DNA of 64,000 bases, taken from contig CAZDQS010000002.1 of NCBI GenBank assembly GCA_964507855.1, positions 91,284-155,283 of the forward strand. Direction: 5' to 3'. Below are positions 1 through 64,000 of this stretch, piece by piece. The DNA comes from an uncultured Candidatus Saccharibacteria bacterium (lineage in GTDB: Bacteria > Patescibacteriota > Saccharimonadia > Saccharimonadales > CAZDQS01). Both the position numbers and the translations under genes were made by a program. Positions within the stretch are counted from its first letter, which is position 1. Every line of letters begins with the position of its first letter. Under the pieces are notes generated by a model. It saw only the letters and a list, made by a program, of their open reading frames with translations. It searched no databases and was not told where the DNA came from.

Positions 1-2
1 CT

Positions 3-446
3 CACGGCTCCATTACCGCTGTGCAGACCATTTACGTACCGGCTGACGACTTGAGCGACCCGGCTGTGCAAATGATCCAACACGAGCTGGACTCCACGCT
101 CGTGCTCAGCCGTAAGGTTGCCGAACAAGGCATCCGGCCGTCTGTCGACCTCCTGCGCACATCCTCCTCACTGCTTTCGCCGGATATCGTCGGCGAGCGA
201 CACTACGACCTCAGCCTTCGCGTCAAGACAATCCTCCAAAAGTACGAATCACTGCGCACCACGGTAGCCATCATCGGTGAGAACGAATTGAGTGCCCAGG
301 ACAAAACCGATTACCAGAAGGCCAAAGAGCTTATCCAATACTTCTCCCAGAAGATGGCGGTTATGGAAAGTATGAGCGGTGTCAAGGGTGAATACTTCAC
401 GCTCGAACAAACGCTCTCCGGCATCGAAGAAATCATAAACAAGTAG
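3..446 (+). CDS. atpD: F1 ATP synthase beta subunit, C-terminal part (5' end outside window)
   Basis: Translation GSITAVQTIYVPADDLSDPAVQ...RKVAEQGIRPSVD matches the conserved C-terminal half of F1-beta; the epsilon gene follows 1 nt later. Confidence 0.9.
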   Translation, partial: HGSITAVQTIYVPADDLSDPAVQMIQHELDSTLVLSRKVAEQGIRPSVDLLRTSSSLLSPDIVGERHYDLSLRVKTILQKYESLRTTVAIIGENELSAQDKTDYQKAKELIQYFSQKMAVMESMSGVKGEYFTLEQTLSGIEEIINK

Positions 447-447
447 C

Positions 448-723
448 ATGGACGACCAAAACACCAAAACTCCTACCAACCTACGGGTTAAAATCACGTC
501 GCCCGCAGGGACACTCCTTGAAGAAGAGGCGAATAGTCTATCTGCCATTAACGTCACGGGGCCTTTTGACATCCTGCCTGGACACCGTAGCTTTATCACA
601 CTTCTCGTGCCATGTGTCATTTCAGTGCAGACGACTCGCGGGGGCGCAAAAGAAATAGAGGTGAACAGTGGTGTACTGCATGTTGAGAAGAATTTTGTCC
701 AGGTGTTCTTAAATATTCTGTAA
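448..723 (+). CDS. atpC: F1 ATP synthase epsilon subunit (short, 91 aa)
   Basis: Lies directly after atpD; the motif VTGPFDILPGHRSFITLL is typical of the epsilon beta-sandwich domain. Confidence 0.8.
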   Translation: MDDQNTKTPTNLRVKITSPAGTLLEEEANSLSAINVTGPFDILPGHRSFITLLVPCVISVQTTRGGAKEIEVNSGVLHVEKNFVQVFLNIL

Positions 724-819
724 CAATTGGCAGCCTAGTCACGGCATAGTATACTAAATGCGATAAGGATAATGCTTACGGCACACGCCGTACCTCAAGC
801 AATGAACAACGGGGGTTCT

Positions 820-1293
820 ATGGATATTGTCAATGCAAAACCAAAGCAAGCTACGAAGGTTGCTAAGCGGCGCCTGCCAAAGCCTAAGCTAATAGCTGCT
901 GTCGTGCTTGCGATTTTGCTGCTGGTAGCTTGGTCATCGCTACGCTCGCAAACTTCCGCACGAGCAATCGACAAAGATTCGTACCAGGCCGTCTTCCTCT
1001 CGAACGGCCAGGTCTACTTTGGCAAACTCGTAAACCTCAATGGCGAGTATGTCGATATGCGGGAAATCTACTACCTGCAGCTCCAGAACTCTGATTCAGA
1101 AAACGCGGCAGAAGCCGTATCCAATCCAGATTCGTCAAACAATGACATAAAGCTCATTAAGCTAGGCAACGAACTGCACGGCCCGACCGACCGCATGATG
1201 ATAAACAAGAGCCAGATCCTGTTCTGGGAAAACCTCAAGGGAGACAGCAAAGTCTCACAAGCTATCGAACAGTACAAGAACGACAATAAATAG
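820..1293 (+). CDS. hypothetical membrane-anchored protein
   Basis: ORF 772-1293. The internal ATG at 820 follows a GGGGG RBS. One N-terminal TM helix (LIAAVVLAILLLVAWS). No recognisable family. Confidence 0.55.
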   Translation: MDIVNAKPKQATKVAKRRLPKPKLIAAVVLAILLLVAWSSLRSQTSARAIDKDSYQAVFLSNGQVYFGKLVNLNGEYVDMREIYYLQLQNSDSENAAEAVSNPDSSNNDIKLIKLGNELHGPTDRMMINKSQILFWENLKGDSKVSQAIEQYKNDNK

Positions 1294-1314
1294 TCGTTTC
1301 GTAAACGCTCTCCT

Positions 1315-1345
1315 AAAAGCACCGGCCACCAGCGCCGGTGCTTTA
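1315..1345. terminator. bidirectional intrinsic terminator between convergent genes
   Basis: AAAA-GCACCGGC(1319-1326)-loop-GCCGGTGC(1334-1341)-TTT. Confidence 0.6.
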
Positions 1346-1497
1346 ACATTCTCCCTCCCTCTCGCTAAGTGGATGAAGTAGTTTGAAGCTTTAGACTGCA
1401 ATGACTGCCCCTACCGAACCTCAAGTAAACAGCCACGGTATAAGCCTGGTCGATCCGATCAGCGCTCAATCCAAGGTCTTGTAGGGGCTAGTCGTGA

Positions 1498-4400
1498 TTA
1501 CTGTGGGTTCCAGTAGTTGAACTGGTAGGTCTGCTCGGCAGACGGCGCAGTGGTCAAGCCGAGCGTCATAGTCGTAGTATCAGCGGTAACGAACGGACCA
1601 ACCTCCGTCGACAGCTTGTCGATCGGACTGATGATTGGTCGCGGCGCAGTGTCGAACGGCTGGTTGAACGTGATGACACACGCGTCACCGTCAGACAGGG
1701 TGTCAGTACCGCTGATGAGGGTAATTGATCCGCTTGTGTCATTGCCCGTAACATCACACGATGCACTTGTCCCCGCCGCCGCCTGAACTTCGGCACTTGG
1801 CGCATCACCACCGGTCACAACGTGGCCGTTGACGATTATGTTGGCCAGGAAGGTGGCATCCTCAGAGACGGTCAGGCTAGCGAGCGTCGTCGCGCCCGTG
1901 ACCGTTAGGTCGTCATCAACCTGTAAAGCTCCCGTAGCAAGCAGGTGACCGTTAACCGTATCAATTGTGAAGATGGACGAGCCATCCGCCGCCTGTACCG
2001 AGAATGCGGCTTCAGAATCAGTCTTAACTGTGGTGTTGCCCTGCACCGTCAATGTCTGCCCTTGGGCAATAACAGTATTGTTGTTCAAGGTGACGTTCGG
2101 CTGCTCCGGAAGTACCGGGACGCTCGATACTTTGTATGCAATCATGTTCTGATTGGAGTTACTGACAACGTACATGTTATTGGCGTCCGTTGTAACCGCA
2201 GTGGGTGATGCCGAGGCAATAGCACCAACATAGGCAGGCTCTATGGTATTGGTCAGATCAATGATATGCACCGACCCGCCAGAGGCACTATCAACGATAG
2301 CTGCAAACTTGCCCTCTTCTGATATGACCATGGATTGCGCCGTGCCAATATCCGGGACACTGAGGCTGGATTCGCTCAGCTTGGCCGGGTTAGCCGGATC
2401 TGTCAGGTCGTAGACTTCGAGAACTTTGGTGGTGCCGTTATGGATGTAGAGATGGTGGTCATAGATCGCCATGGCCCGTACACCACTTGCCAGCGCCAAC
2501 TCGCCACTACTCGAAGGATTGTCTGGGTCAGCAAGGTCGAAGATAAACATTTTATGGAAGAGGAAGTTGTCAATTGCATAAGCATGCGTGCCGTAAACCC
2601 CTACTGTAAAGAGGTTCGTCCACATAGAGCTACCGGGTTGCAGGCTCTTGTAAGTTGGACTCTCTGGGTTCGTGATGTCAATGGTCGCAATCTTATACGT
2701 GTCTCCGTCATAGATGTAAACGTGAGTATCTGTTACCGTCAGGTCTTTGAGGTTTGCCAGGCTACCAGGACTGCTCAAGGTAGCGACAAGTGCCGGTTCG
2801 GCCGGATCAGCAAGACTCAAAACGTAGAGATTTGCTGGTGATATTGCGTAGAGATAATCACCACGAACTGCTAATTTAAGCGGATCGCTAAGGGCAACGC
2901 TGCCAGTTTCTTGCGGAGCCTCAGGATCGCTGATGTCATAGGTAAGGATTTTATTACCCTGCGAATTACGCATTGCTAGGTAGACATGGTTGCCTTTACG
3001 GGCGATAGCCGACGGGCGATCCGATCCAGTCGAAGTCGTGCTGAGCGCTGTCGCTTCGCTCAGTGTCTCAAATACCGGGTCTGTTGAGCCAGGTTCGACT
3101 TGCAGGCCAATACTTATGTCGCCGCTCAGCGTATCAACATTGAGAAGTGTTGCCTTTGCAGCGTTTTGGATTTGGAATGCGGCTGATGAATCAGTCCTGA
3201 CCGTCGTATCGCCGTGTATGTGCATAGCGTTGCCTTCTTCAACGACGACATTGCTATTGAGCTTAACGCCAAACTCTGGGTCCGGGGCCGGGCCGTCAGA
3301 TACAACCGGCTCGCCGACACGGAACACGTCGAGGTGCTGACCAGAGTCGCTGATGACATAGGCGTAATCACCACTGGCTGCAACTACTGTCGGTTCCGTA
3401 TCGAGTGGTAACGTGCCAAGCGAGATAGGATTCTCCGGGTCGGTTATATCAACCGCCTGGTAGGTGCTACTGTTGCTGTTTATGATAGCGGCAAATTTGC
3501 CATTGTCGGATATGATAACGCCAATTGGATGCGCATCGGTAGTAACTTCGCCGAGCTTCTCTGGAGTATTGGGGGTCGTAGCGATCTCGTAAATCTCCAT
3601 TTTGCCACTTGATGCTGTGCCGCTCGGGCTGCTGGTGACATAGAGATAGTCTCCATGCACAGTCACATCTGCTGGCGCCGTCAGGTTGAAGTATCCCACC
3701 TGGTTAACTTGGCCGTCAGCATTAAATATCCGGACTGCCTGAAAGCCTGCGCTATCGTCCACCGCGTAGACGCGGCTATTACCGGCACCTGCTAGTTGTC
3801 GAGAGGTGCCATTGACCTTATTGCCAGCACCACCACTTAGCGTGGGCGTAGAGGCAGGATTAGTTGCATTGTAGGCAACCATCCCACGGTTGCTGGTTAG
3901 AGAATAGACCCTGCCGTTACTGACAGTTATTGAGGCGTGTGTGCCGTATGCACTAAACGATCCCGTAGCCCATTTGTATACTGGGTCGCCTGGAGTGGTG
4001 ATATCAATTTCATATACTTTGTCATCGGTGGTCACAAACAAGCGAGTACCCTCTATGGCCATGTATTCTGGCTTCGTCAGCGAAAGTGTATCAACCAGAT
4101 TTGGGATGCCACTCTCTGATATCTGATATGTCTCAAGCTTGTCAGCAGCAGAGTATGTGACGTACACATAATTATCCTTAGCAATCATATCAGTAGCGGC
4201 TGCGTCCAAGTCCGCCTGTCCGGCCGCAACCTGGCCCATGATAAGATCGCTGCCCGGCACAGCGCCCTCCGGTGCTGCCGGAGGCTTCGGCGAGCCAATC
4301 GTTACAACGCCCTCTTCGGTATCAACAGTCAAGTACTGGGTTGCTTCAGCGTCAGCAACAGTGAGCGATGTCATACTTACGTCTGCCAGTGTTGTAGTCC

Positions 4401-7400
4401 CGGAGACTGTTAAGCTCTTGCCTGCACCAAGTTCTGTATCCTGATTCAGGCTGATAAGCGCTGCGTTATTCGGGCCAAGAACCAGTGTCTGCCCCTCTTC
4501 TTCGGTATCGATAGATGGAACTAATATGCCGCCGTCCGGCCCAGTCTCAAACTGCTCACCACCGCCCTCATCGCCGCCACCCTCGCCTGAACCACCGCCA
4601 CAAGTACCGGCAGTGACGATACCGCCGACAACCGTGACATTCTGCAGCACCTGGTCAGCACCACAATTAACATCGATCCCGAGCTCTTCGCCAACAGCAA
4701 AGGCAGTCCCGGCAATAACGACGCCGTTCTCTGTGTCGACCCTCAGGACATCATTGCCGGCAGCATCTTGGACTCGAAATGCGGTTTCTGAGTCAGTTTT
4801 AACAGTAGTTACGCCTTGTGACGTAAAGGTGCGGCCGGTGTACAGAACAGTATTCTGGTTGAGCGAGATGCGCGGAGCGCTTCCTGTTAGGTTGACTATC
4901 ATAAGGTTGCTTCTGCTGTTGTTGACCACCGCCACGATTCCGTCCTTTGTAGCTACAGAAACAGTCTTTGCACTTCCATTGCCATCCGAGACATCAACCG
5001 TTCCAACAGATTGAGGAACAGTATCATCAATATTAAGAACATGTAGTATGTTGGCTGATTCATCCGTCATGTAGAGATATTTGCCCGATTCGCTGACGAC
5101 AAGATCAGATGGGGCGCTGGTAATCGGCGTGGTTGCAACGGGCGACAAAGTACCCGAGCCCGCAATGGTCGAGACATCATACACGCGCAATGTGGAATCG
5201 TTGACAAACGGTATGTAAGCAAGCCCGTTGCTGACCGCAATACCAGCCGGCTTGGTGCTTGTCATGTTGTGGTTTGTAAATGGCAAGCTGTTCGCCAGCG
5301 GATTGGAGATGTTGTAGATACGGAGGCCTGAGTTCGTAGTAACACCCTGCATGACCGCATAGAGCCGGTCGCCGACAATATCCAGCCGGATCTTAGCCAC
5401 GCTAGAAAGGAGTGTCTGCGGATTCGTGCCGAGAGTAGCCGGGTTCTCTGGATCGGTTACATCGTACCGGTCGATATAGCTCCAGTTATCGGCGGCGATG
5501 TAGGCAACATAAAGATAGTTTCCCTTGACGGCAACAGCTTGGACAGAAGCACCGGCGTTTCTGGTTGTTATGGTTTTTATAAGTGAAGGTGAAGCGTCAG
5601 GGTCACTCACATCATAAATTTCAACCGAGGTAGTGCCGACGGCGACATAGGCTGTTGAGCCATCATCACTGACAGCAATGTCGTTAGCCGCACCGTTCAT
5701 TGTTGGTGCACTCCCGGCCAACTGCGGGCTTTCCGGATCGCTGATATCAACAATCTGTACGTTATTAATGATAGATGAGGCTACATACGCATAATCTCCG
5801 TTGATTGCGACGCTGTTCGGCAAGCTGCTGATGTTGACTTTGCCAGTCGTGCTATCGCTGATACTGCCGCCAACATTACTGTTTTCGGTCGGTGCATCAA
5901 CTGAGCCAAGATCGATATTCTTACCCTCTGTATCGACCACAAGATACGCATCATCGGTGCTATCGGATACCTTCAACGCTGTTGTTGAGCTGGTCTTAAC
6001 AGACGTACTGCCCTGGACGGACAACGTCTTACCCGACCCTATGGTCGTATTCTGGTTGAGGTTGATAGCATTGGCGTAGGTGCTGCCGATGTTAAGTGTG
6101 CTGCCAAGAATATTGGCATCAAAAGTCTGAGACTGAACAACGCCCAGAGAAAAGATATTACTGGCCGTGACAGAGCTGCTGAACGTACCCTTCACCGCTG
6201 TTATGTTGCCGCCAAGATCAAGACTGCCTGTCATATTACCGCTACCGTAAACTTGCAGTGTTGTATTGCCATTGCCGAGGTTCATGGTCTGGAGACTGTT
6301 ATTGTTCGGATATGTATTAGCGATGTAGGCGACACCGTCCTGCATAACCATGTCGGTACCGCGCCGCAAGAGCGCCTTGCTGCCCACTAGCTCAGGAGCA
6401 TCAGGGTCACGAGTGTTGTAGAGCTGGATATATCCGTGCGCATTGCTTGGCCCGCCGTAGTAGGTTATGACGATGACATAGCCAGCGTGCGCGTGAACAA
6501 CCGTTGGATTAGAGTAGATTTCACTGGCTTCCGTCGTATGCTTGAGCAACATTGCCGACGGATTACTGATATCAAATGTCTGCATCGTTGCGGCATTGGA
6601 GTTGATCACATATGCCCGATTGCCAAAAATACTGATGTCGGCAGGACCTGTGTTTGTTATTGCGGTGCTGATCGCAGCAATGTCGTTCGGGTCACTGGCA
6701 TCAAATGACATTATCCGGTTGCTGGCACGTTCTGTAACATACAGATTGGTGCCATAGATGGTAATTGCTGTTGGCCACGCATCTGGGCCAGCGCCAATGA
6801 CAAAGTCAGCAGACTGCACCGGATCGACCGGATCAGAAATATCAAAGGTATAGATGTGGTCATTGCCAAACGAGCCTGACTCGTTGCTGACGATGAAGAT
6901 ATAGTTGCCTTCCCGTACCATGTCTACCGGATAGTTGCCGGTCGCAACGGACTTTATGAGCTGCGGGTCGGTCGGACTGCTGACGTCATAGACGCGAAGA
7001 CTACCAGTTGAACTCGTCGGCTTATCAAGAATGTACAGATAGTCAGAGGCAGCAATCATCTTAATCGGGCTGGTTAGCCCGGTGCCTGTCGTCTTCGAAA
7101 GTACGAGGCTTGGGTTGGCTGTCGGATCGGATACATCAAAAACATAGAAGAATGACCCGTCAATCGTAACAAACGCATAATCACCGGAGACCGCCACCGC
7201 AGACAATGGAGTACTACCGCTCGGTACGCTTGCGGAGGTAGTCGAGCCAGATGGTAATTCACCGGTAAGCTCAGACGATGAAGGGGCAGCCAGCGAACCA
7301 ATAGTTACCTTCATATTCAGAGTATTGCCGCTGATGAGCGAGGCACCGGCCGCGTTCTGCAGATCAAAAGCCTCTACCGCGTCGGACAGACCTTTCATGA

Positions 7401-9291
7401 GGACTGGCCCATTTACCTCACTGCTACCACTTATTACTTTACCGGTGATGTTTATGTGGCCTTCCTGGGCTTCGCCCGGTGTTTCGGTCTGCAGCGCGAC
7501 ACACGTCGGACATTCGTCCGTCGGCTGAGTATCAAAGTCGTCGGCACACTCCCATTGGCTAGCGTCTGCATCATATTTCAGCGTCTGGCCGTCGGTACAA
7601 GTTGCCAAAAGGCCAAGTCCGTCTTCATCAGTTTCGAGGCCACCACCATCGCGGACATTGACAGCAATTTTCGGATTGGCCCCGTCGGTAATATCAACAT
7701 AGATTGAACTATCGCTTGCCGAAATTGACGCAACGCCGACACCATCACCGCCGGTATCTTCAGCACACAGCAGCACGCCATTTGCGTCCAGCGTCAGCTT
7801 GCCACCATTACCCGCAGCCGAACAGTCTATTGCCGGTATCACAATATTCCCGGTGCTGTTGCCGAGGACTAAGTTCGCAAAGTTGGCTTGCACAATATTC
7901 ATGCTGCCCTGCGATGACAGGTTTGCTGACAGACCCAGCTCAATGCCACCGGCAAATGTCTTGAGTCCTGCAAAGCGCTGGCTGGTTGTACTGACCAAGC
8001 CGGCACGTGTCTGGCTGGCGTCGTGCAGGGTGATGGTGTTACCGCTGGTGTCGGCATTTGCGATTATGACAGCGCCCGTAAGGCCGTTAATCGAGGAGAC
8101 GCTTCCAGCAAGACTGTCACACGTGACAAACTCCGGTCCGTCCGTGCCACTAACAAAACAAAGCCCTGGCTGGGTGGGCGGCGCCGTGGTAGCAAGCCGA
8201 TCGCCGTTGTAGTACATAACACCGCCGGCAAGCAGGTCATCCGCAGTTGCTCCGGTACCACCGCTGGCGATGCCAAGCGCCTGAGTAAGTGTTAACTCAT
8301 TAACGCTTGCCGCCCCAGAAACCACCAGGTCCACTGCCGCTGCCGTCCCGGACACATCCAAATCACCAAGTGTCATACCGGCGAATTCAGGAGTCGCGCC
8401 TTTGTGTATGTCCTGGGGCAGGCTGACGGTAATCTTGCCAGTCGCAGCAGAAACAACAACCTGGTTCGGCGTTCCCTGGAGCTCGATAACACCGGTGCTG
8501 GTAATTTTGTAGCCATCGTCATTTTCTTCAACGTTGATACCGTCACCAGCGGTGATTTCCAATTTCTGGGCGTCCTGGAGTTCCTGTACCACCTGCCCGA
8601 CAATCGTGCCCATCGTCTCGCCCAGTGCACCCTCTACCAGTTCACCAACCATGCCTTCCACCGCTTGGGTGTTTTGCAATAACTCGGCCTCGATAAGTGT
8701 CTGGTACTCCTCCAGGTCTTGCATAGTCGTTACCGTCTGGAACTGAGCACCGTCATGGAACATGAAATCATTTGTGCCGATATCGAAGTAAAACAGGCCG
8801 GCGCCTGCATTATCCGGTTGATCAGAGGGCGTGATGGTGAGCGCATTATTAAGCTCAAGTGGCCCATTGATGGTCACCTTGGTGTTGCTCTGCGCTGCCT
8901 GCGCCAGTACGTTTGGCAGCTGGGCCAGCACATCTTCGGGAATATCAGCCACCAGTGTGGCTTGCTCGCTATTATTGCCGCTGGTCAGCTGATCATTGGC
9001 TGCAAGAATCGTATAGATAGTTCCGATGCCTACGAGAAACACTGCGACGATAGCAACAGGTAGGACTCGCTTTCGTGACAATGCCGACAGAAAGCGGTTG
9101 CGCTTCGTGAATATAGTCTTGGTATTTGGCGGCGGCGAAGAGGGCGTACCAGGCGTGGTTGCGGCACCCTGCCCTACGCTTGTGCCACCCGAAGGTGGTG
9201 CACTTTGCCCATACAAATCCATGCGTTCCGCGCCATTGCCGGAGGATGTGCTTGCATTTTGGCTATTTTTTGTGTCAGCCTCTCCCGCCAC
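1498..9291 (-). CDS. giant (2597 aa) membrane-anchored surface protein with repeated LVIVD-type beta-propeller blocks
   Basis: Uninterrupted ORF with one N-terminal TM helix. At least four blocks of the repeat G(D/N)Y(A/L)YV...L.(V/I)(Y/F)D(V/I)SDP..P, separated by LNQNT..TVQG.TTVKTDS..AF.VQ.A.G modules. Confidence 0.85.
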   Translation of the reverse strand: MAGEADTKNSQNASTSSGNGAERMDLYGQSAPPSGGTSVGQGAATTPGTPSSPPPNTKTIFTKRNRFLSALSRKRVLPVAIVAVFLVGIGTIYTILAANDQLTSGNNSEQATLVADIPEDVLAQLPNVLAQAAQSNTKVTINGPLELNNALTITPSDQPDNAGAGLFYFDIGTNDFMFHDGAQFQTVTTMQDLEEYQTLIEAELLQNTQAVEGMVGELVEGALGETMGTIVGQVVQELQDAQKLEITAGDGINVEENDDGYKITSTGVIELQGTPNQVVVSAATGKITVSLPQDIHKGATPEFAGMTLGDLDVSGTAAAVDLVVSGAASVNELTLTQALGIASGGTGATADDLLAGGVMYYNGDRLATTAPPTQPGLCFVSGTDGPEFVTCDSLAGSVSSINGLTGAVIIANADTSGNTITLHDASQTRAGLVSTTSQRFAGLKTFAGGIELGLSANLSSQGSMNIVQANFANLVLGNSTGNIVIPAIDCSAAGNGGKLTLDANGVLLCAEDTGGDGVGVASISASDSSIYVDITDGANPKIAVNVRDGGGLETDEDGLGLLATCTDGQTLKYDADASQWECADDFDTQPTDECPTCVALQTETPGEAQEGHINITGKVISGSSEVNGPVLMKGLSDAVEAFDLQNAAGASLISGNTLNMKVTIGSLAAPSSSELTGELPSGSTTSASVPSGSTPLSAVAVSGDYAFVTIDGSFFYVFDVSDPTANPSLVLSKTTGTGLTSPIKMIAASDYLYILDKPTSSTGSLRVYDVSSPTDPQLIKSVATGNYPVDMVREGNYIFIVSNESGSFGNDHIYTFDISDPVDPVQSADFVIGAGPDAWPTAITIYGTNLYVTERASNRIMSFDASDPNDIAAISTAITNTGPADISIFGNRAYVINSNAATMQTFDISNPSAMLLKHTTEASEIYSNPTVVHAHAGYVIVITYYGGPSNAHGYIQLYNTRDPDAPELVGSKALLRRGTDMVMQDGVAYIANTYPNNNSLQTMNLGNGNTTLQVYGSGNMTGSLDLGGNITAVKGTFSSSVTASNIFSLGVVQSQTFDANILGSTLNIGSTYANAINLNQNTTIGSGKTLSVQGSTSVKTSSTTALKVSDSTDDAYLVVDTEGKNIDLGSVDAPTENSNVGGSISDSTTGKVNISSLPNSVAINGDYAYVASSIINNVQIVDISDPESPQLAGSAPTMNGAANDIAVSDDGSTAYVAVGTTSVEIYDVSDPDASPSLIKTITTRNAGASVQAVAVKGNYLYVAYIAADNWSYIDRYDVTDPENPATLGTNPQTLLSSVAKIRLDIVGDRLYAVMQGVTTNSGLRIYNISNPLANSLPFTNHNMTSTKPAGIAVSNGLAYIPFVNDSTLRVYDVSTIAGSGTLSPVATTPITSAPSDLVVSESGKYLYMTDESANILHVLNIDDTVPQSVGTVDVSDGNGSAKTVSVATKDGIVAVVNNSRSNLMIVNLTGSAPRISLNQNTVLYTGRTFTSQGVTTVKTDSETAFRVQDAAGNDVLRVDTENGVVIAGTAFAVGEELGIDVNCGADQVLQNVTVVGGIVTAGTCGGGSGEGGGDEGGGEQFETGPDGGILVPSIDTEEEGQTLVLGPNNAALISLNQDTELGAGKSLTVSGTTTLADVSMTSLTVADAEATQYLTVDTEEGVVTIGSPKPPAAPEGAVPGSDLIMGQVAAGQADLDAAATDMIAKDNYVYVTYSAADKLETYQISESGIPNLVDTLSLTKPEYMAIEGTRLFVTTDDKVYEIDITTPGDPVYKWATGSFSAYGTHASITVSNGRVYSLTSNRGMVAYNATNPASTPTLSGGAGNKVNGTSRQLAGAGNSRVYAVDDSAGFQAVRIFNADGQVNQVGYFNLTAPADVTVHGDYLYVTSSPSGTASSGKMEIYEIATTPNTPEKLGEVTTDAHPIGVIISDNGKFAAIINSNSSTYQAVDITDPENPISLGTLPLDTEPTVVAASGDYAYVISDSGQHLDVFRVGEPVVSDGPAPDPEFGVKLNSNVVVEEGNAMHIHGDTTVRTDSSAAFQIQNAAKATLLNVDTLSGDISIGLQVEPGSTDPVFETLSEATALSTTSTGSDRPSAIARKGNHVYLAMRNSQGNKILTYDISDPEAPQETGSVALSDPLKLAVRGDYLYAISPANLYVLSLADPAEPALVATLSSPGSLANLKDLTVTDTHVYIYDGDTYKIATIDITNPESPTYKSLQPGSSMWTNLFTVGVYGTHAYAIDNFLFHKMFIFDLADPDNPSSSGELALASGVRAMAIYDHHLYIHNGTTKVLEVYDLTDPANPAKLSESSLSVPDIGTAQSMVISEEGKFAAIVDSASGGSVHIIDLTNTIEPAYVGAIASASPTAVTTDANNMYVVSNSNQNMIAYKVSSVPVLPEQPNVTLNNNTVIAQGQTLTVQGNTTVKTDSEAAFSVQAADGSSIFTIDTVNGHLLATGALQVDDDLTVTGATTLASLTVSEDATFLANIIVNGHVVTGGDAPSAEVQAAAGTSASCDVTGNDTSGSITLISGTDTLSDGDACVITFNQPFDTAPRPIISPIDKLSTEVGPFVTADTTTMTLGLTTAPSAEQTYQFNYWNPQ

Positions 9292-9363
9292 AAACTTCCC
9301 TCGTTTTTCCTTTTCCTCTTATGCTTAATTGTAGCGGCTGTGCTCGTGTTTGTAAATGCTGGT

Positions 9364-10194
9364 TTAACCGAGAAGCTTCAGCGCAAAGTAAGACAAGCCG
9401 GCGCTCACACAGAAGACGCCAATCGCAAAAAGCACGAGGCCGATGAGTGATTTGACGACCTTTTTCTCGGCCAGCGGATTGCGGCCAATTGAGATCATTG
9501 AGGAGTAGCTCGTTGACGTAATAAGAAAGATCGCGGTAAAGGCGCCGATCATAAGTATGAGGCCGGCAACCACAATCCCGATGGGGCGGACCACTTTTCC
9601 GGTCACGTTATCGGCTAGCTTTTCAAGTGTGTTGCGATTACGAGCGTCACCCTGGTTGATGGGAGTGGTATTCGGCGTGTAGTCACTGGCACCGACACGG
9701 ATATTGATTGCCCCGATATGCACTTCTTTCATTTCCCCGTTTATCTCAACGGTTGTCGCCTGAACGTTTTCGGAGTCTGGTTTCAACTCATCAACAGCGA
9801 TACCTATAATCCGACCGCTCTCGGCTGCCTTTTCGCCAATACCAGCAATTGATTTCACGGTCACCGGATCGCCAACTTCAATATTGCCGCTAGCTGTGCT
9901 AGCAAGCACCGGCAGGATACCGCTGTTAGCCACCGCTACCTTATCGGCCGTCTCCTGGCTCGTGAAGACAATATTACCGTCGCCGGCCACCACACCGTAC
10001 ATCAGATGGATATTGTCCGGCTTGGCCTTAAATGCGGTGTTGGCCTTCGTGTTCACACTGACGATATTGCCGGGAATAAGTGGCTCTTCAGCAGTAAACT
10101 CATATGTAATCGGTGCTGCACCGACGCGCGATATCCCCAATACAACAACCAGCAGCACGATACTCGATAAGATTGCGGTGCCTCGTATTTTCAC
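9364..10194 (-). CDS. hypothetical secreted/membrane protein (signal peptide plus C-terminal TM helices)
   Basis: 276-aa ORF directly upstream of, and co-oriented with, the giant surface-protein gene. N-terminal signal-like helix and 2-3 C-terminal TM helices. Confidence 0.6.
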   Translation of the reverse strand: MKIRGTAILSSIVLLVVVLGISRVGAAPITYEFTAEEPLIPGNIVSVNTKANTAFKAKPDNIHLMYGVVAGDGNIVFTSQETADKVAVANSGILPVLASTASGNIEVGDPVTVKSIAGIGEKAAESGRIIGIAVDELKPDSENVQATTVEINGEMKEVHIGAINIRVGASDYTPNTTPINQGDARNRNTLEKLADNVTGKVVRPIGIVVAGLILMIGAFTAIFLITSTSYSSMISIGRNPLAEKKVVKSLIGLVLFAIGVFCVSAGLSYFALKLLG

Positions 10195-10381
10195 GCCGTT
10201 TGTATACCCCGGTTTCTCTTTCTGGTTACGATTGCTTTAATTGTATGAAAAGTGGTCATGCTTCGTCAACTTACAGCTACGCCGGTAACAGAGTATTAGG
10301 AGGTATGTAAATTTTCGCGGCAACGCGGCCCGTTGGTGCTTTATAATGCACACCATCACTGTAAACATAAGGAGCATAGCC

Positions 10382-10606
10382 ATGGCGCGAGTGAGCACCT
10401 ATCTCAACCTTCCGCGAACAACTGAGGAAGCGTTTAACTTTTATAAATCAGTCTTTGGCACAGAATTCGTTGGTGAAGTCCAAAGAATAGGTGACGTACC
10501 GGCCCAGGAAGGCCAGCCGCCTATCCCCGAAGGAGACAAAAGTCTCATCATGCTAAACTCGAGCCCGGGTTGGCGTCAGCAATCCAAAAATACGAGAAGA
10601 TCGTGA
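10382..10606 (+). pseudogene. truncated VOC/glyoxalase (PhnB-like) gene
   Basis: AAGGAG RBS then MARVSTYLNLPRTTEEAFNFYKSVFGTEF...DKSLIM, like the N-terminus of PhnB/VOC proteins. Similarity ends near 10553 and a short unrelated tail runs to a stop. Confidence 0.5.
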
Positions 10607-10764
10607 GCATTACCAATCCTCGTATGGGTAAGGATGAAGTGAATAGTAGCTATATAAAATATGTGCTCCATGAGGGTACTCTATTCGAGAAAACTAGGCT
10701 GATTCGCAATCTTGATGTGAAGTTGGCTCTTCATAACCGAGAACTCGTAAAGCAAGATCGCTAA
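10570..10764 (+). pseudogene. orphan C-terminal gene fragment (unknown family)
   Basis: 64-codon ORF with a TTG start and no RBS, beginning right at the junction after the truncated VOC gene. It looks like the 3' end of a larger lost gene. Confidence 0.3.
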
Positions 10765-11657
10765 TCTGCAGTAAGATCAGTACGAGTATGTAGGATAGTG
10801 GTAAGTGGAGCAGCTTCTAGTACTTCTTTCGAAACCTGAGCCCAAGTATTAAAGATTTCGCTCCCAAACGGACCAACGGCCATATGCGAAGTTTGGTAAG
10901 AACCATCCTGCACGTTGTAGATACCCTGAGATTGGGTAATATCCATACGCCCAATACGATACAAGAAGCTGATATTAAGCACGACTAACATCGGTGGCAA
11001 CTCGATAATTAGCCCATCCGGTAACTCCATCTTGAGGCCACGAAACTCGCGTGTCGCCTGTCCATTTGTTACCGTATCACCCAAATCAGTCCAGACTTTT
11101 TGAGCCAACTCTCTAGCGGTCGTTTTATTTCCATCTTCTAGGGTAATAACATACTTTCTGTAGTCGGAATCACTGGGAAAGCCATTCGGCTCACCGTCCC
11201 TGAAAGCCACAGACCAGTTTTCGACTCTTTCGTGCACAACGCCACTAGGGGCTGACAGTTTTGTTTTGATAGCAGCATCTTCAGAGTCGACAAGATGTAA
11301 GAGATCGATTTTAAGTTTCTCGGCCATTCTTCTAGCCCCCCTTGAAAAGGGTGAATTCGACACGATGGCACCTTTTGTCGCGCCGACATCATGTAATTTA
11401 GTATGATAACCTTCAACTGTCGGAGTTCCGATAGTGGCTTTTTCATCCTTGCATTCAAAAGCAATAAAATCATACTCGCCAGGATCACGAAGAGTTACGT
11501 CTATTTGTCGACTTGATTCGGAAAGCTTACCCTGAATCCTCACATCTGCCATCACTTGTTTAGCCGGGTTAAACTTACTCAAGATACTATAAGTCTTTCT
11601 CTCAAAGTATTTACCGTTATTTCTTTTCTTTTTACGCCTGTTCTTCTTATTTGCCAT
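10761..11657 (-). CDS. restriction-endonuclease-like (Mrr_cat/PD-(D/E)xK) protein with an unknown C-terminal domain
   Basis: Start chosen at MANKKNRRKKKRNNGK (ATG 11657). Core motif IDVTLRD...YDFIAFECKDEK = D..(E)xK, followed by GAIVSNSPFSRGA, typical of Mrr-type REase folds. Confidence 0.6.
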   Translation of the reverse strand: MANKKNRRKKKRNNGKYFERKTYSILSKFNPAKQVMADVRIQGKLSESSRQIDVTLRDPGEYDFIAFECKDEKATIGTPTVEGYHTKLHDVGATKGAIVSNSPFSRGARRMAEKLKIDLLHLVDSEDAAIKTKLSAPSGVVHERVENWSVAFRDGEPNGFPSDSDYRKYVITLEDGNKTTARELAQKVWTDLGDTVTNGQATREFRGLKMELPDGLIIELPPMLVVLNISFLYRIGRMDITQSQGIYNVQDGSYQTSHMAVGPFGSEIFNTWAQVSKEVLEAAPLTTILHTRTDLTAD

Positions 11658-12360
11658 CGTGGTTAAATCTCCACTCATCCTCGTATTCATGTCTCTCGAG
11701 CTTGATAGCAAGACCTCGGGCATCAGGTTGACTAATGTAGCTCACGTGGGCCATAGTTAGGAGAGGAAGATTGTATATCACTAAATATACATCCGTAAAC
11801 GCATTAGTAAGGCCTTTGATTTCGTCATTTATTTTCTTACGGTCAATTGCGATCTCATCGCCAAATGCGTTGACTATGAGTATGCAGTTTTCGGGGTAAC
11901 TGTCGCGTTGTGTCATCTTTTTCTTTATGGCACTAACAACATCAGCATCTGCAATAGGCTTCTTTGGAAAGTAGCCCTGGGTCATGACCTGCTGTGCAAG
12001 TATTTTTGCTTTTGCTTGGTCATGCCAAATAGCTCCATCAGAGAGTAGGTTCTCGACCTGCCTCTTGGCCGGGTCTTCAATCCCGACGACAGCCTGGTAT
12101 GTATTACTGGTGCCAGCTTCTTCGCTCATCCAGTTGTAATACGATGCTACACAGCCAATACCTAGCAACTCACCCGTATTTAAGTCGATTGTCTTTCCGC
12201 TGGCAAAGTTCGCTGGTATGTCTACTGAGTTCAAATTATTGACTGGACGATTGTTGATAAGCAGCTTGACCTTATCGTTAATTGAACTCTTGGTATCAAA
12301 AACACTGAGAGCTATTTTGAGAGCATTATCCGGATGTAAACCAATTACATCATGTTTCAT
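11647..12360 (-). CDS. hypothetical protein, upstream partner of the REase-like gene
   Basis: 237-aa ORF whose stop (11647-11649) overlaps the downstream start by 11 nt (translational coupling). No motif I recognise. Confidence 0.55.
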   Translation of the reverse strand: MKHDVIGLHPDNALKIALSVFDTKSSINDKVKLLINNRPVNNLNSVDIPANFASGKTIDLNTGELLGIGCVASYYNWMSEEAGTSNTYQAVVGIEDPAKRQVENLLSDGAIWHDQAKAKILAQQVMTQGYFPKKPIADADVVSAIKKKMTQRDSYPENCILIVNAFGDEIAIDRKKINDEIKGLTNAFTDVYLVIYNLPLLTMAHVSYISQPDARGLAIKLERHEYEDEWRFNHDGK

Positions 12361-12436
12361 AGTCTAAGTTTAACACCTTAAGTATGGTTCTAGACCCACG
12401 TTTGAACAGATAAGAATAGGTTTCGGGATTCGAATC

Positions 12437-12465
12437 AAAAAACCGACCTTTCGGTCGGCTTTTGG
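12437..12465. terminator. bidirectional hairpin terminator
   Basis: AAAAAA-CCGACC-TTTC-GGTCGG-CTTTT. Confidence 0.5.
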
Positions 12466-12533
12466 ACTAACAATTCGAGTTTAGCTCTCTTGGCTGGTAT
12501 TTACACCCATGTGGGTCACGTTTGGTGTAAATC

Positions 12534-12653
12534 TTGGCTGGGGATGAGGGATTCGACTCACCTTCGGCGAGCCCGGAACTTCACGGTGGCAAGCACAGCT
12601 TGCCCCGGAAGATTCCCTTGCGAATTGCCACCGGCAATTCTCACCCCGATCAC
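12534..12653 (-). repeat. tRNA-Gln 3' segment (att-core homologue) interrupted by an 86-nt hairpin element (copy A)
   Basis: 12534-12556 equals the first 23 nt of the 36-nt att repeat and 12643-12653 matches its remainder (one C fewer). The intervening 12557-12642 folds into two long hairpins. Confidence 0.7.
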
Positions 12654-12684
12654 TTTTGGTCGGAGATTCGAATCACACAGAGCC

Positions 12685-12712
12685 AAAGAAAAAGCCCACA
12701 TAAAGTGGGCCC
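12685..12712 (-). terminator. intrinsic terminator downstream of the displaced tRNA-Gln 3' end
   Basis: Minus strand reads GCCCAC-TTTAT-GTGGGC-TTTTTCTTT, immediately after the 12718-12753 tRNA fragment. Confidence 0.65.
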
Positions 12713-12717
12713 TTTCT

Positions 12718-12753
12718 TTGGCTGGGGATGAGGGATTCGAACCCCCGATCACG
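12718..12753. repeat. prophage att repeat, tRNA-distal copy (36 bp)
   Basis: ttggctggggatgagggattcgaacccccgatcacg is identical to 48565-48600. Confidence 0.9.
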
Positions 12754-12772
12754 AATCTAGAATTTCAGGGGT

Positions 12773-12808
12773 GATTCTAACCCCCATGATTATTCTGATT
12801 CTAACCCC
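12773..12808. promoter_or_regulatory. candidate integrase arm-type sites (direct repeat GATTCTAACCCC x2)
   Basis: The 12-nt repeat occurs at 12773-12784 and 12797-12808, between the att core and the int stop codon. Confidence 0.4.
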
Positions 12809-12838
12809 TAAGAGAGAGAACTACAGTTAATCGTATCC

Positions 12839-12877
12839 GTTAACTACGATTGACTTGTGAATTCGCGTTAGCTACGA
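12839..12877. promoter_or_regulatory. second direct repeat GTTA(A/G)CTACGA x2 near att/int
   Basis: Copies at 12839-12849 and 12867-12877 differ at one position. Confidence 0.3.
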
Positions 12878-12931
12878 ATAGCTAAATATACCCCTTAGTA
12901 TACTGCCTATGCTAAGGAATGTCAAGCAGAA

Positions 12932-13783
12932 TCAGTAATTACTCGTATGGAATTGGCGGGCTACTTGAGCAACCTCCGGATTCTGCAAGTGTGAGTATAT
13001 ATCTATCGTTGTAGTGATACGGGAATGTCCGGCGATTTTCTGTACCATAGCCATTGGCGCGTGATTCTTAATGTAGTCCGTAATGGTTGAGTGCCGGAAT
13101 ACATGAGCTGATACGTTCTTATCTATGCCCGCCTCTAGGGCGCATTTACGGAGCATCTTATCTACTGTCGTGTAGTGTATTCTGCCGTACTGCCCGGACA
13201 TAAACAGTGGCTTGAATCTATCGTTTCGCTCAGCTAAATAAGCATCAAGATATTTTCGGGCTGTGCTGTCAATATAGACTTCTCGGTACTTGTCTCCCTT
13301 ACCGCAAACCATAGGTTCGTTATTGTTCACAACATCCTCTACGTTCAATGAAAGCAGCTCAGAAATTCTGCACCCTGTTGAGAACAGCATGGCGATAATT
13401 GCCTTATCACGGGTGTTTTTCGCAGCTTCAATCATGGCCTTTACTTCTTCGACCTCAAGCCAATTAGGATCTGGTTTCTCTACACTAGGAAGGCTGATAT
13501 CACGCGTATCAATAACCTTTAACCCTCGTGTTTCCATATAGCGCAAAACACTACGTAAACAGACGATATTCTTATAAATTGTTGAGGATTTATTAGGCTT
13601 CTGCCGCATGTACTCTTTCCACACCACGATACTGTCCATAGTAACCAGCTCTATAGGGGTATCGCCACACGCGTCTAAATACGACTGAATGGCACAATGA
13701 TAATTATGAATTGTCTTTGGTTTGCGGCCTTCGTAGCGTAGTACGTTAATTTCGTAAATATTAAAAGCTTCACTGAGCAACAT
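12932..13783 (-). CDS. int: tyrosine recombinase / phage integrase (XerC/D-like, 283 aa)
   Basis: Motifs STGCRISELLSL (Arg), HVFRHS (H-x-x-R) and TTTIDIYSH (Tyr). GAGGAG RBS. Adjacent to the att repeat. Confidence 0.9.
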   Translation of the reverse strand: MLLSEAFNIYEINVLRYEGRKPKTIHNYHCAIQSYLDACGDTPIELVTMDSIVVWKEYMRQKPNKSSTIYKNIVCLRSVLRYMETRGLKVIDTRDISLPSVEKPDPNWLEVEEVKAMIEAAKNTRDKAIIAMLFSTGCRISELLSLNVEDVVNNNEPMVCGKGDKYREVYIDSTARKYLDAYLAERNDRFKPLFMSGQYGRIHYTTVDKMLRKCALEAGIDKNVSAHVFRHSTITDYIKNHAPMAMVQKIAGHSRITTTIDIYSHLQNPEVAQVARQFHTSNY

Positions 13784-13978
13784 TGAACACTCCTCATCTG
13801 GTTAATGAGTACCTTAAACCCCTCCTAACAAAAACGCCCCAGGAGTATTCCCAGGGCTACAGACAGCGAGCGGTTGTTTTGAATCGTATCATCGTTTTCA
13901 ATCCAACCATACCCACCTCGCTCTTAAGTTGTTCCCTAAGTATACTTTGTAAAGTTAAGCGTTAGCAATATTGACTTT

Positions 13979-13992
13979 GTTAGAATTCTAAC
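13979..13992. promoter_or_regulatory. perfect 14-bp palindrome GTTAGAATTCTAAC upstream of int (candidate operator)
   Basis: Perfect palindrome just upstream (minus sense) of a TTGCTA-18-TATACT promoter-like sequence facing int. Confidence 0.3.
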
Positions 13993-14407
13993 AGTTAAGT
14001 TAGTGTTTTAATCTGTTTTGGATAATACCAACCCTGCCTGTTTGTTGAACATAGATTGAGGTAGGTTGGTGGTTAGTAAATAGGAGTCGAATTTGCATTG
14101 TTAAAGTTCAGGCAATAGCAAACAAGACCCTTTGGTTTTTGTACCCTCCAAAAAGTTTTAGCAATTATGCCCGGCCTTCTGCAGAAAAGCCGTACTTGTT
14201 TACCTGCCCTGCCCGTCCGTCGCTACATGAGTCTCGGTTTCGGCGGCCACTTCTTTTAACCCGGAGTGACGCTTTAAGGTGGTCGGGTATAGATGGGAGT
14301 AAAAAAACTCCCTTACCCAGTAACGTTGGGTTAAGAGAGTGTCAAGTGTGATTTTATGACATCCCTTACGGGAGGCCATAGATCGGTTCTGCATTCATAA
14401 AATACCA

Positions 14408-14474
14408 TAAAAAATTAAGGGACTCAAGTTAACGGCAAGAGTCCCTAATGGGAGGTATACATAAACTTCCCTCC
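14408..14474 (-). ncRNA. candidate short phage transcript (promoter followed by a terminator, ~65 nt)
   Basis: An extended -10 TGATATAAT (rc of 14481-14489) is followed by GGGACTC-13 nt-GAGTCCC-TTAATTTTTT (14408-14445). Only a 5-codon ORF lies inside. Confidence 0.3.
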
Positions 14475-14550
14475 TGTCATATTATATCATTTCGGGCTAT
14501 CATTCGCTACTGGCTCTGGTACCGCCTAAACCAGCCAAAGATTAACTGTG

Positions 14551-14862
14551 TTATTTCGAGAACTTGGCAACAAGATAGCTTATGACTCCCGTTACAATCC
14601 AGGTTAGGACAACGCCGATTACTACTTTAGAGTTTTTGAATAGCCGTTTGTCAATTTGTTCATCAGCATATTCCTGAACCTTACGCATAAACGGTACAGT
14701 TTCTGTGTATTCTTCAATAAGTTCCTTGGTGCGGGCGCGGAACTTCTCTTGTTGTAATAAGCGTGAAGCTTTCTCTACGATGACATCACTGGATGTTGTA
14801 GGCTGCTCGAGCAGAGTGTCAACGGGCAGAATGTCATCGGTTGGCTTTTTTTTCTGAGGCAT
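14551..14862 (-). CDS. phage membrane protein (C-terminal TM helix)
   Basis: 103-aa ORF in a tightly packed same-strand gene string; hydrophobic C-terminus VVIGVVLTWIVTGVISYLVA. Confidence 0.5.
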   Translation of the reverse strand: MPQKKKPTDDILPVDTLLEQPTTSSDVIVEKASRLLQQEKFRARTKELIEEYTETVPFMRKVQEYADEQIDKRLFKNSKVVIGVVLTWIVTGVISYLVAKFSK

Positions 14863-15088
14863 TATTAATCTCGTCTACTCGTCGCATTAGGGCAATCGCA
14901 ACTCGGAGAACTTCCTCGAGGTTAGTGAGATGGAAGTTTTGCTGTAATTGTTCCAGCTCCTCTAAAGCTCCATTGGTAAAAGCGACGGTGTATACTTCTT
15001 TGCCGTCTTCATCCGTGGTGCTACGTTGTCCTTTTATAGGCATACCCATATCATACAACAAGTTCAAGATTGCATGCTGCTTTTTCAC
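14834..15088 (-). CDS. hypothetical phage protein
   Basis: 84-aa ORF, contiguous with neighbours on the same strand. Confidence 0.5.
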   Translation of the reverse strand: MKKQHAILNLLYDMGMPIKGQRSTTDEDGKEVYTVAFTNGALEELEQLQQNFHLTNLEEVLRVAIALMRRVDEINNASEKKANR

Positions 15089-15400
15089 CTATTCACTCAG
15101 TCCGGGTATCTCTGCCTCTAGCTCATTCATCATCAGGTTTACATACCACTCTTGGGTTTGGTCGTCGGGGTACGGGTCAATGCTCTTTGGGAAGTGCCGC
15201 TCCTCGAGGGCTTGCAGCAGTTCCTCCGTTACCCTCACACCAAGTAAGTTGCCCTCGTCCGTCCGTAGCTCAACGTGGTTCAGGTGCGCCCATGCTTCGC
15301 TAAAGCGGCGGACACGGGTATTGCCGTAGTGGAAAGTGATACCTGCGGTTTCTATCGTGGGGCTTACCCACTCGCCATTCTCGTTTATTCGTTCACCCAT
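15089..15400 (-). CDS. hypothetical phage protein
   Basis: 103-aa ORF abutting the next gene with no gap. Confidence 0.5.
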   Translation of the reverse strand: MGERINENGEWVSPTIETAGITFHYGNTRVRRFSEAWAHLNHVELRTDEGNLLGVRVTEELLQALEERHFPKSIDPYPDDQTQEWYVNLMMNELEAEIPGLSE

Positions 15401-15588
15401 TCTATGCCGACCTCCTCGGTGAAAAGGTTATCGTTTAAGGTATTGAGCTGTTCGAGTAGCAGGTCTATCTTCTCCCATGCTTCACGGCGCACGACATTGC
15501 CTGTGTCGGGGTCGATGACAAACTCCCGCTGCTCGTCCAGCAGACGGTAGATAATTTGCTTTTCCAGTGACGCTTCTAGCTGTTTCAT
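15385..15588 (-). CDS. hypothetical phage protein
   Basis: 67-aa acidic ORF overlapping its neighbours by a few nt. Confidence 0.45.
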   Translation of the reverse strand: MKQLEASLEKQIIYRLLDEQREFVIDPDTGNVVRREAWEKIDLLLEQLNTLNDNLFTEEVGIEWVNE

Positions 15589-15875
15589 CGTCCGTATATC
15601 TTCCTGCGCTTGGTGGCGCTTAAATATATATCTGCTTCTTCTATGGCGTGTAGCATGACTTCATGGCTCGGCTTGATTGGCGGTGCTTCAGTGGCATGGC
15701 GTTGCTCATGGAGTCGCCGACAGATGAGCCGTTTGTTTTCTTCCAAGTTACGAAAGGTACTCTCTATGGACGTCGGGTAAGCCGAACGCGGCCAATAGTA
15801 GTGGTCAACATCCTCTTTGCACCCAACCTCGTAGTATTTGCACTCCGGGCTTGGATTGCAGGGGATGCGTTCCAC
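15585..15875 (-). CDS. hypothetical Cys/His-rich phage protein
   Basis: 96-aa ORF (CNPSPECKYYEVGCKEDVDHYYWPR...CRRLHEQRH); possible metal-binding fold. Confidence 0.5.
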   Translation of the reverse strand: MERIPCNPSPECKYYEVGCKEDVDHYYWPRSAYPTSIESTFRNLEENKRLICRRLHEQRHATEAPPIKPSHEVMLHAIEEADIYLSATKRRKIYGR

Positions 15876-15878
15876 TGG

Positions 15879-16079
15879 CTATTTCCTGTTTCTTTTAAGC
15901 CAGACGGACAAACCTTGCACCGCACCGCCTGCCAGTGCCGTGAGCGCATCGTTAACGGTCATTTCACCGTCTATGCCAGCCAGTGCCAGTAAGAGCATCC
16001 CACCGCCAGCTAGAAAGCCCACAATGGCCTTCTGGTTGCCTGCGATGATGAATATCATTGCCCTGCGTAGTAAATACAT
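15879..16079 (-). CDS. putative holin (two TM helices)
   Basis: 66 aa with two hydrophobic segments and a basic C-terminus (WLKRNRK), next to the endolysin. Confidence 0.5.
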   Translation of the reverse strand: MYLLRRAMIFIIAGNQKAIVGFLAGGGMLLLALAGIDGEMTVNDALTALAGGAVQGLSVWLKRNRK

Positions 16080-16190
16080 AGTTATCTCCTTACTTAATGT
16101 TTCCTAAAGTGATACCAGTAGTTTTCGGTAGTCTTGTACCAGCGCCAGAATCGGCTTGGTAATCTCAAGAGTCCTCGCAAACTGCCTCCT

Positions 16191-16964
16191 TTACTTACTC
16201 CCTATCAGTTCTCTTATGAGAGCCTTGAAGACTTCCCATTTAGAACTCTCACCTTGCTGGGCTGACAAGGTTGCTAGCTGCTTATTCAGGCGGTCAATCT
16301 CAGCGTCCTTTATTTTCAGCGCCTTTTCCATCTCTGGTACTTTATTGACGTACTTGGCGTAGAAGTTTTGCCAGGTTTCCCGGGATTTGCGGAAGTCACC
16401 GGCTTCTTTGGTTTGCCACTGGTTCCAGAGATAATCGTTGGTTTCCATGCCGCCATACGTGTCTGTAAATACCTTGTCGTACTTCCCGGCATGGGTTTCT
16501 TTCATCGGCCAGCCTTTAAATTCGGTGTGTATCATCCGCATAATGACGGGATCTACTTTGCTCACAGCTTCCTCCTCTAGGTTCCATTTAATTGCGTTGT
16601 CGTAGTTGGCTTTGTTTTGTTTTACGGAAATATGAACGTGTTTGTCATGCGGGTTTGTCCCCCGATACGGCAACCAGTTACCCGGCTCATACGCGATATT
16701 GCGGTTCCAGATGACGTACCAGGTGCGGGGGTCGTGCATAAGCTGGTCGGCTAGTCGCTGGCCGTCTACACCGTTGGCAGGGTCATGAGTAATGTCCATA
16801 GCTGTGACAACTCCTGCGGAGTTCGGGTTGTGTTCACTGGTCACTTTCTGGTGCGCTGCGTCACCAATCGTGCCGTCACTGGCTTTGTTGCGGTTCGGGT
16901 AGGCGGCGTTAATCTGGTTTCGGAGTGTCTCCAGACTGCCTGCTAACCGCCAGTTCCCTGCCAT
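16191..16964 (-). CDS. endolysin, LAS/M15-type zinc peptidase-like N-terminal domain plus coiled-coil C-terminus
   Basis: The pattern SEHNPNSAGVVTAMD ... DKHVHIS gives the H-x(n)-D ... H-x-H metal ligands of LAS peptidases. Flanked by small TM proteins. Confidence 0.6.
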   Translation of the reverse strand: MAGNWRLAGSLETLRNQINAAYPNRNKASDGTIGDAAHQKVTSEHNPNSAGVVTAMDITHDPANGVDGQRLADQLMHDPRTWYVIWNRNIAYEPGNWLPYRGTNPHDKHVHISVKQNKANYDNAIKWNLEEEAVSKVDPVIMRMIHTEFKGWPMKETHAGKYDKVFTDTYGGMETNDYLWNQWQTKEAGDFRKSRETWQNFYAKYVNKVPEMEKALKIKDAEIDRLNKQLATLSAQQGESSKWEVFKALIRELIGSK

Positions 16965-16965
16965 G

Positions 16966-17172
16966 TCAGCTCCCCAGTTTGTCCCAGAACGCTAAGGCCA
17001 GTCCCACGCAGGTAAAGCCGAGGCCAATAAGCCACTTGGCAATGGAGAACTCTCGGCGGGTCACGAAGCCTTCTTCCAGCGCATCAAACTTCTTAATCAG
17101 CGCATCAAGTTTCGCGTCTATGTTCTTTGTGCGCTCGTCCAAGGTTGCTATCCTTTCTGCTTGCGTTGCCAT
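16966..17172 (-). CDS. small coiled-coil protein with a C-terminal TM helix (holin/spanin-like)
   Basis: 68 aa, with C-terminal WLIGLGFTCVGLALAFW; sits directly upstream of the endolysin. Confidence 0.45.
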   Translation of the reverse strand: MATQAERIATLDERTKNIDAKLDALIKKFDALEEGFVTRREFSIAKWLIGLGFTCVGLALAFWDKLGS

Positions 17173-17310
17173 GTCATTAATCCCTACGCATATGCCTCAT
17201 AAGCAATCGTTTGCTCGGAGGCGGTGGTGACGTTGATTGATACAACCCCTAATCTGGTCATAAGGTTAGTCCTAATAACGGTGTCTTTGGAAAGTATGTT
17301 AGTCATGGCA

Positions 17311-17934
17311 TTAGGCTGCTTCAGTTTCCGCTACTAGATACCCGTGGAAGAAATTTGTTTCTGCACTAGTGCCGAGTCCCATAGAGTAGGATTGAGTATG
17401 GCCGATGAGGACGGTGACGTAGTCGCCCGCTTCCAGCTCTAGCAGCGCCGATACTCCGACAAACATGGGTTGTGTGTTGCCATCGCTGTTGCGATTGCGG
17501 TCTCCGTACTTCACCCGCGAGCCGTTTTTATACAGATGCATATACACGATGTCGCCCGTCACCGCCGAGGCGTAGCTGCCAGCCTCAAAGTAGTACGTCC
17601 CAGCAATCGGCGCGGTATACCGTCCGGTAGAGGTGTCGAAGTCGCTGTTTGGGTCAAATTCCACGGCATTATAGACCACCGGCTCAAGAGTACTGGAATT
17701 TGGAACGCTGGAAGAGCTGGCACGATAGGCGCTGAACCTGTAGGGATTTGTCCATTTTTTTGGAGTTACTGAGCCGTCAGCTAGTTTTGAGCCGTCTATC
17801 GCAGCATTGGCAGCGATATTTGAATTATCAAGACTACCATTGATTTCATTAACAATGGTGTTTATAGGCGTGTTGTATTGTGAGACGGTTGCAGCCGACC
17901 CGTCAGAAGGAAGCGATACACTAATGTTACCCAA
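17311..17934 (-). CDS. tail fibre / receptor-binding protein with a C1q-like C-terminal head
   Basis: TTG start at 17934, 8 nt after GGAGAC in the conserved late leader. C-terminal RFSAY...VVYNAVEFDPNSDFDTSTGRYTAPIAGTYYFEAG matches the C1q/TNF-like signature. Confidence 0.6.
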   Translation of the reverse strand: MGNISVSLPSDGSAATVSQYNTPINTIVNEINGSLDNSNIAANAAIDGSKLADGSVTPKKWTNPYRFSAYRASSSSVPNSSTLEPVVYNAVEFDPNSDFDTSTGRYTAPIAGTYYFEAGSYASAVTGDIVYMHLYKNGSRVKYGDRNRNSDGNTQPMFVGVSALLELEAGDYVTVLIGHTQSYSMGLGTSAETNFFHGYLVAETEAA

Positions 17935-17948
17935 GGCAAGGTCTCCGA

Positions 17949-17976
17949 CCTGCCCGACGTTATAGTCATTATACCA
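17949..17976 (-). promoter_or_regulatory. phage late promoter and leader, copy 1
   Basis: Minus strand reads TGGTATAAT-GACTATAACGT-CGGGCAGGTCGGAGAC. Confidence 0.6.
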
Positions 17977-18279
17977 TTTTTGACATGGTAATATAAGGAT
18001 GCCCAGGTTCCGGTTCTTCCGGTCTTTCCCCTGGGCTTTTTTAGTACAAAGAAAAACAGCCCTTAATGGATGATGAAAGATTCCGTTTAACGCATGTCTG
18101 CGACAGTAACCACATTCGTTACTGATGAATCCCATACTGTCCGAGCTGTTTTGTAAGGTAGTATCTTTCCTTTATACCTTAACCTTACAACACACATATT
18201 AGCATAAGTAGTATAATTTGTCAATAACTTTATAGCATTTATGCTTGTATATTATCTTACATTATGGTATTGTTGCGCC

Positions 18280-18864
18280 ATGAATCAGTTTATTATTAAG
18301 AATAAGCTTGTTGTAACCGTAATTACGGGATTGATCGCCCTGATTGGCTTTAGTGCGTACATAGTTACCTCTAATGTCCTTGAAATGCCATCTGAGGCGC
18401 AAGTACAGAGTTCCACCACTGGATATAGCGGTTTAACAGTATCTGATAGCCCAAGTTCAACTTCCTCACAGCAGGAGTCCACTCCTGAACCAAATACACC
18501 TGTAACGACTCCCGTAGTAATTAGCCAAATGGATATACAGGAGCCTCAGGATGCTCCAGAAAGCACCTATCAGCCGCCAACAACGCATAATGAAGAACTG
18601 CCCAAAATAGACCGCTCTGCATACATACAGGCATGCAATGCGTCTAAAGATGCGGATATTGACTACAATCGCGCCTTGTATAACGCTGAAAAGGCGAATC
18701 ATACACGGAAACTTGAACAAATCGGTACAGAGTGGCGAAGTAGAGGTATGGGATTCAGTGGCGGCTATGAGCAAGCCAAGCAGAACGAAATAACCCGTCA
18801 CAATAACGCTTTAGCTGCTTTGGATGCTCAACTAGCGCAACTCAAGACGAAAGTCTGCGCTTAG
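18280..18864 (+). CDS. opposite-strand moron: membrane-anchored S/T/P-rich protein
   Basis: The only plus-strand prophage gene. Start MNQFIIKNK, then TM helix VVTVITGLIALIGFSAYIV, an S/T/P-rich linker and a Q/A-rich C-terminus. Confidence 0.5.
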   Translation: MNQFIIKNKLVVTVITGLIALIGFSAYIVTSNVLEMPSEAQVQSSTTGYSGLTVSDSPSSTSSQQESTPEPNTPVTTPVVISQMDIQEPQDAPESTYQPPTTHNEELPKIDRSAYIQACNASKDADIDYNRALYNAEKANHTRKLEQIGTEWRSRGMGFSGGYEQAKQNEITRHNNALAALDAQLAQLKTKVCA

Positions 18865-20813
18865 AAAGCTCCGGCGTACTGCATTAAGGCATCTTCAAGC
18901 GTACTGTTGCTGGTAGGCTGCATAAAGCTTTCTAGTTCTGCCCGCACGTTTGCTAGTTTTCGTCTTGCGGATTCAGCAGAATCGCCCGGTTGCGGGAGTA
19001 GTCTTGCGAATCGTTTAGCTTCTGCATCTGTAATCGCTGCACCAGATCGAAGTCGGGCTATAACATCCACCACGTTGTCGGTAGCCGCTCGTATGTCTGT
19101 TGTGCCTGTAAGTCGAGCAGTAATTCCAAGCGGATTAGGGAGTGCTTGGCGTTGGAACGCTCCTGGATCTGTCGCAAGCATTTCTTCAAGTGTCTGGAGA
19201 GATCGCAGACCGGATTGCGAAGTAAGCGCACGCTTGGCAGCTTCACCGCTTAATGGCTTGGCTTGTTCCTCTTGCGGATTAGCGAACTCGTACAGTTTCA
19301 TATAGTAGTCTGCGTTTGCGGGATCATTCTGTATGTCGAACAAGGCACTCTCCAAGGAGTACATACTTTGCGACTGAGAAGCCTGTGCAAAAGGACTTGA
19401 CATTTGCGGCGCACTCTGGTACTGTTGCGATATGTTAGCAGTTATCGGTGCATTACTGTTTGGTGTGGCGCTTGTGGTCATAGCGTTAGTGTTCGAAGAC
19501 TGAGCATTTGTCAAAGCGTCCACAAGACTCTCTGCTGCTACTCCCCTTGTCGCACCTGTAACCGCGCCCCTAGCTCCACCGGATTTTACTGCCCCGGAAG
19601 CCAATCTTCTGGCCAGTGCATCAGTTCCCCTTGCCATTAGCCGTCTTCCGGCATTACTGTTACCGGCTGCAACAACCGCCGCCGTTCCAAGACCGGCCGG
19701 GCCAAAAGCTGCACTTCCCGCTGTCCCTCCTAGTAGAGTCGTCATCCCGAATGGTAGGCTGCCAGACCCAAGATAGTCTTGCCTTCCCGTTATTTCAGCT
19801 AAGTCTTCAAGCTGGCTAATTCGCCGCCCTAGATCTTTGAAACTGAGACCCTGGCTGGATTTTAGACCTGCTTTATCTGCTGCGTTTTGCATCAATTCAC
19901 GGAGCGCAGAAGCCGTCTTCCGGCTTACGCCTTCATCTGACGTTCCTCTGAGCGTATAGCGCACAGCGGAATCTGCTTCTTGACGCAGGGCATTAACGAT
20001 GTCAGACGGTATCTCATCTTTATATTTCTTAGCGATATTATCAGCTACGGACTTCAGTTGCCTGCCGAGTTGCTGCTGTGCTGGAAGGACACTATCTAAC
20101 AGAGGTTGGTACGTCTTTCTTAAAGCACCTGTTATCTGCGATGTCTTAAAGGATGGAATACTTTTGCCGATAGATGCGAAATCCTCATATAGAGACGGTA
20201 ATTTTTGTGTAATTTCATCTGGACTGTTTATCCCAATTTCTTTAATAACTTTAGTTGCATCTATGCCGTGCTTGTTTTTGAAATTAAACTGTTGCGTGGG
20301 GTTGAGTCTGAACTGCTTTGCGACCATCTTATTGCTGGCATTAGCTACTTTACCACCTAGCGAACCCCTGATACTAACTTTTGCAGCGTCGTCAGCGGCG
20401 GTCGTCAAAGCCCTCCCTACGCTCGCTCCGCCTTTTAGTACTTTGGCAGCGGTAGCACCATATTTCCCAAGTCTTAACGGCCCCGCTAAGACGGCAGAGA
20501 GAGCGCCCTCCTTTGCTGCGTCTCCAACTCTGAATTCATCATCACGCACCTTGTTCTCTACCAGCCCGCCGCCGAATGCACCCAAGCCTGCACCTAAAAT
20601 GCCGCCTATGGCCGTCCCGACCACTGGAACGACTGAGCCTATAGTCGCACCGGCGGCCGCTCCGCCTAGTGCTCCCCCTTCAGAAATAAGAGAGGTGAGA
20701 GTTCCGCCACGTCCTCTTGGCTTGGATGGTTGCTGTGCAGTCGTTGCCTGTGGCTGAGGATTAATGTCAAACAAAGGCTTTGGCTGCCAGTTAGCTTGCA
20801 AAAATGGATTCAT
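18861..20813 (-). CDS. large virion-associated protein with a Gly/Ala-rich hydrophobic N-terminal region (internal/ejection protein by position)
   Basis: 650-aa ORF with GGALGGAAAGATIGSVVPVVGTAIGGILGAGLGAFGGG. Its position after the tail genes resembles podovirus internal proteins. The function is a guess. Confidence 0.55.
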   Translation of the reverse strand: MNPFLQANWQPKPLFDINPQPQATTAQQPSKPRGRGGTLTSLISEGGALGGAAAGATIGSVVPVVGTAIGGILGAGLGAFGGGLVENKVRDDEFRVGDAAKEGALSAVLAGPLRLGKYGATAAKVLKGGASVGRALTTAADDAAKVSIRGSLGGKVANASNKMVAKQFRLNPTQQFNFKNKHGIDATKVIKEIGINSPDEITQKLPSLYEDFASIGKSIPSFKTSQITGALRKTYQPLLDSVLPAQQQLGRQLKSVADNIAKKYKDEIPSDIVNALRQEADSAVRYTLRGTSDEGVSRKTASALRELMQNAADKAGLKSSQGLSFKDLGRRISQLEDLAEITGRQDYLGSGSLPFGMTTLLGGTAGSAAFGPAGLGTAAVVAAGNSNAGRRLMARGTDALARRLASGAVKSGGARGAVTGATRGVAAESLVDALTNAQSSNTNAMTTSATPNSNAPITANISQQYQSAPQMSSPFAQASQSQSMYSLESALFDIQNDPANADYYMKLYEFANPQEEQAKPLSGEAAKRALTSQSGLRSLQTLEEMLATDPGAFQRQALPNPLGITARLTGTTDIRAATDNVVDVIARLRSGAAITDAEAKRFARLLPQPGDSAESARRKLANVRAELESFMQPTSNSTLEDALMQYAGAF

Positions 20814-21553
20814 TAGAATGTCCCCCAGAATAGCGGAGAATAAGTCTGAAACACACGGCGGTCGTAATCAGCATTACCTTTACCAAAGAAAGGATCACTG
20901 ACAAGTTGGTTGTAGACTTGCTGTGAGTATGCGTCTCCTGCTTGGCCCATCTGATACAGCACGTCCCTTATGTCTTGCCCGGTCTGCTGTGCGTAAGAGG
21001 CTGCTGAAATAGGCCTTCCTCCCGTGTCGCTGAAAGCGAAGCCTCCATCCTGTTTGCGGGAAATTGTAGGTCCGGTTTGTGCGGCCTGCGTACGTCCAAA
21101 AGAAGGGCGTGGGGTTGCTGCTGCCGCTTGTCTACGGGCTTCAGCTAATCGCTCCTGCTCCGCTTGCCACTGATCGAACCGCTGCTGTTCGTACTGTCGT
21201 ATTCCGAGGGCTTGGTTCTGGCGGCGTTCCTGAATACCAAGAATCGCATCCTCTAAGCTCATGGCTTGCTCTCTGCCGGACTGTCTGAGACGTGCTAAGG
21301 CTGGCAAGTATTCAGTGGCGGTGTATCGAGCTTGCTCGCCAAGAGGAATACCGGAAAAACCCAATCCCCTTCTTCGTGCGCCGGAAAGTATGCTGTCAAA
21401 GGCTTCATTCTGGCGAGCCTGCAAACCTTGTTCTTCTGCTCTTATCTGATCTGGAAGCGCAGATTGTCGCTTTCGGACACTTTGAATCTGCGGCTCATAG
21501 ACGCTGTTTATTTCGCTTATGATTTGATCGAGTGATCTGACTGAGGGCTGCAT
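20813..21553 (-). CDS. hypothetical virion protein (Q/R-rich coiled coil)
   Basis: 246-aa ORF behind late promoter copy 2; ATGA overlap with the downstream gene. Confidence 0.55.
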   Translation of the reverse strand: MQPSVRSLDQIISEINSVYEPQIQSVRKRQSALPDQIRAEEQGLQARQNEAFDSILSGARRRGLGFSGIPLGEQARYTATEYLPALARLRQSGREQAMSLEDAILGIQERRQNQALGIRQYEQQRFDQWQAEQERLAEARRQAAAATPRPSFGRTQAAQTGPTISRKQDGGFAFSDTGGRPISAASYAQQTGQDIRDVLYQMGQAGDAYSQQVYNQLVSDPFFGKGNADYDRRVFQTYSPLFWGTF

Positions 21554-21564
21554 AATACCATATG

Positions 21565-21592
21565 CCTGCCCGTGTTACCTACGATTATACCA
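21565..21592 (-). promoter_or_regulatory. phage late promoter and leader, copy 2
   Basis: Minus strand reads TGGTATAAT-CGTAGGTAACA-CGGGCAGG. Confidence 0.6.
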
Positions 21593-21612
21593 TAGTTTCA
21601 GTGTGCAAGCAC

Positions 21613-22011
21613 CTACTGGCTGTAAGGAACTTCATACAAAACAGCAGTGATTTCTATATCTTGGGCAGTGAGGTTAATGCTCGAACCCGTACCGTTGAAT
21701 ATCGAGAATGTCACCGTTATTTCCGTACCGCTATACGTCGCTAGTTGAGTACATACTTCGCTGCTCACGGTGCTATACGGAGTCTGCCGAGAACCACCGC
21801 TTACCGGACGTTTTTCTCCACTGGTGAGATTCTGAGCATATAAATCTGCTCTGGTTTTGCCTCTACTATAGGGGATGGTCGTTGAGAAATTGGCAGTCGC
21901 TCCGTTCGCTATCGTTCCACTAATGTTAATTGTGCCTTTTAACGTATCGTAGTTTTTGTACGTGTCGATCATGCTGGCAAGTATTACGGTGTCTGGTCTA
22001 ATTTGCGTCAT
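21613..22011 (-). CDS. hypothetical structural protein
   Basis: 132-aa ORF in the tail-gene string. Confidence 0.55.
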   Translation of the reverse strand: MTQIRPDTVILASMIDTYKNYDTLKGTINISGTIANGATANFSTTIPYSRGKTRADLYAQNLTSGEKRPVSGGSRQTPYSTVSSEVCTQLATYSGTEITVTFSIFNGTGSSINLTAQDIEITAVLYEVPYSQ

Positions 22012-22693
22012 AATACATCCTATACCACGCTCTTTTAGAAGTATTACTGTAGCGGTACATGTCTATGTCCATACGGTTTGAATAGATAAACAAAGCGCAC
22101 TCGTCCTGCGAAGAATCATAGTTGAATATATTGGTCGCACCACCTGCATTAAGCGGCCATACTTCGTTTGGAAAAGCTTCAAAGTACACTTTGGCATTGG
22201 GAGCGTATCCCAGCGTATGCGGAATGGATTGTGAGCTGGTAGAACCGCCTGTACCGCCTGGAAATGTCAATACATTCTGCTCGGCAATCTTCTGGTAATT
22301 GACTCTGGAATCAAACTGCACTGGATCATCCGTATACTGCGTGACATCTATTATGGGGTTATCCGAGTCGTAATCATCAATCCACGAACAGTAGACTTTA
22401 TACTGCACCGGAGTACCTGAAGTGGCGTAACCATGAAAGATGTAGATATAAGTGGAGTCAGAAAAAGCTATCTTGTTTATCCCGCCATCCTCCCACGTAG
22501 TCCCCCCATCAGCGGAGAAGATTAACTCACACGCCACCGGACGGGGCAAGTCATGAGCGAATCTATAGACATACGGAGTGGCTAAGTCTCCAGAACGGGT
22601 AGTCAAATCGCCCGAACTATACGAGCCAGTAAATACCCGAACAATCTTGTCAATAGGACGAGATGAAATAAATGAAGCATCAGCTAAAGACAT
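21998..22693 (-). CDS. hypothetical structural protein
   Basis: 231-aa ORF overlapping both neighbours. Confidence 0.55.
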   Translation of the reverse strand: MSLADASFISSRPIDKIVRVFTGSYSSGDLTTRSGDLATPYVYRFAHDLPRPVACELIFSADGGTTWEDGGINKIAFSDSTYIYIFHGYATSGTPVQYKVYCSWIDDYDSDNPIIDVTQYTDDPVQFDSRVNYQKIAEQNVLTFPGGTGGSTSSQSIPHTLGYAPNAKVYFEAFPNEVWPLNAGGATNIFNYDSSQDECALFIYSNRMDIDMYRYSNTSKRAWYRMYYDAN

Positions 22694-22964
22694 CAGTTAG
22701 TACATTCTTCCCTGACTTTGCAACTACCAGTCCGGTTGAGCCATCCGGCAATACCCCAATAATAATCGTCGGAACATTATCAGAATCGTAATAGAGCGTT
22801 CCATACCCTCCGTCATACGGGAGTCTCCCTTGGATAATAGCGTTGCCACCAGGCTGCTTATAAGCTTTGACAGTCTGCTCTTTGTTGAGCTGGCGAATCA
22901 TATCATTCACCATGCCCCAATTCTGTGGGCTGGAGTTTTTGCTAGAGAGCGGTCGGAACGCCAT
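22680..22964 (-). CDS. hypothetical structural protein
   Basis: 94-aa ORF in the tail-gene string. Confidence 0.5.
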   Translation of the reverse strand: MAFRPLSSKNSSPQNWGMVNDMIRQLNKEQTVKAYKQPGGNAIIQGRLPYDGGYGTLYYDSDNVPTIIIGVLPDGSTGLVVAKSGKNVLTDVFS

Positions 22965-24949
22965 TACTTGAGCCTCCGAGTTTGAACGACTAACGAATGA
23001 CCGAGGAACTTCTGCGGCTGCCTAGTAGCGTAGTGTTTGTAGCGGAGTTGTATTCTTCGGTATTCGCCAGGTACGTACAAGTCAGCTTGTTTTTCTGCGT
23101 CAGTGCCCCACCAGAACGAACCCCATACCGTACCAGCATCGCCCCATATATAGCCAAGTCCCTGCACATCAGGAAATGCCAGGCTAGTAGCGGAATCCCG
23201 TAAATCCACTGCATACTGTACCGACATAACGTAATTTCCCGTCTGCGCTGCAAAGCGTGGCTTCCAGAAGCGTATTTCTTTTAGCACGGCAGGAGAACCA
23301 AAGTGCATGTAATGGGTGCGGAGCTCAAAGTTTATATCTCCGCCGAGGTTCGTATAGTCGTTAGAGTCTCGTTCCTGCCAGTAGACTTGCCCGATTCGGG
23401 AACTTGCCACCAGTAAACCGTTGTCATCAGCCGGAGAAACGACTGCCCTGCTCACAAACGCATCCGTGTCATGGGACTCTACTGTATCAGAGTCTCCAGA
23501 ATAGTTCAGATTCCACACCCAACACGAATCGTTGTAGCTGCTTCCTGCGGAACGATACCAAAGGTACAACCGCCCTTTATTGACTGCGATTATTGCGTCA
23601 TCTTTGTTGTTGAGGCTGCGAATATCTTCGTAGACGTTTTCACTGAGGAGCTGCGCTTCAGAGCCGTTACTGCGGTACACGCCGTCATCTGACAGGTAGT
23701 AGATGAAGTTCTTATCTGCCGTCATGGTTTCCTGCGTGTATGTTCCCTTTTGGTCGGGGGCTTCGTCGAGCTGGAACGTCGCATTATCGTCTCCGGACAG
23801 GATGTATTTATTGTGGAGGGTGGACAGCACAAGATAGCCATTTAACGACATCGCAGCAGTACATGGGTCTCCGGTTTTCGGTGCGGGGACAGTAATAAAA
23901 TCTGTACTAGTAAACGTCTCGTAATCGCCAAAATTAGAGAAGTCCCATCGCTGCGGGTCGTCTTTTCTGAGTAAGAACAAGAGCCCCTTATGCAGACATA
24001 TATTCGTATAGTTCGTGGCATTGACTTGTGATTCAGTGGAGAAATCCCACTTCCTGAGTCCGTTAAACCCATTCACGTAGTACACCGTGTCATTGACGGT
24101 CGTAAATCGGTAATGCGTAGCACTGGCACTCAGTCCACTTTTAATCTCGGTAAGGTCTCCGGTTACGTCATCAACACTATAAAGACTTGTTCCGTGTGCT
24201 ATTAAAGTAATAGCCGTTCCGTCACTCTTAACTGCTCGGTGCAGTCCTTTCGGTGCGCCAGTCGTGCAGTAGTGCTGCTTGAAGTTAAGCGCAAAATTAG
24301 CAGATTCCCATGCACTCCCTGAAGATGAAGAAGATAAAGCAGTATTCGTGGAGGTAGTCGAACTCCACTCATAGGCACCATCGCTAACCTCTTGCACATA
24401 CACGACTATCCAGTAATCTTCGCTCGAAGTAAGCTCCGGAGCATTGGCGAATCGGGCTGTTAGGTACTGATAGGTGCCTGTTATGCTTGCAGGGTCTACG
24501 GAACTCCTAGCCAGCCGTTCGCCAGGCTCTCCACTGGAATCACTCCACAGCTCTACGATCACCACACCGATAGCGTCAGAGGTTTTCCGAATGTTAATTT
24601 CTACCTTAGAACAGTGTCCGGTCTGTCCGGCGGTAAACACCTGTGCCAGCCGGGACGTACCACTAAACGGCTGGTCATCTGCGCCTGTCGTACTGGTAAT
24701 TGACTGGTCTTGAGCTTCTCCTGCCGCATCAGAGTAGAAGTCAAAGCCTTTACGAGTCTCGTATTCTCCGAGAGCCGGAATACGTGCGTCTTGTGCAAGC
24801 CGCCATTTGTTCGTCTGTCCGTTTTTAAGAGGAAACTTATCATTGGAAACAAACGAATCCATGCCTAACGAGTAATCGTTAATTTCGAACGATTCAGAGC
24901 GGCTTGAGGATCGTGGGATCGGCCTAGAAATGCGTCTTGCCCACGGCAT
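22964..24949 (-). CDS. large tail (nozzle / tubular-B-like by position) protein
   Basis: 661-aa ORF with GAGGA RBS, following the 223-aa adaptor-like gene as in T7-like gene order. The function is positional inference. Confidence 0.55.
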   Translation of the reverse strand: MPWARRISRPIPRSSSRSESFEINDYSLGMDSFVSNDKFPLKNGQTNKWRLAQDARIPALGEYETRKGFDFYSDAAGEAQDQSITSTTGADDQPFSGTSRLAQVFTAGQTGHCSKVEINIRKTSDAIGVVIVELWSDSSGEPGERLARSSVDPASITGTYQYLTARFANAPELTSSEDYWIVVYVQEVSDGAYEWSSTTSTNTALSSSSSGSAWESANFALNFKQHYCTTGAPKGLHRAVKSDGTAITLIAHGTSLYSVDDVTGDLTEIKSGLSASATHYRFTTVNDTVYYVNGFNGLRKWDFSTESQVNATNYTNICLHKGLLFLLRKDDPQRWDFSNFGDYETFTSTDFITVPAPKTGDPCTAAMSLNGYLVLSTLHNKYILSGDDNATFQLDEAPDQKGTYTQETMTADKNFIYYLSDDGVYRSNGSEAQLLSENVYEDIRSLNNKDDAIIAVNKGRLYLWYRSAGSSYNDSCWVWNLNYSGDSDTVESHDTDAFVSRAVVSPADDNGLLVASSRIGQVYWQERDSNDYTNLGGDINFELRTHYMHFGSPAVLKEIRFWKPRFAAQTGNYVMSVQYAVDLRDSATSLAFPDVQGLGYIWGDAGTVWGSFWWGTDAEKQADLYVPGEYRRIQLRYKHYATRQPQKFLGHSLVVQTRRLK

Positions 24950-25595
24950 AGCGGTTTATCCTCATGGTTGTTGGACGGCCTACTTGCGACTGGCTGTATT
25001 TGACCACTAATTTCTGAAGCAACTCGTCATAGCGGTTGAGATGTATTCCGGCTTGGTCGTAGTTGTCTTTGACTTGCAGGACTCTCGCAGCCGCTCCCGA
25101 CACCAAGAGTTCTTCAAACTCACTTGGCAATTCCGGCACGTCATTTCCACCGCTTAACATGGTTGGTTTTTTGTAGTATCTAAGCGTCAGGGTATAAGCG
25201 TTGTCCGGCTCAGGGAAAACCCGTATTGTTTCAGCATAGGTGTACCATTCCGAAGGAACGCCCCTTGGATTCACCGTCTCATTATCGGCATCTGGATGTA
25301 GCCGGTCTATCGAACGGACGTTGTTGTATGGAAGGACTTTCTGGTGCCCGTCAGAAGTAAGAATCAGATCGACCGCTTGCACGAAGTTGGCCGGAAGTCC
25401 GGAACCGTTGGTAATGTCAGACACACCTGCCGTTAAAGTGTAGTCCTGCTCCGTCTGCATAAACGGAAGGCGGTATTCGTTGTAGACATCGTTCAGCGTG
25501 TCATTGAGGTAGTTGGTTATCTCAGAGGTGGAATAACCCGTGTCACGGACTCGCTGCTGGACTTTCGTGATAATGTCCGAAAGTTGATAAGACAA
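24924..25595 (-). CDS. tail adaptor / tubular-A-like protein (by position)
   Basis: TTG start at 25595, 8 nt after GGAGACC in the conserved late leader; 223 aa. Confidence 0.5.
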   Translation of the reverse strand: MSYQLSDIITKVQQRVRDTGYSTSEITNYLNDTLNDVYNEYRLPFMQTEQDYTLTAGVSDITNGSGLPANFVQAVDLILTSDGHQKVLPYNNVRSIDRLHPDADNETVNPRGVPSEWYTYAETIRVFPEPDNAYTLTLRYYKKPTMLSGGNDVPELPSEFEELLVSGAAARVLQVKDNYDQAGIHLNRYDELLQKLVVKYSQSQVGRPTTMRINRYAVGKTHF

Positions 25596-25609
25596 GGCAA
25601 GGTCTCCGA

Positions 25610-25636
25610 CCTGCCCGTGTTGGGTATATTATACCA
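25610..25636 (-). promoter_or_regulatory. phage late promoter and leader, copy 3
   Basis: Minus strand reads TGGTATAAT-ATACCCAACA-CGGGCAGGTCGGAGACC. Confidence 0.6.
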
Positions 25637-25637
25637 C

Positions 25638-25713
25638 AAGAAAAACCGCCCGAAGGCGGTCTCTCATCCTCACAGTCTCAGAGTCCATACTTTTTAGGTG
25701 TCTGGGCTGTACA
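25638..25713 (-). ncRNA. candidate ~75-nt phage sRNA (extended -10 promoter followed by a terminator)
   Basis: TGGTATAAT (rc of 25720-25728), then ~50 nt, then ACCGCC-TTCG-GGCGGT-TTTTTCTT (25638-25662). Only a 19-codon ORF lies inside. Confidence 0.35.
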
Positions 25714-25784
25714 GGTTATATTATACCATTTTTTAACCCTAGGCTCATAGCCAGAAAGCTGCTACATGGGTACTGTCTGGTGTC

Positions 25785-28292
25785 TTACCGTGTCCAATAG
25801 CCGAGTACGTTTATTCGCAACTGCGATACATCAGCGTTAGCGACCGCCCACTCGAAAACACCGTTAGAATCAACACCTACATTGAAAGTGCCTGCTGCAG
25901 ATTCTCCGCCGGGCGCACGTAATACTATTGTTTCTGCGTTAAAGGTTGCACTGCTCCCGTTTTTTCGTACACTCAGGTTCCGACCTGCGCCCGATGCGGT
26001 TATATATGCGCTGCAATGAACCGCTACCGCGTCTGAGCTGATTTGAGCCGAAACGTCGAGGTCATGCCAGTCAGTGTCACCGGGGTCAGTATTGAGCACC
26101 TGCACGGGGTCTATAGGCACGTAGTAGGTGACATTAGCGAGCTTAGTCTTCTCGGTACTCGTGAAATGCTTGTTGGTCGAACCTGCCGTGATATCGTCTA
26201 GGTCATCGGCAGCTTTCATAAAGGCGCCAGCTGCAGCGACGTTGGTAGCATCGGTGACGTCTGCCCCGGCTTCGATTCCGTCGAGTTTGGAGCCGTCCGC
26301 TGACACGTCCCGGCCGTCAACTGTGCCATCTTTGAGCAATACGCCGTCGATGGTGACGCCAGAGCCAGCTGTGCGTTCCCGGATTGCATTAGTAGCAAGG
26401 TTGTCTCGCGCTATTATCACGGCAAGTGATGAAGAGGCAGAACCGCCATCAAGTGTCAGGTCTTCGACTGCCTTGATTTCATACCCAGAGCCAGCAATAA
26501 CTCCATTGTATGAGTACTGAGCAGTGTTGCTCCCGCTCTTATTGATGATAATGTCACCATCATCTGTAATGGTCGTTTTTGATGAGTCCTGTAACAGCTT
26601 ACCGGTCGTCCCGTCGAAGCGCGCTATGGCATTGTCTGTACTGGAGCCGGGGCCTGCGACATCACCCGTATTTGCAGTAAGGGAGGAAACGTCCTTGCCA
26701 TCGACCAAGCCGTCTTTAATAAGTACCCCATCGATAGTCACGCCAGAGCCGGAACTCCACTCATTCACTAAGTTGGTCTTGAAGCCCTCGGCCGAGATTC
26801 CGTCACCTGTCACAGAGATATTGGATAAAACAATTTTATTAGCTGTCGACGTAGACGAGAGAACGCCGCTATCTATGGTAAACGCGTCAAAGCCTGTCCC
26901 ATCGGTGTCTTTGATGAGCTTACCCGTATCGCCATCGAAGACTGCTATACCATTTGCAGTCGACTCATTGGGGCCAGTCACGTCACCTGAGCCACCCCCA
27001 CCACCGCTATTAGCATCAACGTAGGCTTTCACGCTTTGCTGGGTAGGCACTTTAGTGGCGGAGTCAGAAGCCATGTCATCTTCATCAATCACAAAGCTCA
27101 TGTTGGCGGTTGAGGTATCAGATTCCATCACGGCTCCAGCAGCAGCTACGTTGGTCGCATCAGTCACATCTGCGCCATCCTCGACATTGAGATGCGACAG
27201 TAAGCTAGTCTTGTTAATACCTAGCGCAATCGTGCCGTTAGAAGTGATCGGAGAGCCGGAATCTACCTCTATCCCGTCAGAGCCGGAGACGGCTACGGAC
27301 GTAACTGTTCCGGCATTAGACGTATAGCCCGCGTCATTGGTGAGTTCGGAGATGTTATCACCGGATTGAAGTGCTGAATCGGCTTTAGATAGGGAGGATT
27401 GCGTACCGCTATCAAGTGCAACGGTGAGTTTATCTGTGTTTTCCGCTACGGTGTCGATTCCCGTACCACCAGCAATCGTCAAGGTATTGCCGTCAGAGAT
27501 GGTCTGCGGCGTACCAGAATCACCCGCCACGGTGAAGTCATCCATACTCCCACCACCTCCTCCTGATACGGTCTCCCATGAGGCGGTCGTACCGTTCGTG
27601 GAGAGGAACTTACCGCTGTTTCCGGATTGTTCGGGCAGGACATCATCCGCATCTAAGGAAACTGCGCCCGTCTGACCATTGACCGAATCGACGGTATTTA
27701 CCTCTGCACCGGCCTCGATACCGTCCAGCTTGTCTTTTAGGGCTGAAGTAAAGGCTTTGTTGGTCGTGCCATCTGTCAGGTCATCAAAAGTTGAAGGGAT
27801 GGACGGCTTATTATCAAGGTCATCGTAGTCGCCGCTAAAGAGTGATGGTGTGTTAGCCAGGTCATTGTAATCACCTGTCGCAGCAACAGTAGCTAAATCC
27901 TCCGGCTGGACGGCAGTATCAGCGTTAGCAAGCTGCTGCGCGGTAGCGAACTTATGGTCTGTAGTACTGTCATCAATGTCATCGGCATCCAGCACGACAG
28001 CTCCGGTCTGCCCATTTACCGATTCAACGGATCCGCCGGATCCGCCGGAGATAGTTTGTGGGATAAATTTGCCTGTAGCGGTATCCCACGCCAACGCCTG
28101 ATTATCTGACGGCGTACCGGAAATAACGACATCATCCATGTCGCTAAGTGACAGCGTAATAGCCCCCGTCTTACCTGCTACGGAGTCTACTAAGCTTGGT
28201 TTACCTGCCCCGCCAGCAAAATGTGGCTGAAAATCCTGCTTTGGCGCTTGGGAGATACCAGAGGGAGAAAACGGGTCAAGAACGAATCGCAT
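25785..28292 (-). CDS. tail fibre with internal sequence repeats
   Basis: 835 aa. Repeats include SVNGQTGAV(V/S)LDADD, LDGIEAGA(E/D)V and GSGVTIDGVL(I/L)KDG.VDG(K/R)DVS. Ser/Gly/Thr/Asp-rich fibre composition. Confidence 0.7.
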   Translation of the reverse strand: MRFVLDPFSPSGISQAPKQDFQPHFAGGAGKPSLVDSVAGKTGAITLSLSDMDDVVISGTPSDNQALAWDTATGKFIPQTISGGSGGSVESVNGQTGAVVLDADDIDDSTTDHKFATAQQLANADTAVQPEDLATVAATGDYNDLANTPSLFSGDYDDLDNKPSIPSTFDDLTDGTTNKAFTSALKDKLDGIEAGAEVNTVDSVNGQTGAVSLDADDVLPEQSGNSGKFLSTNGTTASWETVSGGGGGSMDDFTVAGDSGTPQTISDGNTLTIAGGTGIDTVAENTDKLTVALDSGTQSSLSKADSALQSGDNISELTNDAGYTSNAGTVTSVAVSGSDGIEVDSGSPITSNGTIALGINKTSLLSHLNVEDGADVTDATNVAAAGAVMESDTSTANMSFVIDEDDMASDSATKVPTQQSVKAYVDANSGGGGGSGDVTGPNESTANGIAVFDGDTGKLIKDTDGTGFDAFTIDSGVLSSTSTANKIVLSNISVTGDGISAEGFKTNLVNEWSSGSGVTIDGVLIKDGLVDGKDVSSLTANTGDVAGPGSSTDNAIARFDGTTGKLLQDSSKTTITDDGDIIINKSGSNTAQYSYNGVIAGSGYEIKAVEDLTLDGGSASSSLAVIIARDNLATNAIRERTAGSGVTIDGVLLKDGTVDGRDVSADGSKLDGIEAGADVTDATNVAAAGAFMKAADDLDDITAGSTNKHFTSTEKTKLANVTYYVPIDPVQVLNTDPGDTDWHDLDVSAQISSDAVAVHCSAYITASGAGRNLSVRKNGSSATFNAETIVLRAPGGESAAGTFNVGVDSNGVFEWAVANADVSQLRINVLGYWTR

Positions 28293-28902
28293 TGACCGCC
28301 TCGCTAAGTACTAAGTATTCATGCCCGATACGGTTGCTCCAGCCATCTTCGTAGTTTCCTATGCCAAAATGATACCGCAGCGTCGTTTCATCGTTCTTTA
28401 GGATGTACCACGCACCGTTCGTGTCGGTAAAACCTACGTACTGCGTTCCATCCGGTGCGTTGTCGAGGTCTTGCGCCCGAAAGCATGTCAGATCGACGGT
28501 ATCAGGCTTCTTGAGCGCATCAAGTAGTGGAGAAAAGTTAATTTCACGTTCTTCGATGACGACTTTTGGCTGCGGAACGTTTACGACCGGCGAAGGGAGT
28601 TTTATCCCTTTAATCGACTCTGCGATTTGCTCAATTGCCCCGATAATAGGCGTAAGATCTACTTGAACGGTTTCGATAGCGTCTTTAATGTCTCGGAGCT
28701 GATCGCTTTGGTGCTTATTAAGTGTCCGGCCGTCTTTGAGCAGCGCATCAAGCTTCTTCACTATTCCGGTAAGGTCGGTTGGGCGTTTTGCAAGAGATTT
28801 CCGCAGCTCTTTCAGATGAACGTTAATATCATCAAACACCTCTTGGTGCTGTGCTTCTTTCTGTGCTGTCCGTTTTGAACGGATGGTTTCAAGATGATCC
28901 AA
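28276..28902 (-). CDS. hypothetical structural protein
   Basis: 208-aa ORF with a TTG start directly behind late promoter copy 4. Confidence 0.5.
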   Translation of the reverse strand: MDHLETIRSKRTAQKEAQHQEVFDDINVHLKELRKSLAKRPTDLTGIVKKLDALLKDGRTLNKHQSDQLRDIKDAIETVQVDLTPIIGAIEQIAESIKGIKLPSPVVNVPQPKVVIEEREINFSPLLDALKKPDTVDLTCFRAQDLDNAPDGTQYVGFTDTNGAWYILKNDETTLRYHFGIGNYEDGWSNRIGHEYLVLSEAVNAIRS

Positions 28903-28916
28903 GGCGTTATTCCAGC

Positions 28917-28943
28917 CCTGCCCGTGTTAGTAACATTATATCA
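28917..28943 (-). promoter_or_regulatory. phage late promoter and leader, copy 4
   Basis: Minus strand reads TGATATAAT-GTTACTAACA-CGGGCAGG. Confidence 0.6.
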
Positions 28944-29591
28944 TTTTCCCCAGAGATGTTGACGGCTACTGTAGAGATGTGAGCCGTGAGAGCTATGCTG
29001 TGCGGATGCTTCATAGTCCTTGTCGTGTGGAGCTTTACCATTCGACCAATGAAGATGCTCGACAATAGACTCTTTACATCTTGCAAACACCCCTCTGAAC
29101 ATCGCTGTCTCAAACTGCTCAGTTTCGCTGAAGTCATGAACATACTCCGGATGAAACAGGAGGTTATCGCAATCAACACACCCGCCCTGTTCTTCGATGT
29201 ACTTCCGGCTGATTAAAGCTTGTGTCCCGTTCGGGTTTAGCAGGTCATCCGGCACGATAACCGAATAGTCTTTGGTGAGTGCTAAGAGCGGCGCAAGCCA
29301 ATTAGGGTGAAATTTACTGTCGTCACTCCCGGTAAACAAATACGGCTCGGTAGTTTTGCGGTACATGGTATTCATGCGGGTCACGTAGTCAGTGCTCCCC
29401 TCGTCCTCGATGAGCTGTGCGTCCATTTCCCGAATAATCTTCCGTGAGTCCTCATTTTGGGTCATGAAGTAGATTTCATGCTCCTCTGGTGTGGTTTCAC
29501 GGATGTTTTCAATCAACCCTTTAACAAGGTGAGTTCTGTTGAGGTGCGGGATAAGGATAGCTACAGCCATTCCGGATTTTCCAGTGTCCAT
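28941..29591 (-). CDS. GT-A-fold glycosyltransferase-like protein
   Basis: MAVAILIPHLNR...LFTGSDDSKF shows an N-terminal Rossmann-like strand and an acidic DD motif. An alternative start lies at 29570. Confidence 0.5.
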   Translation of the reverse strand: MDTGKSGMAVAILIPHLNRTHLVKGLIENIRETTPEEHEIYFMTQNEDSRKIIREMDAQLIEDEGSTDYVTRMNTMYRKTTEPYLFTGSDDSKFHPNWLAPLLALTKDYSVIVPDDLLNPNGTQALISRKYIEEQGGCVDCDNLLFHPEYVHDFSETEQFETAMFRGVFARCKESIVEHLHWSNGKAPHDKDYEASAQHSSHGSHLYSSRQHLWGK

Positions 29592-30550
29592 TGAACAGTC
29601 CTTTTGAGTGATTCTTCAAATGGAATAGGGTGCGTCCATCCGGCTTGCTTTAGCTTTTCTCCGGACATGGCATAGCGTAAATCATGTCCTGGGCGGGCTT
29701 TGTCTGCGTCCAGCAGTTCGTACTTCAGAGGCTTCCCGATAATCTCTGCAACCTTTTGAGCGATAGTCAGATTGTCGTATTCTACTTCCCCGACAACGTG
29801 GTATTTCGATGGTTCGGTAGATTCCGGGTATTCATTCGGAATAATGTGCTTGGCGATATGCAGGAGGGCATCTGCTTGATTGCGAGCGTGGAGGTAATGC
29901 CGCATACCAGGCTGACCATTTTTAGCGTGTATCTGGACGGTTTCGCCGCCTAGCACCTTTTTCACAATTAATGGGATGTACTTCTCTGAGTCCTGTCGTT
30001 CTCCGAAGATATTCATAGTATTGGTGATGATTATAGGCACTCCGTAGGTTCGCCAATACGCAAACCCTATCGCTTCTTGTGCGGATTTCGAGGCGGCGTA
30101 CGGAGACGAGGGATAGTGCGTATCCCATTCCGAGTGCGCTCCTTCTCTTGCCGGACCATACACTTCATCAGTCGATACATGGATAAACTTGCGGGGCTTG
30201 ATCTCTCTTGCCAATTCCATCATGTACAGCATCAGATTGACGTTGTTTTGGATGAACGGAACAGGATCTTCAATCGAGCGTAACACGTGCGATTCACTGG
30301 CAATATTGATGATGATGTCTATTCTTGGAAGTCGTTTAATAAACACGTCAGAGAACGGAACGGTCAGGTCATGCGTCAGCACCGTTACTCTATCTTTGTT
30401 CTTCTGATAATGTTCGGAGTCAGCGATTCTCTCTCCAACTCCTTTATGACGGAACGATTCAATACAGACAATGTCCCAATCCGTATTGACCAATAAATGC
30501 TCCAGAACATGCGAGCCGACAAAGCCGGACGCTCCTGTTAATAAGACCAT
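29561..30550 (-). CDS. NAD-dependent sugar-nucleotide 4,6-dehydratase (dTDP-glucose dehydratase-like SDR)
   Basis: Motifs TGASGFVGSH and STDEVYG, and SPYAASK matching the YxxxK catalytic motif, as in RmlB-type extended SDRs. Confidence 0.8.
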   Translation of the reverse strand: MVLLTGASGFVGSHVLEHLLVNTDWDIVCIESFRHKGVGERIADSEHYQKNKDRVTVLTHDLTVPFSDVFIKRLPRIDIIINIASESHVLRSIEDPVPFIQNNVNLMLYMMELAREIKPRKFIHVSTDEVYGPAREGAHSEWDTHYPSSPYAASKSAQEAIGFAYWRTYGVPIIITNTMNIFGERQDSEKYIPLIVKKVLGGETVQIHAKNGQPGMRHYLHARNQADALLHIAKHIIPNEYPESTEPSKYHVVGEVEYDNLTIAQKVAEIIGKPLKYELLDADKARPGHDLRYAMSGEKLKQAGWTHPIPFEESLKRTVQWTLENPEWL

Positions 30551-30951
30551 TCTTTTGCCTCCTTATCTTTGGTACTGATGTGTGTAATTGGTAGCGGCCA
30601 GTTGATTGTTAGTGGATTACACCCAAAGTCTCCAGCGGGGTTGTATTCTCCGTCCATTGCATAACAGACAATAGAATCCTCCAACGCCTGAAAGCCATGT
30701 GCGTAACCTTTAGGGATTTCAAAGATGTTCTGGGCGGTGGAGTCTATCACCCGTTCCTCTACCGCACCTGTTTCTAAGTCCATACGTACGTCATAGATTT
30801 TTCCAAACGGAACCCAAACCCACTTTGTGACAAATGGCTCTTGGTAGTGCAGCCCTCGCACGGTTCCTTTCTTGCTAAATGATTGGTTGATCTGCTTGAT
30901 GTCGGCTCGGATAACCTCTCGGAACGTGCCTCTATCATCGTGATGAATCAT
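30538..30951 (-). CDS. RmlC-like cupin (dTDP-4-dehydrorhamnose 3,5-epimerase family)
   Basis: GTVRGLHYQ and YAHGFQAL motifs; 137 aa; overlaps both neighbours. Confidence 0.65.
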   Translation of the reverse strand: MIHHDDRGTFREVIRADIKQINQSFSKKGTVRGLHYQEPFVTKWVWVPFGKIYDVRMDLETGAVEERVIDSTAQNIFEIPKGYAHGFQALEDSIVCYAMDGEYNPAGDFGCNPLTINWPLPITHISTKDKEAKEWSY

Positions 30952-31670
30952 AGTCCTGCCTCCTTGAGACGGTCATCATAGCCTCTATCGGTCATGGTCT
31001 TTTGGTAGTACTCCGGAAAGTCTTTCCAGTTGCTAGTGTTAGCAAACGTCCTGCCTAAGTTTTCAGTCATATGTCCGACAAGATAGCCTCTTGCTTTGAT
31101 CAGACTGGAAAACTGTGAATCTTCTTGCAGAGGACTATTCCGGCCGTCATTCCACATCAGTTCCGGATAGCGCACTCCCTCATCCCACAGTTTCCGGCGG
31201 ATAATGTTCGGGCCGCCGACGCAGCCAGGCCACGGGTTTAGCACCTTGCCGTTAATCTCCATCTCCCGCAGTTTGGCTTTAGGGTCTTCTATGGCCTCAT
31301 GATCGAGTCCTAATTGTCCAAGTTCGGGAATTTTCTTGAAGTAATCGGCGGCGGTATGATCCCATCCCTTCATAAGCTGCATGTCATTATCCAGTCGCAT
31401 AAGATGGGTTGCTCCGGTGTATTCTTTCAGACCTGCTTCCCATGCAATATTTGCGGCCTTGCCAGGATAGTAGTTCTCCGGATTGAAGATAATCTTGTCG
31501 ATTCGTTCCCGCTTCTCATGCCTTTGTAAGTACTCAACCGTTCCATCTGTCGAAGCGTTGTCGATCACCACGAGGTAATACGGCACGTCAATCGTATTCC
31601 AGAAATAGCGGAGTGTTTTGCGGGTATAGGCTAGACGGTTATAGGTGATGAGACATACTAATAGATTCAT
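30948..31670 (-). CDS. family-2 glycosyltransferase
   Basis: LVCLITYNRLAYTRKTL...LVVIDNASTDGTVEYL. ATG at 31670 with a GGAG RBS and an ATGA overlap. Confidence 0.75.
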   Translation of the reverse strand: MNLLVCLITYNRLAYTRKTLRYFWNTIDVPYYLVVIDNASTDGTVEYLQRHEKRERIDKIIFNPENYYPGKAANIAWEAGLKEYTGATHLMRLDNDMQLMKGWDHTAADYFKKIPELGQLGLDHEAIEDPKAKLREMEINGKVLNPWPGCVGGPNIIRRKLWDEGVRYPELMWNDGRNSPLQEDSQFSSLIKARGYLVGHMTENLGRTFANTSNWKDFPEYYQKTMTDRGYDDRLKEAGL

Positions 31671-32482
31671 TCCATGCTCCAATCCACCACAAGGGCTTTC
31701 TTGGGCGCACGTTTACCGAGCTTCTTGCGGATGAGTTTACGGGCGTGTTCTTCACTGGTGTTGATTGTTCCGGAAGGTGTGATAATTTCTACTAAGTTGC
31801 CTTTTGGCTGCACAGGCCAGCTTTTTACCGTATTCAATAGATGGCCTTTGATAACCAGCGTCCATTCCTCTATCTGGTGCGCTCCGTTGTTGCTTCCGGC
31901 TTTGCCAAGGGCTTTGAGTTTGCGCTGTCCAAGAGTCCGAGGTATCTTGTGTATCGGAATATTCCGGCGGTACAGTTCCATACAGAAGTTCACATCATGC
32001 AGCCCATAACCGATAGAGGTTGATCGAACGGGCTGCATCTTCAGGAAGTCTCCATAATTCTTGATGTTCCACTTCACATCGGTACGGAAATACGGTGCGG
32101 TGAGTTCGTCGAACACTTCACGTTTTACGAGCAGACAACCAGTACCGCAGAAGATAACTTGTTTACCAACACTGAATACTGCTCCCCGTCCATTTTCATT
32201 AACTGGATAATCTGCCGTAACTACCGCTTTGTCCTTTTTGAGCATGGTTTGTAAGGTGTTTGGCGGGATAATCATGTCATCTTCTACAAACCACAGATGG
32301 GTAATTTCAGGATTCTGTAATGCTTCTGTAGTGGGAGTTTCAAAACAGTCCGGTATCGGTTTGCGGTGTGCGAAGTAAAACTTGTGCGGTATATCTTTCA
32401 CGTTCTTCAGGACTTCCTCGGCGGTGCGAGAGAACATCAAACCTCTGGAGGGAAGAATAACGGCGACTTTAACGGACGACAT
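31667..32482 (-). CDS. GT-A-like putative glycosyltransferase, paralogue 1
   Basis: VAVILPSRGLMFSRT...FAHRKPIPDCFETPT...WFVEDDMIIP. AAGGAG RBS before the ATG at 32482. Paralogous to the next gene. Confidence 0.5.
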   Translation of the reverse strand: MSSVKVAVILPSRGLMFSRTAEEVLKNVKDIPHKFYFAHRKPIPDCFETPTTEALQNPEITHLWFVEDDMIIPPNTLQTMLKKDKAVVTADYPVNENGRGAVFSVGKQVIFCGTGCLLVKREVFDELTAPYFRTDVKWNIKNYGDFLKMQPVRSTSIGYGLHDVNFCMELYRRNIPIHKIPRTLGQRKLKALGKAGSNNGAHQIEEWTLVIKGHLLNTVKSWPVQPKGNLVEIITPSGTINTSEEHARKLIRKKLGKRAPKKALVVDWSME

Positions 32483-33269
32483 CGTAGCTCCTTCCATCGT
32501 TTAGGTAGGGCTGGTTGTTCTCGTCATACGAGATAAACGGCGGTTTATGCTCCCAAATCTTCACCTTTCGCACCCGATTCAGCGCCCCTCGGAACAGTTC
32601 AGCGTTTTCTTCGGTGATCATGCCGGATACGAGGTCTCTGCCAACTTTGGTTAGTTCGTAAATCTCATGCGCTCCCTCGTTCGTACCCTTGCCGCCTAAT
32701 TGCCGGAGCTTACGTTGTCCGGCGGTTTCCGTCATGACGTAAATCGGCAATCCGGCGCTGTAAAGTAAGAGTCCAAAGCGCAAATCATGCAAACCGTAGT
32801 AGACTTTATCGAGTTTCCGAGGCCAGAAGTGGATGGTGTCAGTATCTATAAACGGGTCAAAGGTTGTGTCGGTTCTCCATACTGGTTGTTCCATCTGCTG
32901 CAAGACTGATTTCGCTACCAACAAGAATCCCGTACCCGTCCAGAACGCCATGCCTTGCGGATCGTGCAGACACGTTGAGTCTCCGTCTTGTTGGAACGGG
33001 TAATCCAGTGCGACGACAGGATAGCGAACAGCGAACATTTTCTTGAGTATCCCTTTGGGGATAATCATGTCGTCTTCGCAGTAGAGAACGGCGTATACGT
33101 CCTTGTCTGCGAGTACTTTTTCAGTTGGTTCGTTAAAAGCTTCCGGCAAAGGCCGCTCGTGAGCAAAGAATATCTCGTAATTAAGTCCTTCAAGTTCGCC
33201 CAGCAGCTCCTCAAAGGTTTCCGAAAACAACAAGCCACGGCTCGGTAGTACTACCGCTAATTTGTCCAC
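32469..33269 (-). CDS. GT-A-like putative glycosyltransferase, paralogue 2
   Basis: LAVVLPSRGLLFSET...FAHERPLPEAFNEPT...YCEDDMIIP, collinear with paralogue 1. Confidence 0.5.
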   Translation of the reverse strand: MDKLAVVLPSRGLLFSETFEELLGELEGLNYEIFFAHERPLPEAFNEPTEKVLADKDVYAVLYCEDDMIIPKGILKKMFAVRYPVVALDYPFQQDGDSTCLHDPQGMAFWTGTGFLLVAKSVLQQMEQPVWRTDTTFDPFIDTDTIHFWPRKLDKVYYGLHDLRFGLLLYSAGLPIYVMTETAGQRKLRQLGGKGTNEGAHEIYELTKVGRDLVSGMITEENAELFRGALNRVRKVKIWEHKPPFISYDENNQPYLNDGRSYDVVR

Positions 33270-33271
33270 GA

Positions 33272-33625
33272 CTATTCTCCAGGTTGGAGTTCTGGATATT
33301 CAGTGCGAAGCTGCTCAATGAGCTTCTTGACCATAATGATGCCGTCCGTAAATTGTGCGACAGTGTTTTTATGCTCGGAGAGGTTGTTATTACCCTTTAG
33401 TCTCAAAGCTTCTTTGTCGCTTTGCTGCAATCGGCGGGCATGAATGACGTTGACCCGCTCCCGCCACGCCTGTGATTCAAGTTCTTCGAGTTGCGCCTGT
33501 AAAAAAGCCAGCTTGCGGAATGGAGTTGGCTCCGCTTCTGCTGGTATGTTGAATTCTTTTACGGTCTCTTTATCGACAGCCAGAGGGTTGTCTATCACTT
33601 TGTATTCTTGGGAGGCATCAGCCAT
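33272..33625 (-). CDS. hypothetical coiled-coil protein, first gene behind late promoter copy 5
   Basis: 117-aa ORF; ATG preceded by GGAG in the conserved leader. Confidence 0.5.
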   Translation of the reverse strand: MADASQEYKVIDNPLAVDKETVKEFNIPAEAEPTPFRKLAFLQAQLEELESQAWRERVNVIHARRLQQSDKEALRLKGNNNLSEHKNTVAQFTDGIIMVKKLIEQLRTEYPELQPGE

Positions 33626-33639
33626 GAGTAATACTCCGA

Positions 33640-33667
33640 CCTGCCCGTGTCAGCCAGTAGTATAGCA
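33640..33667 (-). promoter_or_regulatory. phage late promoter and leader, copy 5
   Basis: Minus strand reads TGCTATACT-ACTGGCTGACA-CGGGCAGGTCGGAG. Confidence 0.55.
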
Positions 33668-33685
33668 GAATGTACTAATTTTTCA

Positions 33686-33715
33686 TACAAAAAGAGAGGT
33701 CAGAACGACCTCCCT
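33686..33715 (-). terminator. intrinsic terminator after the capsid gene
   Basis: Minus strand reads GGGAGGTC-GTTC-TGACCTCTC-TTTTTGT. The G-U pair forms only in the minus-sense RNA. Confidence 0.6.
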
Positions 33716-33735
33716 TAGTGCGATTCGACAACAGA

Positions 33736-34608
33736 CTAGTGCTTGAGCACGAAGCCGAAGCCGTCTCGAAGCTCCTTGATGCCGTACAGAACGTCCACGG
33801 TCACCAACCAGCCCAAGTATTCCTGCTTGTACTGAGATTGGGTGCGTGGGGTCTTCTGCATAGCAACAGCGAAGGACTCCTTGTGGAAGAACAGCGAGTT
33901 GTACTCGTCCGTAGCGGTGTCGAGGTACACGAGGTTTTGGCTCATGAACACGTCAGCGCCGTAGATTCGTCCAATCTTACCGTTCTTGATGGAGTTGCTG
34001 TCACCACCTACGCCAAGTGCGTCATAGCGAACGTACTTGTCGATAGCTAACAGTTCCTGCTCACCCTTAGGATGAACAACGATGGAACGGTCAGAGCGTG
34101 GTGCTTTGTTTTCGCTCAGGTAGCGGTTAACGGTCAGAATGAGGTTGTCATTGATAGCCGTACCGTATGCGCCGTAGCCGTCAAAGGCATCGGTCATAGC
34201 CTGTGCGATGTCAGCGTCAATCTTCTCAGCGATTGCGTAAGCAGCCGCCTTCGTGTAGTCGCTTCGCAGGTCATACTGTGCTTGAGTCGCTGCGATGTCT
34301 TCTACTAAGAATGAGCTTTCGTAGTGTTTGTCTATGTTTATGGTTGTTTTTGTTTCGGTGTTGTAGTTCAACGTAACGACAGTGTTCTGCGCCTTCAAGT
34401 TAGCTGAGATTGCAGATACATTCGGGATTTCTACGGTCTGACCCTTGCTCTGAACTTCACGGTCATAGTGTTTGATGAGCGGAAGCAGGACAAGGTTGCT
34501 CTTAACGAACATAAGGACTTCGTTCGCCCATACATTCGGAGCAAATACGTCAGCAGCAGTCGTACCGATGTTTACGTTACCTGAACCATATGCGCCAGTT
34601 GTGGACAT
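33736..34608 (-). CDS. major capsid protein
   Basis: 290 aa, directly after the scaffold gene and followed by its own terminator. N-terminus MSTTGAYGSGNVNIGTTAADVFAPNVWANEV is typical of phage coat proteins. Confidence 0.7.
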   Translation of the reverse strand: MSTTGAYGSGNVNIGTTAADVFAPNVWANEVLMFVKSNLVLLPLIKHYDREVQSKGQTVEIPNVSAISANLKAQNTVVTLNYNTETKTTINIDKHYESSFLVEDIAATQAQYDLRSDYTKAAAYAIAEKIDADIAQAMTDAFDGYGAYGTAINDNLILTVNRYLSENKAPRSDRSIVVHPKGEQELLAIDKYVRYDALGVGGDSNSIKNGKIGRIYGADVFMSQNLVYLDTATDEYNSLFFHKESFAVAMQKTPRTQSQYKQEYLGWLVTVDVLYGIKELRDGFGFVLKH

Positions 34609-34624
34609 AATGTGGTTCTCCTAT

Positions 34625-35377
34625 TTAGTTTCGTGCTGCCATAGCCCGGTTGATAGCGTCATAGTTCTTCCGGAACCATTCCTGGCCGTTCTGCGCTACG
34701 AGCTGGTCAACGTTTTGCGGAGTAATGCTTTGGGAGTTCACGGAACTCGATACGGCATTTCCCCGTGGCACGGCGGCGGTTTGTTTGTGGGCTAAGGACT
34801 GAAGGGCTTCCTTCTTTCCTTGGGACTTCACAGCGTCCAAATTGCTTGCCTTTACCACCGCATAGAGAGCTTCGAGGTCTCCCGCTAGGTGAGGGCGTTT
34901 TACGAGTTCAGCTACCATGTCCTGTTCAAGTTCCCTTGCGTCAGGATGTGCGTTGAAAAAGTCACGAACCGCTTCTTTTACCTCCACACGCTGGACTCGT
35001 TTAAGCAATTCCGGATCTTGTCCGGTAGAATCAGCAATCTGCTCGGCGTACTCGTCTGAAGTATTAGTTAACGACTTCTCTAGTTCGCTGGCTTTTTGCC
35101 GTGTTCGCTGGTACTCCGCATTGTTGTCGTAGGCAATTTTGAGTAGTTTCTGTTCCCTCTCGGAAAGCTGTGAAACGTCCTCAATGCCTTGACCCTTTGC
35201 AAAGCTCTGGAGCTTTTCGTCTATACTGGGTAGTGAATCCTCTGATTCGCCCTGTGTCGATTCGCTCGGTTTATCGGTGGATTGAGATACCGCCGTCTCG
35301 TTGTCGTTCTGAACTGGTAGTGCTGTATCAGCGCCAGTATCTTGAGCGACAGATTCGGTAATGGTTTGTTCTTCCAT
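34625..35377 (-). CDS. scaffolding protein
   Basis: 250-aa acidic, helical, low-complexity protein between portal and capsid. Confidence 0.6.
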   Translation of the reverse strand: MEEQTITESVAQDTGADTALPVQNDNETAVSQSTDKPSESTQGESEDSLPSIDEKLQSFAKGQGIEDVSQLSEREQKLLKIAYDNNAEYQRTRQKASELEKSLTNTSDEYAEQIADSTGQDPELLKRVQRVEVKEAVRDFFNAHPDARELEQDMVAELVKRPHLAGDLEALYAVVKASNLDAVKSQGKKEALQSLAHKQTAAVPRGNAVSSSVNSQSITPQNVDQLVAQNGQEWFRKNYDAINRAMAARN

Positions 35378-35396
35378 CGTAATCCTTTTTCTGTCC

Positions 35397-35433
35397 CCTG
35401 CCCGAATGGGGAGACTAGAATATACCGGGCAGG
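35397..35433 (-). promoter_or_regulatory. variant late promoter flanked by inverted CCTGCCCG / CGGGCAGG
   Basis: Minus strand reads CCTGCCCGGTATATTCTAGTCTCCCCATTCGGGCAGG, upstream of the scaffold gene. Confidence 0.4.
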
Positions 35434-35510
35434 TATAGAAAGTAATCTTTCCGTTTAGTTTTTAAACTAATCCTAGTCTCTCCGTTCTGATAGGTGACAA
35501 TTAGAAAGCT

Positions 35511-35726
35511 TTACCGCCTCCTCTCTGCCACAAGGCTGTCTATGTGGAGTTTCACGGAACGGATTCCTCTCGCCTGCTGTGCTGCGTCTCTGGCGTTTTC
35601 CGGTGTCGTCTCGGCGGATTCATGTCGTGCGGTAATTTCAGAATCAAGCCACTTCATAAACTCCGCTCCGGCTTCGCTTTTTAAGAAGAATGTCTGGTAG
35701 GCTCGTCGTAAGTCGGCAGTTTTCAC
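35511..35726 (-). CDS. hypothetical phage protein
   Basis: 71-aa ORF overlapping the portal stop by 4 nt. Confidence 0.5.
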   Translation of the reverse strand: MKTADLRRAYQTFFLKSEAGAEFMKWLDSEITARHESAETTPENARDAAQQARGIRSVKLHIDSLVAERRR

Positions 35727-37438
35727 AGCATCATCTCCGTAGGCTCTACAGGGTCAAGATGAAACAACTCACCCGTTAGCGGATCAGGTGCTACGTCCAT
35801 CATCGGCTCACCCATGCTTGGATCGGTCATACCGCCAAAACTCATGCCGGGGTCGGTCATTTCAGTAATCGGCTGCACGAGCATGTTCACCTCATCGGGG
35901 TCCAGGTCAAAGGAACGCTGTAAGACCATCTTCTTCAGCTCCACTTGGTTAATATCTTGGTCTCCAAGGAACATAGCCATCAGCTCTTTGGCTTGCATCG
36001 CCTGTTCCCGTTTGTCGTTTTCTATAGTGATGTCGAGCTGTACCCTTGGTTCGTAGTCGCCTTGGAACTCGCTTGGGTCAAATTCTTCCCACCGTGCGCC
36101 GTCCTTGCCAAGAATACGTACCATCATCGGCTCAGTGACATAGAGCTTAATCATCTCGAAGATGATTCTTCCCATCCGGTGGAAGTATTCGTTCTCTATC
36201 TGGGTAATTTTCAGTCCGATTCGCTGTCCAGCTCCGGCTATCTGTGCTTGGATTTCAGTTGCGGTTGTCTTCCCGCCTTCAGCACCAACACCCTTCACAA
36301 TCTCGTTACTAGCGGTCGTTTCCCGTATCTCGTTCTTGATGTTCATGCGCTCGTTAAAGGCATCCGGCGGAATGGGTCGCTGCGGGATAGGCTGGAGTGC
36401 GCCGGCTTCGACCGGATAGGTCGCACCGGGGATGTTCTCGATTTCCTCTAGTAAGTGAGCGTATTTCGGGTCGAGTGTGTACATCTGGTTGAGCGTAAAC
36501 GTCACCGAGTCAATGTTCTGATTAGTGATGTCGTTAAGCAGTTCCTGCTCGTCACCAATAATGTCCACTTCACCTTTTGCGTAAAACAGCGATTCGTCCA
36601 CGTAGTCTCTGGCGGCCGCAAACGGCATAATGCCTTTGGGGAATTCCTCACCGTTCGCACGAGCTTTCGCCTTGAAGTAGTTCTCAGCATCTTCAATCAA
36701 CACAGAACGGTTAGCCACTGATATGACCGTATCCTCAGTCCAGTATTCAATCACCTCTACTTGGTGTTTTTCCGGCTCTTTTACCGTCGAGCCGTACCAC
36801 ATGTCTTTTTCCTGTTTGTCAGTGTTCTCGCCCTGAGAGCCTTCTTTGATTTGGTCGAGGTTTTTGTATTTGGGCTTCATTTCACCCGTTTCGGGGTCAA
36901 TGACTTGAAAGCTTTTTAACTCGTCAATCGTAGTCAGATACCTTCGCCCCATGTATCGGGCGGTTTCCAGGCTCGAAGCCGTCGGGTCAATAAAGAAGTC
37001 CCTGAGAGGCACGTTTATCATCCGTGGATGGTCGCCGTCCCAATAGAAATAGTCCACTCCCACGCCAAGTTTCAGCATGGAGCGGCCAGTGTTGATAACT
37101 TTTATTGAGTATTGATCTTTATCCCAATAGAAATCTACTAAAGCGTTTAAGATGTCAGTTTTCTGGTCTGGCTTCTCTTTTGGCGGGAGGTAGTTGAATT
37201 TCGGCTTCGCTCCAAAGAGTGCGGAAGTCATCGTTTCCACCGTGGAGAATACCATCGGCACGAACGTATCAGTTATCCCATCATACCCACGTTTCACCCG
37301 TTGGTTGTTGTATAAACGGTGGTTATTCTCCCACCTAGTATGCCACGAACCAGCGACGTACTCCCATGCCGCCTCAAAATCTTTCAGTACTGTTTCAAGC
37401 GTGTTTGTCTGCTTTTTAGGAGTGCGGGCTTTAGCCAC
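35723..37438 (-). CDS. portal (head-to-tail connector) protein
   Basis: ~570 aa, directly downstream of terL. GTG start at 37438 behind GGTGGAG in the late leader. Size, position and acidic C-terminus fit podovirus connectors. Confidence 0.75.
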   Translation of the reverse strand: MAKARTPKKQTNTLETVLKDFEAAWEYVAGSWHTRWENNHRLYNNQRVKRGYDGITDTFVPMVFSTVETMTSALFGAKPKFNYLPPKEKPDQKTDILNALVDFYWDKDQYSIKVINTGRSMLKLGVGVDYFYWDGDHPRMINVPLRDFFIDPTASSLETARYMGRRYLTTIDELKSFQVIDPETGEMKPKYKNLDQIKEGSQGENTDKQEKDMWYGSTVKEPEKHQVEVIEYWTEDTVISVANRSVLIEDAENYFKAKARANGEEFPKGIMPFAAARDYVDESLFYAKGEVDIIGDEQELLNDITNQNIDSVTFTLNQMYTLDPKYAHLLEEIENIPGATYPVEAGALQPIPQRPIPPDAFNERMNIKNEIRETTASNEIVKGVGAEGGKTTATEIQAQIAGAGQRIGLKITQIENEYFHRMGRIIFEMIKLYVTEPMMVRILGKDGARWEEFDPSEFQGDYEPRVQLDITIENDKREQAMQAKELMAMFLGDQDINQVELKKMVLQRSFDLDPDEVNMLVQPITEMTDPGMSFGGMTDPSMGEPMMDVAPDPLTGELFHLDPVEPTEMML

Positions 37439-37451
37439 CGATGTAGCTCCA

Positions 37452-37478
37452 CCTGCCCGTGTTGATGGTATTATATCA
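37452..37478 (-). promoter_or_regulatory. phage late promoter and leader, copy 6
   Basis: Minus strand reads TGATATAAT-ACCATCAACA-CGGGCAGGTGGAG, in the 40-nt gap after the terL stop. Confidence 0.6.
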
Positions 37479-37481
37479 TAC

Positions 37482-38687
37482 CTAACGTCCATATTTCCTC
37501 TGGAGCATGTTCTTCGGCTTATAGGCGTGGATGTCGGTCTTCGTGTTAAATGATGAGAGTGCGTAGCGTACTGCGTCTAAAGCGTGATCCATGCCATCTT
37601 CCGGTACAGCGAGTTGTTTACCGTCACGATCTGATTTCCACATGTAACTGCGATACTCTTTAATGAGGTTAGTTGACCGCTTTGTAACACTGATTTGCTG
37701 CGCCTGTATGTAGTTAATGCCTTGCGTGACAGAGCCTTGCCCTTTCTGCGCCGGAAGAACATTGATGCCGTACAGTTTCAGTTCGTCTATGCTCTTTGGT
37801 TCTGCGGAGTCTGCTATAAGGAGCGTATGCGGTTTGGGAAGATTGTTTATAACGTCCGCAATTGCCTTGTTGTGCATACCCGTACGGTAGAGCTGTTCGT
37901 CCAAGATGTACCCGCCGTTGTAGTAATAGACATCCACCACCGCAGCCGGATCGAGTGAATACCCAAAGTCCAATCCCCTCCGCTCTAAACGAGCCTCAAA
38001 GGGTATATCGTCAATAATCTGCCAGTCTCGGTAAATTTTACCCTCGACTTCGCCACGTTTGCCCTGTCCATACACCCGCCACCAGTTCTTGTTGTTCTTC
38101 CGTTTTTCTATTTCCTGCACGATTGCCGCATCTAAAGCTTCATTGTCCTCATAAGTAAGAATGATGAATTCACAGTCAGGGTCAGTGGTCGTAGGCACAG
38201 GCTCGTCATTCAACCCATATTCTTCGTACATGTAGAAGTCGCTGGTCGGGTTCCAGTCGGCGATAGCGAACTCACGGGTACGGATAAGCAATTGTTCCCA
38301 TGCCTCTTTTGGTACGTTGTTTGCCTCATTCACGAACAGACGATCACGCCGTGGTCCACGTACCTTGCTTGGTTGATCGGCAGAAAAGAATTCCATCTTA
38401 CTGCCAGTCTCGAACGTGTAGGTATAATCGGTCTTACTCCATAGGTCATCCCTGAAATAGCCGTGTTCCTGCATAATGTTCAAGAAATCCCTCATCGCTC
38501 CTCGTCTTAAATGCGGAAAGCTCTCTGAAACAATTGATGTGAGTGTTGGCTGCTTATCAGACTGCGCCTTGGCGATTAGGTAGAGCAGAACGGAAATAGT
38601 TTTACTAGCACTTGTTCCCCCTGCTATTGCCCGTATACGCTTGGTAAGCCGTTTAATCTTCTTCGTTGCTGTCGTCTCTACGAACAT
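37482..38687 (-). CDS. terL: terminase large subunit (PBSX-like family)
   Basis: Walker-A-like AIAGGTSASKT, LFVNEAN (Walker B/coupling) and a C-terminal nuclease motif DHALDAVRYAL. Confidence 0.85.
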   Translation of the reverse strand: MFVETTATKKIKRLTKRIRAIAGGTSASKTISVLLYLIAKAQSDKQPTLTSIVSESFPHLRRGAMRDFLNIMQEHGYFRDDLWSKTDYTYTFETGSKMEFFSADQPSKVRGPRRDRLFVNEANNVPKEAWEQLLIRTREFAIADWNPTSDFYMYEEYGLNDEPVPTTTDPDCEFIILTYEDNEALDAAIVQEIEKRKNNKNWWRVYGQGKRGEVEGKIYRDWQIIDDIPFEARLERRGLDFGYSLDPAAVVDVYYYNGGYILDEQLYRTGMHNKAIADVINNLPKPHTLLIADSAEPKSIDELKLYGINVLPAQKGQGSVTQGINYIQAQQISVTKRSTNLIKEYRSYMWKSDRDGKQLAVPEDGMDHALDAVRYALSSFNTKTDIHAYKPKNMLQRKYGR

Positions 38688-39162
38688 CGGTTACATCCAT
38701 TATTGGTTTTGGTAGTTCTTTTACCCGCAAGTCCTGCTCCGTCTTGTCCCGCCAGCCGTAGTTGTTTTTGAGGTTGAATATTGGTCCGGTTACATTGGGT
38801 GCAGTAAACAGTGTTTGCTCAACAAATGCCTCACATTTATCCAATGCACCTTTAATCGAGTCAACAAACTCTGGCCGTTCTGAGTATTCCCTCAGTGTTT
38901 CTCGGCTTGTTCCAAGAAAAGTTGCAAGGCCGGTAAATGTATAAGGTTTCTGTTTAGTCATGACCTTGTGTGTCACTTCCACGAGATAGTTAAGCCCATG
39001 TTCGTCTTTAAGGAGCTTGCCGTCTTTGTCTCTTGCTTCTACCCATTCAGTCACTTCTTCCATGTGCGGGTCACAATCAGCAAAGTAAGCGTCAATCTTT
39101 TCTTGAAGCTCCTGTACGGTCTTAAACTTGAGTGGCCTTCCGCCGGGGTGCTTCTTGCTCAT
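38653..39162 (-). CDS. terS: terminase small subunit
   Basis: MSKKHPGGRPLKFKTVQELQEKIDAYFADC is a typical terS N-terminal HTH; directly upstream of terL. Confidence 0.7.
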   Translation of the reverse strand: MSKKHPGGRPLKFKTVQELQEKIDAYFADCDPHMEEVTEWVEARDKDGKLLKDEHGLNYLVEVTHKVMTKQKPYTFTGLATFLGTSRETLREYSERPEFVDSIKGALDKCEAFVEQTLFTAPNVTGPIFNLKNNYGWRDKTEQDLRVKELPKPIMDVTDVRRDDSNEED

Positions 39163-39292
39163 GTATTCTCCTCCACTATCTCGATAATCTCTCTTAGGTA
39201 CTCAGTGAGGGGCTTGTCGGGGTCGCTGTAGGGGCTTTGGATTGCTTCAAGGACGTTGAGGATCTCGATGTGCCACCTCACAACTTTCATGG

Positions 39293-39517
39293 CTATGCCG
39301 CATCCCCCGGGACAAAGGATGTGTAATTACCTTCAGAGTCCCATCCGAACTCCCCCTGTCCCTCGACTTCCGGCGGCTCAGGTCGAAGGATGTCCAGGAC
39401 TCGGGTTATGCCTTCCAAAGACAGCAAGGCGTCCTTGTCTGCCATGCGGCGCAAGGTGGCTTCTGTTTCTTCGGGGTAGGCTTCCATGTGCTTCTGGAAG
39501 CGGTGGTTAAACTCCAT
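39293..39517 (-). CDS. hypothetical phage protein
   Basis: 74-aa ORF with a GAGGAGAGG RBS, downstream of a long structured leader. Confidence 0.45.
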   Translation of the reverse strand: MEFNHRFQKHMEAYPEETEATLRRMADKDALLSLEGITRVLDILRPEPPEVEGQGEFGWDSEGNYTSFVPGDAA

Positions 39518-39790
39518 GATTCCTCTCCTCTTAAGAACTACCGAGGGAGGAAATGGGGCGGACTATGGATAGAGTTGAGTCCAGAGTATTCTTCTGTGTG
39601 CTTCGCTATGTGAACAACTATTTGTTTGGCGCCAAAATAAAAGAGACTCCGCCCCGTGCCTCACGCAAGGTGCAGAGACAGAACCGGTGGGTTAGTTCCG
39701 TCCCTCGGTAAGTCTTAAATTGTTAGGCCAGCGGTTAGGAGAACAAATGTATGCTTCAATTATACCGAATTGCTCGCTAAAAAGCTAGTG

Positions 39791-39817
39791 ATAATAAAAG
39801 GAGGGATTACTCCCTCC
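39791..39817 (-). terminator. intrinsic terminator separating the early and packaging modules
   Basis: Minus strand reads GGAGGGA-GTAA-TCCCTCC-TTTTATTAT. Confidence 0.6.
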
Positions 39818-39881
39818 AGTACGGTTCATGCAAACCTCTGAGCAATCGGCGGTTGCGCCGTTCTTTGTTATAAGTCTGATT

Positions 39882-40208
39882 TCAACCTTGATAATCTCGC
39901 TCATCATTCTCTCCCTTTAGTGTCTTGAGGCGGTCAGCGATATAGATCCACATCTTTGAAGCTCGACCTTTATGCCAATCGTTCTTGGCAGTCTCATAAC
40001 CGAGAGTGTTCAGCTCATCAATTCGTGCCTCCTCTACCTTAGAGGCGATAAGGGCTTCAATGCGGGCTTTGGCTCCTTTCATTGGCTCGCCACCAACAAA
40101 TACTCCATAATTTTTAGCAGCTACTCCGTGTCCATACACTTCGTTACAGAGGTTTTGCAGTATCTCATCCAGCTCGCTATTAGTTGTATTGGGCTTAGGG
40201 GCGGTCAT
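39882..40208 (-). CDS. hypothetical phage protein
   Basis: 108-aa ORF in the early gene string. Confidence 0.5.
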   Translation of the reverse strand: MTAPKPNTTNSELDEILQNLCNEVYGHGVAAKNYGVFVGGEPMKGAKARIEALIASKVEEARIDELNTLGYETAKNDWHKGRASKMWIYIADRLKTLKGENDERDYQG

Positions 40209-40458
40209 CTTGTTGTCCTCCTATCGGGAAGGCAAGGTGGACATCCTCTTGAACTGCCTCAAGAGTAAAGCCAGCAAGCTCTTCGTGTTCATAATCGCCG
40301 TGTTCATCCGCTATGACCCGTGTCTTTAGAGGCATGATGTGGCCGTTGGCTTCTAGGCAAAGCTTTCGCACAGTCGGGTAGTCGCGCTCATAAATTGCTA
40401 CATAGCCAAGGTACTCGCCACCTCGATACAGCTTTAGTTTTCGGTAGTCGCTCATCAC
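40195..40458 (-). CDS. hypothetical phage protein
   Basis: 87-aa ORF overlapping its neighbours. Confidence 0.5.
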   Translation of the reverse strand: MMSDYRKLKLYRGGEYLGYVAIYERDYPTVRKLCLEANGHIMPLKTRVIADEHGDYEHEELAGFTLEAVQEDVHLAFPIGGQQDDRP

Positions 40459-40763
40459 TCACTCTCCTTTATATTAGATTGCTCTGACAGTTTCAATATC
40501 GTTGATAGGTGTTTTAGGGTAATCTTTTCTGGGTTTTTAATCCAACTATTTACTGTCTGTCTTGATACCCCACACCTTTCAGCAAGCTCTTGCTGGGTGA
40601 TTGGTAGTTTTACGTAGGTGTCAAAGTATTCGAGGCACATCTCAATAGACTTGTCTGCCAGAAAGCCGATGTATTGGCGGTCAGGGTCGCCATAGTCAAT
40701 CGTGCGTTGATATAACTTGATTAGGTCTTTGCGTAGTCTGTCTTTATTCATCACTGCCCCCAT
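40455..40763 (-). CDS. HTH (XRE-type) DNA-binding protein
   Basis: QQELAERCGVSRQTVNSWIKNPEKITLKHL is a helix-turn-helix signature. Confidence 0.65.
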   Translation of the reverse strand: MGAVMNKDRLRKDLIKLYQRTIDYGDPDRQYIGFLADKSIEMCLEYFDTYVKLPITQQELAERCGVSRQTVNSWIKNPEKITLKHLSTILKLSEQSNIKESE

Positions 40764-41028
40764 CTAGTTCTTTGCGAACCAAGTCTTTAGCCATTTCATT
40801 ATTTGCCCAAACTGTCATATCGTTCAGGGCTTTTTTCCTTGCCAGCTTCTCACGGTTTGAAATGAGTTGTTCGGCTCGTTCAATTAAATTGTCACGGTAA
40901 CGTATGTACAGTGCATCTTTTTCGTCATCTGATAATTCTTTGAAGTCAGGGGAGAGAGCGTAATCTATACCACCGCCCCATATACGCTCCAACGCTTCTC
41001 GTAGCTCGTCTGTAGTGTCTTTTCTCAT
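40744..41028 (-). CDS. hypothetical phage protein (TTDELRE N-terminus, paralogue a)
   Basis: 94 aa; shares its first ~12 codons with the next gene. Confidence 0.5.
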   Translation of the reverse strand: MRKDTTDELREALERIWGGGIDYALSPDFKELSDDEKDALYIRYRDNLIERAEQLISNREKLARKKALNDMTVWANNEMAKDLVRKELDGGSDE

Positions 41029-41315
41029 AGCTCTGCCTCCAGTTCTTTTAGGGTTTGGGATAGCTCGGACTGAAGCTTTTTATCCCGTTCGTTCATATAG
41101 CCCATGCCCTTATTAAGCCTGTTACTACTCACCAGCCCGCCCCACCATGCACCAGCACGTCGGTTCTCATCTATACGAGCCTTGGCTATCTCTTGTTGGA
41201 TAAGCCCCACTAGGTCATCTTCAAAGGCGTGTATCGGATAGCCAGCGTCTGTATTACTTGGACGGCGTAAGTTGCGTAGTTGCTCTCGTAGCTCGTCTGT
41301 AGTGTTTTTGCTCAT
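41025..41315 (-). CDS. hypothetical phage protein (TTDELRE N-terminus, paralogue b)
   Basis: 96 aa; ATGA-type overlap with its neighbours. Confidence 0.5.
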   Translation of the reverse strand: MSKNTTDELREQLRNLRRPSNTDAGYPIHAFEDDLVGLIQQEIAKARIDENRRAGAWWGGLVSSNRLNKGMGYMNERDKKLQSELSQTLKELEAEL

Positions 41316-41704
41316 ACCGCCTCCTCGCTCTTAGGGTTCTGGGTGAGTTGGGCTAAGTCATCACGAACCTTTTTCTCGTATTTATCACACTTTTCGCAAT
41401 CACAACCCTCGCTAAAGCTGCCACCGACTTGACCACTTCGTATGTATTTTATGCAGGTATCAACTGCTCGCTCCCTTACCTCTGCTAATAGCTTGAGCTT
41501 TTCGGTGCGGATATGGTCGTTGATTTCGTGAGCAACAGCAATCATTAAGCCTTTATTATTTGGTGGTACGTCCGCCCAAGGCACTGCACTTGCTTTTCTA
41601 GTCTTATAGCTAAACGCAGGAGCTAGACGTTCGTAAGTATCGTGAAATAGCTTTGCGAGCTTTTCATCTTCGCTAGCTTGATTGGTGTCTGTAGTGTTGC
41701 TCAT
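41312..41704 (-). CDS. hypothetical phage protein
   Basis: 130 aa; contains a CDCEKCDKYEKK Cys cluster. Confidence 0.5.
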   Translation of the reverse strand: MSNTTDTNQASEDEKLAKLFHDTYERLAPAFSYKTRKASAVPWADVPPNNKGLMIAVAHEINDHIRTEKLKLLAEVRERAVDTCIKYIRSGQVGGSFSEGCDCEKCDKYEKKVRDDLAQLTQNPKSEEAV

Positions 41705-41931
41705 ACATCAGTCCTTTCTTCTTTTAGTGGTGGGGCTGTAAGTCCGATAGGCTCTCTGAACTCCCACTGTTTGTGGCTGGCGTAACTTTTCAGTAGTTCG
41801 CACAGCAATACCTTGTCGCAACCGTCAGCTTCTGCCATCTGGTCAATCGTTTGTGCCAAGAAATCAAAGTTCTGTAGGGTTTGGTTTGTGCCTGATACGT
41901 CTTGTCGGTATTCAATACTTCTGTGCATCAT
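41701..41931 (-). CDS. hypothetical phage protein
   Basis: 76-aa ORF with a 4-nt overlap. Confidence 0.45.
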   Translation of the reverse strand: MMHRSIEYRQDVSGTNQTLQNFDFLAQTIDQMAEADGCDKVLLCELLKSYASHKQWEFREPIGLTAPPLKEERTDV

Positions 41932-41952
41932 AATTCATCTCCTATTTATTAG

Positions 41953-42252
41953 TTATTTAGTTGGTGTAGCTAGGATTCTTCTCACCCTATTCAGTATTGC
42001 CGTCCGCTTCCTAGCATTTTGCTGACGCTCCATATAAAAGCTGTGTCGTTCTTCGCATGGTTTACACATGTCATCAACAGGCTTTCCAAATTCTGAGCGA
42101 TAGATACATTGCGTTGGTTGCTCTAAGTAACCGTTACTCTGCATATTCCGACACTCGTAAGTTTCGTGAAATTTTACAATCTCTCGCTTTTTTGCAGTTT
42201 GACTATCTTTCAAACGGAACCATTCCTGCATAAGAGTTTCAACCTCGCTCAT
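41953..42252 (-). CDS. hypothetical phage protein
   Basis: 99-aa ORF. Confidence 0.5.
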   Translation of the reverse strand: MSEVETLMQEWFRLKDSQTAKKREIVKFHETYECRNMQSNGYLEQPTQCIYRSEFGKPVDDMCKPCEERHSFYMERQQNARKRTAILNRVRRILATPTK

Positions 42253-42270
42253 ATCATTCCTTTCAATTAG

Positions 42271-42603
42271 TTATTTAGTTGGGGAGCGGAACTTGCTTAA
42301 AGCTATCAGCCGCATATCTTCTAGGTGGCGTTCTGTTGCTGCAAGTTTGCCCTCTGCGATACTGTCTTTGTTGGTCTTAATACCTTTACTTGCGAGAGCT
42401 TCTGCAAACGCCTGTAACTGGTCATCTGACATTACTGCAAAATATAGCTCATCCTCTTTACATACAGCACCTTCTGGAATAGTTTGAGCTGTTCCATCAT
42501 TCTTAATGAATACCGTTCCATCCTTCCTATGCTGAAAGAGGAACACTCTGTAATTAATCATCCCTGGTACTTGTTGTATGTGAACTTTGAAATCTCCGAA
42601 CAT
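42271..42603 (-). CDS. hypothetical phage protein
   Basis: 110-aa ORF. Confidence 0.5.
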   Translation of the reverse strand: MFGDFKVHIQQVPGMINYRVFLFQHRKDGTVFIKNDGTAQTIPEGAVCKEDELYFAVMSDDQLQAFAEALASKGIKTNKDSIAEGKLAATERHLEDMRLIALSKFRSPTK

Positions 42604-42650
42604 CTATTCCTCCTTAATGTAATGTTAGTTCTATTAGCTTTGGGTTGGGG

Positions 42651-42806
42651 TTAAATCCCTACCTTTACGAGCGTTCGGCATCCACAGTTCTGACATTTCT
42701 GAGCAATTGCCAAAGTGCCTTTGTTAATTGTGTAAGTGCGACGCTCTCCGCAGTTAGTGCATCGTAGCGTCATGATGTAGGTGCCTAAGTCGAAATCCAT
42801 ACTCAT
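42651..42806 (-). CDS. small zinc-ribbon protein (51 aa, absent from the ORF track)
   Basis: MSMDFDLGTYIMTLRCTNCGERRTYTINKGTLAIAQKCQNCGCRTLVKVGI has two CxxC pairs. GAGGAGA RBS. Confidence 0.45.
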   Translation of the reverse strand: MSMDFDLGTYIMTLRCTNCGERRTYTINKGTLAIAQKCQNCGCRTLVKVGI

Positions 42807-43105
42807 TCTCCTCATTAGCTTTATTGTTTAGAAGCGCAGGGGAGGGAGCAGACGGCGACCTGACATCGTTTCTATAGTCGTCTGTCAGGAACATTTACGC
42901 TAAAGGCCGCTTCCCGAAGGTAGCGAAGTCCCGAAGGAATTTCTATCCGCTCCCACTACTACGCTCTAATTGTTTAAGGTGCTGGCGAGGGGTTAGCTTG
43001 CATCTAAAAGTCTCCTATTATTTCAAGGCACACGAGCTAACCATATCCTCGCCTGCTTCTGGACTTACATAACCTTTTCAAGGACTGATGGGTTAATGCC
43101 AGAGG

Positions 43106-43243
43106 TTAATACGTTACGTTAATTTGCTTCTCTACCCGTTCCACCTGCTCCCGTAGCTGCTGGATAGCGTAGTGCTGGCCTAAGTTGGTGAGGCTGATTA
43201 CCAGCAGCAAGAGGGCGAATAGTAGGGTTATGAGGCGGGTCAT
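43106..43243 (-). CDS. small TM protein (45 aa, absent from the ORF track)
   Basis: MTRLITLLFALLLLVISL...; ATGA overlap with the upstream gene's stop. Confidence 0.35.
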   Translation of the reverse strand: MTRLITLLFALLLLVISLTNLGQHYAIQQLREQVERVEKQINVTY

Positions 43244-43431
43244 AGTTCCTGTAATTTCTTTACTGCGGCTCTAGCGGCTGCTTTGTCCTTGTAGCTAATG
43301 TGGTGGTCTTCTCCATGTGCGAGCGTATAAGTAACATTGCCTAAGTCGTCGATATATATGCTGGCAATTTGTTCAACGTTCACGAGTATGACAAAATCCT
43401 TGTCATTAGATATGTTGATGAATTTGCTCAT
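43240..43431 (-). CDS. hypothetical phage protein
   Basis: 63-aa ORF. Confidence 0.45.
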   Translation of the reverse strand: MSKFINISNDKDFVILVNVEQIASIYIDDLGNVTYTLAHGEDHHISYKDKAAARAAVKKLQEL

Positions 43432-43442
43432 GTTTTTCTCCT

Positions 43443-43802
43443 TTATCTCAACTCCGGCTTAAGTTCTAACAAGTGCCAGTGTGAATGTGTTTTAACTGAT
43501 TGCATGTTGGTGAAGTTCATCTCTAATCGGTGAAACTTGCCCAACTCATTCTGTCGCTTTGCGATATGTTGAAGCTCCCTAAGCTGTGGGATGGTGTAGT
43601 CCCAAAACTGTACGTTTGGCTGCTTCAGTACAATTAAGTCGTGGTCATGGTCACCAACAATTACGTCATGCGGATAGCCGTTTTTTATGATGCAGAAATG
43701 CTCGCCGTCCCACAATCTTGGTTCTTCCAGCAGGTTCTTCAGCCTTCCTGCAAGCTTGTCGGCTTGGTAGCGGGCTTCTAGTTCGGGGGTTCGCATGGTC
43801 AT
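43443..43802 (-). CDS. HIT-like (histidine-triad motif) protein
   Basis: The C-terminal THSHWHLL fits the H-phi-H-phi-H-phi-phi histidine triad; 119 aa. Confidence 0.45.
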   Translation of the reverse strand: MTMRTPELEARYQADKLAGRLKNLLEEPRLWDGEHFCIIKNGYPHDVIVGDHDHDLIVLKQPNVQFWDYTIPQLRELQHIAKRQNELGKFHRLEMNFTNMQSVKTHSHWHLLELKPELR

Positions 43803-43960
43803 ACCACTCTCCGTTCTAAATCATAGGTTTCGACTTTGCCGCACTTACATTTACGTTGCTTCAGGGTATCTTGGGCTGTTTTGCTTCCAGCGCTCAAGAG
43901 TACCTTTTGCTCTACTAGTTCTTCGTACTTGTGGATGTGGGGTTCTGTTTTGGGTTTCAT
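43799..43960 (-). CDS. small hypothetical protein (53 aa, absent from the ORF track)
   Basis: ATGA overlaps at both ends link it to the neighbouring genes. Confidence 0.35.
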   Translation of the reverse strand: MKPKTEPHIHKYEELVEQKVLLSAGSKTAQDTLKQRKCKCGKVETYDLERRVV

Positions 43961-44100
43961 ATCAACGCCATCAGAATATTAAAGACGCTAACCAAGGCCA
44001 TTATCATTGCCCACGTATACTTCTCCTCATATAGATATGAAATTGCTAAGGCTAATGCCCCGCCCGCTATAAAGCTGCTCGCAATATCGTAGCCATTCAT
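43957..44100 (-). CDS. small TM protein (47 aa, absent from the ORF track)
   Basis: MNGYDIASSFIAGGALALAISYLY...MIMALVSVFNILMALI; ATGA overlaps at both ends. Confidence 0.35.
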   Translation of the reverse strand: MNGYDIASSFIAGGALALAISYLYEEKYTWAMIMALVSVFNILMALI

Positions 44101-44459
44101 TTCTTCTTCCCCTTCTTCGGCTTTACTTCACCCCACTGGTCATCTTGTCCGTAGGCGTGGCCGTGAATGGATGGATACTCTGATTCAGCCTCACGGGCGA
44201 AGATCCGGGCGCCGTGGTTCTCGCCTAAGTCATAGAGCAGGGTGTACAGTCTGCTGCCGTAAAGTTCCGGTTGGTTAAGTTGTCCCTCGACTTCTTCAAG
44301 CCGTTTCCAGACGTAGATAAGGCACACCAGCACGACCAACAGCAGCGTGGTTTCGATGCCGAGGTGAGCTATCAGCAGCGCCAGCACAATAAGTACGGCG
44401 GATATACTGCCTAGCAGAAACCAATCTATGCCCCGTAATGATTCCTTGAGCGTTTTCAC
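44097..44459 (-). CDS. phage membrane protein
   Basis: 120 aa with two TM helices (WFLLGSISAVLIVLALLIAHLGIETTLLLVVLVCLIYVW). Confidence 0.5.
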   Translation of the reverse strand: MKTLKESLRGIDWFLLGSISAVLIVLALLIAHLGIETTLLLVVLVCLIYVWKRLEEVEGQLNQPELYGSRLYTLLYDLGENHGARIFAREAESEYPSIHGHAYGQDDQWGEVKPKKGKKK

Positions 44460-44644
44460 TTCTTCCCCCTTAGTTTCCTGCCCAAAATGGCTTGATAATG
44501 TTGAAAGCTGATAAAACGATAAAGCCTGACGAAAGACCGACCAGGAGCCATATAAGCCTCCGGGCGCTTTCTAATGCGGCGTTCTGGTGGTTCGCTTTCC
44601 AGCCGTTGAAAGAACTTAAACCCTTCATCGTACCCTCCTTGCAT
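44456..44644 (-). CDS. hypothetical phage protein
   Basis: Start moved to ATG 44644 (AAGGAGG RBS) to remove the overlap with the KGG gene. Confidence 0.4.
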   Translation of the reverse strand: MQGGYDEGFKFFQRLESEPPERRIRKRPEAYMAPGRSFVRLYRFISFQHYQAILGRKLRGKK

Positions 44645-44648
44645 GTGG

Positions 44649-44843
44649 CTAGCCCTCCTTGTAGCGTCGGCTGATGCGGCCACCCTTAGCGCCCGCGATA
44701 CGAGCCAGCTCACGGTTGGCATAGAAGCCGCCGGTGCGGCCTTTCTTACCTCCCAAAGCGCCTATCTTGGCGTAGTAGTTCTCGCCGTATTTTTCTACAT
44801 TCGTTTTGGCGGCTCGCTGTCCACCGATTTTGGTTCCTGCCAT
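44649..44843 (-). CDS. KGG-repeat stress-protein-like small protein
   Basis: GGKKGRTGGFYANRELARIAGAKGGR resembles the KGG (YciG/con-10) repeat. Confidence 0.45.
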   Translation of the reverse strand: MAGTKIGGQRAAKTNVEKYGENYYAKIGALGGKKGRTGGFYANRELARIAGAKGGRISRRYKEG

Positions 44844-45241
44844 TAGCTGTCTCCTTTTACCTTGTCTAAGCTCCGGCTGCCCTTGAGCGAGTTGCAGAAG
44901 TAACAGGCCGGTTTAATGTTCTTGCTATCTGTCCTGAGTTGTGGCGCTCGTGACTTGGGTACTACATGCTCTAAAGTGAGCGTATCTATATCTAAGTTCC
45001 GTATGCAGTCTGGTGAAATTTGCAAATAGCACACCCATGGCCCCGGATTGTCCTTAATCCAGCCGTGCCGGAACTCCACCCATTCTTTCGCCACCTTGCC
45101 CATCCGCTTGATGGGCTTTCTTGGCTTGGCGTATCTATTAAATTGGCACTTGCCGCAATATCGCTGGGTTGTTGTATAGCGAACGAACGTATGCCCACAA
45201 CCGACGCACATGTACTCCGGCATTACTCTGCCAGCCTCCAC
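44843..45241 (-). CDS. HNH endonuclease
   Basis: CVGCGH...CGKC zinc cluster and LEHVVPKSR...NIKPACYFCNSLKG HNH core. Confidence 0.8.
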   Translation of the reverse strand: MEAGRVMPEYMCVGCGHTFVRYTTTQRYCGKCQFNRYAKPRKPIKRMGKVAKEWVEFRHGWIKDNPGPWVCYLQISPDCIRNLDIDTLTLEHVVPKSRAPQLRTDSKNIKPACYFCNSLKGSRSLDKVKGDS

Positions 45242-45507
45242 CTCATCACTTGCCTGCCGTTACTGGACTTGCGCTTGCTGCGTGTCCAGCCGTCGGCTAC
45301 AAAATCTTTGTCCTTAAAGACGCTGCCGGTTATGTTGACGTGTAGGTAGTCCGGCCGGGGATAGACAGCTAAGATGTCCTCTATGGTGATGTATGGTTTG
45401 TCCCGTAAGAGGATTCGGGCTTGCCATCTCGCCCCGTCCAACCACTCCTGTTTACTGAGTGCAAATAAGTCCTGCATTGTCTTTGGTTGTTTGCGTGTTG
45501 CCCACAT
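45223..45507 (-). CDS. hypothetical phage protein
   Basis: 94-aa ORF. Confidence 0.5.
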   Translation of the reverse strand: MWATRKQPKTMQDLFALSKQEWLDGARWQARILLRDKPYITIEDILAVYPRPDYLHVNITGSVFKDKDFVADGWTRSKRKSSNGRQVMRWRLAE

Positions 45508-45522
45508 GATTTTTACCCTCGA

Positions 45523-45873
45523 TTAGTCTTGTAAATTCTGCTTCACGTAGCCGATAAACTTCTCCATCTTTTGGCTGTAATACTGCTCGAATGTCAGGTC
45601 GGTTCTACCTGACTGCTGATACTCGACGTAGATAACTGCCCGGAGGCGTTGACTAGGCGTCTTACCGCCGGTGTCTCGGCGGATTTCTGCCAGCTCCAGT
45701 GAGTCGTCATGCTCCTGCTCGGAGAACAAGAGCCAGCCGAACTTCTGGTAGTAGCCCATCAGCAGGACTTTTTGTGCCTCATCCAGCTCTTGCGTGACGA
45801 ACCGTACCGTCATGCTGCCGTCCTTGCGCGGACTAATCCCGTCCACAACCGCCGGTACTTGAAATGTTTTCAC
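45523..45873 (-). CDS. hypothetical phage protein
   Basis: 116-aa ORF downstream of the recombination genes. Confidence 0.5.
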   Translation of the reverse strand: MKTFQVPAVVDGISPRKDGSMTVRFVTQELDEAQKVLLMGYYQKFGWLLFSEQEHDDSLELAEIRRDTGGKTPSQRLRAVIYVEYQQSGRTDLTFEQYYSQKMEKFIGYVKQNLQD

Positions 45874-45888
45874 CCTATACCCCTCTCA

Positions 45889-46515
45889 TTACTTGCCGTA
45901 GTCCATAACGAACGCTACTTGCTGTTCGACCTCAGCAAGAAACTTAGTTACCTCTGCTTCTAGTTCTTTGATGTAGTCCTCATCCCGATAGATGCGGACG
46001 GTAATCATCTGAGCGTTTTCCGGCAAGCGCGGGTCATAGCTGATGAAGTCGCACCACTGCCGTTCGGTTATCCAGAGCTGCCCCATCACTTGGTCGATGT
46101 ACTGCTTGGGGAGTTGTCCGGTCTTTAACGTCTCAACGTGCGTTGCCGTGTTTGGGCATTTAATCTCTACCAGCCCGTCACTGCCTACGAGTCCATCGGG
46201 GCTTGCACCAGCGTCGATACTGTCGTGCAGCCAAAGGCTCGTTGCTTCTACTTCATTGCCGGTTTGCAGGCTGTAGTTGAGCAGCGCCACCGGCTCGTTG
46301 TCGATGCCCCACTGCATAGCGGCTGATATGAACGGCTCCGGTGCCGTGCCGGTGAGCCGTTCGGTTACTAATTCAGCCGCGTAGTTCTTGCGGGATGCCG
46401 CATAGCCGGTGCGGGTGCGGGCGTTGATGTCGTTAAAGCGGCTGGCTGTGGCTTTGCCGAGCCGTGCCTGATACCACTCAGGCGTCCGCTGCTCCACTTC
46501 GATTACTTTCGGCAT
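45889..46515 (-). CDS. YqaJ-type (lambda Exo-like) recombination exonuclease
   Basis: EQRTPEWYQARLGKATASRFNDI ... GASPDGLV...GLVEIKCP is the YqaJ/PD-(D/E)xK signature. Confidence 0.8.
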   Translation of the reverse strand: MPKVIEVEQRTPEWYQARLGKATASRFNDINARTRTGYAASRKNYAAELVTERLTGTAPEPFISAAMQWGIDNEPVALLNYSLQTGNEVEATSLWLHDSIDAGASPDGLVGSDGLVEIKCPNTATHVETLKTGQLPKQYIDQVMGQLWITERQWCDFISYDPRLPENAQMITVRIYRDEDYIKELEAEVTKFLAEVEQQVAFVMDYGK

Positions 46516-46996
46516 CTTTCAGCTCCTTGATACGTTGGTTGATGATTGGTGTTGCTTCCCGTTTCTGTTCAGGATTCAGCCGTGCCAGTATTTCCGCGAA
46601 CTCCTCTCGCTTGGTTGCTGCACGAATGTCGCTGATGGCCTGCTCGAACTGTTCCTGCTTGTATTGCTCGAACTCCTCCATTTCCTCGGTTGTCGCAATT
46701 TGCCCGTTGTTGAGGTAGCCAAGCAAGGCCAGCGCCCGTCCGACGGCGACGGTTTCCAGCTTTTCAAATGCCTTGTCGCCTTGGTTCTTGCCGTAGCTGT
46801 GGCCGGTTGCTTCCGCCGAGTTGGGGTCTTTCTTGTCCTTGACGATACGTGCCGAAAACACAATCATACCGTCTGGCTGTATCGTTGGTTTGGTTTCCAC
46901 GACTGCCCGTGGGTTCTGCTTCCTAAACTCTAAAAGTCTCTGAGGTACAGTTGCGTACTCATTACCTTTGAGGCTTATCGTCTGTACGTGTGCCAT
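46478..46996 (-). CDS. putative single-strand annealing protein (partner of the exonuclease)
   Basis: 172 aa immediately upstream of, and overlapping, the YqaJ gene. KLETVAVGRALALLGY is reminiscent of Rad52/Sak-type annealases. The family call is tentative. Confidence 0.45.
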   Translation of the reverse strand: MAHVQTISLKGNEYATVPQRLLEFRKQNPRAVVETKPTIQPDGMIVFSARIVKDKKDPNSAEATGHSYGKNQGDKAFEKLETVAVGRALALLGYLNNGQIATTEEMEEFEQYKQEQFEQAISDIRAATKREEFAEILARLNPEQKREATPIINQRIKELKDAESNRSGAADA

Positions 46997-47005
46997 GTGG
47001 CCTCC

Positions 47006-47137
47006 TTATTCTTCTTCCACGACCTGTAGGCCGTATTCTTGTGCCAGAAGTTGCAGCTTAGCTAGCAGCTTGGCGTAGTCGTTGGATGTCCATTCACCGG
47101 ACATATTGCCGGTGATGCGGATGTTTACCTTAGTCAT
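47006..47137 (-). CDS. small hypothetical protein (43 aa, absent from the ORF track)
   Basis: AAGGAAG RBS then MTKVNIRITGNMSGEW... Confidence 0.35.
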   Translation of the reverse strand: MTKVNIRITGNMSGEWTSNDYAKLLAKLQLLAQEYGLQVVEEE

Positions 47138-47145
47138 ATGCTTCC

Positions 47146-47367
47146 TTACTTGTTAAAGTGGCGAAGCAGCTCGATAGCCCCACGCAGCGCAATAATGGCG
47201 CTGGCGAAGGCTAGCAAGTAGCGGTAGACTCCATCCACGCGCCCTACCTTGACGGCGTAGGCGGCGTAGGCGGCAACGGTTACAAGTGCGCTGGCTTGGA
47301 CAAACTCCACAATGTTACGAAACGTCTTTGTGGTGTTCTGCTTCGCTTCTAATGCTTTCTCTTTCAT
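47146..47367 (-). CDS. small membrane protein
   Basis: ATG at 47367 behind GGAGGGTGG; two TM helices. Confidence 0.45.
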   Translation of the reverse strand: MKEKALEAKQNTTKTFRNIVEFVQASALVTVAAYAAYAVKVGRVDGVYRYLLAFASAIIALRGAIELLRHFNK

Positions 47368-47388
47368 GGTTCCCACCCTCCTTAAGGG

Positions 47389-47613
47389 TTAATCTTCAAA
47401 TGGTTTATCTATGTAGTGATAGTTCTGCCTGTCCAGCCAGTACTTGTCCGGCATGACAATTGCTTTTGTTTCAAGGACGTGCCGCTTAACGGGTATCCTG
47501 TAGGTTCTTGATTTTTGCGTGACGATTATCTTCTTGCTGCCTAATTCTCGGGCCAGCATTTCTCTCATTGGTGCAAATACGTCGATCATCGTATCCAAAA
47601 TGCCTTTCCCCAT
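47389..47613 (-). CDS. hypothetical phage protein
   Basis: 74-aa ORF. Confidence 0.45.
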   Translation of the reverse strand: MGKGILDTMIDVFAPMREMLARELGSKKIIVTQKSRTYRIPVKRHVLETKAIVMPDKYWLDRQNYHYIDKPFED

Positions 47614-47786
47614 TGCTTACGATTCATGGTTCCCACCCTTTCGTTACTTACGTTTGGTATGCCTTACGAGCCAACCAGTGGGCGAATACCGCCGGGACTA
47701 CATTGTTTGTCCTCTCCGCCCACCGGACGACCCGTAAGGAAACTCAGGAGTCGGCCAAGTCTCGCACAAGGCCGACCCACCCTGAG

Positions 47787-48320
47787 TTAGTAGCAAGACA
47801 CAATCCGTTTGTTACACACCGTCCAATGCCGCCAGCCGCCACTTGCGTAGAGCTTGAAGGCTTTGGCGATGTTCGCTTCAGGATTCTGCATCTCACTACA
47901 GCTTGGCCTGCCCGGAAGGAATCTCACTTGGAATAATCCGCATGACATCCCGTACCTCGTACCGTTCTGGAAATAAGTGAGGTGGCCGTCTCCAACGGCG
48001 GTAGGGTTACACCCCGATTCTGCCCGCATAACGTTGAGTGCCACGTTCACGTTCCAGTCGTACCGAGCTACCAAGTCTCTGTACTGCTCACACCCGACTG
48101 GATGTGAGACTGTTGCCACAACAGGTTTTACTGCCTCTTGTGGCTTCTCCGGTTTCGGTTCAGTTTGCGGCTGTGGGCTAGGTTCGACACGTTTGGACTC
48201 TTGAACTGTCGCTTGCACCGGCTGAGCGTTTACTGGCTCCTGTACCGAATTGTTAATGTTCCCCGGAGATACGAGCCATACTGTTATGAGTACGGCTATG
48301 AGTAGCTTGAGGCTGCCCAT
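47787..48320 (-). CDS. secreted lytic transglycosylase (SLT domain)
   Basis: Signal peptide, P/Q/E-rich linker, then MRAESGCNPTAVG...GLFQV, the catalytic Glu-Ser and GLxQ motifs of SLT. Confidence 0.75.
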   Translation of the reverse strand: MGSLKLLIAVLITVWLVSPGNINNSVQEPVNAQPVQATVQESKRVEPSPQPQTEPKPEKPQEAVKPVVATVSHPVGCEQYRDLVARYDWNVNVALNVMRAESGCNPTAVGDGHLTYFQNGTRYGMSCGLFQVRFLPGRPSCSEMQNPEANIAKAFKLYASGGWRHWTVCNKRIVSCY

Positions 48321-48474
48321 AATCCCCCTTACACCTCTGGGAACTCCATCCCAGCTTTGTTTAGTCGAAGCTAGTAGTGTCGTATCCCTCTACTTGAGGC
48401 CGATAACGTCACGTTCGCTTCACAGAGTTATTCACCCTGGGAAGTCACAGAACCGATCTATGGCCTCCATAAAG

Positions 48475-48503
48475 CAAAAAACCCGCTAACTTTCGTTAAC
48501 GGG
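48475..48503 (-). terminator. intrinsic terminator (second of two downstream of tRNA-Gln)
   Basis: Minus strand reads CCCGTTAAC-GAAA-GTTAGCGGG-TTTTTTG. Confidence 0.6.
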
Positions 48504-48516
48504 TACGTTTGGGTAC

Positions 48517-48542
48517 AAAAAATCCGGCTATTTCTAGCCGGA
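48517..48542 (-). terminator. intrinsic terminator (first downstream of tRNA-Gln)
   Basis: Minus strand reads TCCGGCTA-GAAA-TAGCCGGA-TTTTTTG. Confidence 0.65.
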
Positions 48543-48564
48543 TACAATCTTCTGTTTACTTCTC

Positions 48565-48600
48565 TTGGCTGGGGATGAGGGATTCGAACCCCCGATCACG
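48565..48600. repeat. prophage att repeat, tRNA-proximal copy (36 bp)
   Basis: Identical to 12718-12753; covers the 3' 35 nt of tRNA-Gln plus 1 nt. Confidence 0.9.
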
Positions 48601-48639
48601 GGACCAGAACCCGTTGCCTTACCGCTTGGCCAATCCCCA
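48566..48639 (-). tRNA. tRNA-Gln (anticodon CUG), CCA encoded
   Basis: Minus strand TGGGGAT-TG-GCCAAGCGGTAAGGC-A-ACGGG-TTCTGGT-CCCGT-GATC-GGGGG-TTCGAAT-CCCTC-ATCCCCA-GCCA. U1-A72 and a clean cloverleaf. Confidence 0.9.
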
Positions 48640-48706
48640 ATAAACTCTACTCATTCTACTATACTGATTATTAAGGTTGAGGATGCTTCTGCTCGAGCGG
48701 TAAGGT

Positions 48707-48818
48707 GTTGCCTTGCCACCTCTGATGGCCCCGAAACTTCACGACTGGCAACCAGTTGCCATCGGAAGGTTTCCTTGCAAACTGTCACCGACAGTTTTCA
48801 CGCTTGGCCAATCCCCAA
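48707..48818 (-). repeat. tRNA-Gln 5' fragment interrupted by an 83-nt hairpin element (copy B)
   Basis: 48801-48818 equals tRNA positions 48623-48640. 48707-48717 matches 48613-48623 with 1 mismatch. The intervening 48718-48800 is homologous to the copy A insert. Confidence 0.7.
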
Positions 48819-48874
48819 CGGCTCCCCGCTACTGCGGGATAAAATTTCTGGTTACAGGGGTGAATTATACCCTT

Positions 48875-49162
48875 TTACCTGCTGTTTGGCAATCGCGGCC
48901 ATATGACTTTTGCTTTTATAGCATGAGGCGGCACATGGCCGAACTGCCTGCTATCGACGCTACCGTCGGGATTATCGCCAACCACGAACACGCCCTCGCG
49001 CTCAATCGCCTGAATGCGTTTTATCTTTTCTCTGCCGTCATGCCATATGATAACAACACTCCCTACCTGGGGTCGGCTCGGCCACTTGAGTGCAACAACA
49101 ATCTGGCCGGGCTTAAGCGTTGGTGCCATACTCATGCCGACAACGCGCCGCAGCAGTATCAT
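48875..49162 (-). CDS. sodX: S26-family peptidase, Ni-SOD maturation protease-like
   Basis: GMSMAPTL (catalytic Ser) and IKRI (Lys) in a 95-aa minimal signal-peptidase fold, in an operon with sodN. Confidence 0.7.
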   Translation of the reverse strand: MILLRRVVGMSMAPTLKPGQIVVALKWPSRPQVGSVVIIWHDGREKIKRIQAIEREGVFVVGDNPDGSVDSRQFGHVPPHAIKAKVIWPRLPNSR

Positions 49163-49414
49163 CTAGAGCTCCTGGCCAATGTACCGAAATCGCGGCATGC
49201 GTTTGCCATCATGTTCTACTTCCTCAAGAAACATCTCATATGGCCGCACCTGAATACGTGGACCGGGATGTTCCGCAAGATGATAGAGAGGTATGTAGGC
49301 AACGAGCACTTCCTCAGTTTCGGTATGCCGGGCCTTGCCTAAGACCAGGTAGTAGCGACGGGACTCGGGCGTACTCTTGTAGTGCTCGTAAATGCCAGGC
49401 GTTAGGTCGTTCAT
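49163..49414 (-). CDS. DUF1653-like protein
   Basis: Start at MNDLTPGIYEHYK (ATGA overlap with the sodN stop). YEHYK...YLVLGKARHTETEE.LVAY.PLY...PRF matches the DUF1653 pattern. Confidence 0.6.
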   Translation of the reverse strand: MNDLTPGIYEHYKSTPESRRYYLVLGKARHTETEEVLVAYIPLYHLAEHPGPRIQVRPYEMFLEEVEHDGKRMPRFRYIGQEL

Positions 49415-49791
49415 TTCTTCGTTTCGGCAAATATACCGGCAATCTCGTCGATCACCTCCAACAGCTTCCGACCCTCTGTTGGATCGAGATGATGCTTGCA
49501 CTCGCCGGCCTGCTTAGTGGCCTTCCAGAACAGGTCGTGCAGGTTCGGGAACTTTTCTAGGTGCTCTGGCTTAAAGTAATCCGTCCAGAGTACCCAGAGG
49601 TGATGCTTAACGAGCTCCGCCCGCTGTTCTTTGATGATAATCGCCCGCGTCTTGTTGTGGTCATCCAGGCCGTCGTACTTCTCCATTATCTTGAGTACCG
49701 ACTCGGCCTCGATACGCGCCTGCGCCGGATCATACACACCGCACGGCAAATCACAATGGGCATAGACCGGTTTTATAGAAAACAACTTCAT
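49411..49791 (-). CDS. sodN: nickel superoxide dismutase precursor
   Basis: An 11-aa leader then HCDLPCGVYDP, the Ni-hook of NiSOD. Confidence 0.85.
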   Translation of the reverse strand: MKLFSIKPVYAHCDLPCGVYDPAQARIEAESVLKIMEKYDGLDDHNKTRAIIIKEQRAELVKHHLWVLWTDYFKPEHLEKFPNLHDLFWKATKQAGECKHHLDPTEGRKLLEVIDEIAGIFAETKK

Positions 49792-49834
49792 TCTTAGAAC
49801 TCCTTTCGTACCTTATACTGCCCCTATTATAGCC

Positions 49835-50638
49835 CTAGCGGCGCCAGCTTGGCTGGGTCAAGTGAGAAAAAGCTTCTGGGCGCATAGGCTTCGCGAAGGC
49901 AAACAGCCATTCGGGTATACCGTCAATGAACGCTGCCTCACCCACTCTATGATCGCGGTCATGTCGCCGCTCCGCAATTTGCAAATATATTTCCCTGTTG
50001 TGCAAGAAAGTATCTTGCAGAATAGTGCGTGAGCGTTCGACAATCGAATCGTACGGCACGCCGCCTACCTCAGAACGCACATTGAACATATACCGCAACC
50101 CTACGCGCAAGCCATTTATCTCCATAGCTTTCCTATCCGTGACATGTTCAGACTGCCTCCACAGCACATCGTGCGGAAAGTCCGGCCCAGGTGGAAAAAG
50201 CTCAATAAAGAGCTCCTCGATATCATCCTTGTTAGCAAAGAAGCTACGAATTGCTCGAAGCCGCTTCTCATCCATAACGGCATCCTGCAGGTCATACTTC
50301 ACTATCGTATCGGCAATACCGCAACCGATATACAACTCGCTCGCCACTTGCCGAGCTGTAGTCCCCTCTCTCTTGGCAATATCACCAAAGTGATACCCAA
50401 ACACATCCGCGAACTGCCCAAAAGACTGCTCGTTAAAAACAAATTTAAGCTTTCGGCTGTCCACCTGCCTCATGGGAAAAATCCGGCGCTCCGTTGCGTC
50501 TTCGCCGGTGGCTACATGAAGTTCTGCGTCTCGGAACATGCGTGTTCGACCTGTAAATTGACCGAAGTCCTCTGCTATCGCACGAAATGTGCTGATATGC
50601 TGCTCTGCTTCTCTGGGAGGCGGCAGGCCTTCGGGCAT
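49835..50638 (-). CDS. hypothetical protein
   Basis: Start moved to MPEGLPP (AGAGGAAAT RBS, 2 nt after the trmD stop). 267 aa with no recognised motif. Confidence 0.55.
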   Translation of the reverse strand: MPEGLPPPREAEQHISTFRAIAEDFGQFTGRTRMFRDAELHVATGEDATERRIFPMRQVDSRKLKFVFNEQSFGQFADVFGYHFGDIAKREGTTARQVASELYIGCGIADTIVKYDLQDAVMDEKRLRAIRSFFANKDDIEELFIELFPPGPDFPHDVLWRQSEHVTDRKAMEINGLRVGLRYMFNVRSEVGGVPYDSIVERSRTILQDTFLHNREIYLQIAERRHDRDHRVGEAAFIDGIPEWLFAFAKPMRPEAFSHLTQPSWRR

Positions 50639-50640
50639 AC

Positions 50641-51285
50641 TTATTTCCTCTGCTCCTTGCGCCATTTCTCTATTTCGGCATGGTTGCCGCTGAGTAGCAC
50701 CTCCGGCACACGCATATTGCGGAATTCTTCCGGGCGGGTATATTGTGGGAACTCTACCGTCTGGTCATCGTCCTGGAATGATTCAATATCCGCCGAAGTC
50801 TCACCACCCAAGACTCCCGGCAGCAGCCGCACGACACTATCGATAATCACCATAGCCGGTAGCTCACCGCCCGTTAGAACATAATTGCCTATGCAATACT
50901 GCTTGTCTATCCATTTCGTGACACGTTCGTCATAGCCCTCGTAACGCGGACAGACAATGATAAGCCCCTTGCCACCTGCAGCAAGAGCCTTGGCCTCGGA
51001 CTGCTTGTACATTTTTCCGCGTGGTGTGGGCAGGATAACAAGCGCCTCGGGATCTTGCGCTTTGGCATACTCAATTGCCGCCACCAGCGGCTCTATCATC
51101 AATAACATGCCGTCGCCACCACCATATGGCGTATCATCAACGGTCTTGCGCGCACCGAGACCAAACTGCCGCAGGTCGACATAGCTGAACTCAACCAGGC
51201 CGCGGTCTTGAGCCTTCCAGAGCATGCTGGCATTCAGCACACCCGGAAACATATCCGGGAAAAGCGTAATAATTTGAACTTTCAT
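50641..51285 (-). CDS. trmD: tRNA (guanine37-N1)-methyltransferase
   Basis: MKVQIITLFPDMFPG...VDDTPYGGGDGMLL...GRYEGYDERV are typical TrmD motifs. Confidence 0.9.
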   Translation of the reverse strand: MKVQIITLFPDMFPGVLNASMLWKAQDRGLVEFSYVDLRQFGLGARKTVDDTPYGGGDGMLLMIEPLVAAIEYAKAQDPEALVILPTPRGKMYKQSEAKALAAGGKGLIIVCPRYEGYDERVTKWIDKQYCIGNYVLTGGELPAMVIIDSVVRLLPGVLGGETSADIESFQDDDQTVEFPQYTRPEEFRNMRVPEVLLSGNHAEIEKWRKEQRK

Positions 51286-51308
51286 CTCTACAATTTTATA
51301 GTACATCT

Positions 51309-51638
51309 ATGGAATTGAAAAACGGCCGGCTGCTCATTGAGCAAGATGAGTACCGGGCAGGCTATTTGGCACATCCCGATGATTTGCCTGACTGGCAGGA
51401 AGCTTGCCACACTACTCCTGATAAAATCCGCGTTCCCTTGCCTAATGGCCTTGCTCAAGCCATCTACTCGATCAGTGTTGAGTTTCTGCCCTCTTTTCTT
51501 AGCTCAATGCAACAGGTGACTGAGCTCGAACAATTGCCACCTCGCCTCCGCCGCTCGGCGGAAAACGACGCCCGGGTCTTAAAGCACTATAAAGCTATCG
51601 CCGACAATGCGCTCTGCCAAGCACAAGAGGCAGCCTAA
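51309..51638 (+). CDS. hypothetical protein
   Basis: 109-aa ORF ending at a bidirectional terminator. Confidence 0.4.
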   Translation: MELKNGRLLIEQDEYRAGYLAHPDDLPDWQEACHTTPDKIRVPLPNGLAQAIYSISVEFLPSFLSSMQQVTELEQLPPRLRRSAENDARVLKHYKAIADNALCQAQEAA

Positions 51639-51640
51639 CA

Positions 51641-51672
51641 AAAAACAGCGCAGGATGTGCGCTGTTTTTTAC
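51641..51672. terminator. bidirectional intrinsic terminator
   Basis: AAAAAA-CAGCGCA-GGATG-TGCGCTG-TTTTTT. Confidence 0.7.
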
Positions 51673-51685
51673 TACTAAAGCCTGT

Positions 51686-52075
51686 CTATACGTCTAGGTC
51701 ATCGAGCTCTTCAAGCTCTTTGCGGGTCCGGCTGACAACGCTACTAGCCTCTTCCTGGTCTTCAGCATTATCATCCGTGCCTACAGCCGTATCATCCGCC
51801 GCGCCGCTAAAGCTGCCGTTTGCCTGACCGTTGTCAACAATTTTGAGGTTGTAGCGAGCGTCATTCTTGGTGCCAAGTGCTCTCAGCAGCGTACGCAGGC
51901 TTTGTGCGGTTGCGCCCCGCTTACCAATCACGCGGCCGAGATCCTCTGGATCTACCGTCAGCTCCAACAGTACGCCTTTTTCATCAATCGTTCGCGTAAC
52001 TTGTACCGCTTCCGGCTTACCGACAAGTGATTTGACGATGTATTCAACAAACTGTTGGTCAATGCTACTGCTCAT
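51686..52075 (-). CDS. KH-domain RNA-binding protein (YlqC/KhpA-like) with an acidic C-terminal extension
   Basis: VEYIVKSLV..PEAV.V......LLELTVDPEDLGRVIGKRGATAQSLRTLL contains the GxxG KH motif. ACGGAG RBS before the ATG at 52075. Confidence 0.8.
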   Translation of the reverse strand: MSSSIDQQFVEYIVKSLVGKPEAVQVTRTIDEKGVLLELTVDPEDLGRVIGKRGATAQSLRTLLRALGTKNDARYNLKIVDNGQANGSFSGAADDTAVGTDDNAEDQEEASSVVSRTRKELEELDDLDV

Positions 52076-52150
52076 GGGATTCTCCGTATTACCTGACGCT
52101 ACCAATTATAGCCTATGCGGGCATATGTCGCAGCTATTTTGCTTGTGGTT

Positions 52151-52555
52151 TTAGCTTTCGCTTGGCTGCTCTTCACTAGCTGCCGGTGCCTCAGCGGGCG
52201 CTTCGGTTGCTTCAGCAGGAGCTTCCACTGGAGCTTCTTCCTGCGGCTGGTTTTTGCGTAGCTTCTCAGGGTTCCTCGTGGTCCGCTGCTTCTTGGATTC
52301 CAGCTTGACCCATTTTGGCAGCTTGACGCCTTCTGCCTTCAGCAGACGGGCGACACGATCAGTTGGCTGGGCGCCATGCTCCACGTAGAAGCTGGCCTTC
52401 TCCTTGTCCAATACTGTTTCTTTTGTGTGTGGGTTAAAGTGACCCAGACTAGCAACAACCTTGCCGCTGGTAGGGGTCCGGCGCGAGTCTTGGACTACGA
52501 CGCGGAATTGAGCGTGGCCTTTGCGGCCGGTACGCTGCATACGAATAACGAGCAT
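52151..52555 (-). CDS. rpsP: 30S ribosomal protein S16 with an extended C-terminus
   Basis: MLVIRMQRTGRKGHAQFRVVVQDSRRTPTSGKVVASLGHFNP. Confidence 0.9.
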   Translation of the reverse strand: MLVIRMQRTGRKGHAQFRVVVQDSRRTPTSGKVVASLGHFNPHTKETVLDKEKASFYVEHGAQPTDRVARLLKAEGVKLPKWVKLESKKQRTTRNPEKLRKNQPQEEAPVEAPAEATEAPAEAPAASEEQPSES

Positions 52556-52593
52556 AAATGCTTCATCCCTTCATTAATTTACTTCAAATGACT

Positions 52594-52622
52594 ATTTTAC
52601 AGATAATCACCTCTGTTGTCAA
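52594..52622 (-). promoter_or_regulatory. rpsP promoter (TTGACA-17-TAAAAT)
   Basis: On the minus strand the -35 is the rc of 52617-52622 and the -10 is the rc of 52594-52599, with a 17-nt spacer. Confidence 0.6.
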
Positions 52623-52648
52623 TAATTGCTATTAGTTTGTTAACATTA

Positions 52649-52677
52649 TTGACAATCTTTGACCTTTAGTGTATTAT
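52649..52677 (+). promoter_or_regulatory. near-consensus promoter of the unassigned RNA (TTGACA-17-TATTAT)
   Basis: -35 at 52649-52654 and -10 at 52672-52677. Back-to-back with the rpsP promoter; both -35 boxes sit in an 11-bp inverted repeat, ATTATTGACAA. Confidence 0.6.
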
Positions 52678-52683
52678 TGCGCT

Positions 52684-53367
52684 AATTGGCAATGAGTTAA
52701 TTGCCAAGTTTTTTAACAAGAACAGGTAGTACTTGGTACTGTGCTCGGAGCGCTTAAAAACTTTAAGCCCTGCAAGCACAGTACCACCGTGCACACGTCC
52801 AGACTAATAGAGACAAGAAGGGAGAGTTACAAGAGCTAGCCAGAGAACCCCGAGTCGAGCTTCAAGCGCGAACTCTTGTTCCTGTCAGCGAACAACCCAT
52901 GGGCCTGGAAAGGACTATGGTGAAGCGAAAACCCTAGTCCGTCACAAGACGGACACACTCACACACGCCGGAGCGGTCAGTGGCAGCTACGACGCTCACA
53001 TCATGAGTACCAGCTGAGCTGACCGCAAGCTGTGGAAGCGACGCTTCCACCCGACGGGCACCTCACCGCCCATCCACCCCCGGGGTGCCCGAAGGTCGTT
53101 AAGACGGAAGTGCTGCACACATCGCAGTTGGATAGCCATCACACCGACCATCACTCCACGCTATCCAATTCGGGTTGAGTCTTCTCCCCGAACACTTCCG
53201 TCCGCTGGGCGAGGGGTGCAGGCAGCAAGCCGCGAAGCGTAACGATGACCCCGGTCATTACTACGCAGCCGCGCTAGCGCCGCATCCCTCGCCCCCTTCA
53301 CTACCTGTTCTTGTTTTACCCAACCTCAATAGAAACTTATCCGTCCGCAATCAGGACGGTTTTTTTG
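52684..53367 (+). ncRNA. large (~0.68 kb) highly structured RNA of unknown class
   Basis: No ORF over 70 aa in any frame; consensus promoter and CCGTCC-7-GGACGG-T7 terminator. At least 8 helices of 7-13 bp (for example 53103-53112 with 53193-53202, and 53207-53219 with 53282-53294). Confidence 0.6.
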
Positions 53368-53386
53368 TTGCTTGCTTTACGTAGAC

Positions 53387-54079
53387 TTAACTATAAAGCT
53401 TCAGAGCTGCTTCGGCGGCGCTTTGCTGGCCGGCCTGCTTGCTCGGTCCAGTTCCTTGGCCCTTTAGTGTACCGTCGACGAAGACACCAACCGTAAAGGT
53501 TTTGTCGTGGTCGGGGCCTTCCTCGTTCAGGACTTTATAAACTGGCGTGAAGCCTTCACGGCTCTGTACCAGTTCCTGCAAGTGCGACTTCGCATCCATC
53601 CAGGAGCCGGTCTTGAGGATTTCCTCAAATGTCACCAGTAGGCTCTCTTGAATAAACCGCTTTGCCTCGTCATAACCCTTATCCAGATACAGTGCGCCAA
53701 TAACCGCCTCGTAGCAGTTAGCCAGGATCTGCGCCCGGGCACGCTCCGTCCCCCGCTTCTCGCCCCGGCTGAGGCGAAGCAGCGGCTCAAACTCATAGCG
53801 GCTGGCAGCCGCACTAATGCTCTCTGTCCGTACCAATGCGCTACGCCAGTTGGTCAATGTACCTTCTGGATCTTCAAAATTATTGTACAAATACTCAGTT
53901 ACCACCAACTCAAGCACAGCGTCACCCAGGAATTCCAGGCGCTCGTTATGCTCGCGGGCCGACTTCTTGTGCTCGTTGATATACGATCGGTGGGTAAATG
54001 CAGTAATAAGCAGCTCAATGTCACCAAACTCAACACCGAGCTTGTCTTTAGCAAATTGTTTGTAAAGGTTAACGTCCAT
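53387..54079 (-). CDS. rnc: ribonuclease III
   Basis: ERLEFLGDAVLELVVTEYLY signature plus a C-terminal dsRBD. Confidence 0.9.
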   Translation of the reverse strand: MDVNLYKQFAKDKLGVEFGDIELLITAFTHRSYINEHKKSAREHNERLEFLGDAVLELVVTEYLYNNFEDPEGTLTNWRSALVRTESISAAASRYEFEPLLRLSRGEKRGTERARAQILANCYEAVIGALYLDKGYDEAKRFIQESLLVTFEEILKTGSWMDAKSHLQELVQSREGFTPVYKVLNEEGPDHDKTFTVGVFVDGTLKGQGTGPSKQAGQQSAAEAALKLYS

Positions 54080-54091
54080 AAATTGTTATAT

Positions 54092-54595
54092 CTAAAGGTT
54101 GTCCTGTCGTATTTTCTTCATGGCCAGCAAAATTATTTTGCCGATATCCTCGTACTCAATTTTATCAAGCGCCTCGGCAGCAGGAAACCACTTAATGCCG
54201 TTCATCCAATCCTCAGGCTTGAGCTTGTCGGTGTCGCCGAGTGCTTTCACGAGGAAAATTTCGGTGCTCATCAGCACCAGGCTGGTCGCGCGCCGATACC
54301 GGAAATTTATCTTGCCAAGCCAGTTAAGGACCTTGACTTGTTGCAGCCCGGTCTCTTCGCGAATCTCGCGCTCGGCGGTTTGCTTGGCGGCCTCGCCTTC
54401 TTCGATGTGGCCTTTCGGGATGGTCCACCGGTCCTTGGCGTCCTGAATAAGCAGGATTTCCGCGCCGCCGTTCTTGCCGCGGCGGAACACAATACCCCCG
54501 GCGGTCGGTTCACGAACCACCTCTTTAATTGTGGGCCGATGTTTGGTGACAAACTTCTTAATACCCTGAATTGGCTTTGGTCTGCGCATTTTCAT
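54092..54595 (-). CDS. NUDIX hydrolase
   Basis: Nudix box GHIEEGEAAKQTAEREIREETGL. Confidence 0.85.
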   Translation of the reverse strand: MKMRRPKPIQGIKKFVTKHRPTIKEVVREPTAGGIVFRRGKNGGAEILLIQDAKDRWTIPKGHIEEGEAAKQTAEREIREETGLQQVKVLNWLGKINFRYRRATSLVLMSTEIFLVKALGDTDKLKPEDWMNGIKWFPAAEALDKIEYEDIGKIILLAMKKIRQDNL

Positions 54596-54601
54596 GATAG
54601 A

Positions 54602-55072
54602 TTAGTTCGCTTTCTTGGGTTCCGAAGAAGTGACTTTTTGGTTTGCTTCTTCACGCTGCCGTAATACTGTACCAAGAACGCCGTTTACAAACTTGGAAGA
54701 ATTCTCACTGCCGAAGGCCTTGGCGAGCTCTACTGCCTCATTGATGACAACCTTGGGCGGCACGGAGTCGACGTACAACAGTTCGTACGCCCCCATCCGC
54801 AGCACCACGCGATCCATGCGGTTGATCTGGGCAAGCGGCCATTCAGGTGCAATTGGTTGCAAGAGCGCGTCCAGCTCGTCCTGTCGGTCAATAACGCCGT
54901 GGACGAGCTGCCGGATATAGTCATGGTCCTCTATCGTATCTTCGTAGCGGCCGATATTGCGTACAAGAACTTTTTCAAGCTCAAAGCCTGTATCTCCACA
55001 CTCTTGACGAAACTCTTGCTCGAAGAGTGTTTGGAGCGCAATAATTCTGCCTAGATGACGATTTGATGCCAT
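54602..55072 (-). CDS. nusB: transcription antitermination factor NusB
   Basis: RIIALQTLFEQEF...INEAVELAKAFG...KFVNGVLG. Confidence 0.85.
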   Translation of the reverse strand: MASNRHLGRIIALQTLFEQEFRQECGDTGFELEKVLVRNIGRYEDTIEDHDYIRQLVHGVIDRQDELDALLQPIAPEWPLAQINRMDRVVLRMGAYELLYVDSVPPKVVINEAVELAKAFGSENSSKFVNGVLGTVLRQREEANQKVTSSEPKKAN

Positions 55073-55130
55073 GTCTTGTTAAATATCCTCTTACACAGTA
55101 TGTATAGTATACGCCACCCTGAGGAATTGT

Positions 55131-55274
55131 TTAGGCATTTTTGCCTGATTCGCGGCGGGTTGTGTACGCCTTTACCGGAGACTTCGCGTTGACAGCACGG
55201 GCAAGCTTAACAACCAGATGGCTGCGGCGTGATCCCGTCCGACGGGGGCTTGTCCGTTTCTTGGGTTTACCCAT
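55131..55274 (-). CDS. rpmF: 50S ribosomal protein L32 (47 aa, Cys-less; absent from the ORF track)
   Basis: MGKPKKRTSPRRTGSRRSHLVVK matches the bL32 N-terminal signature (xVPKrRtSksrrdkRRsH). Confidence 0.7.
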   Translation of the reverse strand: MGKPKKRTSPRRTGSRRSHLVVKLARAVNAKSPVKAYTTRRESGKNA

Positions 55275-55395
55275 AGGTAAGCAATACTCCTGAAAAATTA
55301 ATTGATGAATTTGGTGCTTATTGTACCGGAAAATAATCTTCTATTCAAGGGGTAGGCTATTGACTGAAAATGGGTTTATCAATGTAATATACCTC

Positions 55396-55641
55396 ATGAC
55401 ACGCAAAGAGCTCGAAGGATCCCGCCGCCACTCCAAAGCAATGGAAGCCCTCAAGCGGGTGGTAGACCCGGAAGGCGGCCAACGCCATATAGCCGCCCGC
55501 GAGGTTGTTCTTGCAGTGGGCGAACGGGCGCTGACTGCGCTTATTGCGGCAGTAGAGCCGGCCAGACAAATCAACGAAGGTCACCGCCATTACCAAGAGA
55601 TACTCCCCAGACCAGAGCTCTTCGACCAGGACAAACACTAA
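55396..55641 (+). CDS. hypothetical protein (weak call)
   Basis: The plus-frame ORF looks more protein-like than two overlapping antisense ORFs, but there is no RBS and no motif. Confidence 0.25.
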   Translation: MTRKELEGSRRHSKAMEALKRVVDPEGGQRHIAAREVVLAVGERALTALIAAVEPARQINEGHRHYQEILPRPELFDQDKH

Positions 55642-55647
55642 CGAAAA

Positions 55648-58074
55648 CTAGACAACAAAGTTAACGAGCTTGTTCGGCACGTAGATTGTTTTTCGCGCCT
55701 CTTTGCCGTCCAGATAAGATTTCACTTTTTCATCAGCTTTGGCGGCTGCCACAACCTGCTCTTCATTACTATCGGCAGCTACCTCAATATTAGCCCGTAC
55801 TTTGCCGTTGATCTGTACGACAATCGTCATTGTATCCGAAGCCAAGTATTTACTATCCCATTCTGGCCAATGGTCCTTGTTGACGCTATCCTCGTGCCCT
55901 AACTGTTGCCACAGCTCGTCAGCCGTATGCGGCGCAAATGGCGCTATCAACTGCACCAGACTCTCAATAGCAAATCGCCAGTTTGCGCTGCCCGCCACGC
56001 CGCTCTTCGCCTTGAGCCCATATAGCTCGTTGGTAGCTTTCATCATGGCCGCAATGGCTGTGTTGTACTTTTGATCTTCCAGATCTTCGGTGACTTTCTT
56101 GATGGCCGAATGTATAACACGCAGCGGTGCTTCTGATTCCGACCCCTCGCCAGCCGTCAAGAAGTCTTGTGTTAGATTCCAGACACGGCTCAAGAACCGG
56201 TAGGTGCCCGGTACGCCCTGGGGATCCCAACGGACCCAGAGATCAAGCGGTGCCGCAAACATCAGATACGTACGCAATGCGTCGGCACCATATCCTTGGC
56301 TAATGATCTCTAGCGGGTCAACACCATTGCCCTTGGACTTAGAGAACATTTGACCGTCAGAAGCCGTAACCTTACCGTTAAACAAGAATCGCTTGAACGG
56401 CTCCGGATCATCAATCATACCCAGCTTATGAAAAAAGCGGGTAACGAAGCGGGCATAGATCATGTGCGCGGTGGCATGGTCGCCGCCATTATAGAAATCA
56501 ACCGGCATCCACTTGTTAGCAATATCTGTGCCAAACGGAGCTTTCTCATTGGTCGGATCAAGATAGCGCAAGAAGTACCAGCTGCTGCAGATGTATGTAT
56601 CAAGCGTGTCAGTCTCACGCTGAGCCGGACCGCCACACTGAGGACAGTCGACATGCAGCCAATCAGTGGCACGTGCCAGAGCCGACCGACCATCACCGCT
56701 CGGCTGGAAGTCAGTTAATTCGGGTAGAACCACCGGCAGCTGTTCGTCAGGCACCAGTACAGCGCCATCTTTTTCACAATAAATAATCGGAATTGGTGCG
56801 CCCCAGTAGCGCTGTCGGCTGACACTCCAGTCTCGGATCTTGTAGGTGGTTTTCTCGACTGCAACACCTTTCTTAGCCAGCTCTGCAACAATCTTCTCTC
56901 GTGCATCGCTTGATTTCATACCATCATACTCACCAGAGTTGATCATCAGCCCTTCAGCCGTGCTATCTTCGTCTTCTGTTTGCACAACTTCAATAATTGG
57001 CAGGTCAAACTTCTTAGCAAACTCGTTATCGCGTTCGTCATGGGCTGGGACGGCCATGATAGCACCGGTGCCGTAGCCAGCCAGCACATAATCAGCTATC
57101 CAGATAGGGATTTTCTCATTATTGGCCGGATTGATAGCGTAAGCACCAGTAAAGACACCTGTCTTTTCTTTGCTCGCCTGACGCTCAACTTCTGTCTTTT
57201 TGGTGGCGTCTTTGACATAAGTATCTACCGCCTGTTTCTGCTCGCCAGTGGTAATCTGCTCAACCAGATCATGCTCCGGTGCCAATACCATAAAAGTCAC
57301 ACCGAACAGCGTGTCGGGCCGGGTCGTAAATACCCTTAGCTTGTCTTTGTGGCCATCAATAGCAAAATCAACCTCGGCACCCTTGCTCTTGCCAATCCAA
57401 TTCTTTTGGGCGGTTTTGACGACGTCGGACCAATCAAGTGCGTCGGTAGCCTCCAGCAGCTCATCAGCATAATCAGTAATCTTAAAGAACCACTGCTTGA
57501 CTTCTTTTTTCTCAACAATTGGGTCGTCTGCGCTGTCGTGCCGCCAGCATTTGCCGTCTATGACCTGCTCGTTAGCAAGCACTGTCTGGCACTTCGTGCA
57601 CCACCATTGCATCCGCGCGTCCTGATAAGCTAGACCGTGCTTGTACATTTGAGCAAAAATCCACTGCGTCCACTTGTAATAAACCGGCTCGTGAGTGGAG
57701 ATTTCTTTGCTCCAGTCGTTGCTCCAACCCATGGCTTTGTACTGTGTGTGGTAGTCGGGGATAATCTTGGCCATGCTGGCCTGCGGGCTGACACCGGTTT
57801 TGATGGCGTAATTTTCCGCCGGCAGGCCGAAGGCGTCCCAGCCGACCGGATGATAGCTCTCATACCCTTGCTGCCGCTTGTAACGCGCCATGACATCAGA
57901 GATGGTGTAATTCATAGCATGGCCGATATGGATACCGGCCCCAGACGGATAATTAAACATGCTCATGGCAAAATACTTGGGCTTGTCGCTGTTTAAATCA
58001 GCCTGATACGTCTGACGTTCGTCCCAGATTTTTTGCCATTTCGGCTCAATTTCTTTCGGATTGTATCGTTTCAT
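55648..58074 (-). CDS. leuS: leucyl-tRNA synthetase
   Basis: MKRYNPKEIEPKWQKIW, HIGH-type motif (GAGIHIGHAMNY) and KMSKS-type motif (QMFSKSKGN). Confidence 0.95.
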   Translation of the reverse strand: MKRYNPKEIEPKWQKIWDERQTYQADLNSDKPKYFAMSMFNYPSGAGIHIGHAMNYTISDVMARYKRQQGYESYHPVGWDAFGLPAENYAIKTGVSPQASMAKIIPDYHTQYKAMGWSNDWSKEISTHEPVYYKWTQWIFAQMYKHGLAYQDARMQWWCTKCQTVLANEQVIDGKCWRHDSADDPIVEKKEVKQWFFKITDYADELLEATDALDWSDVVKTAQKNWIGKSKGAEVDFAIDGHKDKLRVFTTRPDTLFGVTFMVLAPEHDLVEQITTGEQKQAVDTYVKDATKKTEVERQASKEKTGVFTGAYAINPANNEKIPIWIADYVLAGYGTGAIMAVPAHDERDNEFAKKFDLPIIEVVQTEDEDSTAEGLMINSGEYDGMKSSDAREKIVAELAKKGVAVEKTTYKIRDWSVSRQRYWGAPIPIIYCEKDGAVLVPDEQLPVVLPELTDFQPSGDGRSALARATDWLHVDCPQCGGPAQRETDTLDTYICSSWYFLRYLDPTNEKAPFGTDIANKWMPVDFYNGGDHATAHMIYARFVTRFFHKLGMIDDPEPFKRFLFNGKVTASDGQMFSKSKGNGVDPLEIISQGYGADALRTYLMFAAPLDLWVRWDPQGVPGTYRFLSRVWNLTQDFLTAGEGSESEAPLRVIHSAIKKVTEDLEDQKYNTAIAAMMKATNELYGLKAKSGVAGSANWRFAIESLVQLIAPFAPHTADELWQQLGHEDSVNKDHWPEWDSKYLASDTMTIVVQINGKVRANIEVAADSNEEQVVAAAKADEKVKSYLDGKEARKTIYVPNKLVNFVV

Positions 58075-58151
58075 AATCAAATACACAGTACCACAACAGA
58101 GGTGAGACTACAATAAACTGACCTGTGTGTATTTTGTGAACCGCGTTTCAT

Positions 58152-58979
58152 TTAGGCGGCATTCGGGTCAACACGCCGAGTCAGCACACCTTCTTGTTCC
58201 AGCTCCTGTATCTCATCGTATGTGAGCGGTGTCGCTGTTTCCTGCTTCGATGGTGCGGTATCTAAGTGCGCCGGGTTAGCAAAATGCACGATCATAAGTC
58301 GACCGGTTTCTTTCGGTACAGTCCGTCTTGGCATGACGACATCATGCCACGTTGGGACGTATTCGGTAGTTAATCCAAGCAGCTTATGCAGATTTAGCCA
58401 CGCCCTCCCTAAAAACATTACGGGCTGGTGCGGATCACGATTGTATGCAGCTAAGTCTGTAGGTGATGTACCAAGACGCAGACCTTCCTCCGACTCACAT
58501 ATTGCTACTGTGATATCACTTTGATCATAGTGGCCAGCTGCAATAACCGTACCCTCCTCGGCATTATCGTAAAGCCCGAACCGTGTGTGATGGTTGTTGT
58601 CACCATTCGGCGGGTAGTGCACAGACGCCAAAAGTGGATGCCAGTCTTTCAGCGCCTGGCGAATTCCCCGTAGAGCAATATAGTGCACTTCTCCTGCAAT
58701 CGACATAAACTGCCTTGCTTCTGTGGGAAGAGGAGAGCCAGCGATATGTTCAGCCAATGCGTCAGTGTAATGAAAGATTTGTTTTTTGTCCTTGAGTGTT
58801 TTGCGCACATAGCCGGACTTAGTATTCCGCTCTCGCCCTGGTAATCCTTCAAAAACTATCAGTGATTTTTGTCTTTCAGGCAATTGCGTAAACTGAAAGA
58901 AAGCATCCATAGCCAGTTTCTGGTCATTTGGTGTTAACCCAAGATCAGCCTCTGCTGCAAATGTTTCAAGTTTATTCAT
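58152..58979 (-). CDS. hypothetical protein, possible 2OG-Fe(II) oxygenase-like fold
   Basis: 275 aa. GHYDQSD (H-x-D) and a later WHDV His suggest a facial-triad fold. Tentative. Confidence 0.4.
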   Translation of the reverse strand: MNKLETFAAEADLGLTPNDQKLAMDAFFQFTQLPERQKSLIVFEGLPGRERNTKSGYVRKTLKDKKQIFHYTDALAEHIAGSPLPTEARQFMSIAGEVHYIALRGIRQALKDWHPLLASVHYPPNGDNNHHTRFGLYDNAEEGTVIAAGHYDQSDITVAICESEEGLRLGTSPTDLAAYNRDPHQPVMFLGRAWLNLHKLLGLTTEYVPTWHDVVMPRRTVPKETGRLMIVHFANPAHLDTAPSKQETATPLTYDEIQELEQEGVLTRRVDPNAA

Positions 58980-59042
58980 TATGTACCCTCCTTATGTATT
59001 TATTCTGCGCGGAGGAATTCTTAGCTTCCAGATAGTTTGTAG

Positions 59043-59068
59043 TTGAGTGAAATATATTTGAGTGAAAT
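59043..59068. promoter_or_regulatory. direct repeat TTGAGTGAAAT x2 in a divergent intergenic region (candidate operator)
   Basis: Copies at 59043-59053 and 59058-59068, 45 nt upstream of the wHTH regulator gene. Confidence 0.35.
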
Positions 59069-59111
59069 TCTTTTGCTTGCAGCCGCCGTCTAGTAGCCAT
59101 AGAGTAGACAC

Positions 59112-59777
59112 ATGCACCATATACAGCGCCATATCCTCCTTAACCTGATGCGCAACCCAAGCCTGCGCTACAAAGACCTAAAGCCGCATTCAGCCGATCC
59201 GAACCTATTCATGTATCACCTCAAGCAGCTGCAGCGCGAAAAATTAGTTACGAAACTTAGTGAAGGCAATTACACCTTGAGCCCCAAGGGTAAGCTCGAG
59301 GCCGATCGCCGACAACTTGAAGACGATTCACTTGCCGTCTATGAACAGCCAAGATTGGTTATACTCCTTGCGATCCATGACATGGCTAAGGGCTGGCTGC
59401 TTCACACGAGAGCTGTGCAGCCCGTCATCAACATGACTGGGTTCTTGCACGCCAATGTGGAACTAGGTCATTCCGTGACAGAGATCGCACGTGAACGCAT
59501 GAAGCATCTTATGGGATTAGACGGAACATTTGAGTACCGTGGTAGTGCAACAGTTAGCATGTATCGCGACACCGACTTAGAGAGTTATGTCCATGCCCTC
59601 ATGCTGTATTGCGAATCACCAAAAGGGAAGCTAATAGAAAATACCGAGATCGGCCGTAATGGATGGTTCCAGGAGAAAGACTTCACCCAAAGGCACGTGT
59701 TGCCAAGCACACCTGTTCTCGCTGAACTGTTGAATAAGCAAGAATTTTTTTTCACTGAGCTGTCATTCCAGCTATAA
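59112..59777 (+). CDS. winged-helix transcriptional regulator with an unknown C-terminal domain
   Basis: N-terminal HILLNLMRNPSLRYKDLKP...FMYHLKQLQREKLVTK resembles MarR/ArsR-type wHTH domains. Confidence 0.55.
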   Translation: MHHIQRHILLNLMRNPSLRYKDLKPHSADPNLFMYHLKQLQREKLVTKLSEGNYTLSPKGKLEADRRQLEDDSLAVYEQPRLVILLAIHDMAKGWLLHTRAVQPVINMTGFLHANVELGHSVTEIARERMKHLMGLDGTFEYRGSATVSMYRDTDLESYVHALMLYCESPKGKLIENTEIGRNGWFQEKDFTQRHVLPSTPVLAELLNKQEFFFTELSFQL

Positions 59778-59785
59778 GAGAACTG

Positions 59786-60715
59786 CTAAACGACCGATCG
59801 CCATTCGGGGAATAATTCTGAGTCGCCTTTTTGAATTTCTTCGTAGGCTTTGGCGATTTTTTGAGCAATCGGCCCCGGCTTGCCATCTCCAACCGGTCGC
59901 TTGTCGATAGACAGCACCGGCGTAACCCGCGCTGAGCTGCCGCACATAAACACCTCGTCCGCAACATACAGCTCACTCCGGTCGATACTACGCTCCCGGT
60001 ATGGAATATCCAGCTCTCGGGAGATGTCCAGAATGCTGCTCCTGGTTATGCCCTCGAGTATGTCTGTCGCCGCATCAGGCGTAATTAGCTGGCCATTGCG
60101 CACAATGAACAGGTTCGCCACCGTACCTTCGGCCACATGGCCGTGAGCGTCAATCGCAATCGCCTCATCATAGCCGTTTAAGATAGCCTCGTTCTTCATT
60201 AGACTAGCATTCACGTAACTGCCATTTACCTTGGCGCGGGACGGAATTGCGTTATCTGCATTGCGAGTCCAACTGGAAACGCAGACGTTGATACCCGAGC
60301 GGGGCAGGATTTCACCCATTGGGTAAACGTAGGCCGTGAGACTATTCTTCAGCCCGTGGATTTTTGTGCCGGCGATCAGCTCATCAATAAAAACCGTCAC
60401 ACGTATAAGCACATCCTCCTGCACCCGATTCCGACGAATTAGCTCAAGCATCGTGGCCTCGAACTTTTCGTATGTCCACCCTTGAGCAAAGCTGTGAAAA
60501 TCGAGAATCCTGGCAGAATCAACGAGCCGGCGATAGTGATCCTTGAGCCGAAAGACGTAGAGCTTACCCTGCTCTTCGTTCCAGTTGGCGCTAAAGACTG
60601 TGTAGACACTTAACCCGTAAAGTATCGGCGAGCTTGCAATGCTCAGGTTTGCATCCTTGAAGGGCACGAACCCATCCCTCAGATAAACGTCTGCTTGTTG
60701 GTAGTCAAATGCCAT
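59786..60715 (-). CDS. class IV aminotransferase (branched-chain / D-amino-acid aminotransferase family)
   Basis: GFVPFKDANLSIASSPILYGLSVYTVF...EGTVANLFIVRNGQLITP...LEGITR is the fold-type IV PLP signature. Confidence 0.8.
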   Translation of the reverse strand: MAFDYQQADVYLRDGFVPFKDANLSIASSPILYGLSVYTVFSANWNEEQGKLYVFRLKDHYRRLVDSARILDFHSFAQGWTYEKFEATMLELIRRNRVQEDVLIRVTVFIDELIAGTKIHGLKNSLTAYVYPMGEILPRSGINVCVSSWTRNADNAIPSRAKVNGSYVNASLMKNEAILNGYDEAIAIDAHGHVAEGTVANLFIVRNGQLITPDAATDILEGITRSSILDISRELDIPYRERSIDRSELYVADEVFMCGSSARVTPVLSIDKRPVGDGKPGPIAQKIAKAYEEIQKGDSELFPEWRSVV

Positions 60716-60738
60716 TATTTCTTTAGTATACTAAATGT

Positions 60739-61641
60739 ATGAAAATTGCCATCCTCTGCGGCGGAAATTCCAGCGAACGTGATATTTCACTGCGTAGCGG
60801 GCGAGCGGTCGCCGCTGCCCTGGAAACAAAACACTACGAAGTAACTGTACTTGACACACAAGAAGAGTGGGAGGCAATAAAGCATCAAATGCTCTTATGC
60901 GACGTTGCCTTCCCGGTATTGCACGGGGCAGGAGGCGAAGACGGCACCATTCAAAGACTCCTCGAAGACATCAACATGCCATACGTCGGCTCAGGAATTG
61001 AGGCCTCAGAAGTGTGCTTCGACAAGTGGCGCTATAAACAGCTACTTAACGAGCGCGGTGTCACGACACCAAAAGGAGAGCTTGTAGACGCCAACAAATT
61101 TTGGCTATCGCAGCTCATACACAAGCCTTACGTGTTGAAGCCACTGGGCGGCGGCTCGAGCATTGATACAATTATCGCCCGTGACCCGGCCAAAGTTGAC
61201 CGTGCTCAGGTAGAGGATATCTTTAGCCGCAACCCACATATGCTGCTCGAAGAACTGATTACAGGAACGGAGATAACTGTTGGTGTTCTCGGTACGAAGG
61301 CCCTGCCGGTTATCGAAATTATCCCGCCCGACAGTGGTGAATTCGACTTCGAGAATAAGTACAACGGCAAGACACAAGAACTCTGCCCGCCTCAAAATGT
61401 TGACGAGGCGGTACAAGAAAAGGCACAACGCCTGGCCGAGCAGGTCCACGCAATCTGCGGCTGCAAAGATATGTCACGCACCGACATGATTGTTGCCGCC
61501 GACAACACGCTCTACGTCCTTGAGACCAACACTATCCCCGGCATGACCGACCAAAGCCTGCTCCCCAAAGCCGCCCAGGCACATGGCCTCTCGATGCCCG
61601 ACCTGGTAGACACACTCGTACAGACCGCTATCCAAGCCTAG
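60739..61641 (+). CDS. ddl: D-alanine--D-alanine ligase
   Basis: MKIAILCGGNSSERDISLRSG...FPVLHGAGGEDGTIQ...ETNTIPGMT. Confidence 0.9.
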   Translation: MKIAILCGGNSSERDISLRSGRAVAAALETKHYEVTVLDTQEEWEAIKHQMLLCDVAFPVLHGAGGEDGTIQRLLEDINMPYVGSGIEASEVCFDKWRYKQLLNERGVTTPKGELVDANKFWLSQLIHKPYVLKPLGGGSSIDTIIARDPAKVDRAQVEDIFSRNPHMLLEELITGTEITVGVLGTKALPVIEIIPPDSGEFDFENKYNGKTQELCPPQNVDEAVQEKAQRLAEQVHAICGCKDMSRTDMIVAADNTLYVLETNTIPGMTDQSLLPKAAQAHGLSMPDLVDTLVQTAIQA

Positions 61642-62894
61642 GCAGGAAACTGTTCGCGCTTTTTCTTGAGCCACTCGTCAGATTGCCGAACCAGCTTGTC
61701 GGTGTCCGCCGGGTCAGCCAACAGCAGCTTGACCGACTCTTCGGCGAATACGCCGTTTTGCGACCCCTTGGCAAGCACAAGCGCACCCGGTTCAAGTACA
61801 CTCCTAACAAACTCGCCCGCTTTGTATGGACTATCAAACGTCTTGACCTTGCATCCCTTGGCTTCCGCCGCTGGCGCCAGGATGGCGTTCGCATCTTTGC
61901 CAATCGTCACTACCCACGCCAACTGGCGAGGGTCGCAGTACTCGCCTACTTCGCGGTGCGCCTGCTCTGAATATTCGCCAAGCTCATTCATGTTGCCCAA
62001 GATAGCTATTTTCTGCGGCGCATCGAGGCGATACAGCGCCGCAAGCGCCGCCTTAGCCGCGTCAGGGCTAGAGTTATAGGTATCATCGAGAATAGTGGTG
62101 TTGTTAACGCCTTTCAGTTGCTGCATCCGGCCATTGACGGCACGGATAGCGGCAATGCCATTCTTGATATCTTCCGAGGTCATGCCAAGCATATCTCCAG
62201 CCGCCGCGGCTGCTACCGCAGAGTAAAGCTGCGCCTCGGCAGTCCAGGCATATTGAGCACGCACGAGCACTTGCTCTCGCTTCCGAACTTTTACGGCCGT
62301 ATCATCAGGCTTGATGAGATAATCAGCTTTTTCACGCACCGCATAGCTGCTCTTTGGCGCCGCAACCTGCTCAATATAGCCTTCTCCACAGAGGTCTTTG
62401 TTATACAGCAGCTGCTTGCTAAAGCCAGCAATTGCCGTCTCTTCTTGTGCCACAGCGTCCAATGTCCCGAAGTACTCCATATGCTCCGGCGCAATTGCCG
62501 TCAGTACCCCAATGTCCGCTGCGATATAGGCGCCAAACTGCGCAATATCGCCTGGGTGATCCGTACCCAACTCCACCACGACCACATCGTACGGGTATGG
62601 CCGCGCCAGCGTGCGTTCATTGGCAATAAATACCCGGAGCCAAGCCAGCGGATTAAACAAGCTTGGCATCGTCTGTCCGAAATACACCAGCGGCACAGAT
62701 ACGAGGTCATTATAGTTGCCCTCCTGGTACTGCACCCGGTAGTGCTGGCCAAGCACGGTTGCGACGGCAAATTTCGTGCTGGTCTTGCCGATGCTACCAG
62801 CGATCGCCACCGTGGTAAACGTGTTCTTTGCCCTCAGCCGCCTGACTTGCCAACCCAGGATTGCTGCTATTGTGTGTTTTGCGATTTTTTTCAT
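61638..62894 (-). CDS. murF: UDP-MurNAc-tripeptide--D-Ala-D-Ala ligase
   Basis: Mur ligase P-loop AIAGSIGKTSTK and ILGNMNELGEYS, typical of MurF. Confidence 0.8.
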   Translation of the reverse strand: MKKIAKHTIAAILGWQVRRLRAKNTFTTVAIAGSIGKTSTKFAVATVLGQHYRVQYQEGNYNDLVSVPLVYFGQTMPSLFNPLAWLRVFIANERTLARPYPYDVVVVELGTDHPGDIAQFGAYIAADIGVLTAIAPEHMEYFGTLDAVAQEETAIAGFSKQLLYNKDLCGEGYIEQVAAPKSSYAVREKADYLIKPDDTAVKVRKREQVLVRAQYAWTAEAQLYSAVAAAAAGDMLGMTSEDIKNGIAAIRAVNGRMQQLKGVNNTTILDDTYNSSPDAAKAALAALYRLDAPQKIAILGNMNELGEYSEQAHREVGEYCDPRQLAWVVTIGKDANAILAPAAEAKGCKVKTFDSPYKAGEFVRSVLEPGALVLAKGSQNGVFAEESVKLLLADPADTDKLVRQSDEWLKKKREQFPA

Positions 62895-62904
62895 ACGTAC
62901 CTAG

Positions 62905-63834
62905 TTATTGAATTGCCTGCAAACGCTCTTGGAGTTCGCTGATTGGGATAGTTTCTTCTGGGACGCGCACCCCTGGGCGGACGCCGTGGCTGAAGTATTC
63001 TTCTTCCCGGCCGCCGGCCGTTTCGTATGTTAGCGAGCGAAGGTTTCGTGAATATGGCTCTATCGAAAACTGGATCAGGAGATCCGGCGAGTTTTCGTAA
63101 TCACTCGCATTGAGTCCTGGTACTTCGCCGATACCGGAAAGCCGGGCGTATGTTTGCAACATGCCGATATAGGCTGCTGGCTTGATAGCGACCGGAAAGT
63201 TATAGATGGCACGACCATTGGCCGCAGTCTTTTCAACCTGGGCGTAATCCGGCACGAACACGTCATGTTCACGCATGAACCGGATCAATTCTTGTCTCTG
63301 TTCTGCCGGCAGGTTACCGTATGGCACCACCCCGAGCAGATACTCCGCAAGGTATTGGGAGCCGCCGGCCTCATCTTCAGGCTCAGTCTTCCCCCACACA
63401 CCTATAACGTTCGAGAAATCCAGCGGCTGGCCTGAGCTGCCGGCAATGGGCGTATCAACGCTCGTATAGCGGTTGTAAGCAGCATCTTTTGTGGCAATGC
63501 TTTCGGTCACAACTCGACTATCCCCCTCTTCGGTAGCCTGCCGTACATAGGTAACGCTGTGTGCAAGCGTCGTGTCGCCGAATCCAAGCTCAGCGTATTG
63601 TTCGGTTGAACCCAGTTGATTACTTTCGGCTGTGCGCTTCGTCACGCCGTAGGACGACAGATTATTCTCTATCATGCCCCAAAAGACCCGCTCCGGCTGC
63701 ACGTAGACATAACGCGCCCACAGCCAACCGCCAAGCAGCAAAAGGGCTGCCCCGATGCCAAACAGCAACACGTAGAGCTTCCTGGAATACAGCTGGTGAG
63801 TCGACACTTTGATTGCTCGGGGGCTTGTAGGCAT
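62905..63834 (-). CDS. hypothetical membrane-anchored protein
   Basis: 309 aa with an N-terminal TM helix (LYVLLFGIGAALLLLGGWLWA). Confidence 0.6.
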   Translation of the reverse strand: MPTSPRAIKVSTHQLYSRKLYVLLFGIGAALLLLGGWLWARYVYVQPERVFWGMIENNLSSYGVTKRTAESNQLGSTEQYAELGFGDTTLAHSVTYVRQATEEGDSRVVTESIATKDAAYNRYTSVDTPIAGSSGQPLDFSNVIGVWGKTEPEDEAGGSQYLAEYLLGVVPYGNLPAEQRQELIRFMREHDVFVPDYAQVEKTAANGRAIYNFPVAIKPAAYIGMLQTYARLSGIGEVPGLNASDYENSPDLLIQFSIEPYSRNLRSLTYETAGGREEEYFSHGVRPGVRVPEETIPISELQERLQAIQ

Positions 63835-63944
63835 GGGATTATTGTACCAGTATTACGGCAGACTGGCGGTAACGAAGATGAGCCTTTAGGCCGGCCACCG
63901 GTTCCCCTCATCTCGACCACTGTGATATACTCTTGTTGATTTAG

Positions 63945-64000
63945 GGGGCATTGGCGCAGTTGGCTAGCGCGCTTCCATGGCATGGAAGAGGTCATCGGTT
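63945..64000 (+). tRNA. tRNA-Ala (anticodon GGC), 3' end outside window
   Basis: GGGGCAT-TG-GCGC-AGTTGGCTA-GCGC-G-CTTCC-ATGGCAT-GGAAG-AGGTC-ATCGGTT... The cloverleaf is consistent up to the T-arm. Confidence 0.7.

Follow-up and report, generated by a model that had tools for sequence, protein, structure and literature searches.

To establish why the virion genes of a prophage in an uncultured Candidatus Saccharibacteria genome should be preceded by one recurrent promoter-plus-leader element, we analysed computationally the 64,000-nucleotide (nt) stretch of contig CAZDQS010000002.1 that contains it (hereafter, the window). An earlier note had described six minus-strand sites sharing an extended -10 box and a conserved initial transcribed sequence, and had suggested that a dedicated regulator acts on them. 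We found that the six inferred late mRNAs begin with the same 12 bases, that these bases are complementary to a hairpin in a newly recognised structured RNA between the portal and scaffold genes, and that leader and hairpin co-vary among related phages, suggesting an RNA-against-RNA dosage control of virion genes conserved across a large uncultured phage family.

Late promoters and their shared leader

Initially, we asked whether the element is more frequent than chance would allow. The motif CGGGCAGG occurs 13 times in the window against 2.0 expected (0 of 100 shuffles reach 13), with ten copies on the minus strand, and TGnTATAAT occurs 7 times, all on the minus strand and all within 14481-37478. 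The observation made in the earlier note was thus confirmed: at each of the six sites an extended -10 box is followed, after 10-11 nt of non-conserved spacer, by (A)ACACGGGCAGG, which corresponds to +1 to about +13 of the inferred transcripts. All transcription start sites (TSS) given here are inferred from spacing.

The first promoter (37436-37478, minus strand, as are the other five promoters, the genes from portal to scaffold and the structured RNA below) has its extended -10 box, TGATATAAT, at 37470-37478, an inferred TSS at 37463 and the motif at 37452-37459, and serves the portal gene, which starts with GTG at 37438; an orthologous promoter is present in most relatives. The second (33623-33667) has the box TGCTATACT at 33659-33667, an inferred TSS at about 33650-33652 and the motif at 33640-33647, and precedes a 117-aa gene (ATG at 33625) in an operon containing glycosyltransferase and epimerase genes. 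The third (28900-28943; box 28935-28943, inferred TSS 28928, motif 28917-28924) precedes a 208-aa gene with TTG at 28902, and the fourth (25593-25636; box 25628-25636, inferred TSS 25621, motif 25610-25617) a 223-aa tail protein gene with TTG at 25595. The fifth (21551-21592; box 21584-21592, inferred TSS about 21576-21577, motif 21565-21572) precedes a 246-aa gene with ATG at 21553, and the sixth (17932-17976; box 17968-17976, inferred TSS 17961, motif 17949-17956) a fibre-like gene with TTG at 17934. As the earlier note had stated, four of the six first genes start with GTG or TTG. The longer ORFs, from 37492 for portal and from 18135 for the fibre gene, run through the promoters and are very probably untranslated in their extensions.

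Several details of the earlier description required correction. The box at 33659-33667 is not TGnTATAAT, and the offset of the motif counted from the TG is 19-20 nt rather than 18-19 nt, that is, 10-11 nt from the last T of the box. Two copies, not one, abut an intrinsic terminator: the fourth promoter abuts the stem at 25665-25640, and the second is directly preceded by the stem at 33716-33692 that follows the capsid gene. The sites at 25720-25728 and 14481-14489, listed as variants, are extended -10 boxes without the motif, each followed by a 70-75-nt hairpin-rich stretch ending in a terminator. The remaining variant, 35397-35433, is not a promoter: what had been described as inverted copies flanking a -10 box are the two arms of an RNA pairing.

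The same design recurs in more than 100 related phage loci and only in front of structural genes. Across these loci plus the prophage, TGnTATAAT was found 130 times on the gene strand against 14 on the other strand, and the seventh nt after the box is A in 99 of 130 cases. None of the roughly 54 extended -10 sites lying more than 2 kb upstream of portal carries the motif, whereas 49 of 53 motif-bearing sites lie at or after portal. The sites look like real sigma-70-type extended -10 promoters without a -35 box, and the +1 to +13 segment looks like a late-specific signal under selection rather than a recent duplication, because the spacer varies while the segment is conserved or co-varies in relatives down to 33% portal identity.

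A structured RNA upstream of the scaffold gene

The portal gene (SU10-type, 35723-37438), the first cistron of the first late transcript, is followed by a small ORF of 71 aa (35511-35726) whose GTG overlaps the portal stop (GTGA); this overlap is kept in 40 of 43 loci, and the small ORF is, on sequence evidence alone, translationally coupled to portal. Downstream lie the scaffold-position gene (34625-35377, 250 aa), the major capsid gene (33736-34608) and the terminator at 33716-33692. Between the small ORF and the scaffold gene, at 35389-35501, we identified a conserved structured RNA, which consists of a lower stem formed by strand c (35498-35482) with c'/b' (35410-35393), a middle stem a (35482-35471) with a' (35420-35411) and an apical hairpin. 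The scaffold Shine-Dalgarno (SD) sequence, AAAGGA at 35388-35383, lies 5 nt after the stem.

Folding of the window sequence gave a minimum free energy of -43.7 kcal/mol (z -3.8). RNAalifold analysis showed compensatory changes at 19 of 22 pairs; 90.8% of cells were paired against 68% in shuffles, and 0 of 500 shuffles reached the observed pairing. A covariance model hit the window with 66 bits and recovered one gene-strand copy in each of 70 of 100 sources (78 against 25 bits), and on 62 distinct sequences 23 of 27 pairs were compensatory. Rfam searches returned no matching family.

The apical hairpin, termed b (35422-35436), reads AUACC-UGCCC-GGUAU, and its segment CCUGCCCG at 35433-35426 is the complement of the late-leader motif. 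A local copy of the leader motif, termed b' (b'/c', 35393-35410; CGGGCAGG at 35404-35397, followed by GGGAC), is masked in the long stem by pairing with c but could alternatively pair with b: the b:b' pairing is 94% paired with covariation at 2 positions, and the unpaired G and C of its GGGC are conserved in 59-60 of 62 sequences. The stop codon of the small ORF lies inside the stem base in 42 of 45 related loci, and its third base co-varies with its pairing partner; in the window itself, however, it lies 10 nt upstream of the stem.

Leader-hairpin complementarity in related phages

Guided by this complementarity, we tested whether leaders match hairpin b of their own genome better than that of other genomes. 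Portal leaders chosen by position alone gave -14.5 kcal/mol with their own b against -11.5 kcal/mol with others (sd 0.45, p<1e-4), whereas a reversed-leader control gave -9.85 against -9.83, and both flanks of the GGG core contributed (p=0.0004 and p<1e-4, from 39 genomes), although these permutation tests treat related genomes as independent. Early promoters averaged -5.9 kcal/mol and 2% reached -14 or stronger, compared with 39% of late promoters. The six window leaders scored -19.5 to -22.5 kcal/mol (-21.9 for the portal leader), whereas the two promoters without the motif scored -4.7 and -5.8; in the window, the complementarity runs for only 9-10 contiguous base pairs.

Co-variation holds even in lineages where GGGC/GCCC has been replaced, as in the leader/hairpin pairs ACACACGACGAG/CUCGUCUGUGU and UGGCGAUGCG/CGCAUCGCCA. 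One related locus, L084, has b = CUCGUCUGUGU and a late leader ACACACGACGAGU (-17.3 against -5.0 kcal/mol, z -5.5). The clade with b = CCUGCCUU has leaders AAGGCAGG, while its b' keeps GGGC. A more distant clade, clade C (33-35% portal identity), which the covariance model did not detect, has leaders AAAUGGCG(A/G)UG(C/U)G, with three compensated anti-leader variants about 2170 nt after the portal start, and the same leader occurs on its other late promoters. Because b also pairs with b' and the leaders resemble b', part of the leader:b signal is not independent, but L084, the GCCU clade and clade C argue that the leaders track b itself.

A proposed RNA-RNA control and its alternatives

Taken together, these data suggest, with moderate confidence, the following reading. 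The six sites are host-RNA-polymerase extended -10 promoters that split the virion-gene region into six operons, and each late mRNA begins with 5'-AACACGGGCAGG, directly in front of its SD sequence. Hairpin b would pair with these leaders, within the same transcript for portal and between molecules for the other five, although b is made once per portal-scaffold transcript against six leader types, a stoichiometry that fits a cis role for the portal leader better than a trans role. Pairing over +1 to about +13 would abut the ribosome-binding site and most likely limit translation, or change the stability, of the portal and minor-structural operons, whereas scaffold and capsid, translated from a site downstream of the structure, would be exempt. 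The decoy b' would normally be locked into the stem by c, and a ribosome terminating at the small-ORF stop codon in the stem base should open the stem and free b' to compete for b. Our analysis shows the promoter-like anatomy, the RNA structure, the complementarity of leader and hairpin with its co-variation, and the placement of the stop codon; that the pairing occurs in vivo, whether it represses, activates or stabilises, and that ribosomes gate it are inferences.

The earlier interpretation, that the conserved segment serves a dedicated regulator, was only partly supported: the promoters, the late-specific signal and the untranslated ORF extensions hold, but an activator, antiterminator loading site or discriminator is not supported. 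DNA-level action is not supported either, as the same sequence also occurs inside a transcript as a strand of a covarying RNA structure, and what is conserved is complementarity to a hairpin rather than a fixed sequence.

The alternative that survives best, although unlikely, is that one sequence-specific protein, phage- or host-encoded, recognises the motif, either as RNA (a translational operator on every late leader and on b') or as DNA (an operator at each late start site, keeping strong late promoters silent in the lysogen), with hairpin b only masking or mimicking the site. The GGGC core is nearly invariant in most clades, the motif suffix is homogeneous within a genome, strong constitutive-looking late promoters in a prophage need silencing, a helix-turn-helix (HTH) protein is encoded at 40455-40763, and the P22 scaffolding protein is reported to autoregulate its own translation. 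However, no early or regulatory protein is conserved across the family, in which only the head module is; the leaders co-vary with b, including one case with a bulge and G.U-type differences, and the core is fully replaced in three lineages; a DNA site at b would have no promoter to act on; and b sits in a hairpin whose own stem co-varies.

Somewhat less likely as the main function, though compatible with our reading, is that the long stem is an RNase III-type processing site, like the T7 intercistronic hairpins, whose cleavage would separate the portal mRNA from the scaffold-capsid mRNA and give the latter a 5' end resembling the primary late leaders, the shared 5' sequence then serving stability. 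The helix has 22 base pairs with regularly spaced 1x1 mismatches and lies between cistrons, the motif lies at its 3' foot, and the host RNase III gene is in the window, but this explains neither why the apical loop is the complement of the leaders and co-varies with them nor why the stop codon is built into the stem base.

It is also doubtful that the initial transcribed sequence acts on transcription itself, through promoter escape, start-site choice, a promoter-proximal pause or loading of a Q-, put- or RfaH-type antiterminator, its resemblance to the scaffold-leader RNA being incidental. The motif does sit at a fixed distance from the -10 box (gaps of 9 nt at 45 sites and 10 nt at 28 sites), the leader is purine-rich and the late operons are long. 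Yet only 1 of 6 initial transcribed sequences has a -10-like TAnnnT pause element, no ops-like core lies in the leaders, no NusG, Q or sigma homologue was found, and in other clades the sequence is replaced by unrelated ones while complementarity to b is kept. Finally, a promoter cassette copied around the genome by concerted evolution or module shuffling, without function in its transcribed part, is very unlikely: the copies are very similar within a genome, and promoter-plus-stem-loop cassettes mediate module shuffling in T4-type phages, but here the spacer differs in every copy while both flanks are kept, and the design persists down to 33% portal identity with compensatory changes in a distant partner.

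Among described systems, the c4 antisense RNA of phages P1 and P7 (immI operon; Rfam C4 family) is likewise made from the same operon as its target and reportedly acts through short loop sequences complementary to sites in the mRNA, controlling genes on that transcript (Citron and Schuster 1990). The RNA described here had no sequence or structure match to it in the Rfam search; its antisense element is an internal hairpin of a late structural mRNA, its targets are the extreme 5' ends of several operons, each fixed by a promoter, a decoy and a stop codon are built in, and it would control virion genes rather than immunity. In RNA phages (the MS2 Min Jou interaction), translation of one cistron opens a distant pairing that controls another start site, and in sRNA regulons one short sequence pairs with many leaders, which freezes the seed in evolution; here the phage is a DNA phage and the putative regulator is part of an mRNA rather than a free sRNA. 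T7 late transcripts also share a start (GGGAGA) and carry structured intercistronic hairpins, but that start is part of the phage RNA polymerase promoter, whereas the present promoters are host-type and no phage RNA polymerase is encoded. Stoperators are likewise many asymmetric sites, in one orientation relative to transcription, in short intergenic gaps of a temperate phage, but they are DNA sites at which the repressor gp71 blocks elongation, whereas the present sites have no linked repressor, sit at +1 to +13 and co-vary with an RNA hairpin. The start-associated sequences (SAS/ESAS) of cluster K mycobacteriophages are short asymmetric motifs repeated 11-19 times per genome in one orientation just upstream of gene starts and conserved across subclusters, for which a role in translation has been proposed (PMC3203893). 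SAS lies 3-7 bp from the start codon, contains the SD, occurs in non-structural genes and is not tied to promoters, and its associated inverted repeats do not support RNA pairing, whereas the motif described here is tied to the inferred transcription start, lies 5' of the SD, marks structural operons and has a covarying RNA partner.

A late-specific promoter class in the prophage and its relatives

To place the repeated elements in context, we first delimited the surrounding prophage, which spans about 35 kb on the minus strand of the window, from a tyrosine integrase (12932-13783) to a tRNA-Gln gene (48566-48639), and is flanked by host genes for leucyl-tRNA synthetase, RNase III, Mur ligase and a 2,597-aa LVIVD-repeat protein. 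The last is a single minus-strand ORF with LVIVD repeats and beta-propeller matches (1498-9291), immediately outside the prophage. A low-GC stretch next to the integrase (9364-13783; 0.44-0.45 against about 0.52) holds an Mrr-type restriction endonuclease domain protein (10761-11723) and unannotated ORFs, and looks like cargo or a second island at the prophage end. The virion module reads terminase small and large subunits, an SU10-type portal, a 71-aa ORF, a scaffold-position gene and the major capsid gene, followed by tail genes. The operon behind late promoter 2, directly after the capsid gene (28941-33625, minus strand), encodes two family-2 glycosyltransferases and an NAD-dependent sugar epimerase/dehydratase that recur in 22-25 of 31 long related loci and could glycosylate the virion or modify the host surface. 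The only plus-strand gene inside the late region (18241-18864, 207 aa) has a hydrophobic N-terminus and a Ser/Thr/Pro-rich linker and fits exactly between two minus-strand genes, with a TTGACA-17-TAATAT promoter-like site nearby on the minus strand (18224-18196); it is a possible moron or superinfection-exclusion gene. A search of the phage collection found no near-identical DNA; the nearest record in it, an uncultured Caudoviricetes sequence, has 33% portal identity, and isolated phages reach only about 22-26%. The portal nevertheless has more than 1,100 relatives in metagenomes, many on contigs of 36-40 kb, and we retrieved 132 related loci, 120 of them distinct, each with up to 10 kb on either side of portal. 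Related contigs of 17-38 kb are binned with Limisphaerales, Oleiharenicola, Saccharimonadales and Methylotenera metagenome-assembled genomes, an assignment that is not reliable.

The earlier note had described six minus-strand sites that share an extended -10 box followed at a fixed distance by a conserved transcribed sequence, and this observation held. In the window, CGGGCAGG occurs 13 times against 2.0 expected, and TGnTATAAT occurs 7 times, always on the minus strand and inside the late region. Of the six sites, five are TGnTATAAT and one is TGCTATACT, and each reads as an extended -10 box, a 6-7 nt non-conserved spacer, then (A)ACACGGGCAGG. Across the relatives plus this prophage, TGnTATAAT is found 130 times on the gene strand and 14 times on the other, and the 7th base after the box is A in 99 of 130 cases, preceded by a pyrimidine, which is the signature of real sigma-70-type start sites. 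With transcription starts inferred in this way from sequence alone, the motif occupies about +5 to +12 of the RNA, and the leaders are only 24-27 nt long. An extended -10 box followed 9-10 nt later by YGGGY occurs 106 times on the gene strand against 27 on the other, whereas only 37 of the 130 consensus promoters have GGG at that place. Motif-bearing promoters are absent from the early side (0 of about 54 sites lying more than 2 kb upstream of portal) and concentrated at portal and downstream (49 of 53); it is therefore a late-specific promoter class, conserved well beyond this genome. An exact-motif scan of IMG/VR for TATAAT-N6-8-ACACGGGCAGG gave 8 contigs with one hit each, which is chance level.

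Two extended -10 boxes in the window lack the leader motif. One, TGGTATAAT, is followed by a 76-nt stretch that folds into two hairpins (z -3.5) and ends in the intrinsic terminator directly upstream of late promoter 4 (25638-25728, minus strand), a candidate small RNA or very short peptide. The other, TGATATAAT, is followed by a strong SD, a 5-codon ORF (MYTSH) and a terminator hairpin with a U-run (14403-14489, minus strand; 72 nt, z -2.4), upstream of a 64-aa ORF next to the integrase, a candidate small RNA or leader peptide. We considered these two short RNAs as antisense regulators of the late leaders, but neither is complementary to the leader, with only 4-5 bp by eye against the motif, and their promoters give -4.7 and -5.8 kcal/mol against the apical hairpin 'b' described below. 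Related locus L015 shows the same pattern at 6599-6685 (an extended -10 box, a hairpin of about 45 nt with a U-run, then a second extended -10 box), and 'promoter, short terminated RNA, promoter' units may therefore be a family habit. In L068, a relative from the divergent clade C, a run of about eight consensus extended -10 boxes lies within 1.3 kb (8100-9432), each followed by GC-rich hairpin-like sequence rather than an obvious ORF, and may be a cluster of small RNA or tRNA genes.

A structured RNA between the small ORF and the scaffold gene

The earlier note had listed inverted copies of the motif at 35397-35433 as a promoter variant; they lie between the 71-aa ORF and the scaffold gene, and our analysis shows that they belong to an RNA structure. 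The same arrangement recurs in relatives with different sequences. The window sequence folds into a long irregular hairpin (-43.7 kcal/mol, z -3.8), and in an 18-sequence alignment RNAalifold found 22 pairs, 19 of them with compensatory changes. In this alignment 90.8% of cells are paired, against 68% in column shuffles and 41-49% when partners are slid. A covariance model built from the alignment finds one gene-strand copy in each of 70 of 100 sources, at the same place every time, with scores reaching 83 bits against 22-31 bits for the opposite strand. On 62 distinct sequences, 23 of 27 pairs show compensatory change. Rfam, including its C4 antisense RNA and phage cis-regulatory families, has nothing like it: the only hit at gathering score was tRNA-Gln, and searches of 35300-35600 and 25560-25800 in E-value mode, the latter covering the short RNA upstream of late promoter 4, gave only chance-level hits or none.

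Along the RNA, the stop codon of the small ORF is followed by strand c (GUC.CC..UC), strand a, an apical hairpin whose loop and 5' arm carry the anti-motif b (AUACC-UGCCC-GGUAU in the window), strand a', and strand c', which contains b', a copy of the leader motif (G-GG-C-NGG-N-GAC); a gap of 5-20 nt then precedes the scaffold SD and AUG. Strands b and b' can also pair with each other (8 bp, 94% paired, with co-variation at two positions), and that pairing excludes the long stem, because a' abuts b'.

The structure is also linked to the reading frames around it. In 40 of 43 distinct loci the small ORF starts on the portal stop (ATGA, GTGA or TAATG), and in 42 of 45 loci its own stop codon ends 1-6 nt inside the structure; the window is a mild exception, with the stop lying 10 nt before the stem. 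The third base of that stop codon pairs with the last base of GAC/GAU and co-varies with it (G-C 12 times, A-U 6 times). We also asked whether the small ORF might encode an RNA-binding protein, but it had no Pfam or PHROG hit, and a homologue search returned only the query itself.

Co-variation of the late leaders with hairpin b

To test whether the leaders and the structured RNA evolve together, we compared each leader with the hairpin of its own genome and with those of other genomes, in tests that treat related genomes as independent samples although they are not. The 3 nt after GGGC in the promoter-proximal copies agree with b' of the same genome at 2.43 of 3 positions against 1.64 when permuted (p=0.0002). 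Leaders (+1 to +18) against the b region of their own genome give -19.2 kcal/mol, against -16.1 for other genomes (p<0.0002), whereas strand c, which we considered as a trans partner of the leaders, gives no own-genome signal (p=0.47). Portal leaders picked by position only give -14.5 against -11.5 kcal/mol (sd 0.45, p<1e-4, 35 distinct pairs), and a reversed-leader control shows no difference. Both sides of the GGG core contribute, including the 5' flank, which has no counterpart in b'. Leaders of early promoters do not match b (-5.9 kcal/mol, with 2% reaching -14 or stronger), whereas 39% of late candidates reach that value. In the window the six leaders give -19.5 to -22.5 kcal/mol, although the contiguous complementarity there is 9-10 bp. 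A crude presence/absence association between b and the motif was confounded by locus length. We also considered leader hairpins that hide the start codon, since five of six window leaders can pair GGGC with GCCC or GCCU near the start; the pairing is not enriched in relatives (mean z -0.24, n=61, and -0.07, n=64), and we rejected it as a family feature.

The most telling cases are lineages in which the otherwise near-invariant core itself has changed. In the related loci L084/L085, b reads CUCGUCUGUGU, and a late leader behind a perfect TGGTATAAT box reads ACACACGACGAGU, giving a duplex of -17.3 kcal/mol against -5.0 with foreign hairpins. In a second group, the GCCU clade, b reads CCUGCCUU and the portal leaders read AAGGCAGG, although b' keeps GGGC. 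In clade C, which has 33-35% portal identity and is not detected by the covariance model, portal and other late promoters start with AAAUGGCG(A/G)UG(C/U)G, and the complement sits in a hairpin 2,166-2,185 nt after the portal start, again between a coupled small ORF and the scaffold gene, in three compensated variants (GAUGCG/CGCAUC, GGUGUG/CACACC and GGUGCG/CGCACC). What selection keeps is therefore the base-pairing, not the words. Several leaders read ACGGGCGGUG and several b hairpins (in loci L102, L072 and others; the window's b hairpin lies at 35422-35436) read ACACNCGCCCGUGU, which resemble, respectively, the universal 16S primer 1392R/1406R and the 16S rRNA 1400-region it targets; the match carries a one-base indel and may be coincidence, and the core-switched clades argue against a ribosomal RNA role.

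Proposed mechanism, alternatives and related systems

Guided by these results, we propose that hairpin b pairs with the first ~13 nt of the late mRNAs, intramolecularly for the portal leader, which is the most widely conserved target, and intermolecularly for the others. Because the duplex would end at the SD, the likeliest effect is reduced initiation on the portal and minor-structural operons, although stabilisation of 5' ends, or activation, is not excluded. Scaffold and capsid start downstream of the element and lack the tag, so they would escape. In this view, a ribosome that has read the portal gene and the small ORF would have to unwind strand c and part of strand a when it terminates, releasing b' as a local competitor. 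Our computational analysis establishes the promoter-like anatomy, the late class, the RNA structure, the co-variation of leader and anti-leader and the placement of the stop codon in the stem; that transcription initiates at these sites, that the duplex forms in vivo and changes expression, and that ribosomes unmask b' are inferences. The earlier note's interpretation, a dedicated regulator acting through the start of every late mRNA, was partly supported.

Further still, though we consider it unlikely on present evidence, the element may be a ribosome-gated RNA circuit that meters virion-protein dosage. The portal mRNA's own 5' leader would be captured by hairpin b once RNA polymerase has transcribed it, about 2 kb downstream, shutting off further initiation, and each ribosome that finishes the portal gene and the coupled small ORF would melt the stem at the embedded stop codon, freeing decoy b' to displace the leader and license another round of initiation. 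The same hairpin, made in step with scaffold-capsid mRNA, would also titrate the identical leaders of the other five late operons, and one RNA element would thereby set the ratio of minor to major structural proteins.

Of the alternatives, a protein that reads the motif would explain the near-invariant GGGC, but it has no conserved candidate gene: no early-region protein of the window recurs in relatives, clustering of ORFs from 31 long loci found only structural genes shared, and the HTH protein encoded at 40455-40763 is not conserved. Nor does such a protein explain co-variation with the complement, one case of which involves a bulge. RNase III processing of the long stem is plausible and compatible with our proposal, as the helix has 22 paired positions with 1x1 mismatches and lies between cistrons, but cleavage would be inferred from this shape alone and does not account for the loop. 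A transcriptional role, including the antiterminator loading site raised in the earlier note, lacks the defining features of Q, put or ops systems (TAnnnT lies within +1 to +30 in only 1 of 6 leaders, no ops-like core GGCGGTAG with up to 1 mismatch falls in any of the six, and no Q-family or KOW/NusG protein was found by Pfam or PHROG among the prophage ORFs scanned) and does not survive the core switches.

The closest working analogy is the c4 antisense RNA of P1 and P7, which is made from the same operon as its target; antisense or long-range RNA-RNA regulation is here an analogy rather than a sequence family, and the complementarity maintained by compensatory change fits it. The closest descriptive analogy is the SAS/ESAS repeats of cluster K mycobacteriophages, whose function is still unknown, a 13-bp motif GGGATAGGAGCCC located 3-7 bp upstream of start codons, containing the SD, in non-structural genes (PMC3203893). 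The element is a member of neither: it has no match to the C4 family in Rfam, and compared with SAS/ESAS its sequence differs, its motif ends 11-18 nt before the start and lies 5' of the SD, and it is found only in structural operons. The motif is also unrelated in sequence to L5-type stoperators.

How a tailed phage makes 12 portal subunits but hundreds of scaffold and capsid subunits from neighbouring genes, often on one transcript, is largely unexplained outside a few model phages. The sequence offers a concrete candidate RNA mechanism, a new structured RNA family that is not in Rfam and a promoter class whose transcribed part would be an addressing tag for that RNA, in a large phage family with no cultured member, and it could provide a compact module for tuning translation ratios. 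It also gives annotation rules for true portal and fibre starts, operon boundaries and late promoters. Automatic gene calls extend the portal gene (37438-37492; 589 aa in public collections, against 571 aa from the GTG at 37438) and the fibre-like gene (17934-18135) through their own promoters, whereas relatives start the portal gene at the homologous GTG/ATG, 19-27 nt after the inferred transcription start.

Follow-up and report, generated by a model that had tools for sequence, protein, structure and literature searches.

A family of folded, gene-free elements interrupting partial tRNA gene copies in Saccharibacteria

On the minus strand of the 64,000-nt stretch of DNA analysed here (the window), an intact tRNA-Gln(CTG) gene (48566–48639) is preceded by an incomplete copy of its own 5′ part, which is broken in the D-loop by an insert. 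Is such a broken fragment debris, a split tRNA gene or the mark of an element in its own right? The original prediction saw in this insert (copy B) and in a related one elsewhere in the window (copy A) a fold under selection, in RNA or in single-stranded DNA. All of its statements about the sequence of copy B check out. The stretch 48801–48818 is identical to 48623–48640, 48707–48717 (gttgccttgcc) lies one base away from 48613–48623 (gttgccttacc), and the interruption measures 83 nt (48718–48800) by its count. With a third hairpin included, we count 86 nt (48715–48800), and the 3-nt gap between the two figures reflects ambiguity at the junction.

The insert, which we call E, sits in a compact unit. 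Read along the minus strand, unit B begins with a sigma-70-type promoter (TTGCCA, 17-nt spacer, TATAAT; 11/12 matches) at 48864–48892, overlapping the end of sodX. There follow the tRNA-Gln 5′ fragment (48801–48817, tRNA positions 1–17, equal to 48623–48639), which stops in the D-loop just before E; E itself (48715–48800); a short sense piece of the tRNA, AAGGCAAC (48707–48714, about positions 20–27); and an antisense copy of the uninterrupted D-loop target (48696–48706, ACCTTACCGCT on the sense strand), the reverse complement of positions 14–23/24. The intact gene comes next, with no predicted terminator between the promoter and tRNA-Gln.

Copy A lies on the far side of a 36-kb prophage (12753–48565) that occupies the tRNA-Gln gene and is flanked by 34-bp repeats at 12719–12752 and 48566–48599. 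The latter is also the last 34 nt of the intact gene; the former, a second copy of the tRNA-Gln 3′ 34 nt beside the integrase, was the end of the gene before the prophage entered. Beyond it on the minus strand are a palindromic tRNA terminator (12686–12718), of the type seen after most tRNA genes in Saccharibacteria; a diverged copy, in antisense, of the tRNA-Gln T-arm region, read from the sequence (12658–12676, sense GTGATTCGAATCTCCGACC); a short sense piece, GTGATCGGGG, running from the variable loop into the 5′ strand of the T-stem (12644–12653); copy A (12557–12643), in the T-loop of the displaced 3′ fragment; and the tRNA-Gln 3′ part from T-loop to CCA, TCGAATCCCTCATCCCCAGCCA (12535–12556). 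Unit A thus stands after the tRNA terminator, and it has no predicted promoter. The short antisense copies of the uninterrupted target that adjoin both inserts had gone unnoticed in the original prediction, which was right that neither fragment carries an anticodon arm. When the prophage is removed, the reconstructed order on the minus strand is promoter, unit B, tRNA-Gln, terminator and unit A. The history may have been that tRNA-Gln gained unit B upstream and unit A downstream first, and that the prophage entered the intact gene later and so came to part it from unit A.

On the tRNA-sense strand, E reads 5′-TGAG-P1-GCAAGG-P2-CGGG-P3-3′. P1 has 8 bp and a loop of 3–5 nt, P2 spans about 40 nt with two single-base bulges, and P3 has 6 bp and a loop of 3–4 nt; the ends, TGAG... 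and ...GTGAC, are not inverted repeats. In copy B these parts lie, on the minus strand, at 48779–48797 (P1), 48773–48778 (GCAAGG), 48734–48772 (P2), 48730–48733 (CGGG) and 48715–48729 (P3), with all stems paired and covarying against the family. The two hairpins described earlier were therefore an incomplete account, in which P3 (48715–48729 in B, 12557–12571 in A) was missed, and, having been drawn on the plus strand, they are the mirror image of the minus-strand (tRNA-sense) fold that the G·U evidence below supports. Copies A and B are homologous, as had been claimed, with 75% identity in their alignment. The proposed compensatory changes between them are all present: three double changes in the shorter of the two hairpins (columns 14/34, 17/31 and 20/28 of alignment A3) and two in the longer, G12576–C12615 against A48734–T48772 (columns 41/80) and G12586–C12605 against A48744–T48762 (columns 51/70).

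By the original prediction's own criterion, a larger alignment with independent variation at the paired positions would have refuted the claim of a selected fold; the larger alignment did not refute it. Among 36 sequences the paired share of cells is 98.8%, and double changes occur at 17 of the 30 pairs, a level reached in none of 500 shuffles; sliding the 3′ partners lowers pairing to 29–43%. In 109 further distinct copies, Watson–Crick pairs fill 2917 stem cells, against 132 filled by G·U and 27 by A·C. A particular pair in P3 takes the form G·U in 29 of the 36 sequences and in 86 of 101 further distinct copies. This conserved pair and the 132:27 ratio of G·U to A·C show that selection acts on the sense strand. 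That GCAAGG, CTTCCG and CGTGAAG do not vary is in part imposed by the search patterns; the stem positions within these motifs covary as well in divergent copies. Covariation in the 36 sequences and in the 109 further copies thus supports a selected fold over debris.

Copy B belongs to a family that spans the lineage and inserts at a fixed point. Its members, about 88 nt in length, number more than 170 from about 160 contigs among the matches listed. In the window itself, where shuffles predict no chance match to the conserved pattern, a covariance model recovers exactly two copies, A at 114.5 bits and B at 99.2 bits, with the next match at 12 bits. A degenerate pattern run against one genome per species gave 118 matches, about 70 of them estimated to be chance matches in the coding DNA of high-GC genomes, and 38 loci proved to be true family members; on these 38 the covariance model identifies about 47 copies, some outside the pattern. 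The original prediction had suggested searching metagenomes for tRNA fragments that carry the insert. A stricter pattern applied to metagenome contigs found at least 120 such loci with at least 124 copies, all true, and the covariance model gave 123 matches on 100 of these loci.

Where hosts are named, all are Candidatus Saccharibacteria, Saccharimonadales or Saccharimonas, with the exception of one metagenome-assembled genome labelled Parcubacteria; several loci are labelled just ‘bacterium’. One contig is independently marked as TM7/Saccharibacteria by a lysM-TM7 RNA motif (Rfam RF03005, 103.8 bits) near its E copy (L186, 8833–8972, minus strand). No true copy of E was found in two scans of 2.9 million viral contigs (IMG/VR): the first scan returned 0 matches and the second 10, about the chance expectation, none of them confirmed by the covariance model. 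Neither the INPHARED phages nor the PLSDB plasmids contain a match. Scans against Rfam 15, of the window at gathering score and of both copies at E ≤ 10, returned only tRNA and noise, and a literature search that included exact sequence strings turned up no description of E, only group I introns in Patescibacteria tRNAs.

The insertion sites follow a rule. Among the matches listed, 92 metagenomic copies have sequence on both sides, and 68 of them have an intact, co-oriented tRNA within 160–200 nt: less than 160 nt upstream in 50, less than 200 nt downstream in 14 and on both sides in 4. The remaining 24 have none nearby, and a tRNA in antisense lies near only 2 of the 92. At least 16 tRNA species are targeted among the matches listed. 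Within the tRNA cloverleaf, E sits in loops or junctions, immediately after a G; with few exceptions its 5′ junction reads G|TGA(G/A). The T-loop is the site in more than 40 units, where the upstream piece stops at G53/T54 and the downstream piece begins at C56; the D-arm (as in copy B), the anticodon arm, the variable region and the acceptor/D junction are also used. One to three target bases are lost at insertion and none is duplicated as a short target-site duplication. E is a discrete unit with fixed ends and always shares the orientation of the tRNA.

The interrupted copies are, in every case examined, partial, and an intact gene for the same tRNA adjoins most of them. This upholds the earlier inference that the fragments are not intron-containing or split functional tRNAs: every E-bearing copy examined is truncated or degenerate. 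The units, of about 170 nt and with no gene and no cargo, come in two mirror-image forms. In type i, the majority form and that of copy A, the order is intact gene, terminator, antisense piece, short sense piece, E and tRNA 3′ part; in type ii, that of copy B, it is promoter, tRNA 5′ part, E, short sense piece, antisense piece and intact gene. Partial duplication and insertion are coupled, as 75 of the 206 tRNA genes in sampled E loci have a downstream copy of their own 3′ part, and 74 of these 75 copies have a broken T-arm or none at all.

The antisense piece, located between the intact gene and E's short flank, is a reverse complement of about 20 nt of the uninterrupted target; it spans the insertion point and lacks E. 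In type i it lies about 49 nt past the tRNA end, directly 5′ of the short sense piece, and 68% of 60 distinct units score at least 10 for it, against 0.3% of shuffled targets. In type ii it comes after the short 3′ piece, and a score of 10 or more is reached by 35% of 17 units and by 0% of shuffles. Judged from sequence alone, the antisense piece could pair with both flanks of E, rebuilding the target duplex with E looped out. In some units it has decayed independently of its partners (for example, L087), so selection for this pairing is unproven.

Other inserts, unrelated in appearance, occupy the position of E in neighbouring partial tRNA copies. They are seen in further units at L094 (about 4438–4526), at L115 (units 2 and 3 downstream of tRNA-Leu) and at L037 (unit 1), as well as at L048, upstream of tRNA-Lys. 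The tRNA-fragment architecture is therefore not exclusive to E.

All 57 tRNA genes in the 38 Saccharibacteria genome loci encode CCA, and most then show a long palindromic terminator whose arms reach into it (CCA, A-rich run, stem-loop, T-rich run, TGG). Two ideas about the units do not survive these observations. The notion that only E-associated tRNAs encode CCA, as retro-copies might, is not supported, since all 57 do. A long palindrome or rolling hairpin is set aside as well, because the ‘TGG’ after terminators is general in Saccharibacteria tRNA terminators and the inverted copy spans only about 20 nt around the insertion point.

Several arrangements look like traces of movement. In L049, a single tRNA-Val has three units arrayed around it, one on its upstream side and two on its downstream side. 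A longer relative of E, E′ (about 105 nt), shares its TGAG-P1-GCAAGG start and its P3 end and has two short hairpins in place of P2. E is nested in E′ at GAGGCGGG|E|CGCGG in L120, L164, L240 and others, and the empty counterpart GAGGTGGGCCCGCG also exists, giving filled and empty forms of one site. L120 and L240 belong to separate genomes and separate tRNA loci, yet their E′ flanks match exactly for 75 nt. The E copies nested there have P1 sequences that differ entirely, and they also diverge in the upper part of the P2 stem and at two positions of P3. Decayed copies of E exist too. No filled/empty polymorphism was found at a tRNA site. E′ itself lies in tRNA fragments, often with a nested E (L066, 2380–2560, minus strand; L059, 2625–2760; L120, L164, L240, L228, L234 and L129); L066 and L059 have it without nested E.

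Other comparisons bear on what E does where it stands. In the orthologous units L009 and L023, E is 93% identical, against about 60% in the adjacent spacer, and includes one compensatory change, A–T to G–C; both loci have 64-nt direct repeats that are identical within each genome. The pattern fits either selection on E in place or gene conversion, and the better preservation of E than of its flanks could mean that E functions where it sits and is no passive insertion. In six genomes (L082, L155, L160, L168, L186 and L217), E occupies one fixed internal-loop position of a conserved hairpin locus of about 100 nt with covarying helices, flanked as CGGGTGACGTTYGGYGGG|E|...CAGGACCCG (for example, L168, about 4230–4440). 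None of the six has a neighbouring tRNA copy or a duplication there. E could be tolerated at this locus or used as an RNA domain.

We considered tmRNA, SRP RNA and RNase P RNA as identities for the hairpin locus; ARAGORN reports nothing with or without E removed, and Rfam has no match. In L155, L160 and L217, a second conserved, structured-looking stretch lies about 60–70 nt upstream of it.

A search for an enzyme in the neighbourhood of E came up empty. In an all-against-all comparison of 389 open reading frames from the 38 loci, only housekeeping genes were common, at no more than 4 loci each. No protein family recurs within 8 kb of the 38 loci, a result that covers the neighbourhood and not the rest of the genomes. 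There is no TnpA or RAYT gene near any of the 38 and no integrase that recurs near their units, and we could link no transposase, recombinase or reverse transcriptase to E.

The reading that we favour, to which we give about an even chance, casts E as a Saccharibacteria-specific insertion element, non-autonomous and defined by its structure, that homes on the sense strand to tRNA loops and related structured loci and copies its target as it inserts, leaving an intact gene. Its discreteness, fixed site, orientation, fold, coupling to duplication and accompanying antisense copy are observed; how the copying might proceed is inferred from architecture only. The sense strand of E, as folded single-stranded DNA or RNA, would be what moves, and a machinery acting in trans, for which no enzyme has been identified, would read the conserved ends and hairpins of E. 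Insertion would be replicative: the segment from the insertion point to the gene end would be copied, regenerating an intact tRNA gene, and a fold-back or template switch may leave the short inverted copy of the target at the junction.

Among known systems, the closest parallels in behaviour are folded single-strand recombination sites, namely integron attC and CTX attP(+), together with the hairpin elements of the IS200/IS605 and REP kind. Like the first two, E keeps its structure while its sequence varies, conserves bulged bases, has one meaningful strand and forms arrays that grow beside a fixed entry point; and as two arms rebuild a duplex in CTX attP, the antisense arm and flanks of E would form a duplex copy of the target. 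E meets the attC-like features of a folded single strand, conserved unpaired bases and one meaningful strand, which supports the statement that it works like attC and not that it is one. The RYYYAAC/GTTRRRY cores of attC are absent from the E consensus (alignments A3 and A5), E units have neither the integron integrase nor a cassette open reading frame, the entry point is a tRNA loop and the target gene is regenerated by a long duplication. The palindrome-associated elements (PATEs) of IS200/IS605 and the REP/BIME elements of Y1 HUH transposases are, like E, small, non-coding, hairpin-defined and strand-specific, insert by a short fixed sequence (for E, after a G) and are presumably mobilised in trans as single strands. 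E differs from them in targeting tRNA loops, in lacking TnpA or RAYT near the 38 loci and in creating a duplication of up to 64 nt with an inverted target copy, neither of which PATEs or REP make; such elements insert 3′ of a fixed tetra- or pentanucleotide and leave the target unduplicated.

Other kinds of element share fewer traits with E. Phages, integrative and conjugative elements and islands that target tRNAs also leave a partial tRNA copy beside an intact gene, and their successive units also accumulate at one tRNA. In E units, by contrast, the partial copy is broken by E at a fixed loop position, cargo and integrase are missing, and units on the 5′ side exist; direct repeats of the integrase type are present for the prophage and not for the E units. 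Group I and group II introns, archaeal non-canonical tRNA introns and R2-type retroelements resemble E in lying co-oriented at a fixed position of a structural RNA gene, in their structured RNA-like ends and in nested insertions. Unlike them, E does not occupy the functional gene copy, has no ribozyme core known to Rfam and shows no reverse transcriptase, poly(A) or usual target-site duplication. Bacterial MITEs (Correia, ERIC, RUP and BOX) are similarly short, abundant, lineage-restricted and non-autonomous and fold as RNA hairpins, whereas E has no terminal inverted repeats, no short target-site duplication and an extreme specificity for tRNA loops. E fails the defining features of each family that could be tested, be they core motifs, an associated enzyme within 8 kb of the 38 loci or the absence of a long duplication. 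We rate it as outside the known kinds, with neither mechanism nor enzyme identified.

The most serious competitor to a mobile element is a host function. E units could be structured RNAs of benefit to the cell, serving as processing, decoy or regulatory modules in tRNA leaders and trailers, with the antisense arm pairing with the T-arm or D-arm pieces. Strong covariation, the conserved G·U pair of the sense strand and an orientation that is always that of the tRNA all agree with this, as do the better preservation of E and antisense arm than of spacers in orthologous pairs and the fixed position of E in the hairpin locus of six genomes. Unit B in particular, with its 11/12 promoter and no terminator before tRNA-Gln, is predicted to be a co-transcribed leader. 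The type i units that form the majority, however, lie behind the tRNA terminator without a predicted promoter, and the sporadic distribution over tRNAs and genomes, the arrays, the nested and decayed copies, the often decayed flanking tRNA pieces and the exchange of E variants within identical flanks are difficult to reconcile with a resident module. We consider a purely host-beneficial, immobile role unlikely. The boldest reading of E has it mobile and without a protein gene: the antisense arm would be a splint or guide that holds both sides of the tRNA loop, and the three-hairpin core, alone or with a host enzyme, would cleave and join strands, inserting into and excising from tRNA loops in single-stranded DNA or RNA and leaving a working gene. 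Catalysis here is an inference, and we hold this guide-carrying system to be decidedly improbable.

Two further explanations begin from familiar features of tRNA genes. Partial 3′ copies of tRNAs are the classic signature of integration, so that the units might be scars of integrase-mediated entry of phages or islands, with E as an arm beside the attachment site; a tyrosine integrase and a 34-bp repeat accompany the 36-kb prophage in this very tRNA-Gln, that repeat and the sense piece of unit A begin at the same tRNA position, and the L094 unit is found past a stretch of non-tRNA sequence, perhaps an island. Yet E lies inside the repeat at T54/C56 and not beside it, the units of about 170 nt are free of cargo, integrases that target 3′ ends do not yield the 5′ fragments of type ii, no integrase recurs near the units, and the 2.9 million viral contigs and the phage and plasmid records contain no true copy. 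These objections leave integration scars with a slimmer chance still. Finally, a functional tRNA-Gln might arise by excision of E from RNA, with E being a tRNA intron or belonging to a split or permuted tRNA. Its insertion points are tRNA loops, like those of non-canonical archaeal introns, and group I introns do reside in tRNA genes of Patescibacteria (PMC13011429). Against this, both window fragments lack an anticodon arm, E-bearing copies are truncated or degenerate and mostly stand beside an intact gene, and E was never found in a sole complete tRNA gene across the family. The window regions match nothing in Rfam other than tRNA, and thus no known intron model or group I core, and 88 nt is far below group I size. 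Removal from RNA to yield tRNA-Gln is scarcely credible.

Saccharibacteria have tiny genomes in which tRNA genes are single-copy, and about a third of the tRNA genes in the sampled loci bear these units, which neither annotation tools nor the literature searched describe. Were E to move in the way proposed, it would be an element without a gene of its own that targets the best-conserved loops of essential genes and, by copying part of the gene, spares it. The units account for ‘pseudo-tRNA’ fragments in these genomes, could mislead tRNA prediction and assembly, and offer a lineage marker. With a fixed junction (T54/C56), an antisense copy of the target and cultivable strains, the mechanism is directly testable.

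The prophage encodes a tyrosine integrase (12932–13783), an SU10/P22-like portal (35723–37492), a large terminase (37482–38687), a YqaJ recombinase and a lysozyme-like protein. A search of 50,697 phage records with one 4-kb stretch, 12400–16400, gave no DNA match. Around the prophage are ordinary bacterial host genes (TrmD, sodN, sodX, RNase III, LeuRS, Ddl and a Mur ligase), among which Pfam detects no transposase. Homologues of sodX that come with a source name and organism are mostly from Saccharimonadales. They gave no empty-site comparison for copy B: the nearest shares 61% identity, and its sodX is not followed by tRNA-Gln. A very long open reading frame of 2597 amino acids in the host region (1498–9291, minus strand) has no assigned function.

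Other tRNA-like scraps lie near unit A. At 12722–12786 (minus strand), the phage-side arm and the att repeat together weakly resemble a tRNA, scoring 24.6 bits against the Rfam tRNA model and falling short of the gathering score, and the arm includes a second, degenerate T-arm-like hairpin (GGGGGTTAGAATCACCCC). Beyond unit A, at 12380–12534, are further tRNA-Gln scraps: ACCAGCCA at about 12479–12486, just before which AACGTGAC resembles the 3′ end of E, and a TTCGAATCCC piece at about 12425–12434, behind another terminator. The adjacent 10–14 kb stretch has a GC content of 0.44–0.45, compared with 0.52, and encodes an Mrr-like nuclease. The scraps and the lower-GC stretch, noted at 12380–12534 and 9300–12400, look like the remains of older insertions or islands.

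Follow-up and report, generated by a model that had tools for sequence, protein, structure and literature searches.

A singleton candidate gene for a structured non-coding RNA in the hypervariable rnc-rpsP spacer of a soil-type Saccharibacterium

The 64,000-nt stretch of DNA analysed here, referred to as the window throughout, belongs to a soil-type Saccharibacterium, and its minus strand includes the series nusB-nudix-rnc, a gap, and rpsP-KH protein-trmD. The gap between the two core genes measures 831 nt (rpsP start at 52555, rnc stop at 53387) and holds the element described below, a 760-bp insert. GC content is 0.55-0.625 across 52800-53299, compared with 0.37-0.385 in the adjoining promoter DNA and 0.50-0.58 in the flanking genes. 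A first-pass annotation, made by eye from the letters, had described the region as more GC-rich than its flanks; this is clearly so with respect to intergenic DNA, but barely so with respect to the genes. The features of the locus are the following.

52151-52555, minus strand: rpsP open reading frame, one flank of the gap
52622-52594, minus strand: rpsP promoter, TTGACA-17-TAAAAT, 11 of 12 consensus positions, the sole part of the gap that is conserved among relatives
52623-53380, no strand assigned: inserted DNA of about 760 bp that carries the whole unit, delimited by alignment of its flanks with relatives
52649-52677, plus strand: sigma-70-type promoter of the element, TTGACA-17-TATTAT, 11 of 12 consensus positions
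52684-53367, plus strand: predicted non-coding transcript of 684 nt, bounded by promoter and terminator
52686-52714, plus strand: AT-rich hairpin at the 5' end followed by GUUUUUU, resembling a weak terminator or attenuator
53341-53367, plus strand: intrinsic terminator, CCGTCC-7-GGACGG followed by T7, located by motif scan
53387-54079, minus strand: rnc open reading frame, the other flank of the gap

Does the gap possess transcription signals of its own? Sites that match TTGACA-17-TATAAT with at most one mismatch occur four times in the 64-kb window, against 0.24 expected from shuffled sequence, and the element promoter and the rpsP promoter are two of these four best sigma-70 sites. The near-consensus promoter that the first-pass annotation had proposed for the element, back-to-back with that of rpsP, is thus borne out by a consensus scan, which places the two on opposite strands. 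The -35 box of the element promoter lies within an 11-nt stretch (ATTATTGACAA) that repeats the rpsP -35 region in inverted orientation. The canonical terminator described earlier is present as well. Between its end and the rnc stop codon 20 nt remain, and the unit therefore stops before it becomes antisense to rnc. By consensus match alone, a same-strand promoter and an intrinsic terminator bracket the element, as would be expected of an independent sigma-70 unit. The scan also recovered the weak hairpin and U-run that had been noticed right after the predicted start. This terminator-like hairpin lies about 3 nt past that start, and most transcripts could abort there; in the full-length fold its U-run pairs with 53331-53337.

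The 684-nt region is non-coding. Its longest open reading frame within the gap encodes 69 amino acids (53175-53384, TTG start), in keeping with the earlier statement that none exceeds 70. ORFan protein genes occupy the same site in other lineages, and one might ask whether the region represents a decayed protein gene or encodes a small protein. We regard this as very unlikely. Stop codons interrupt all six frames as often as random sequence with 60% GC would predict, and the plus-strand frames that begin with ATG, as read from the sequence, are no longer than 12 codons and have no Shine-Dalgarno motif. Eight small open reading frames of the gap gave no Pfam match at E<=10. Comparison of the element by blastx and tblastx with the related loci and their gap open reading frames revealed no similarity, and hence no protein remnant of the sort that the first-pass annotation had named as evidence against its proposal. 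A phmmer search of 1.84 billion representative proteins with the 69-residue frame retrieved a single match, which is low in complexity and rich in proline.

Nor does the element resemble a known RNA. A cmscan search against all of Rfam, suggested in the first-pass annotation, was carried out with Rfam 15: at gathering score the whole window yields tRNA-Gln only, and the element is unmatched. At E<=10, the segment 52450-53500 (1-kb search space) gives four chance-level matches to eukaryotic miRNAs and lncRNAs. ARAGORN detects no tmRNA in the window and reports tRNA-Gln (48566-48639) alone; this nearest tRNA is 4 kb away from the element. The segment 48390-48703, which a crude scan marks as highly structured, consists merely of this tRNA-Gln and two terminators. 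The earlier impression that no known family fits, gained from motifs, therefore agrees with both programs. Bacterial RNase P RNA was rejected on the basis of missing RF00010 and RF00011 matches at E<=10 and of absent P4 sequences (GGAAAGUCC; ACAGAA..GGCUUA); tmRNA on the basis of ARAGORN, which finds no tRNA-like domain with a tag open reading frame, and of Rfam; and SRP RNA, 6S RNA, group I and II introns and small ribozymes for want of a match to an Rfam covariance model. OLE, ROOL, GOLLD and HEARO remain below gathering score and are absent even among the E<=10 matches over 52450-53500. Patescibacterial RNAs can be atypical, and the size range of the element overlaps that of some of these families. 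Even so, it is extremely improbable that the element is a highly divergent RNase P RNA, tmRNA, SRP RNA, 6S RNA, group I or II intron, OLE, ROOL, GOLLD or HEARO RNA, given the chance-level Rfam matches, the negative ARAGORN result and the absence of the P4 motifs. Moreover, one would expect a housekeeping RNA to recur in the related loci, and the element does not.

These related loci number 168, of which 80 represent GTDB species, 8 are nearest relatives and 80 come from JGI metagenomes. When searched with the element by blastn (word size 7-9), nhmmer and tblastx, they share only the rpsP promoter with it. Distant blastn against phage and plasmid collections found no match to the element, and eight exact 15-18-mers compared with IMG/VR hit chance seeds only, none of which extends. 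A single-sequence covariance model of 53101-53296, the 3' 196 nt, recovered itself from 26 sources and otherwise nothing better than E=1.1. The window itself contains one copy. The element sequence is real: it is 100% identical in five contigs from four independently assembled SRA runs, and one of these contigs spans rnc-rpsP. The organism shares its source environment with runs SRR7082966, SRR7082968, SRR7082976 and SRR7082984. Among 5.8 billion proteins, the RNase III closest to that of the window shares 85% identity with it, and there is therefore no closer strain among them apart from identical copies. The first-pass annotation had listed a lack of homologues as an outcome that would speak against a new structured RNA, and in all collections searched this is what we find. 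Accordingly, the element is not to be called a new RNA class or family. Judged by these comparisons it is a singleton, with neither covariation nor any sign of conservation in the collections searched.

How does the rnc-rpsP spacer look in relatives that lack the element? The order nusB-nudix-rnc-rpsP-KH-trmD is kept in essentially all 80 GTDB loci, nearly all from Saccharibacteria/Saccharimonadales and with RNase III proteins 72-83% identical to that of the window, and also in the closest relatives recovered. Their spacer is mostly about 100 nt long (roughly 40-160 nt). It is shorter than 200 nt in 48 of the 80 GTDB loci, where the rnc stop codon almost abuts the conserved rpsP promoter TTGACAACAGRGGYGnTTATCTGTAAAAT. 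About one third of loci have spacers of 0.3-2.4 kb filled with mutually unrelated DNA, mostly ORFans, together with guaA and a zeta-toxin-like kinase. In relatives, rnc and rpsP are not separated by a terminator; in the window, by alignment of the flanks, the insert (about 52623-53380) brings its own promoter and terminator. As far as can be read from these alignments, the spacer is a hypervariable islet in which the element is strain-specific, and not a conserved feature of the region. Since relatives lack it, the element is accessory and not essential; its function, if any, is either dispensable or very recent, as it is missing from the closest relatives.

Three relatives, here called L132, L066 and L051, carry inserts in the same spacer that are likewise poor in open reading frames and strongly folded. 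The insert of L132, the relative with the 85% identical RNase III, is 706 nt long (z = -11 to -12), and that of L066 measures 521 nt (z = -6.9). In all three, as in the window, the strand opposite rnc has the better-defined ensemble and A-rich, G-poor loops. No promoter of their own is detectable in these inserts, and Rfam returned nothing relevant for them. Smith-Waterman comparison of the window element with the three on both strands gave scores equal to those of shuffles, and nhmmer and blastn gave nothing. L132 and L051 share a hairpin module of about 55 nt with two compensatory pairs, placed in opposite orientations relative to the flanking genes, which suggests movement or inversion at the DNA level at this site. 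Strongly structured inserts are rare in the spacer (about 4-7 of roughly 170 loci), and none of the 37 long gaps of the JGI set reaches z <= -4.5.

The predicted RNA folds exceptionally well. The minimum free energy (MFE) of the 684-nt plus strand is -294.6 kcal/mol, compared with -207.8 +/- 6.7 for dinucleotide shuffles (z = -12.95), and MFE and centroid structures are nearly identical. The minus strand has z = -9.5 and a centroid far from its MFE fold. Ensemble diversity per nucleotide is 0.069 for the plus strand, 0.157 for the minus strand and 0.17-0.34 for shuffles; the corresponding positional entropies are 0.32, 0.63 and 0.7-1.6. All eight helices listed in the first-pass annotation reappear in both MFE and centroid folds, some of them longer by 1-3 bp. 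It had overlooked the perfect 16-bp helix P1, extended by a further 7 bp, which closes the whole molecule, as well as three long-range helices nested within P1 (52817-22/53294-99, 52886-90/53203-07 and 52924-28/53096-100). The architecture is thus that of a Russian doll: a helix that clamps the ends, three long-range helices each enclosing the next, and seven local domains which, tested singly, have z scores of -2.1 to -7.0. All of these structural features lie on the plus strand.

52715-52730, plus strand: 5' arm of the closing helix P1, from inverted-repeat search and fold
52734-52786, plus strand: domain 1, 53-nt hairpin with 12 perfect bp and a distal stem (z = -6.9)
52841-52884, plus strand: domain 2, irregular 44-nt hairpin (z = -2.1)
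52897-52954, plus strand: domain 3, hairpin pair whose loops are GGAA and ACAA (z = -3.9)
52967-53030, plus strand: domain 4a, stacked 64-nt hairpin with a CAUCA loop (z = -3.6)
53032-53095, plus strand: domain 4b, hairpins of 8 bp and 10 bp, the latter with the 17-nt C-rich loop ACCGCCCAUCCACCCCC (z = -4.4)
53103-53202, plus strand: domain 5, 100-nt three-way junction with a 23-nt loop that contains tandem CCAUCAC(A/U)CC (z = -6.8)
53208-53293, plus strand: domain 6, 86-nt hairpin of about 34 bp with bulges of 1-3 nt (z = -7.0)
53300-53315, plus strand: 3' arm of the closing helix P1, from inverted-repeat search and fold

Only 9 of the 221 predicted pairs (4%) are G-U and many helices are perfect, a pattern that also fits young inverted duplications or ones that arose at the DNA level. 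The 242 unpaired bases of the plus strand are strongly skewed (A 40%, C 34%, G 11%, U 15%; A+C 74%). The compositional asymmetry is confined to the loops. Such A/C-rich, G-poor loops are expected from selection on a plus-strand RNA, and not from DNA palindromes. Loop composition, promoter and terminator all point to the same strand, and we count them as three separate lines of evidence for a plus-strand RNA. Taken together, the modelled fold, its ensemble and its loop composition point to a real plus-strand RNA. The description of this RNA as ornate finds no support in one respect, for the fold is one of plain, nested, mostly perfect Watson-Crick hairpins; between unpaired segments there is no complementarity of at least 5 nt, and no potential for pseudoknots or kissing loops is visible. 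Enrichment of loop motifs is weak: there are 6 copies of CATC where 3.2 would be expected (P=0.11), and two of CATCAC where the expectation is 0.3 (P=0.03). Duplex energies of loops and linkers with the 70 translation-start regions of the window were no better than those of shuffled loops, and a role as an anti-Shine-Dalgarno or base-pairing sRNA is thus unsupported.

Is the element, then, comparable to the large orphan RNAs? With OLE (RF01071), ROOL (RF03087) and GOLLD (RF01998) it shares a size of about 0.6-0.8 kb, a stand-alone non-coding gene and a multi-domain fold; that the function of those RNAs is unknown or protein-independent is a further likeness. In these large ornate classes, all stems are supported by covariation, and pseudoknots, kissing loops and A-minor contacts are found (PMC12286853), whereas the element has no homologues in the collections searched and no loop-loop complementarity. 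ROOL and GOLLD are borne by phages or prophages, near tRNA islands (PMC12286853). The element, in contrast, has chromosomal core genes as neighbours, no phage match and no tRNA within 4 kb. Of the proposal in the first-pass annotation that this might be a new large structured RNA in the manner of OLE, ROOL and GOLLD, one part stands, namely a non-coding, stably folded plus-strand unit that falls into no family; membership in a class, or a class of its own, does not follow from a sequence without homologues. Our literature search found no such RNA described in Saccharibacteria, and no publication that cites the SRA runs. We consider the element a credible unclassified orphan gene for a structured non-coding RNA, without treating it as an established new class or as belonging to OLE, ROOL or GOLLD.

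The reading we prefer, to which we assign a probability of about 55%, is that of a strain-specific, self-contained non-coding RNA gene on an insert of about 760 bp in a spacer that normally measures about 100 nt. The predicted element promoter would fire divergently from that of rpsP, and the intrinsic terminator would end a 684-nt RNA. This RNA may be both abundant and slow to decay, since its two ends are base-paired and nucleases would meet few unpaired stretches. It would most likely work in trans and serve proteins as a binding scaffold or decoy, with C/A-rich loops exposed on a rigid helical frame; the tandem CCAUCAC(A/U)CC of the 23-nt loop and ACCGCCCAUCCACCCCC of the 17-nt loop are examples of single strands that could be displayed in this manner. 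The closing stem or the hairpins of about 22-34 bp are probably where RNase III trims the molecule, much as in the maturation of stable-RNA precursors. Precursors of 16S and 23S rRNA are cut by RNase III in the processing stems formed by their 5' and 3' ends, and, as in these stalks, a long helix (16 + 7 bp) joins the ends of the element around a structured body. Unlike in rRNA precursors, the enclosed body is no rRNA or known stable RNA. Protein-sequestering sRNAs with many hairpins offer a second parallel: CsrB and RsmZ expose GGA loops, and CrcZ exposes CA-rich, A-rich motifs. The element likewise has many hairpins with single-stranded loops, and repeats C/A-rich motifs such as the tandem CCAUCAC(A/U)CC. 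However, this motif is neither GGA nor AANAANAA and is weakly enriched, and the element is much larger and more rigidly paired than those sRNAs. We know of no Csr or Crc partner for the element here; candidate partners would include the KH protein KhpA (51686-52105), ribosomal protein S1 and cold-shock proteins.

Could the structure be a property of the DNA, and not of an RNA? The insert might be neutral or selfish structured DNA, either what is left of a MITE-like or foldback element or a set of nested inverted duplications, in a recombination hot spot, from which a functionless transcript is made; the promoter and terminator would then be incidental or inherited from a donor. We consider this unlikely, though it deserves serious attention. 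Like MITE and foldback elements, the insert is non-coding, about 0.6 kb in size, and located at a variable intergenic site; about 570 bp of it lie between the arms of a perfect 16-bp inverted repeat. It is a singleton at a site that carries unrelated cargo in about one third of relatives, its helices are almost wholly Watson-Crick, its -35 region is an inverted copy of that of rpsP, and the oppositely oriented module of L132 and L051 suggests mobility or inversion. Unlike typical elements of this kind, it occurs once in 64 kb and has no relatives in the databases searched. The flanks of the inverted repeat, TTTTTT and TTACCC, show no target-site duplication, and the repeat moreover lies inside the promoter-terminator unit and not at the ends of the insert. 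Palindromes should be symmetric, but strand asymmetry is strong here, with A/C-rich, G-poor loops on the plus strand and an ensemble that is only half as well defined on the minus strand. The promoter is of the top tier and the terminator correctly placed.

The three structured inserts at the same site raise a different question: do they and the window element constitute a fast-evolving group of large structured RNAs in the rnc-rpsP spacer, in which a long, stable, duplex-rich RNA is selected as such and not its sequence? All four are poor in open reading frames, strongly folded and better defined on the strand opposite rnc, where their loops are A-rich and G-poor. One possible role would be that of an insulator or decoy, cleaved by RNase III, that parts rnc read-through from the rpsP operon. 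As relatives have no rnc-rpsP terminator, rnc read-through in the window would be antisense to the RNA and a perfect RNase III substrate, and the long hairpins and closing stem attain the length of such substrates. Yet no sequence or profile similarity connects the window element with the other three, by Smith-Waterman, nhmmer, blastn or the covariance model, and the three other inserts lack a detectable promoter. Most relatives have no insert of this type, and adjacency to rnc simply reflects conserved gene order. We therefore view such a group as distinctly improbable. Bolder still, and quite doubtful in our estimation, is the notion that with this element a hitherto unseen kind of large, rigid, A/C-looped RNA has come to light in Saccharibacteria. 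With its own promoter and terminator it would be the best-equipped of a rapidly turning-over set of islet inserts (window, L132, L051 and L066) that keep their fold or duplex content and not their sequence, with possible roles as RNase III-linked decoy or insulator, or as protein scaffold, in an ultra-small epibiont.

What would a strain-specific, self-contained RNA gene mean for its host? Patescibacterial genomes, at about 1 Mb, leave little room for spare DNA, and their non-coding RNAs are to our knowledge almost wholly undescribed. In such a small genome, 0.76 kb is given over to a predicted RNA that is strongly promoted and folds exceptionally well. Its singleton status does not yet support a claim to a new RNA class; if expressed, however, the RNA would be among the largest orphan RNAs of Patescibacteria and well suited to structural study. 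What the comparison of relatives shows may weigh as much as the element itself: the spacer is a hypervariable islet in which a few lineages hold unrelated, hyper-structured inserts. Saccharibacteria are naturally transformable (PMC10633639), and the islet could reveal how RNA genes, or structured selfish DNA, are born and turned over in naturally competent, reduced genomes.

The spacer between rnc and rpsP is a hypervariable islet across the Saccharibacteria loci compared (L001-L080 and L132-L219). Most genomes have a spacer of about 100 nt, whereas in roughly one third it extends over 0.3-2.4 kb; the long versions carry ORFans that bear no relationship to one another, together with a guaA and a zeta-toxin/AAA_33-like kinase. 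Three relatives, among them L132 (the locus whose RNase III is 85% identical), have ORF-poor, hyper-structured inserts at the site occupied by the predicted RNA element of the window, with folding energies relative to shuffled sequences (z) as low as -12. Their sequences show no relationship to that of the window element, and no promoter of its own is detectable in any of them.

ORF-poor, hyper-structured inserts in the rnc-rpsP spacer
5715-6420 of L132
4590-5110 of L066
6690-7145 of L051

A 110-aa gene call in the spacer of L132 (6115-6447), for which Pfam gives no match, mostly overlaps the structured insert. A module of ~55 nt is common to two of the inserts, at ~6290-6345 of L132 on the strand opposite rnc and at ~6715-6770 of L051 on the rnc strand; in it, CCAAAA.CCGACAGGC comes after a hairpin of 11 bp whose loop reads ATTCGG. 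Its stem differs by two compensatory changes, and its orientation relative to rnc and rpsP is reversed between the two loci. L066 has recurring CTTTTG/CAAAAG hairpins that are similar. Further loci have a block downstream of rnc in common, likewise unrelated to the window element: ~190 nt are common to L074/L211 and L189, and ~70 nt are common with L015, where a folding window overlapping the block is structured (z about -6).

Block downstream of rnc
6709-6779 of L015
7748-7928 of L074 (the same in L211)
4208-4399 of L189

The rpsP promoter is kept, including its 17-nt spacer, across ~170 Saccharibacteria loci (L001-L219).

Conserved rpsP promoter
52594-52622 of the window, (-) strand, TTGACAACAGRGGYGnTTATCTGTAAAAT

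Within the spacer, ACAGA/TCTGT forms a 5-bp inverted repeat. That a promoter spacer should be conserved suggests that an operator, or a signal of another kind, is embedded in the promoter. The divergent -35 boxes of rpsP and the window element are mirror copies 18 nt apart, through a perfect 11-nt inverted repeat, ATTATTGACAA (52616-52626/52645-52655).

Four of five independent Logan contigs of the strain, assembled from SRA reads, stop within the window element (at 52931, 53061, 53304 and 53328), perhaps owing to low coverage, or because DNA so rich in hairpins is hard to assemble or sequence. A self-complementary hexamer, GUGCAC (52789-52794), lies in a linker of the RNA that is predicted to be unpaired; dimerisation through this hexamer is conceivable, but its presence is compatible with chance.

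Elsewhere in the window, 48390-48703 (-), flagged as extreme structure by a crude scan, was ruled out as ordinary (z = -3.8 with proper shuffles); it holds tRNA-Gln followed by two tandem intrinsic terminators. Could the operon harbour another variable site? Between the KH-protein gene and trmD there is a 109-aa ORFan, encoded on the opposite strand (51309-51638, (+)). Since L132 has different genes at this position, the same operon may include a second, small variable site here.
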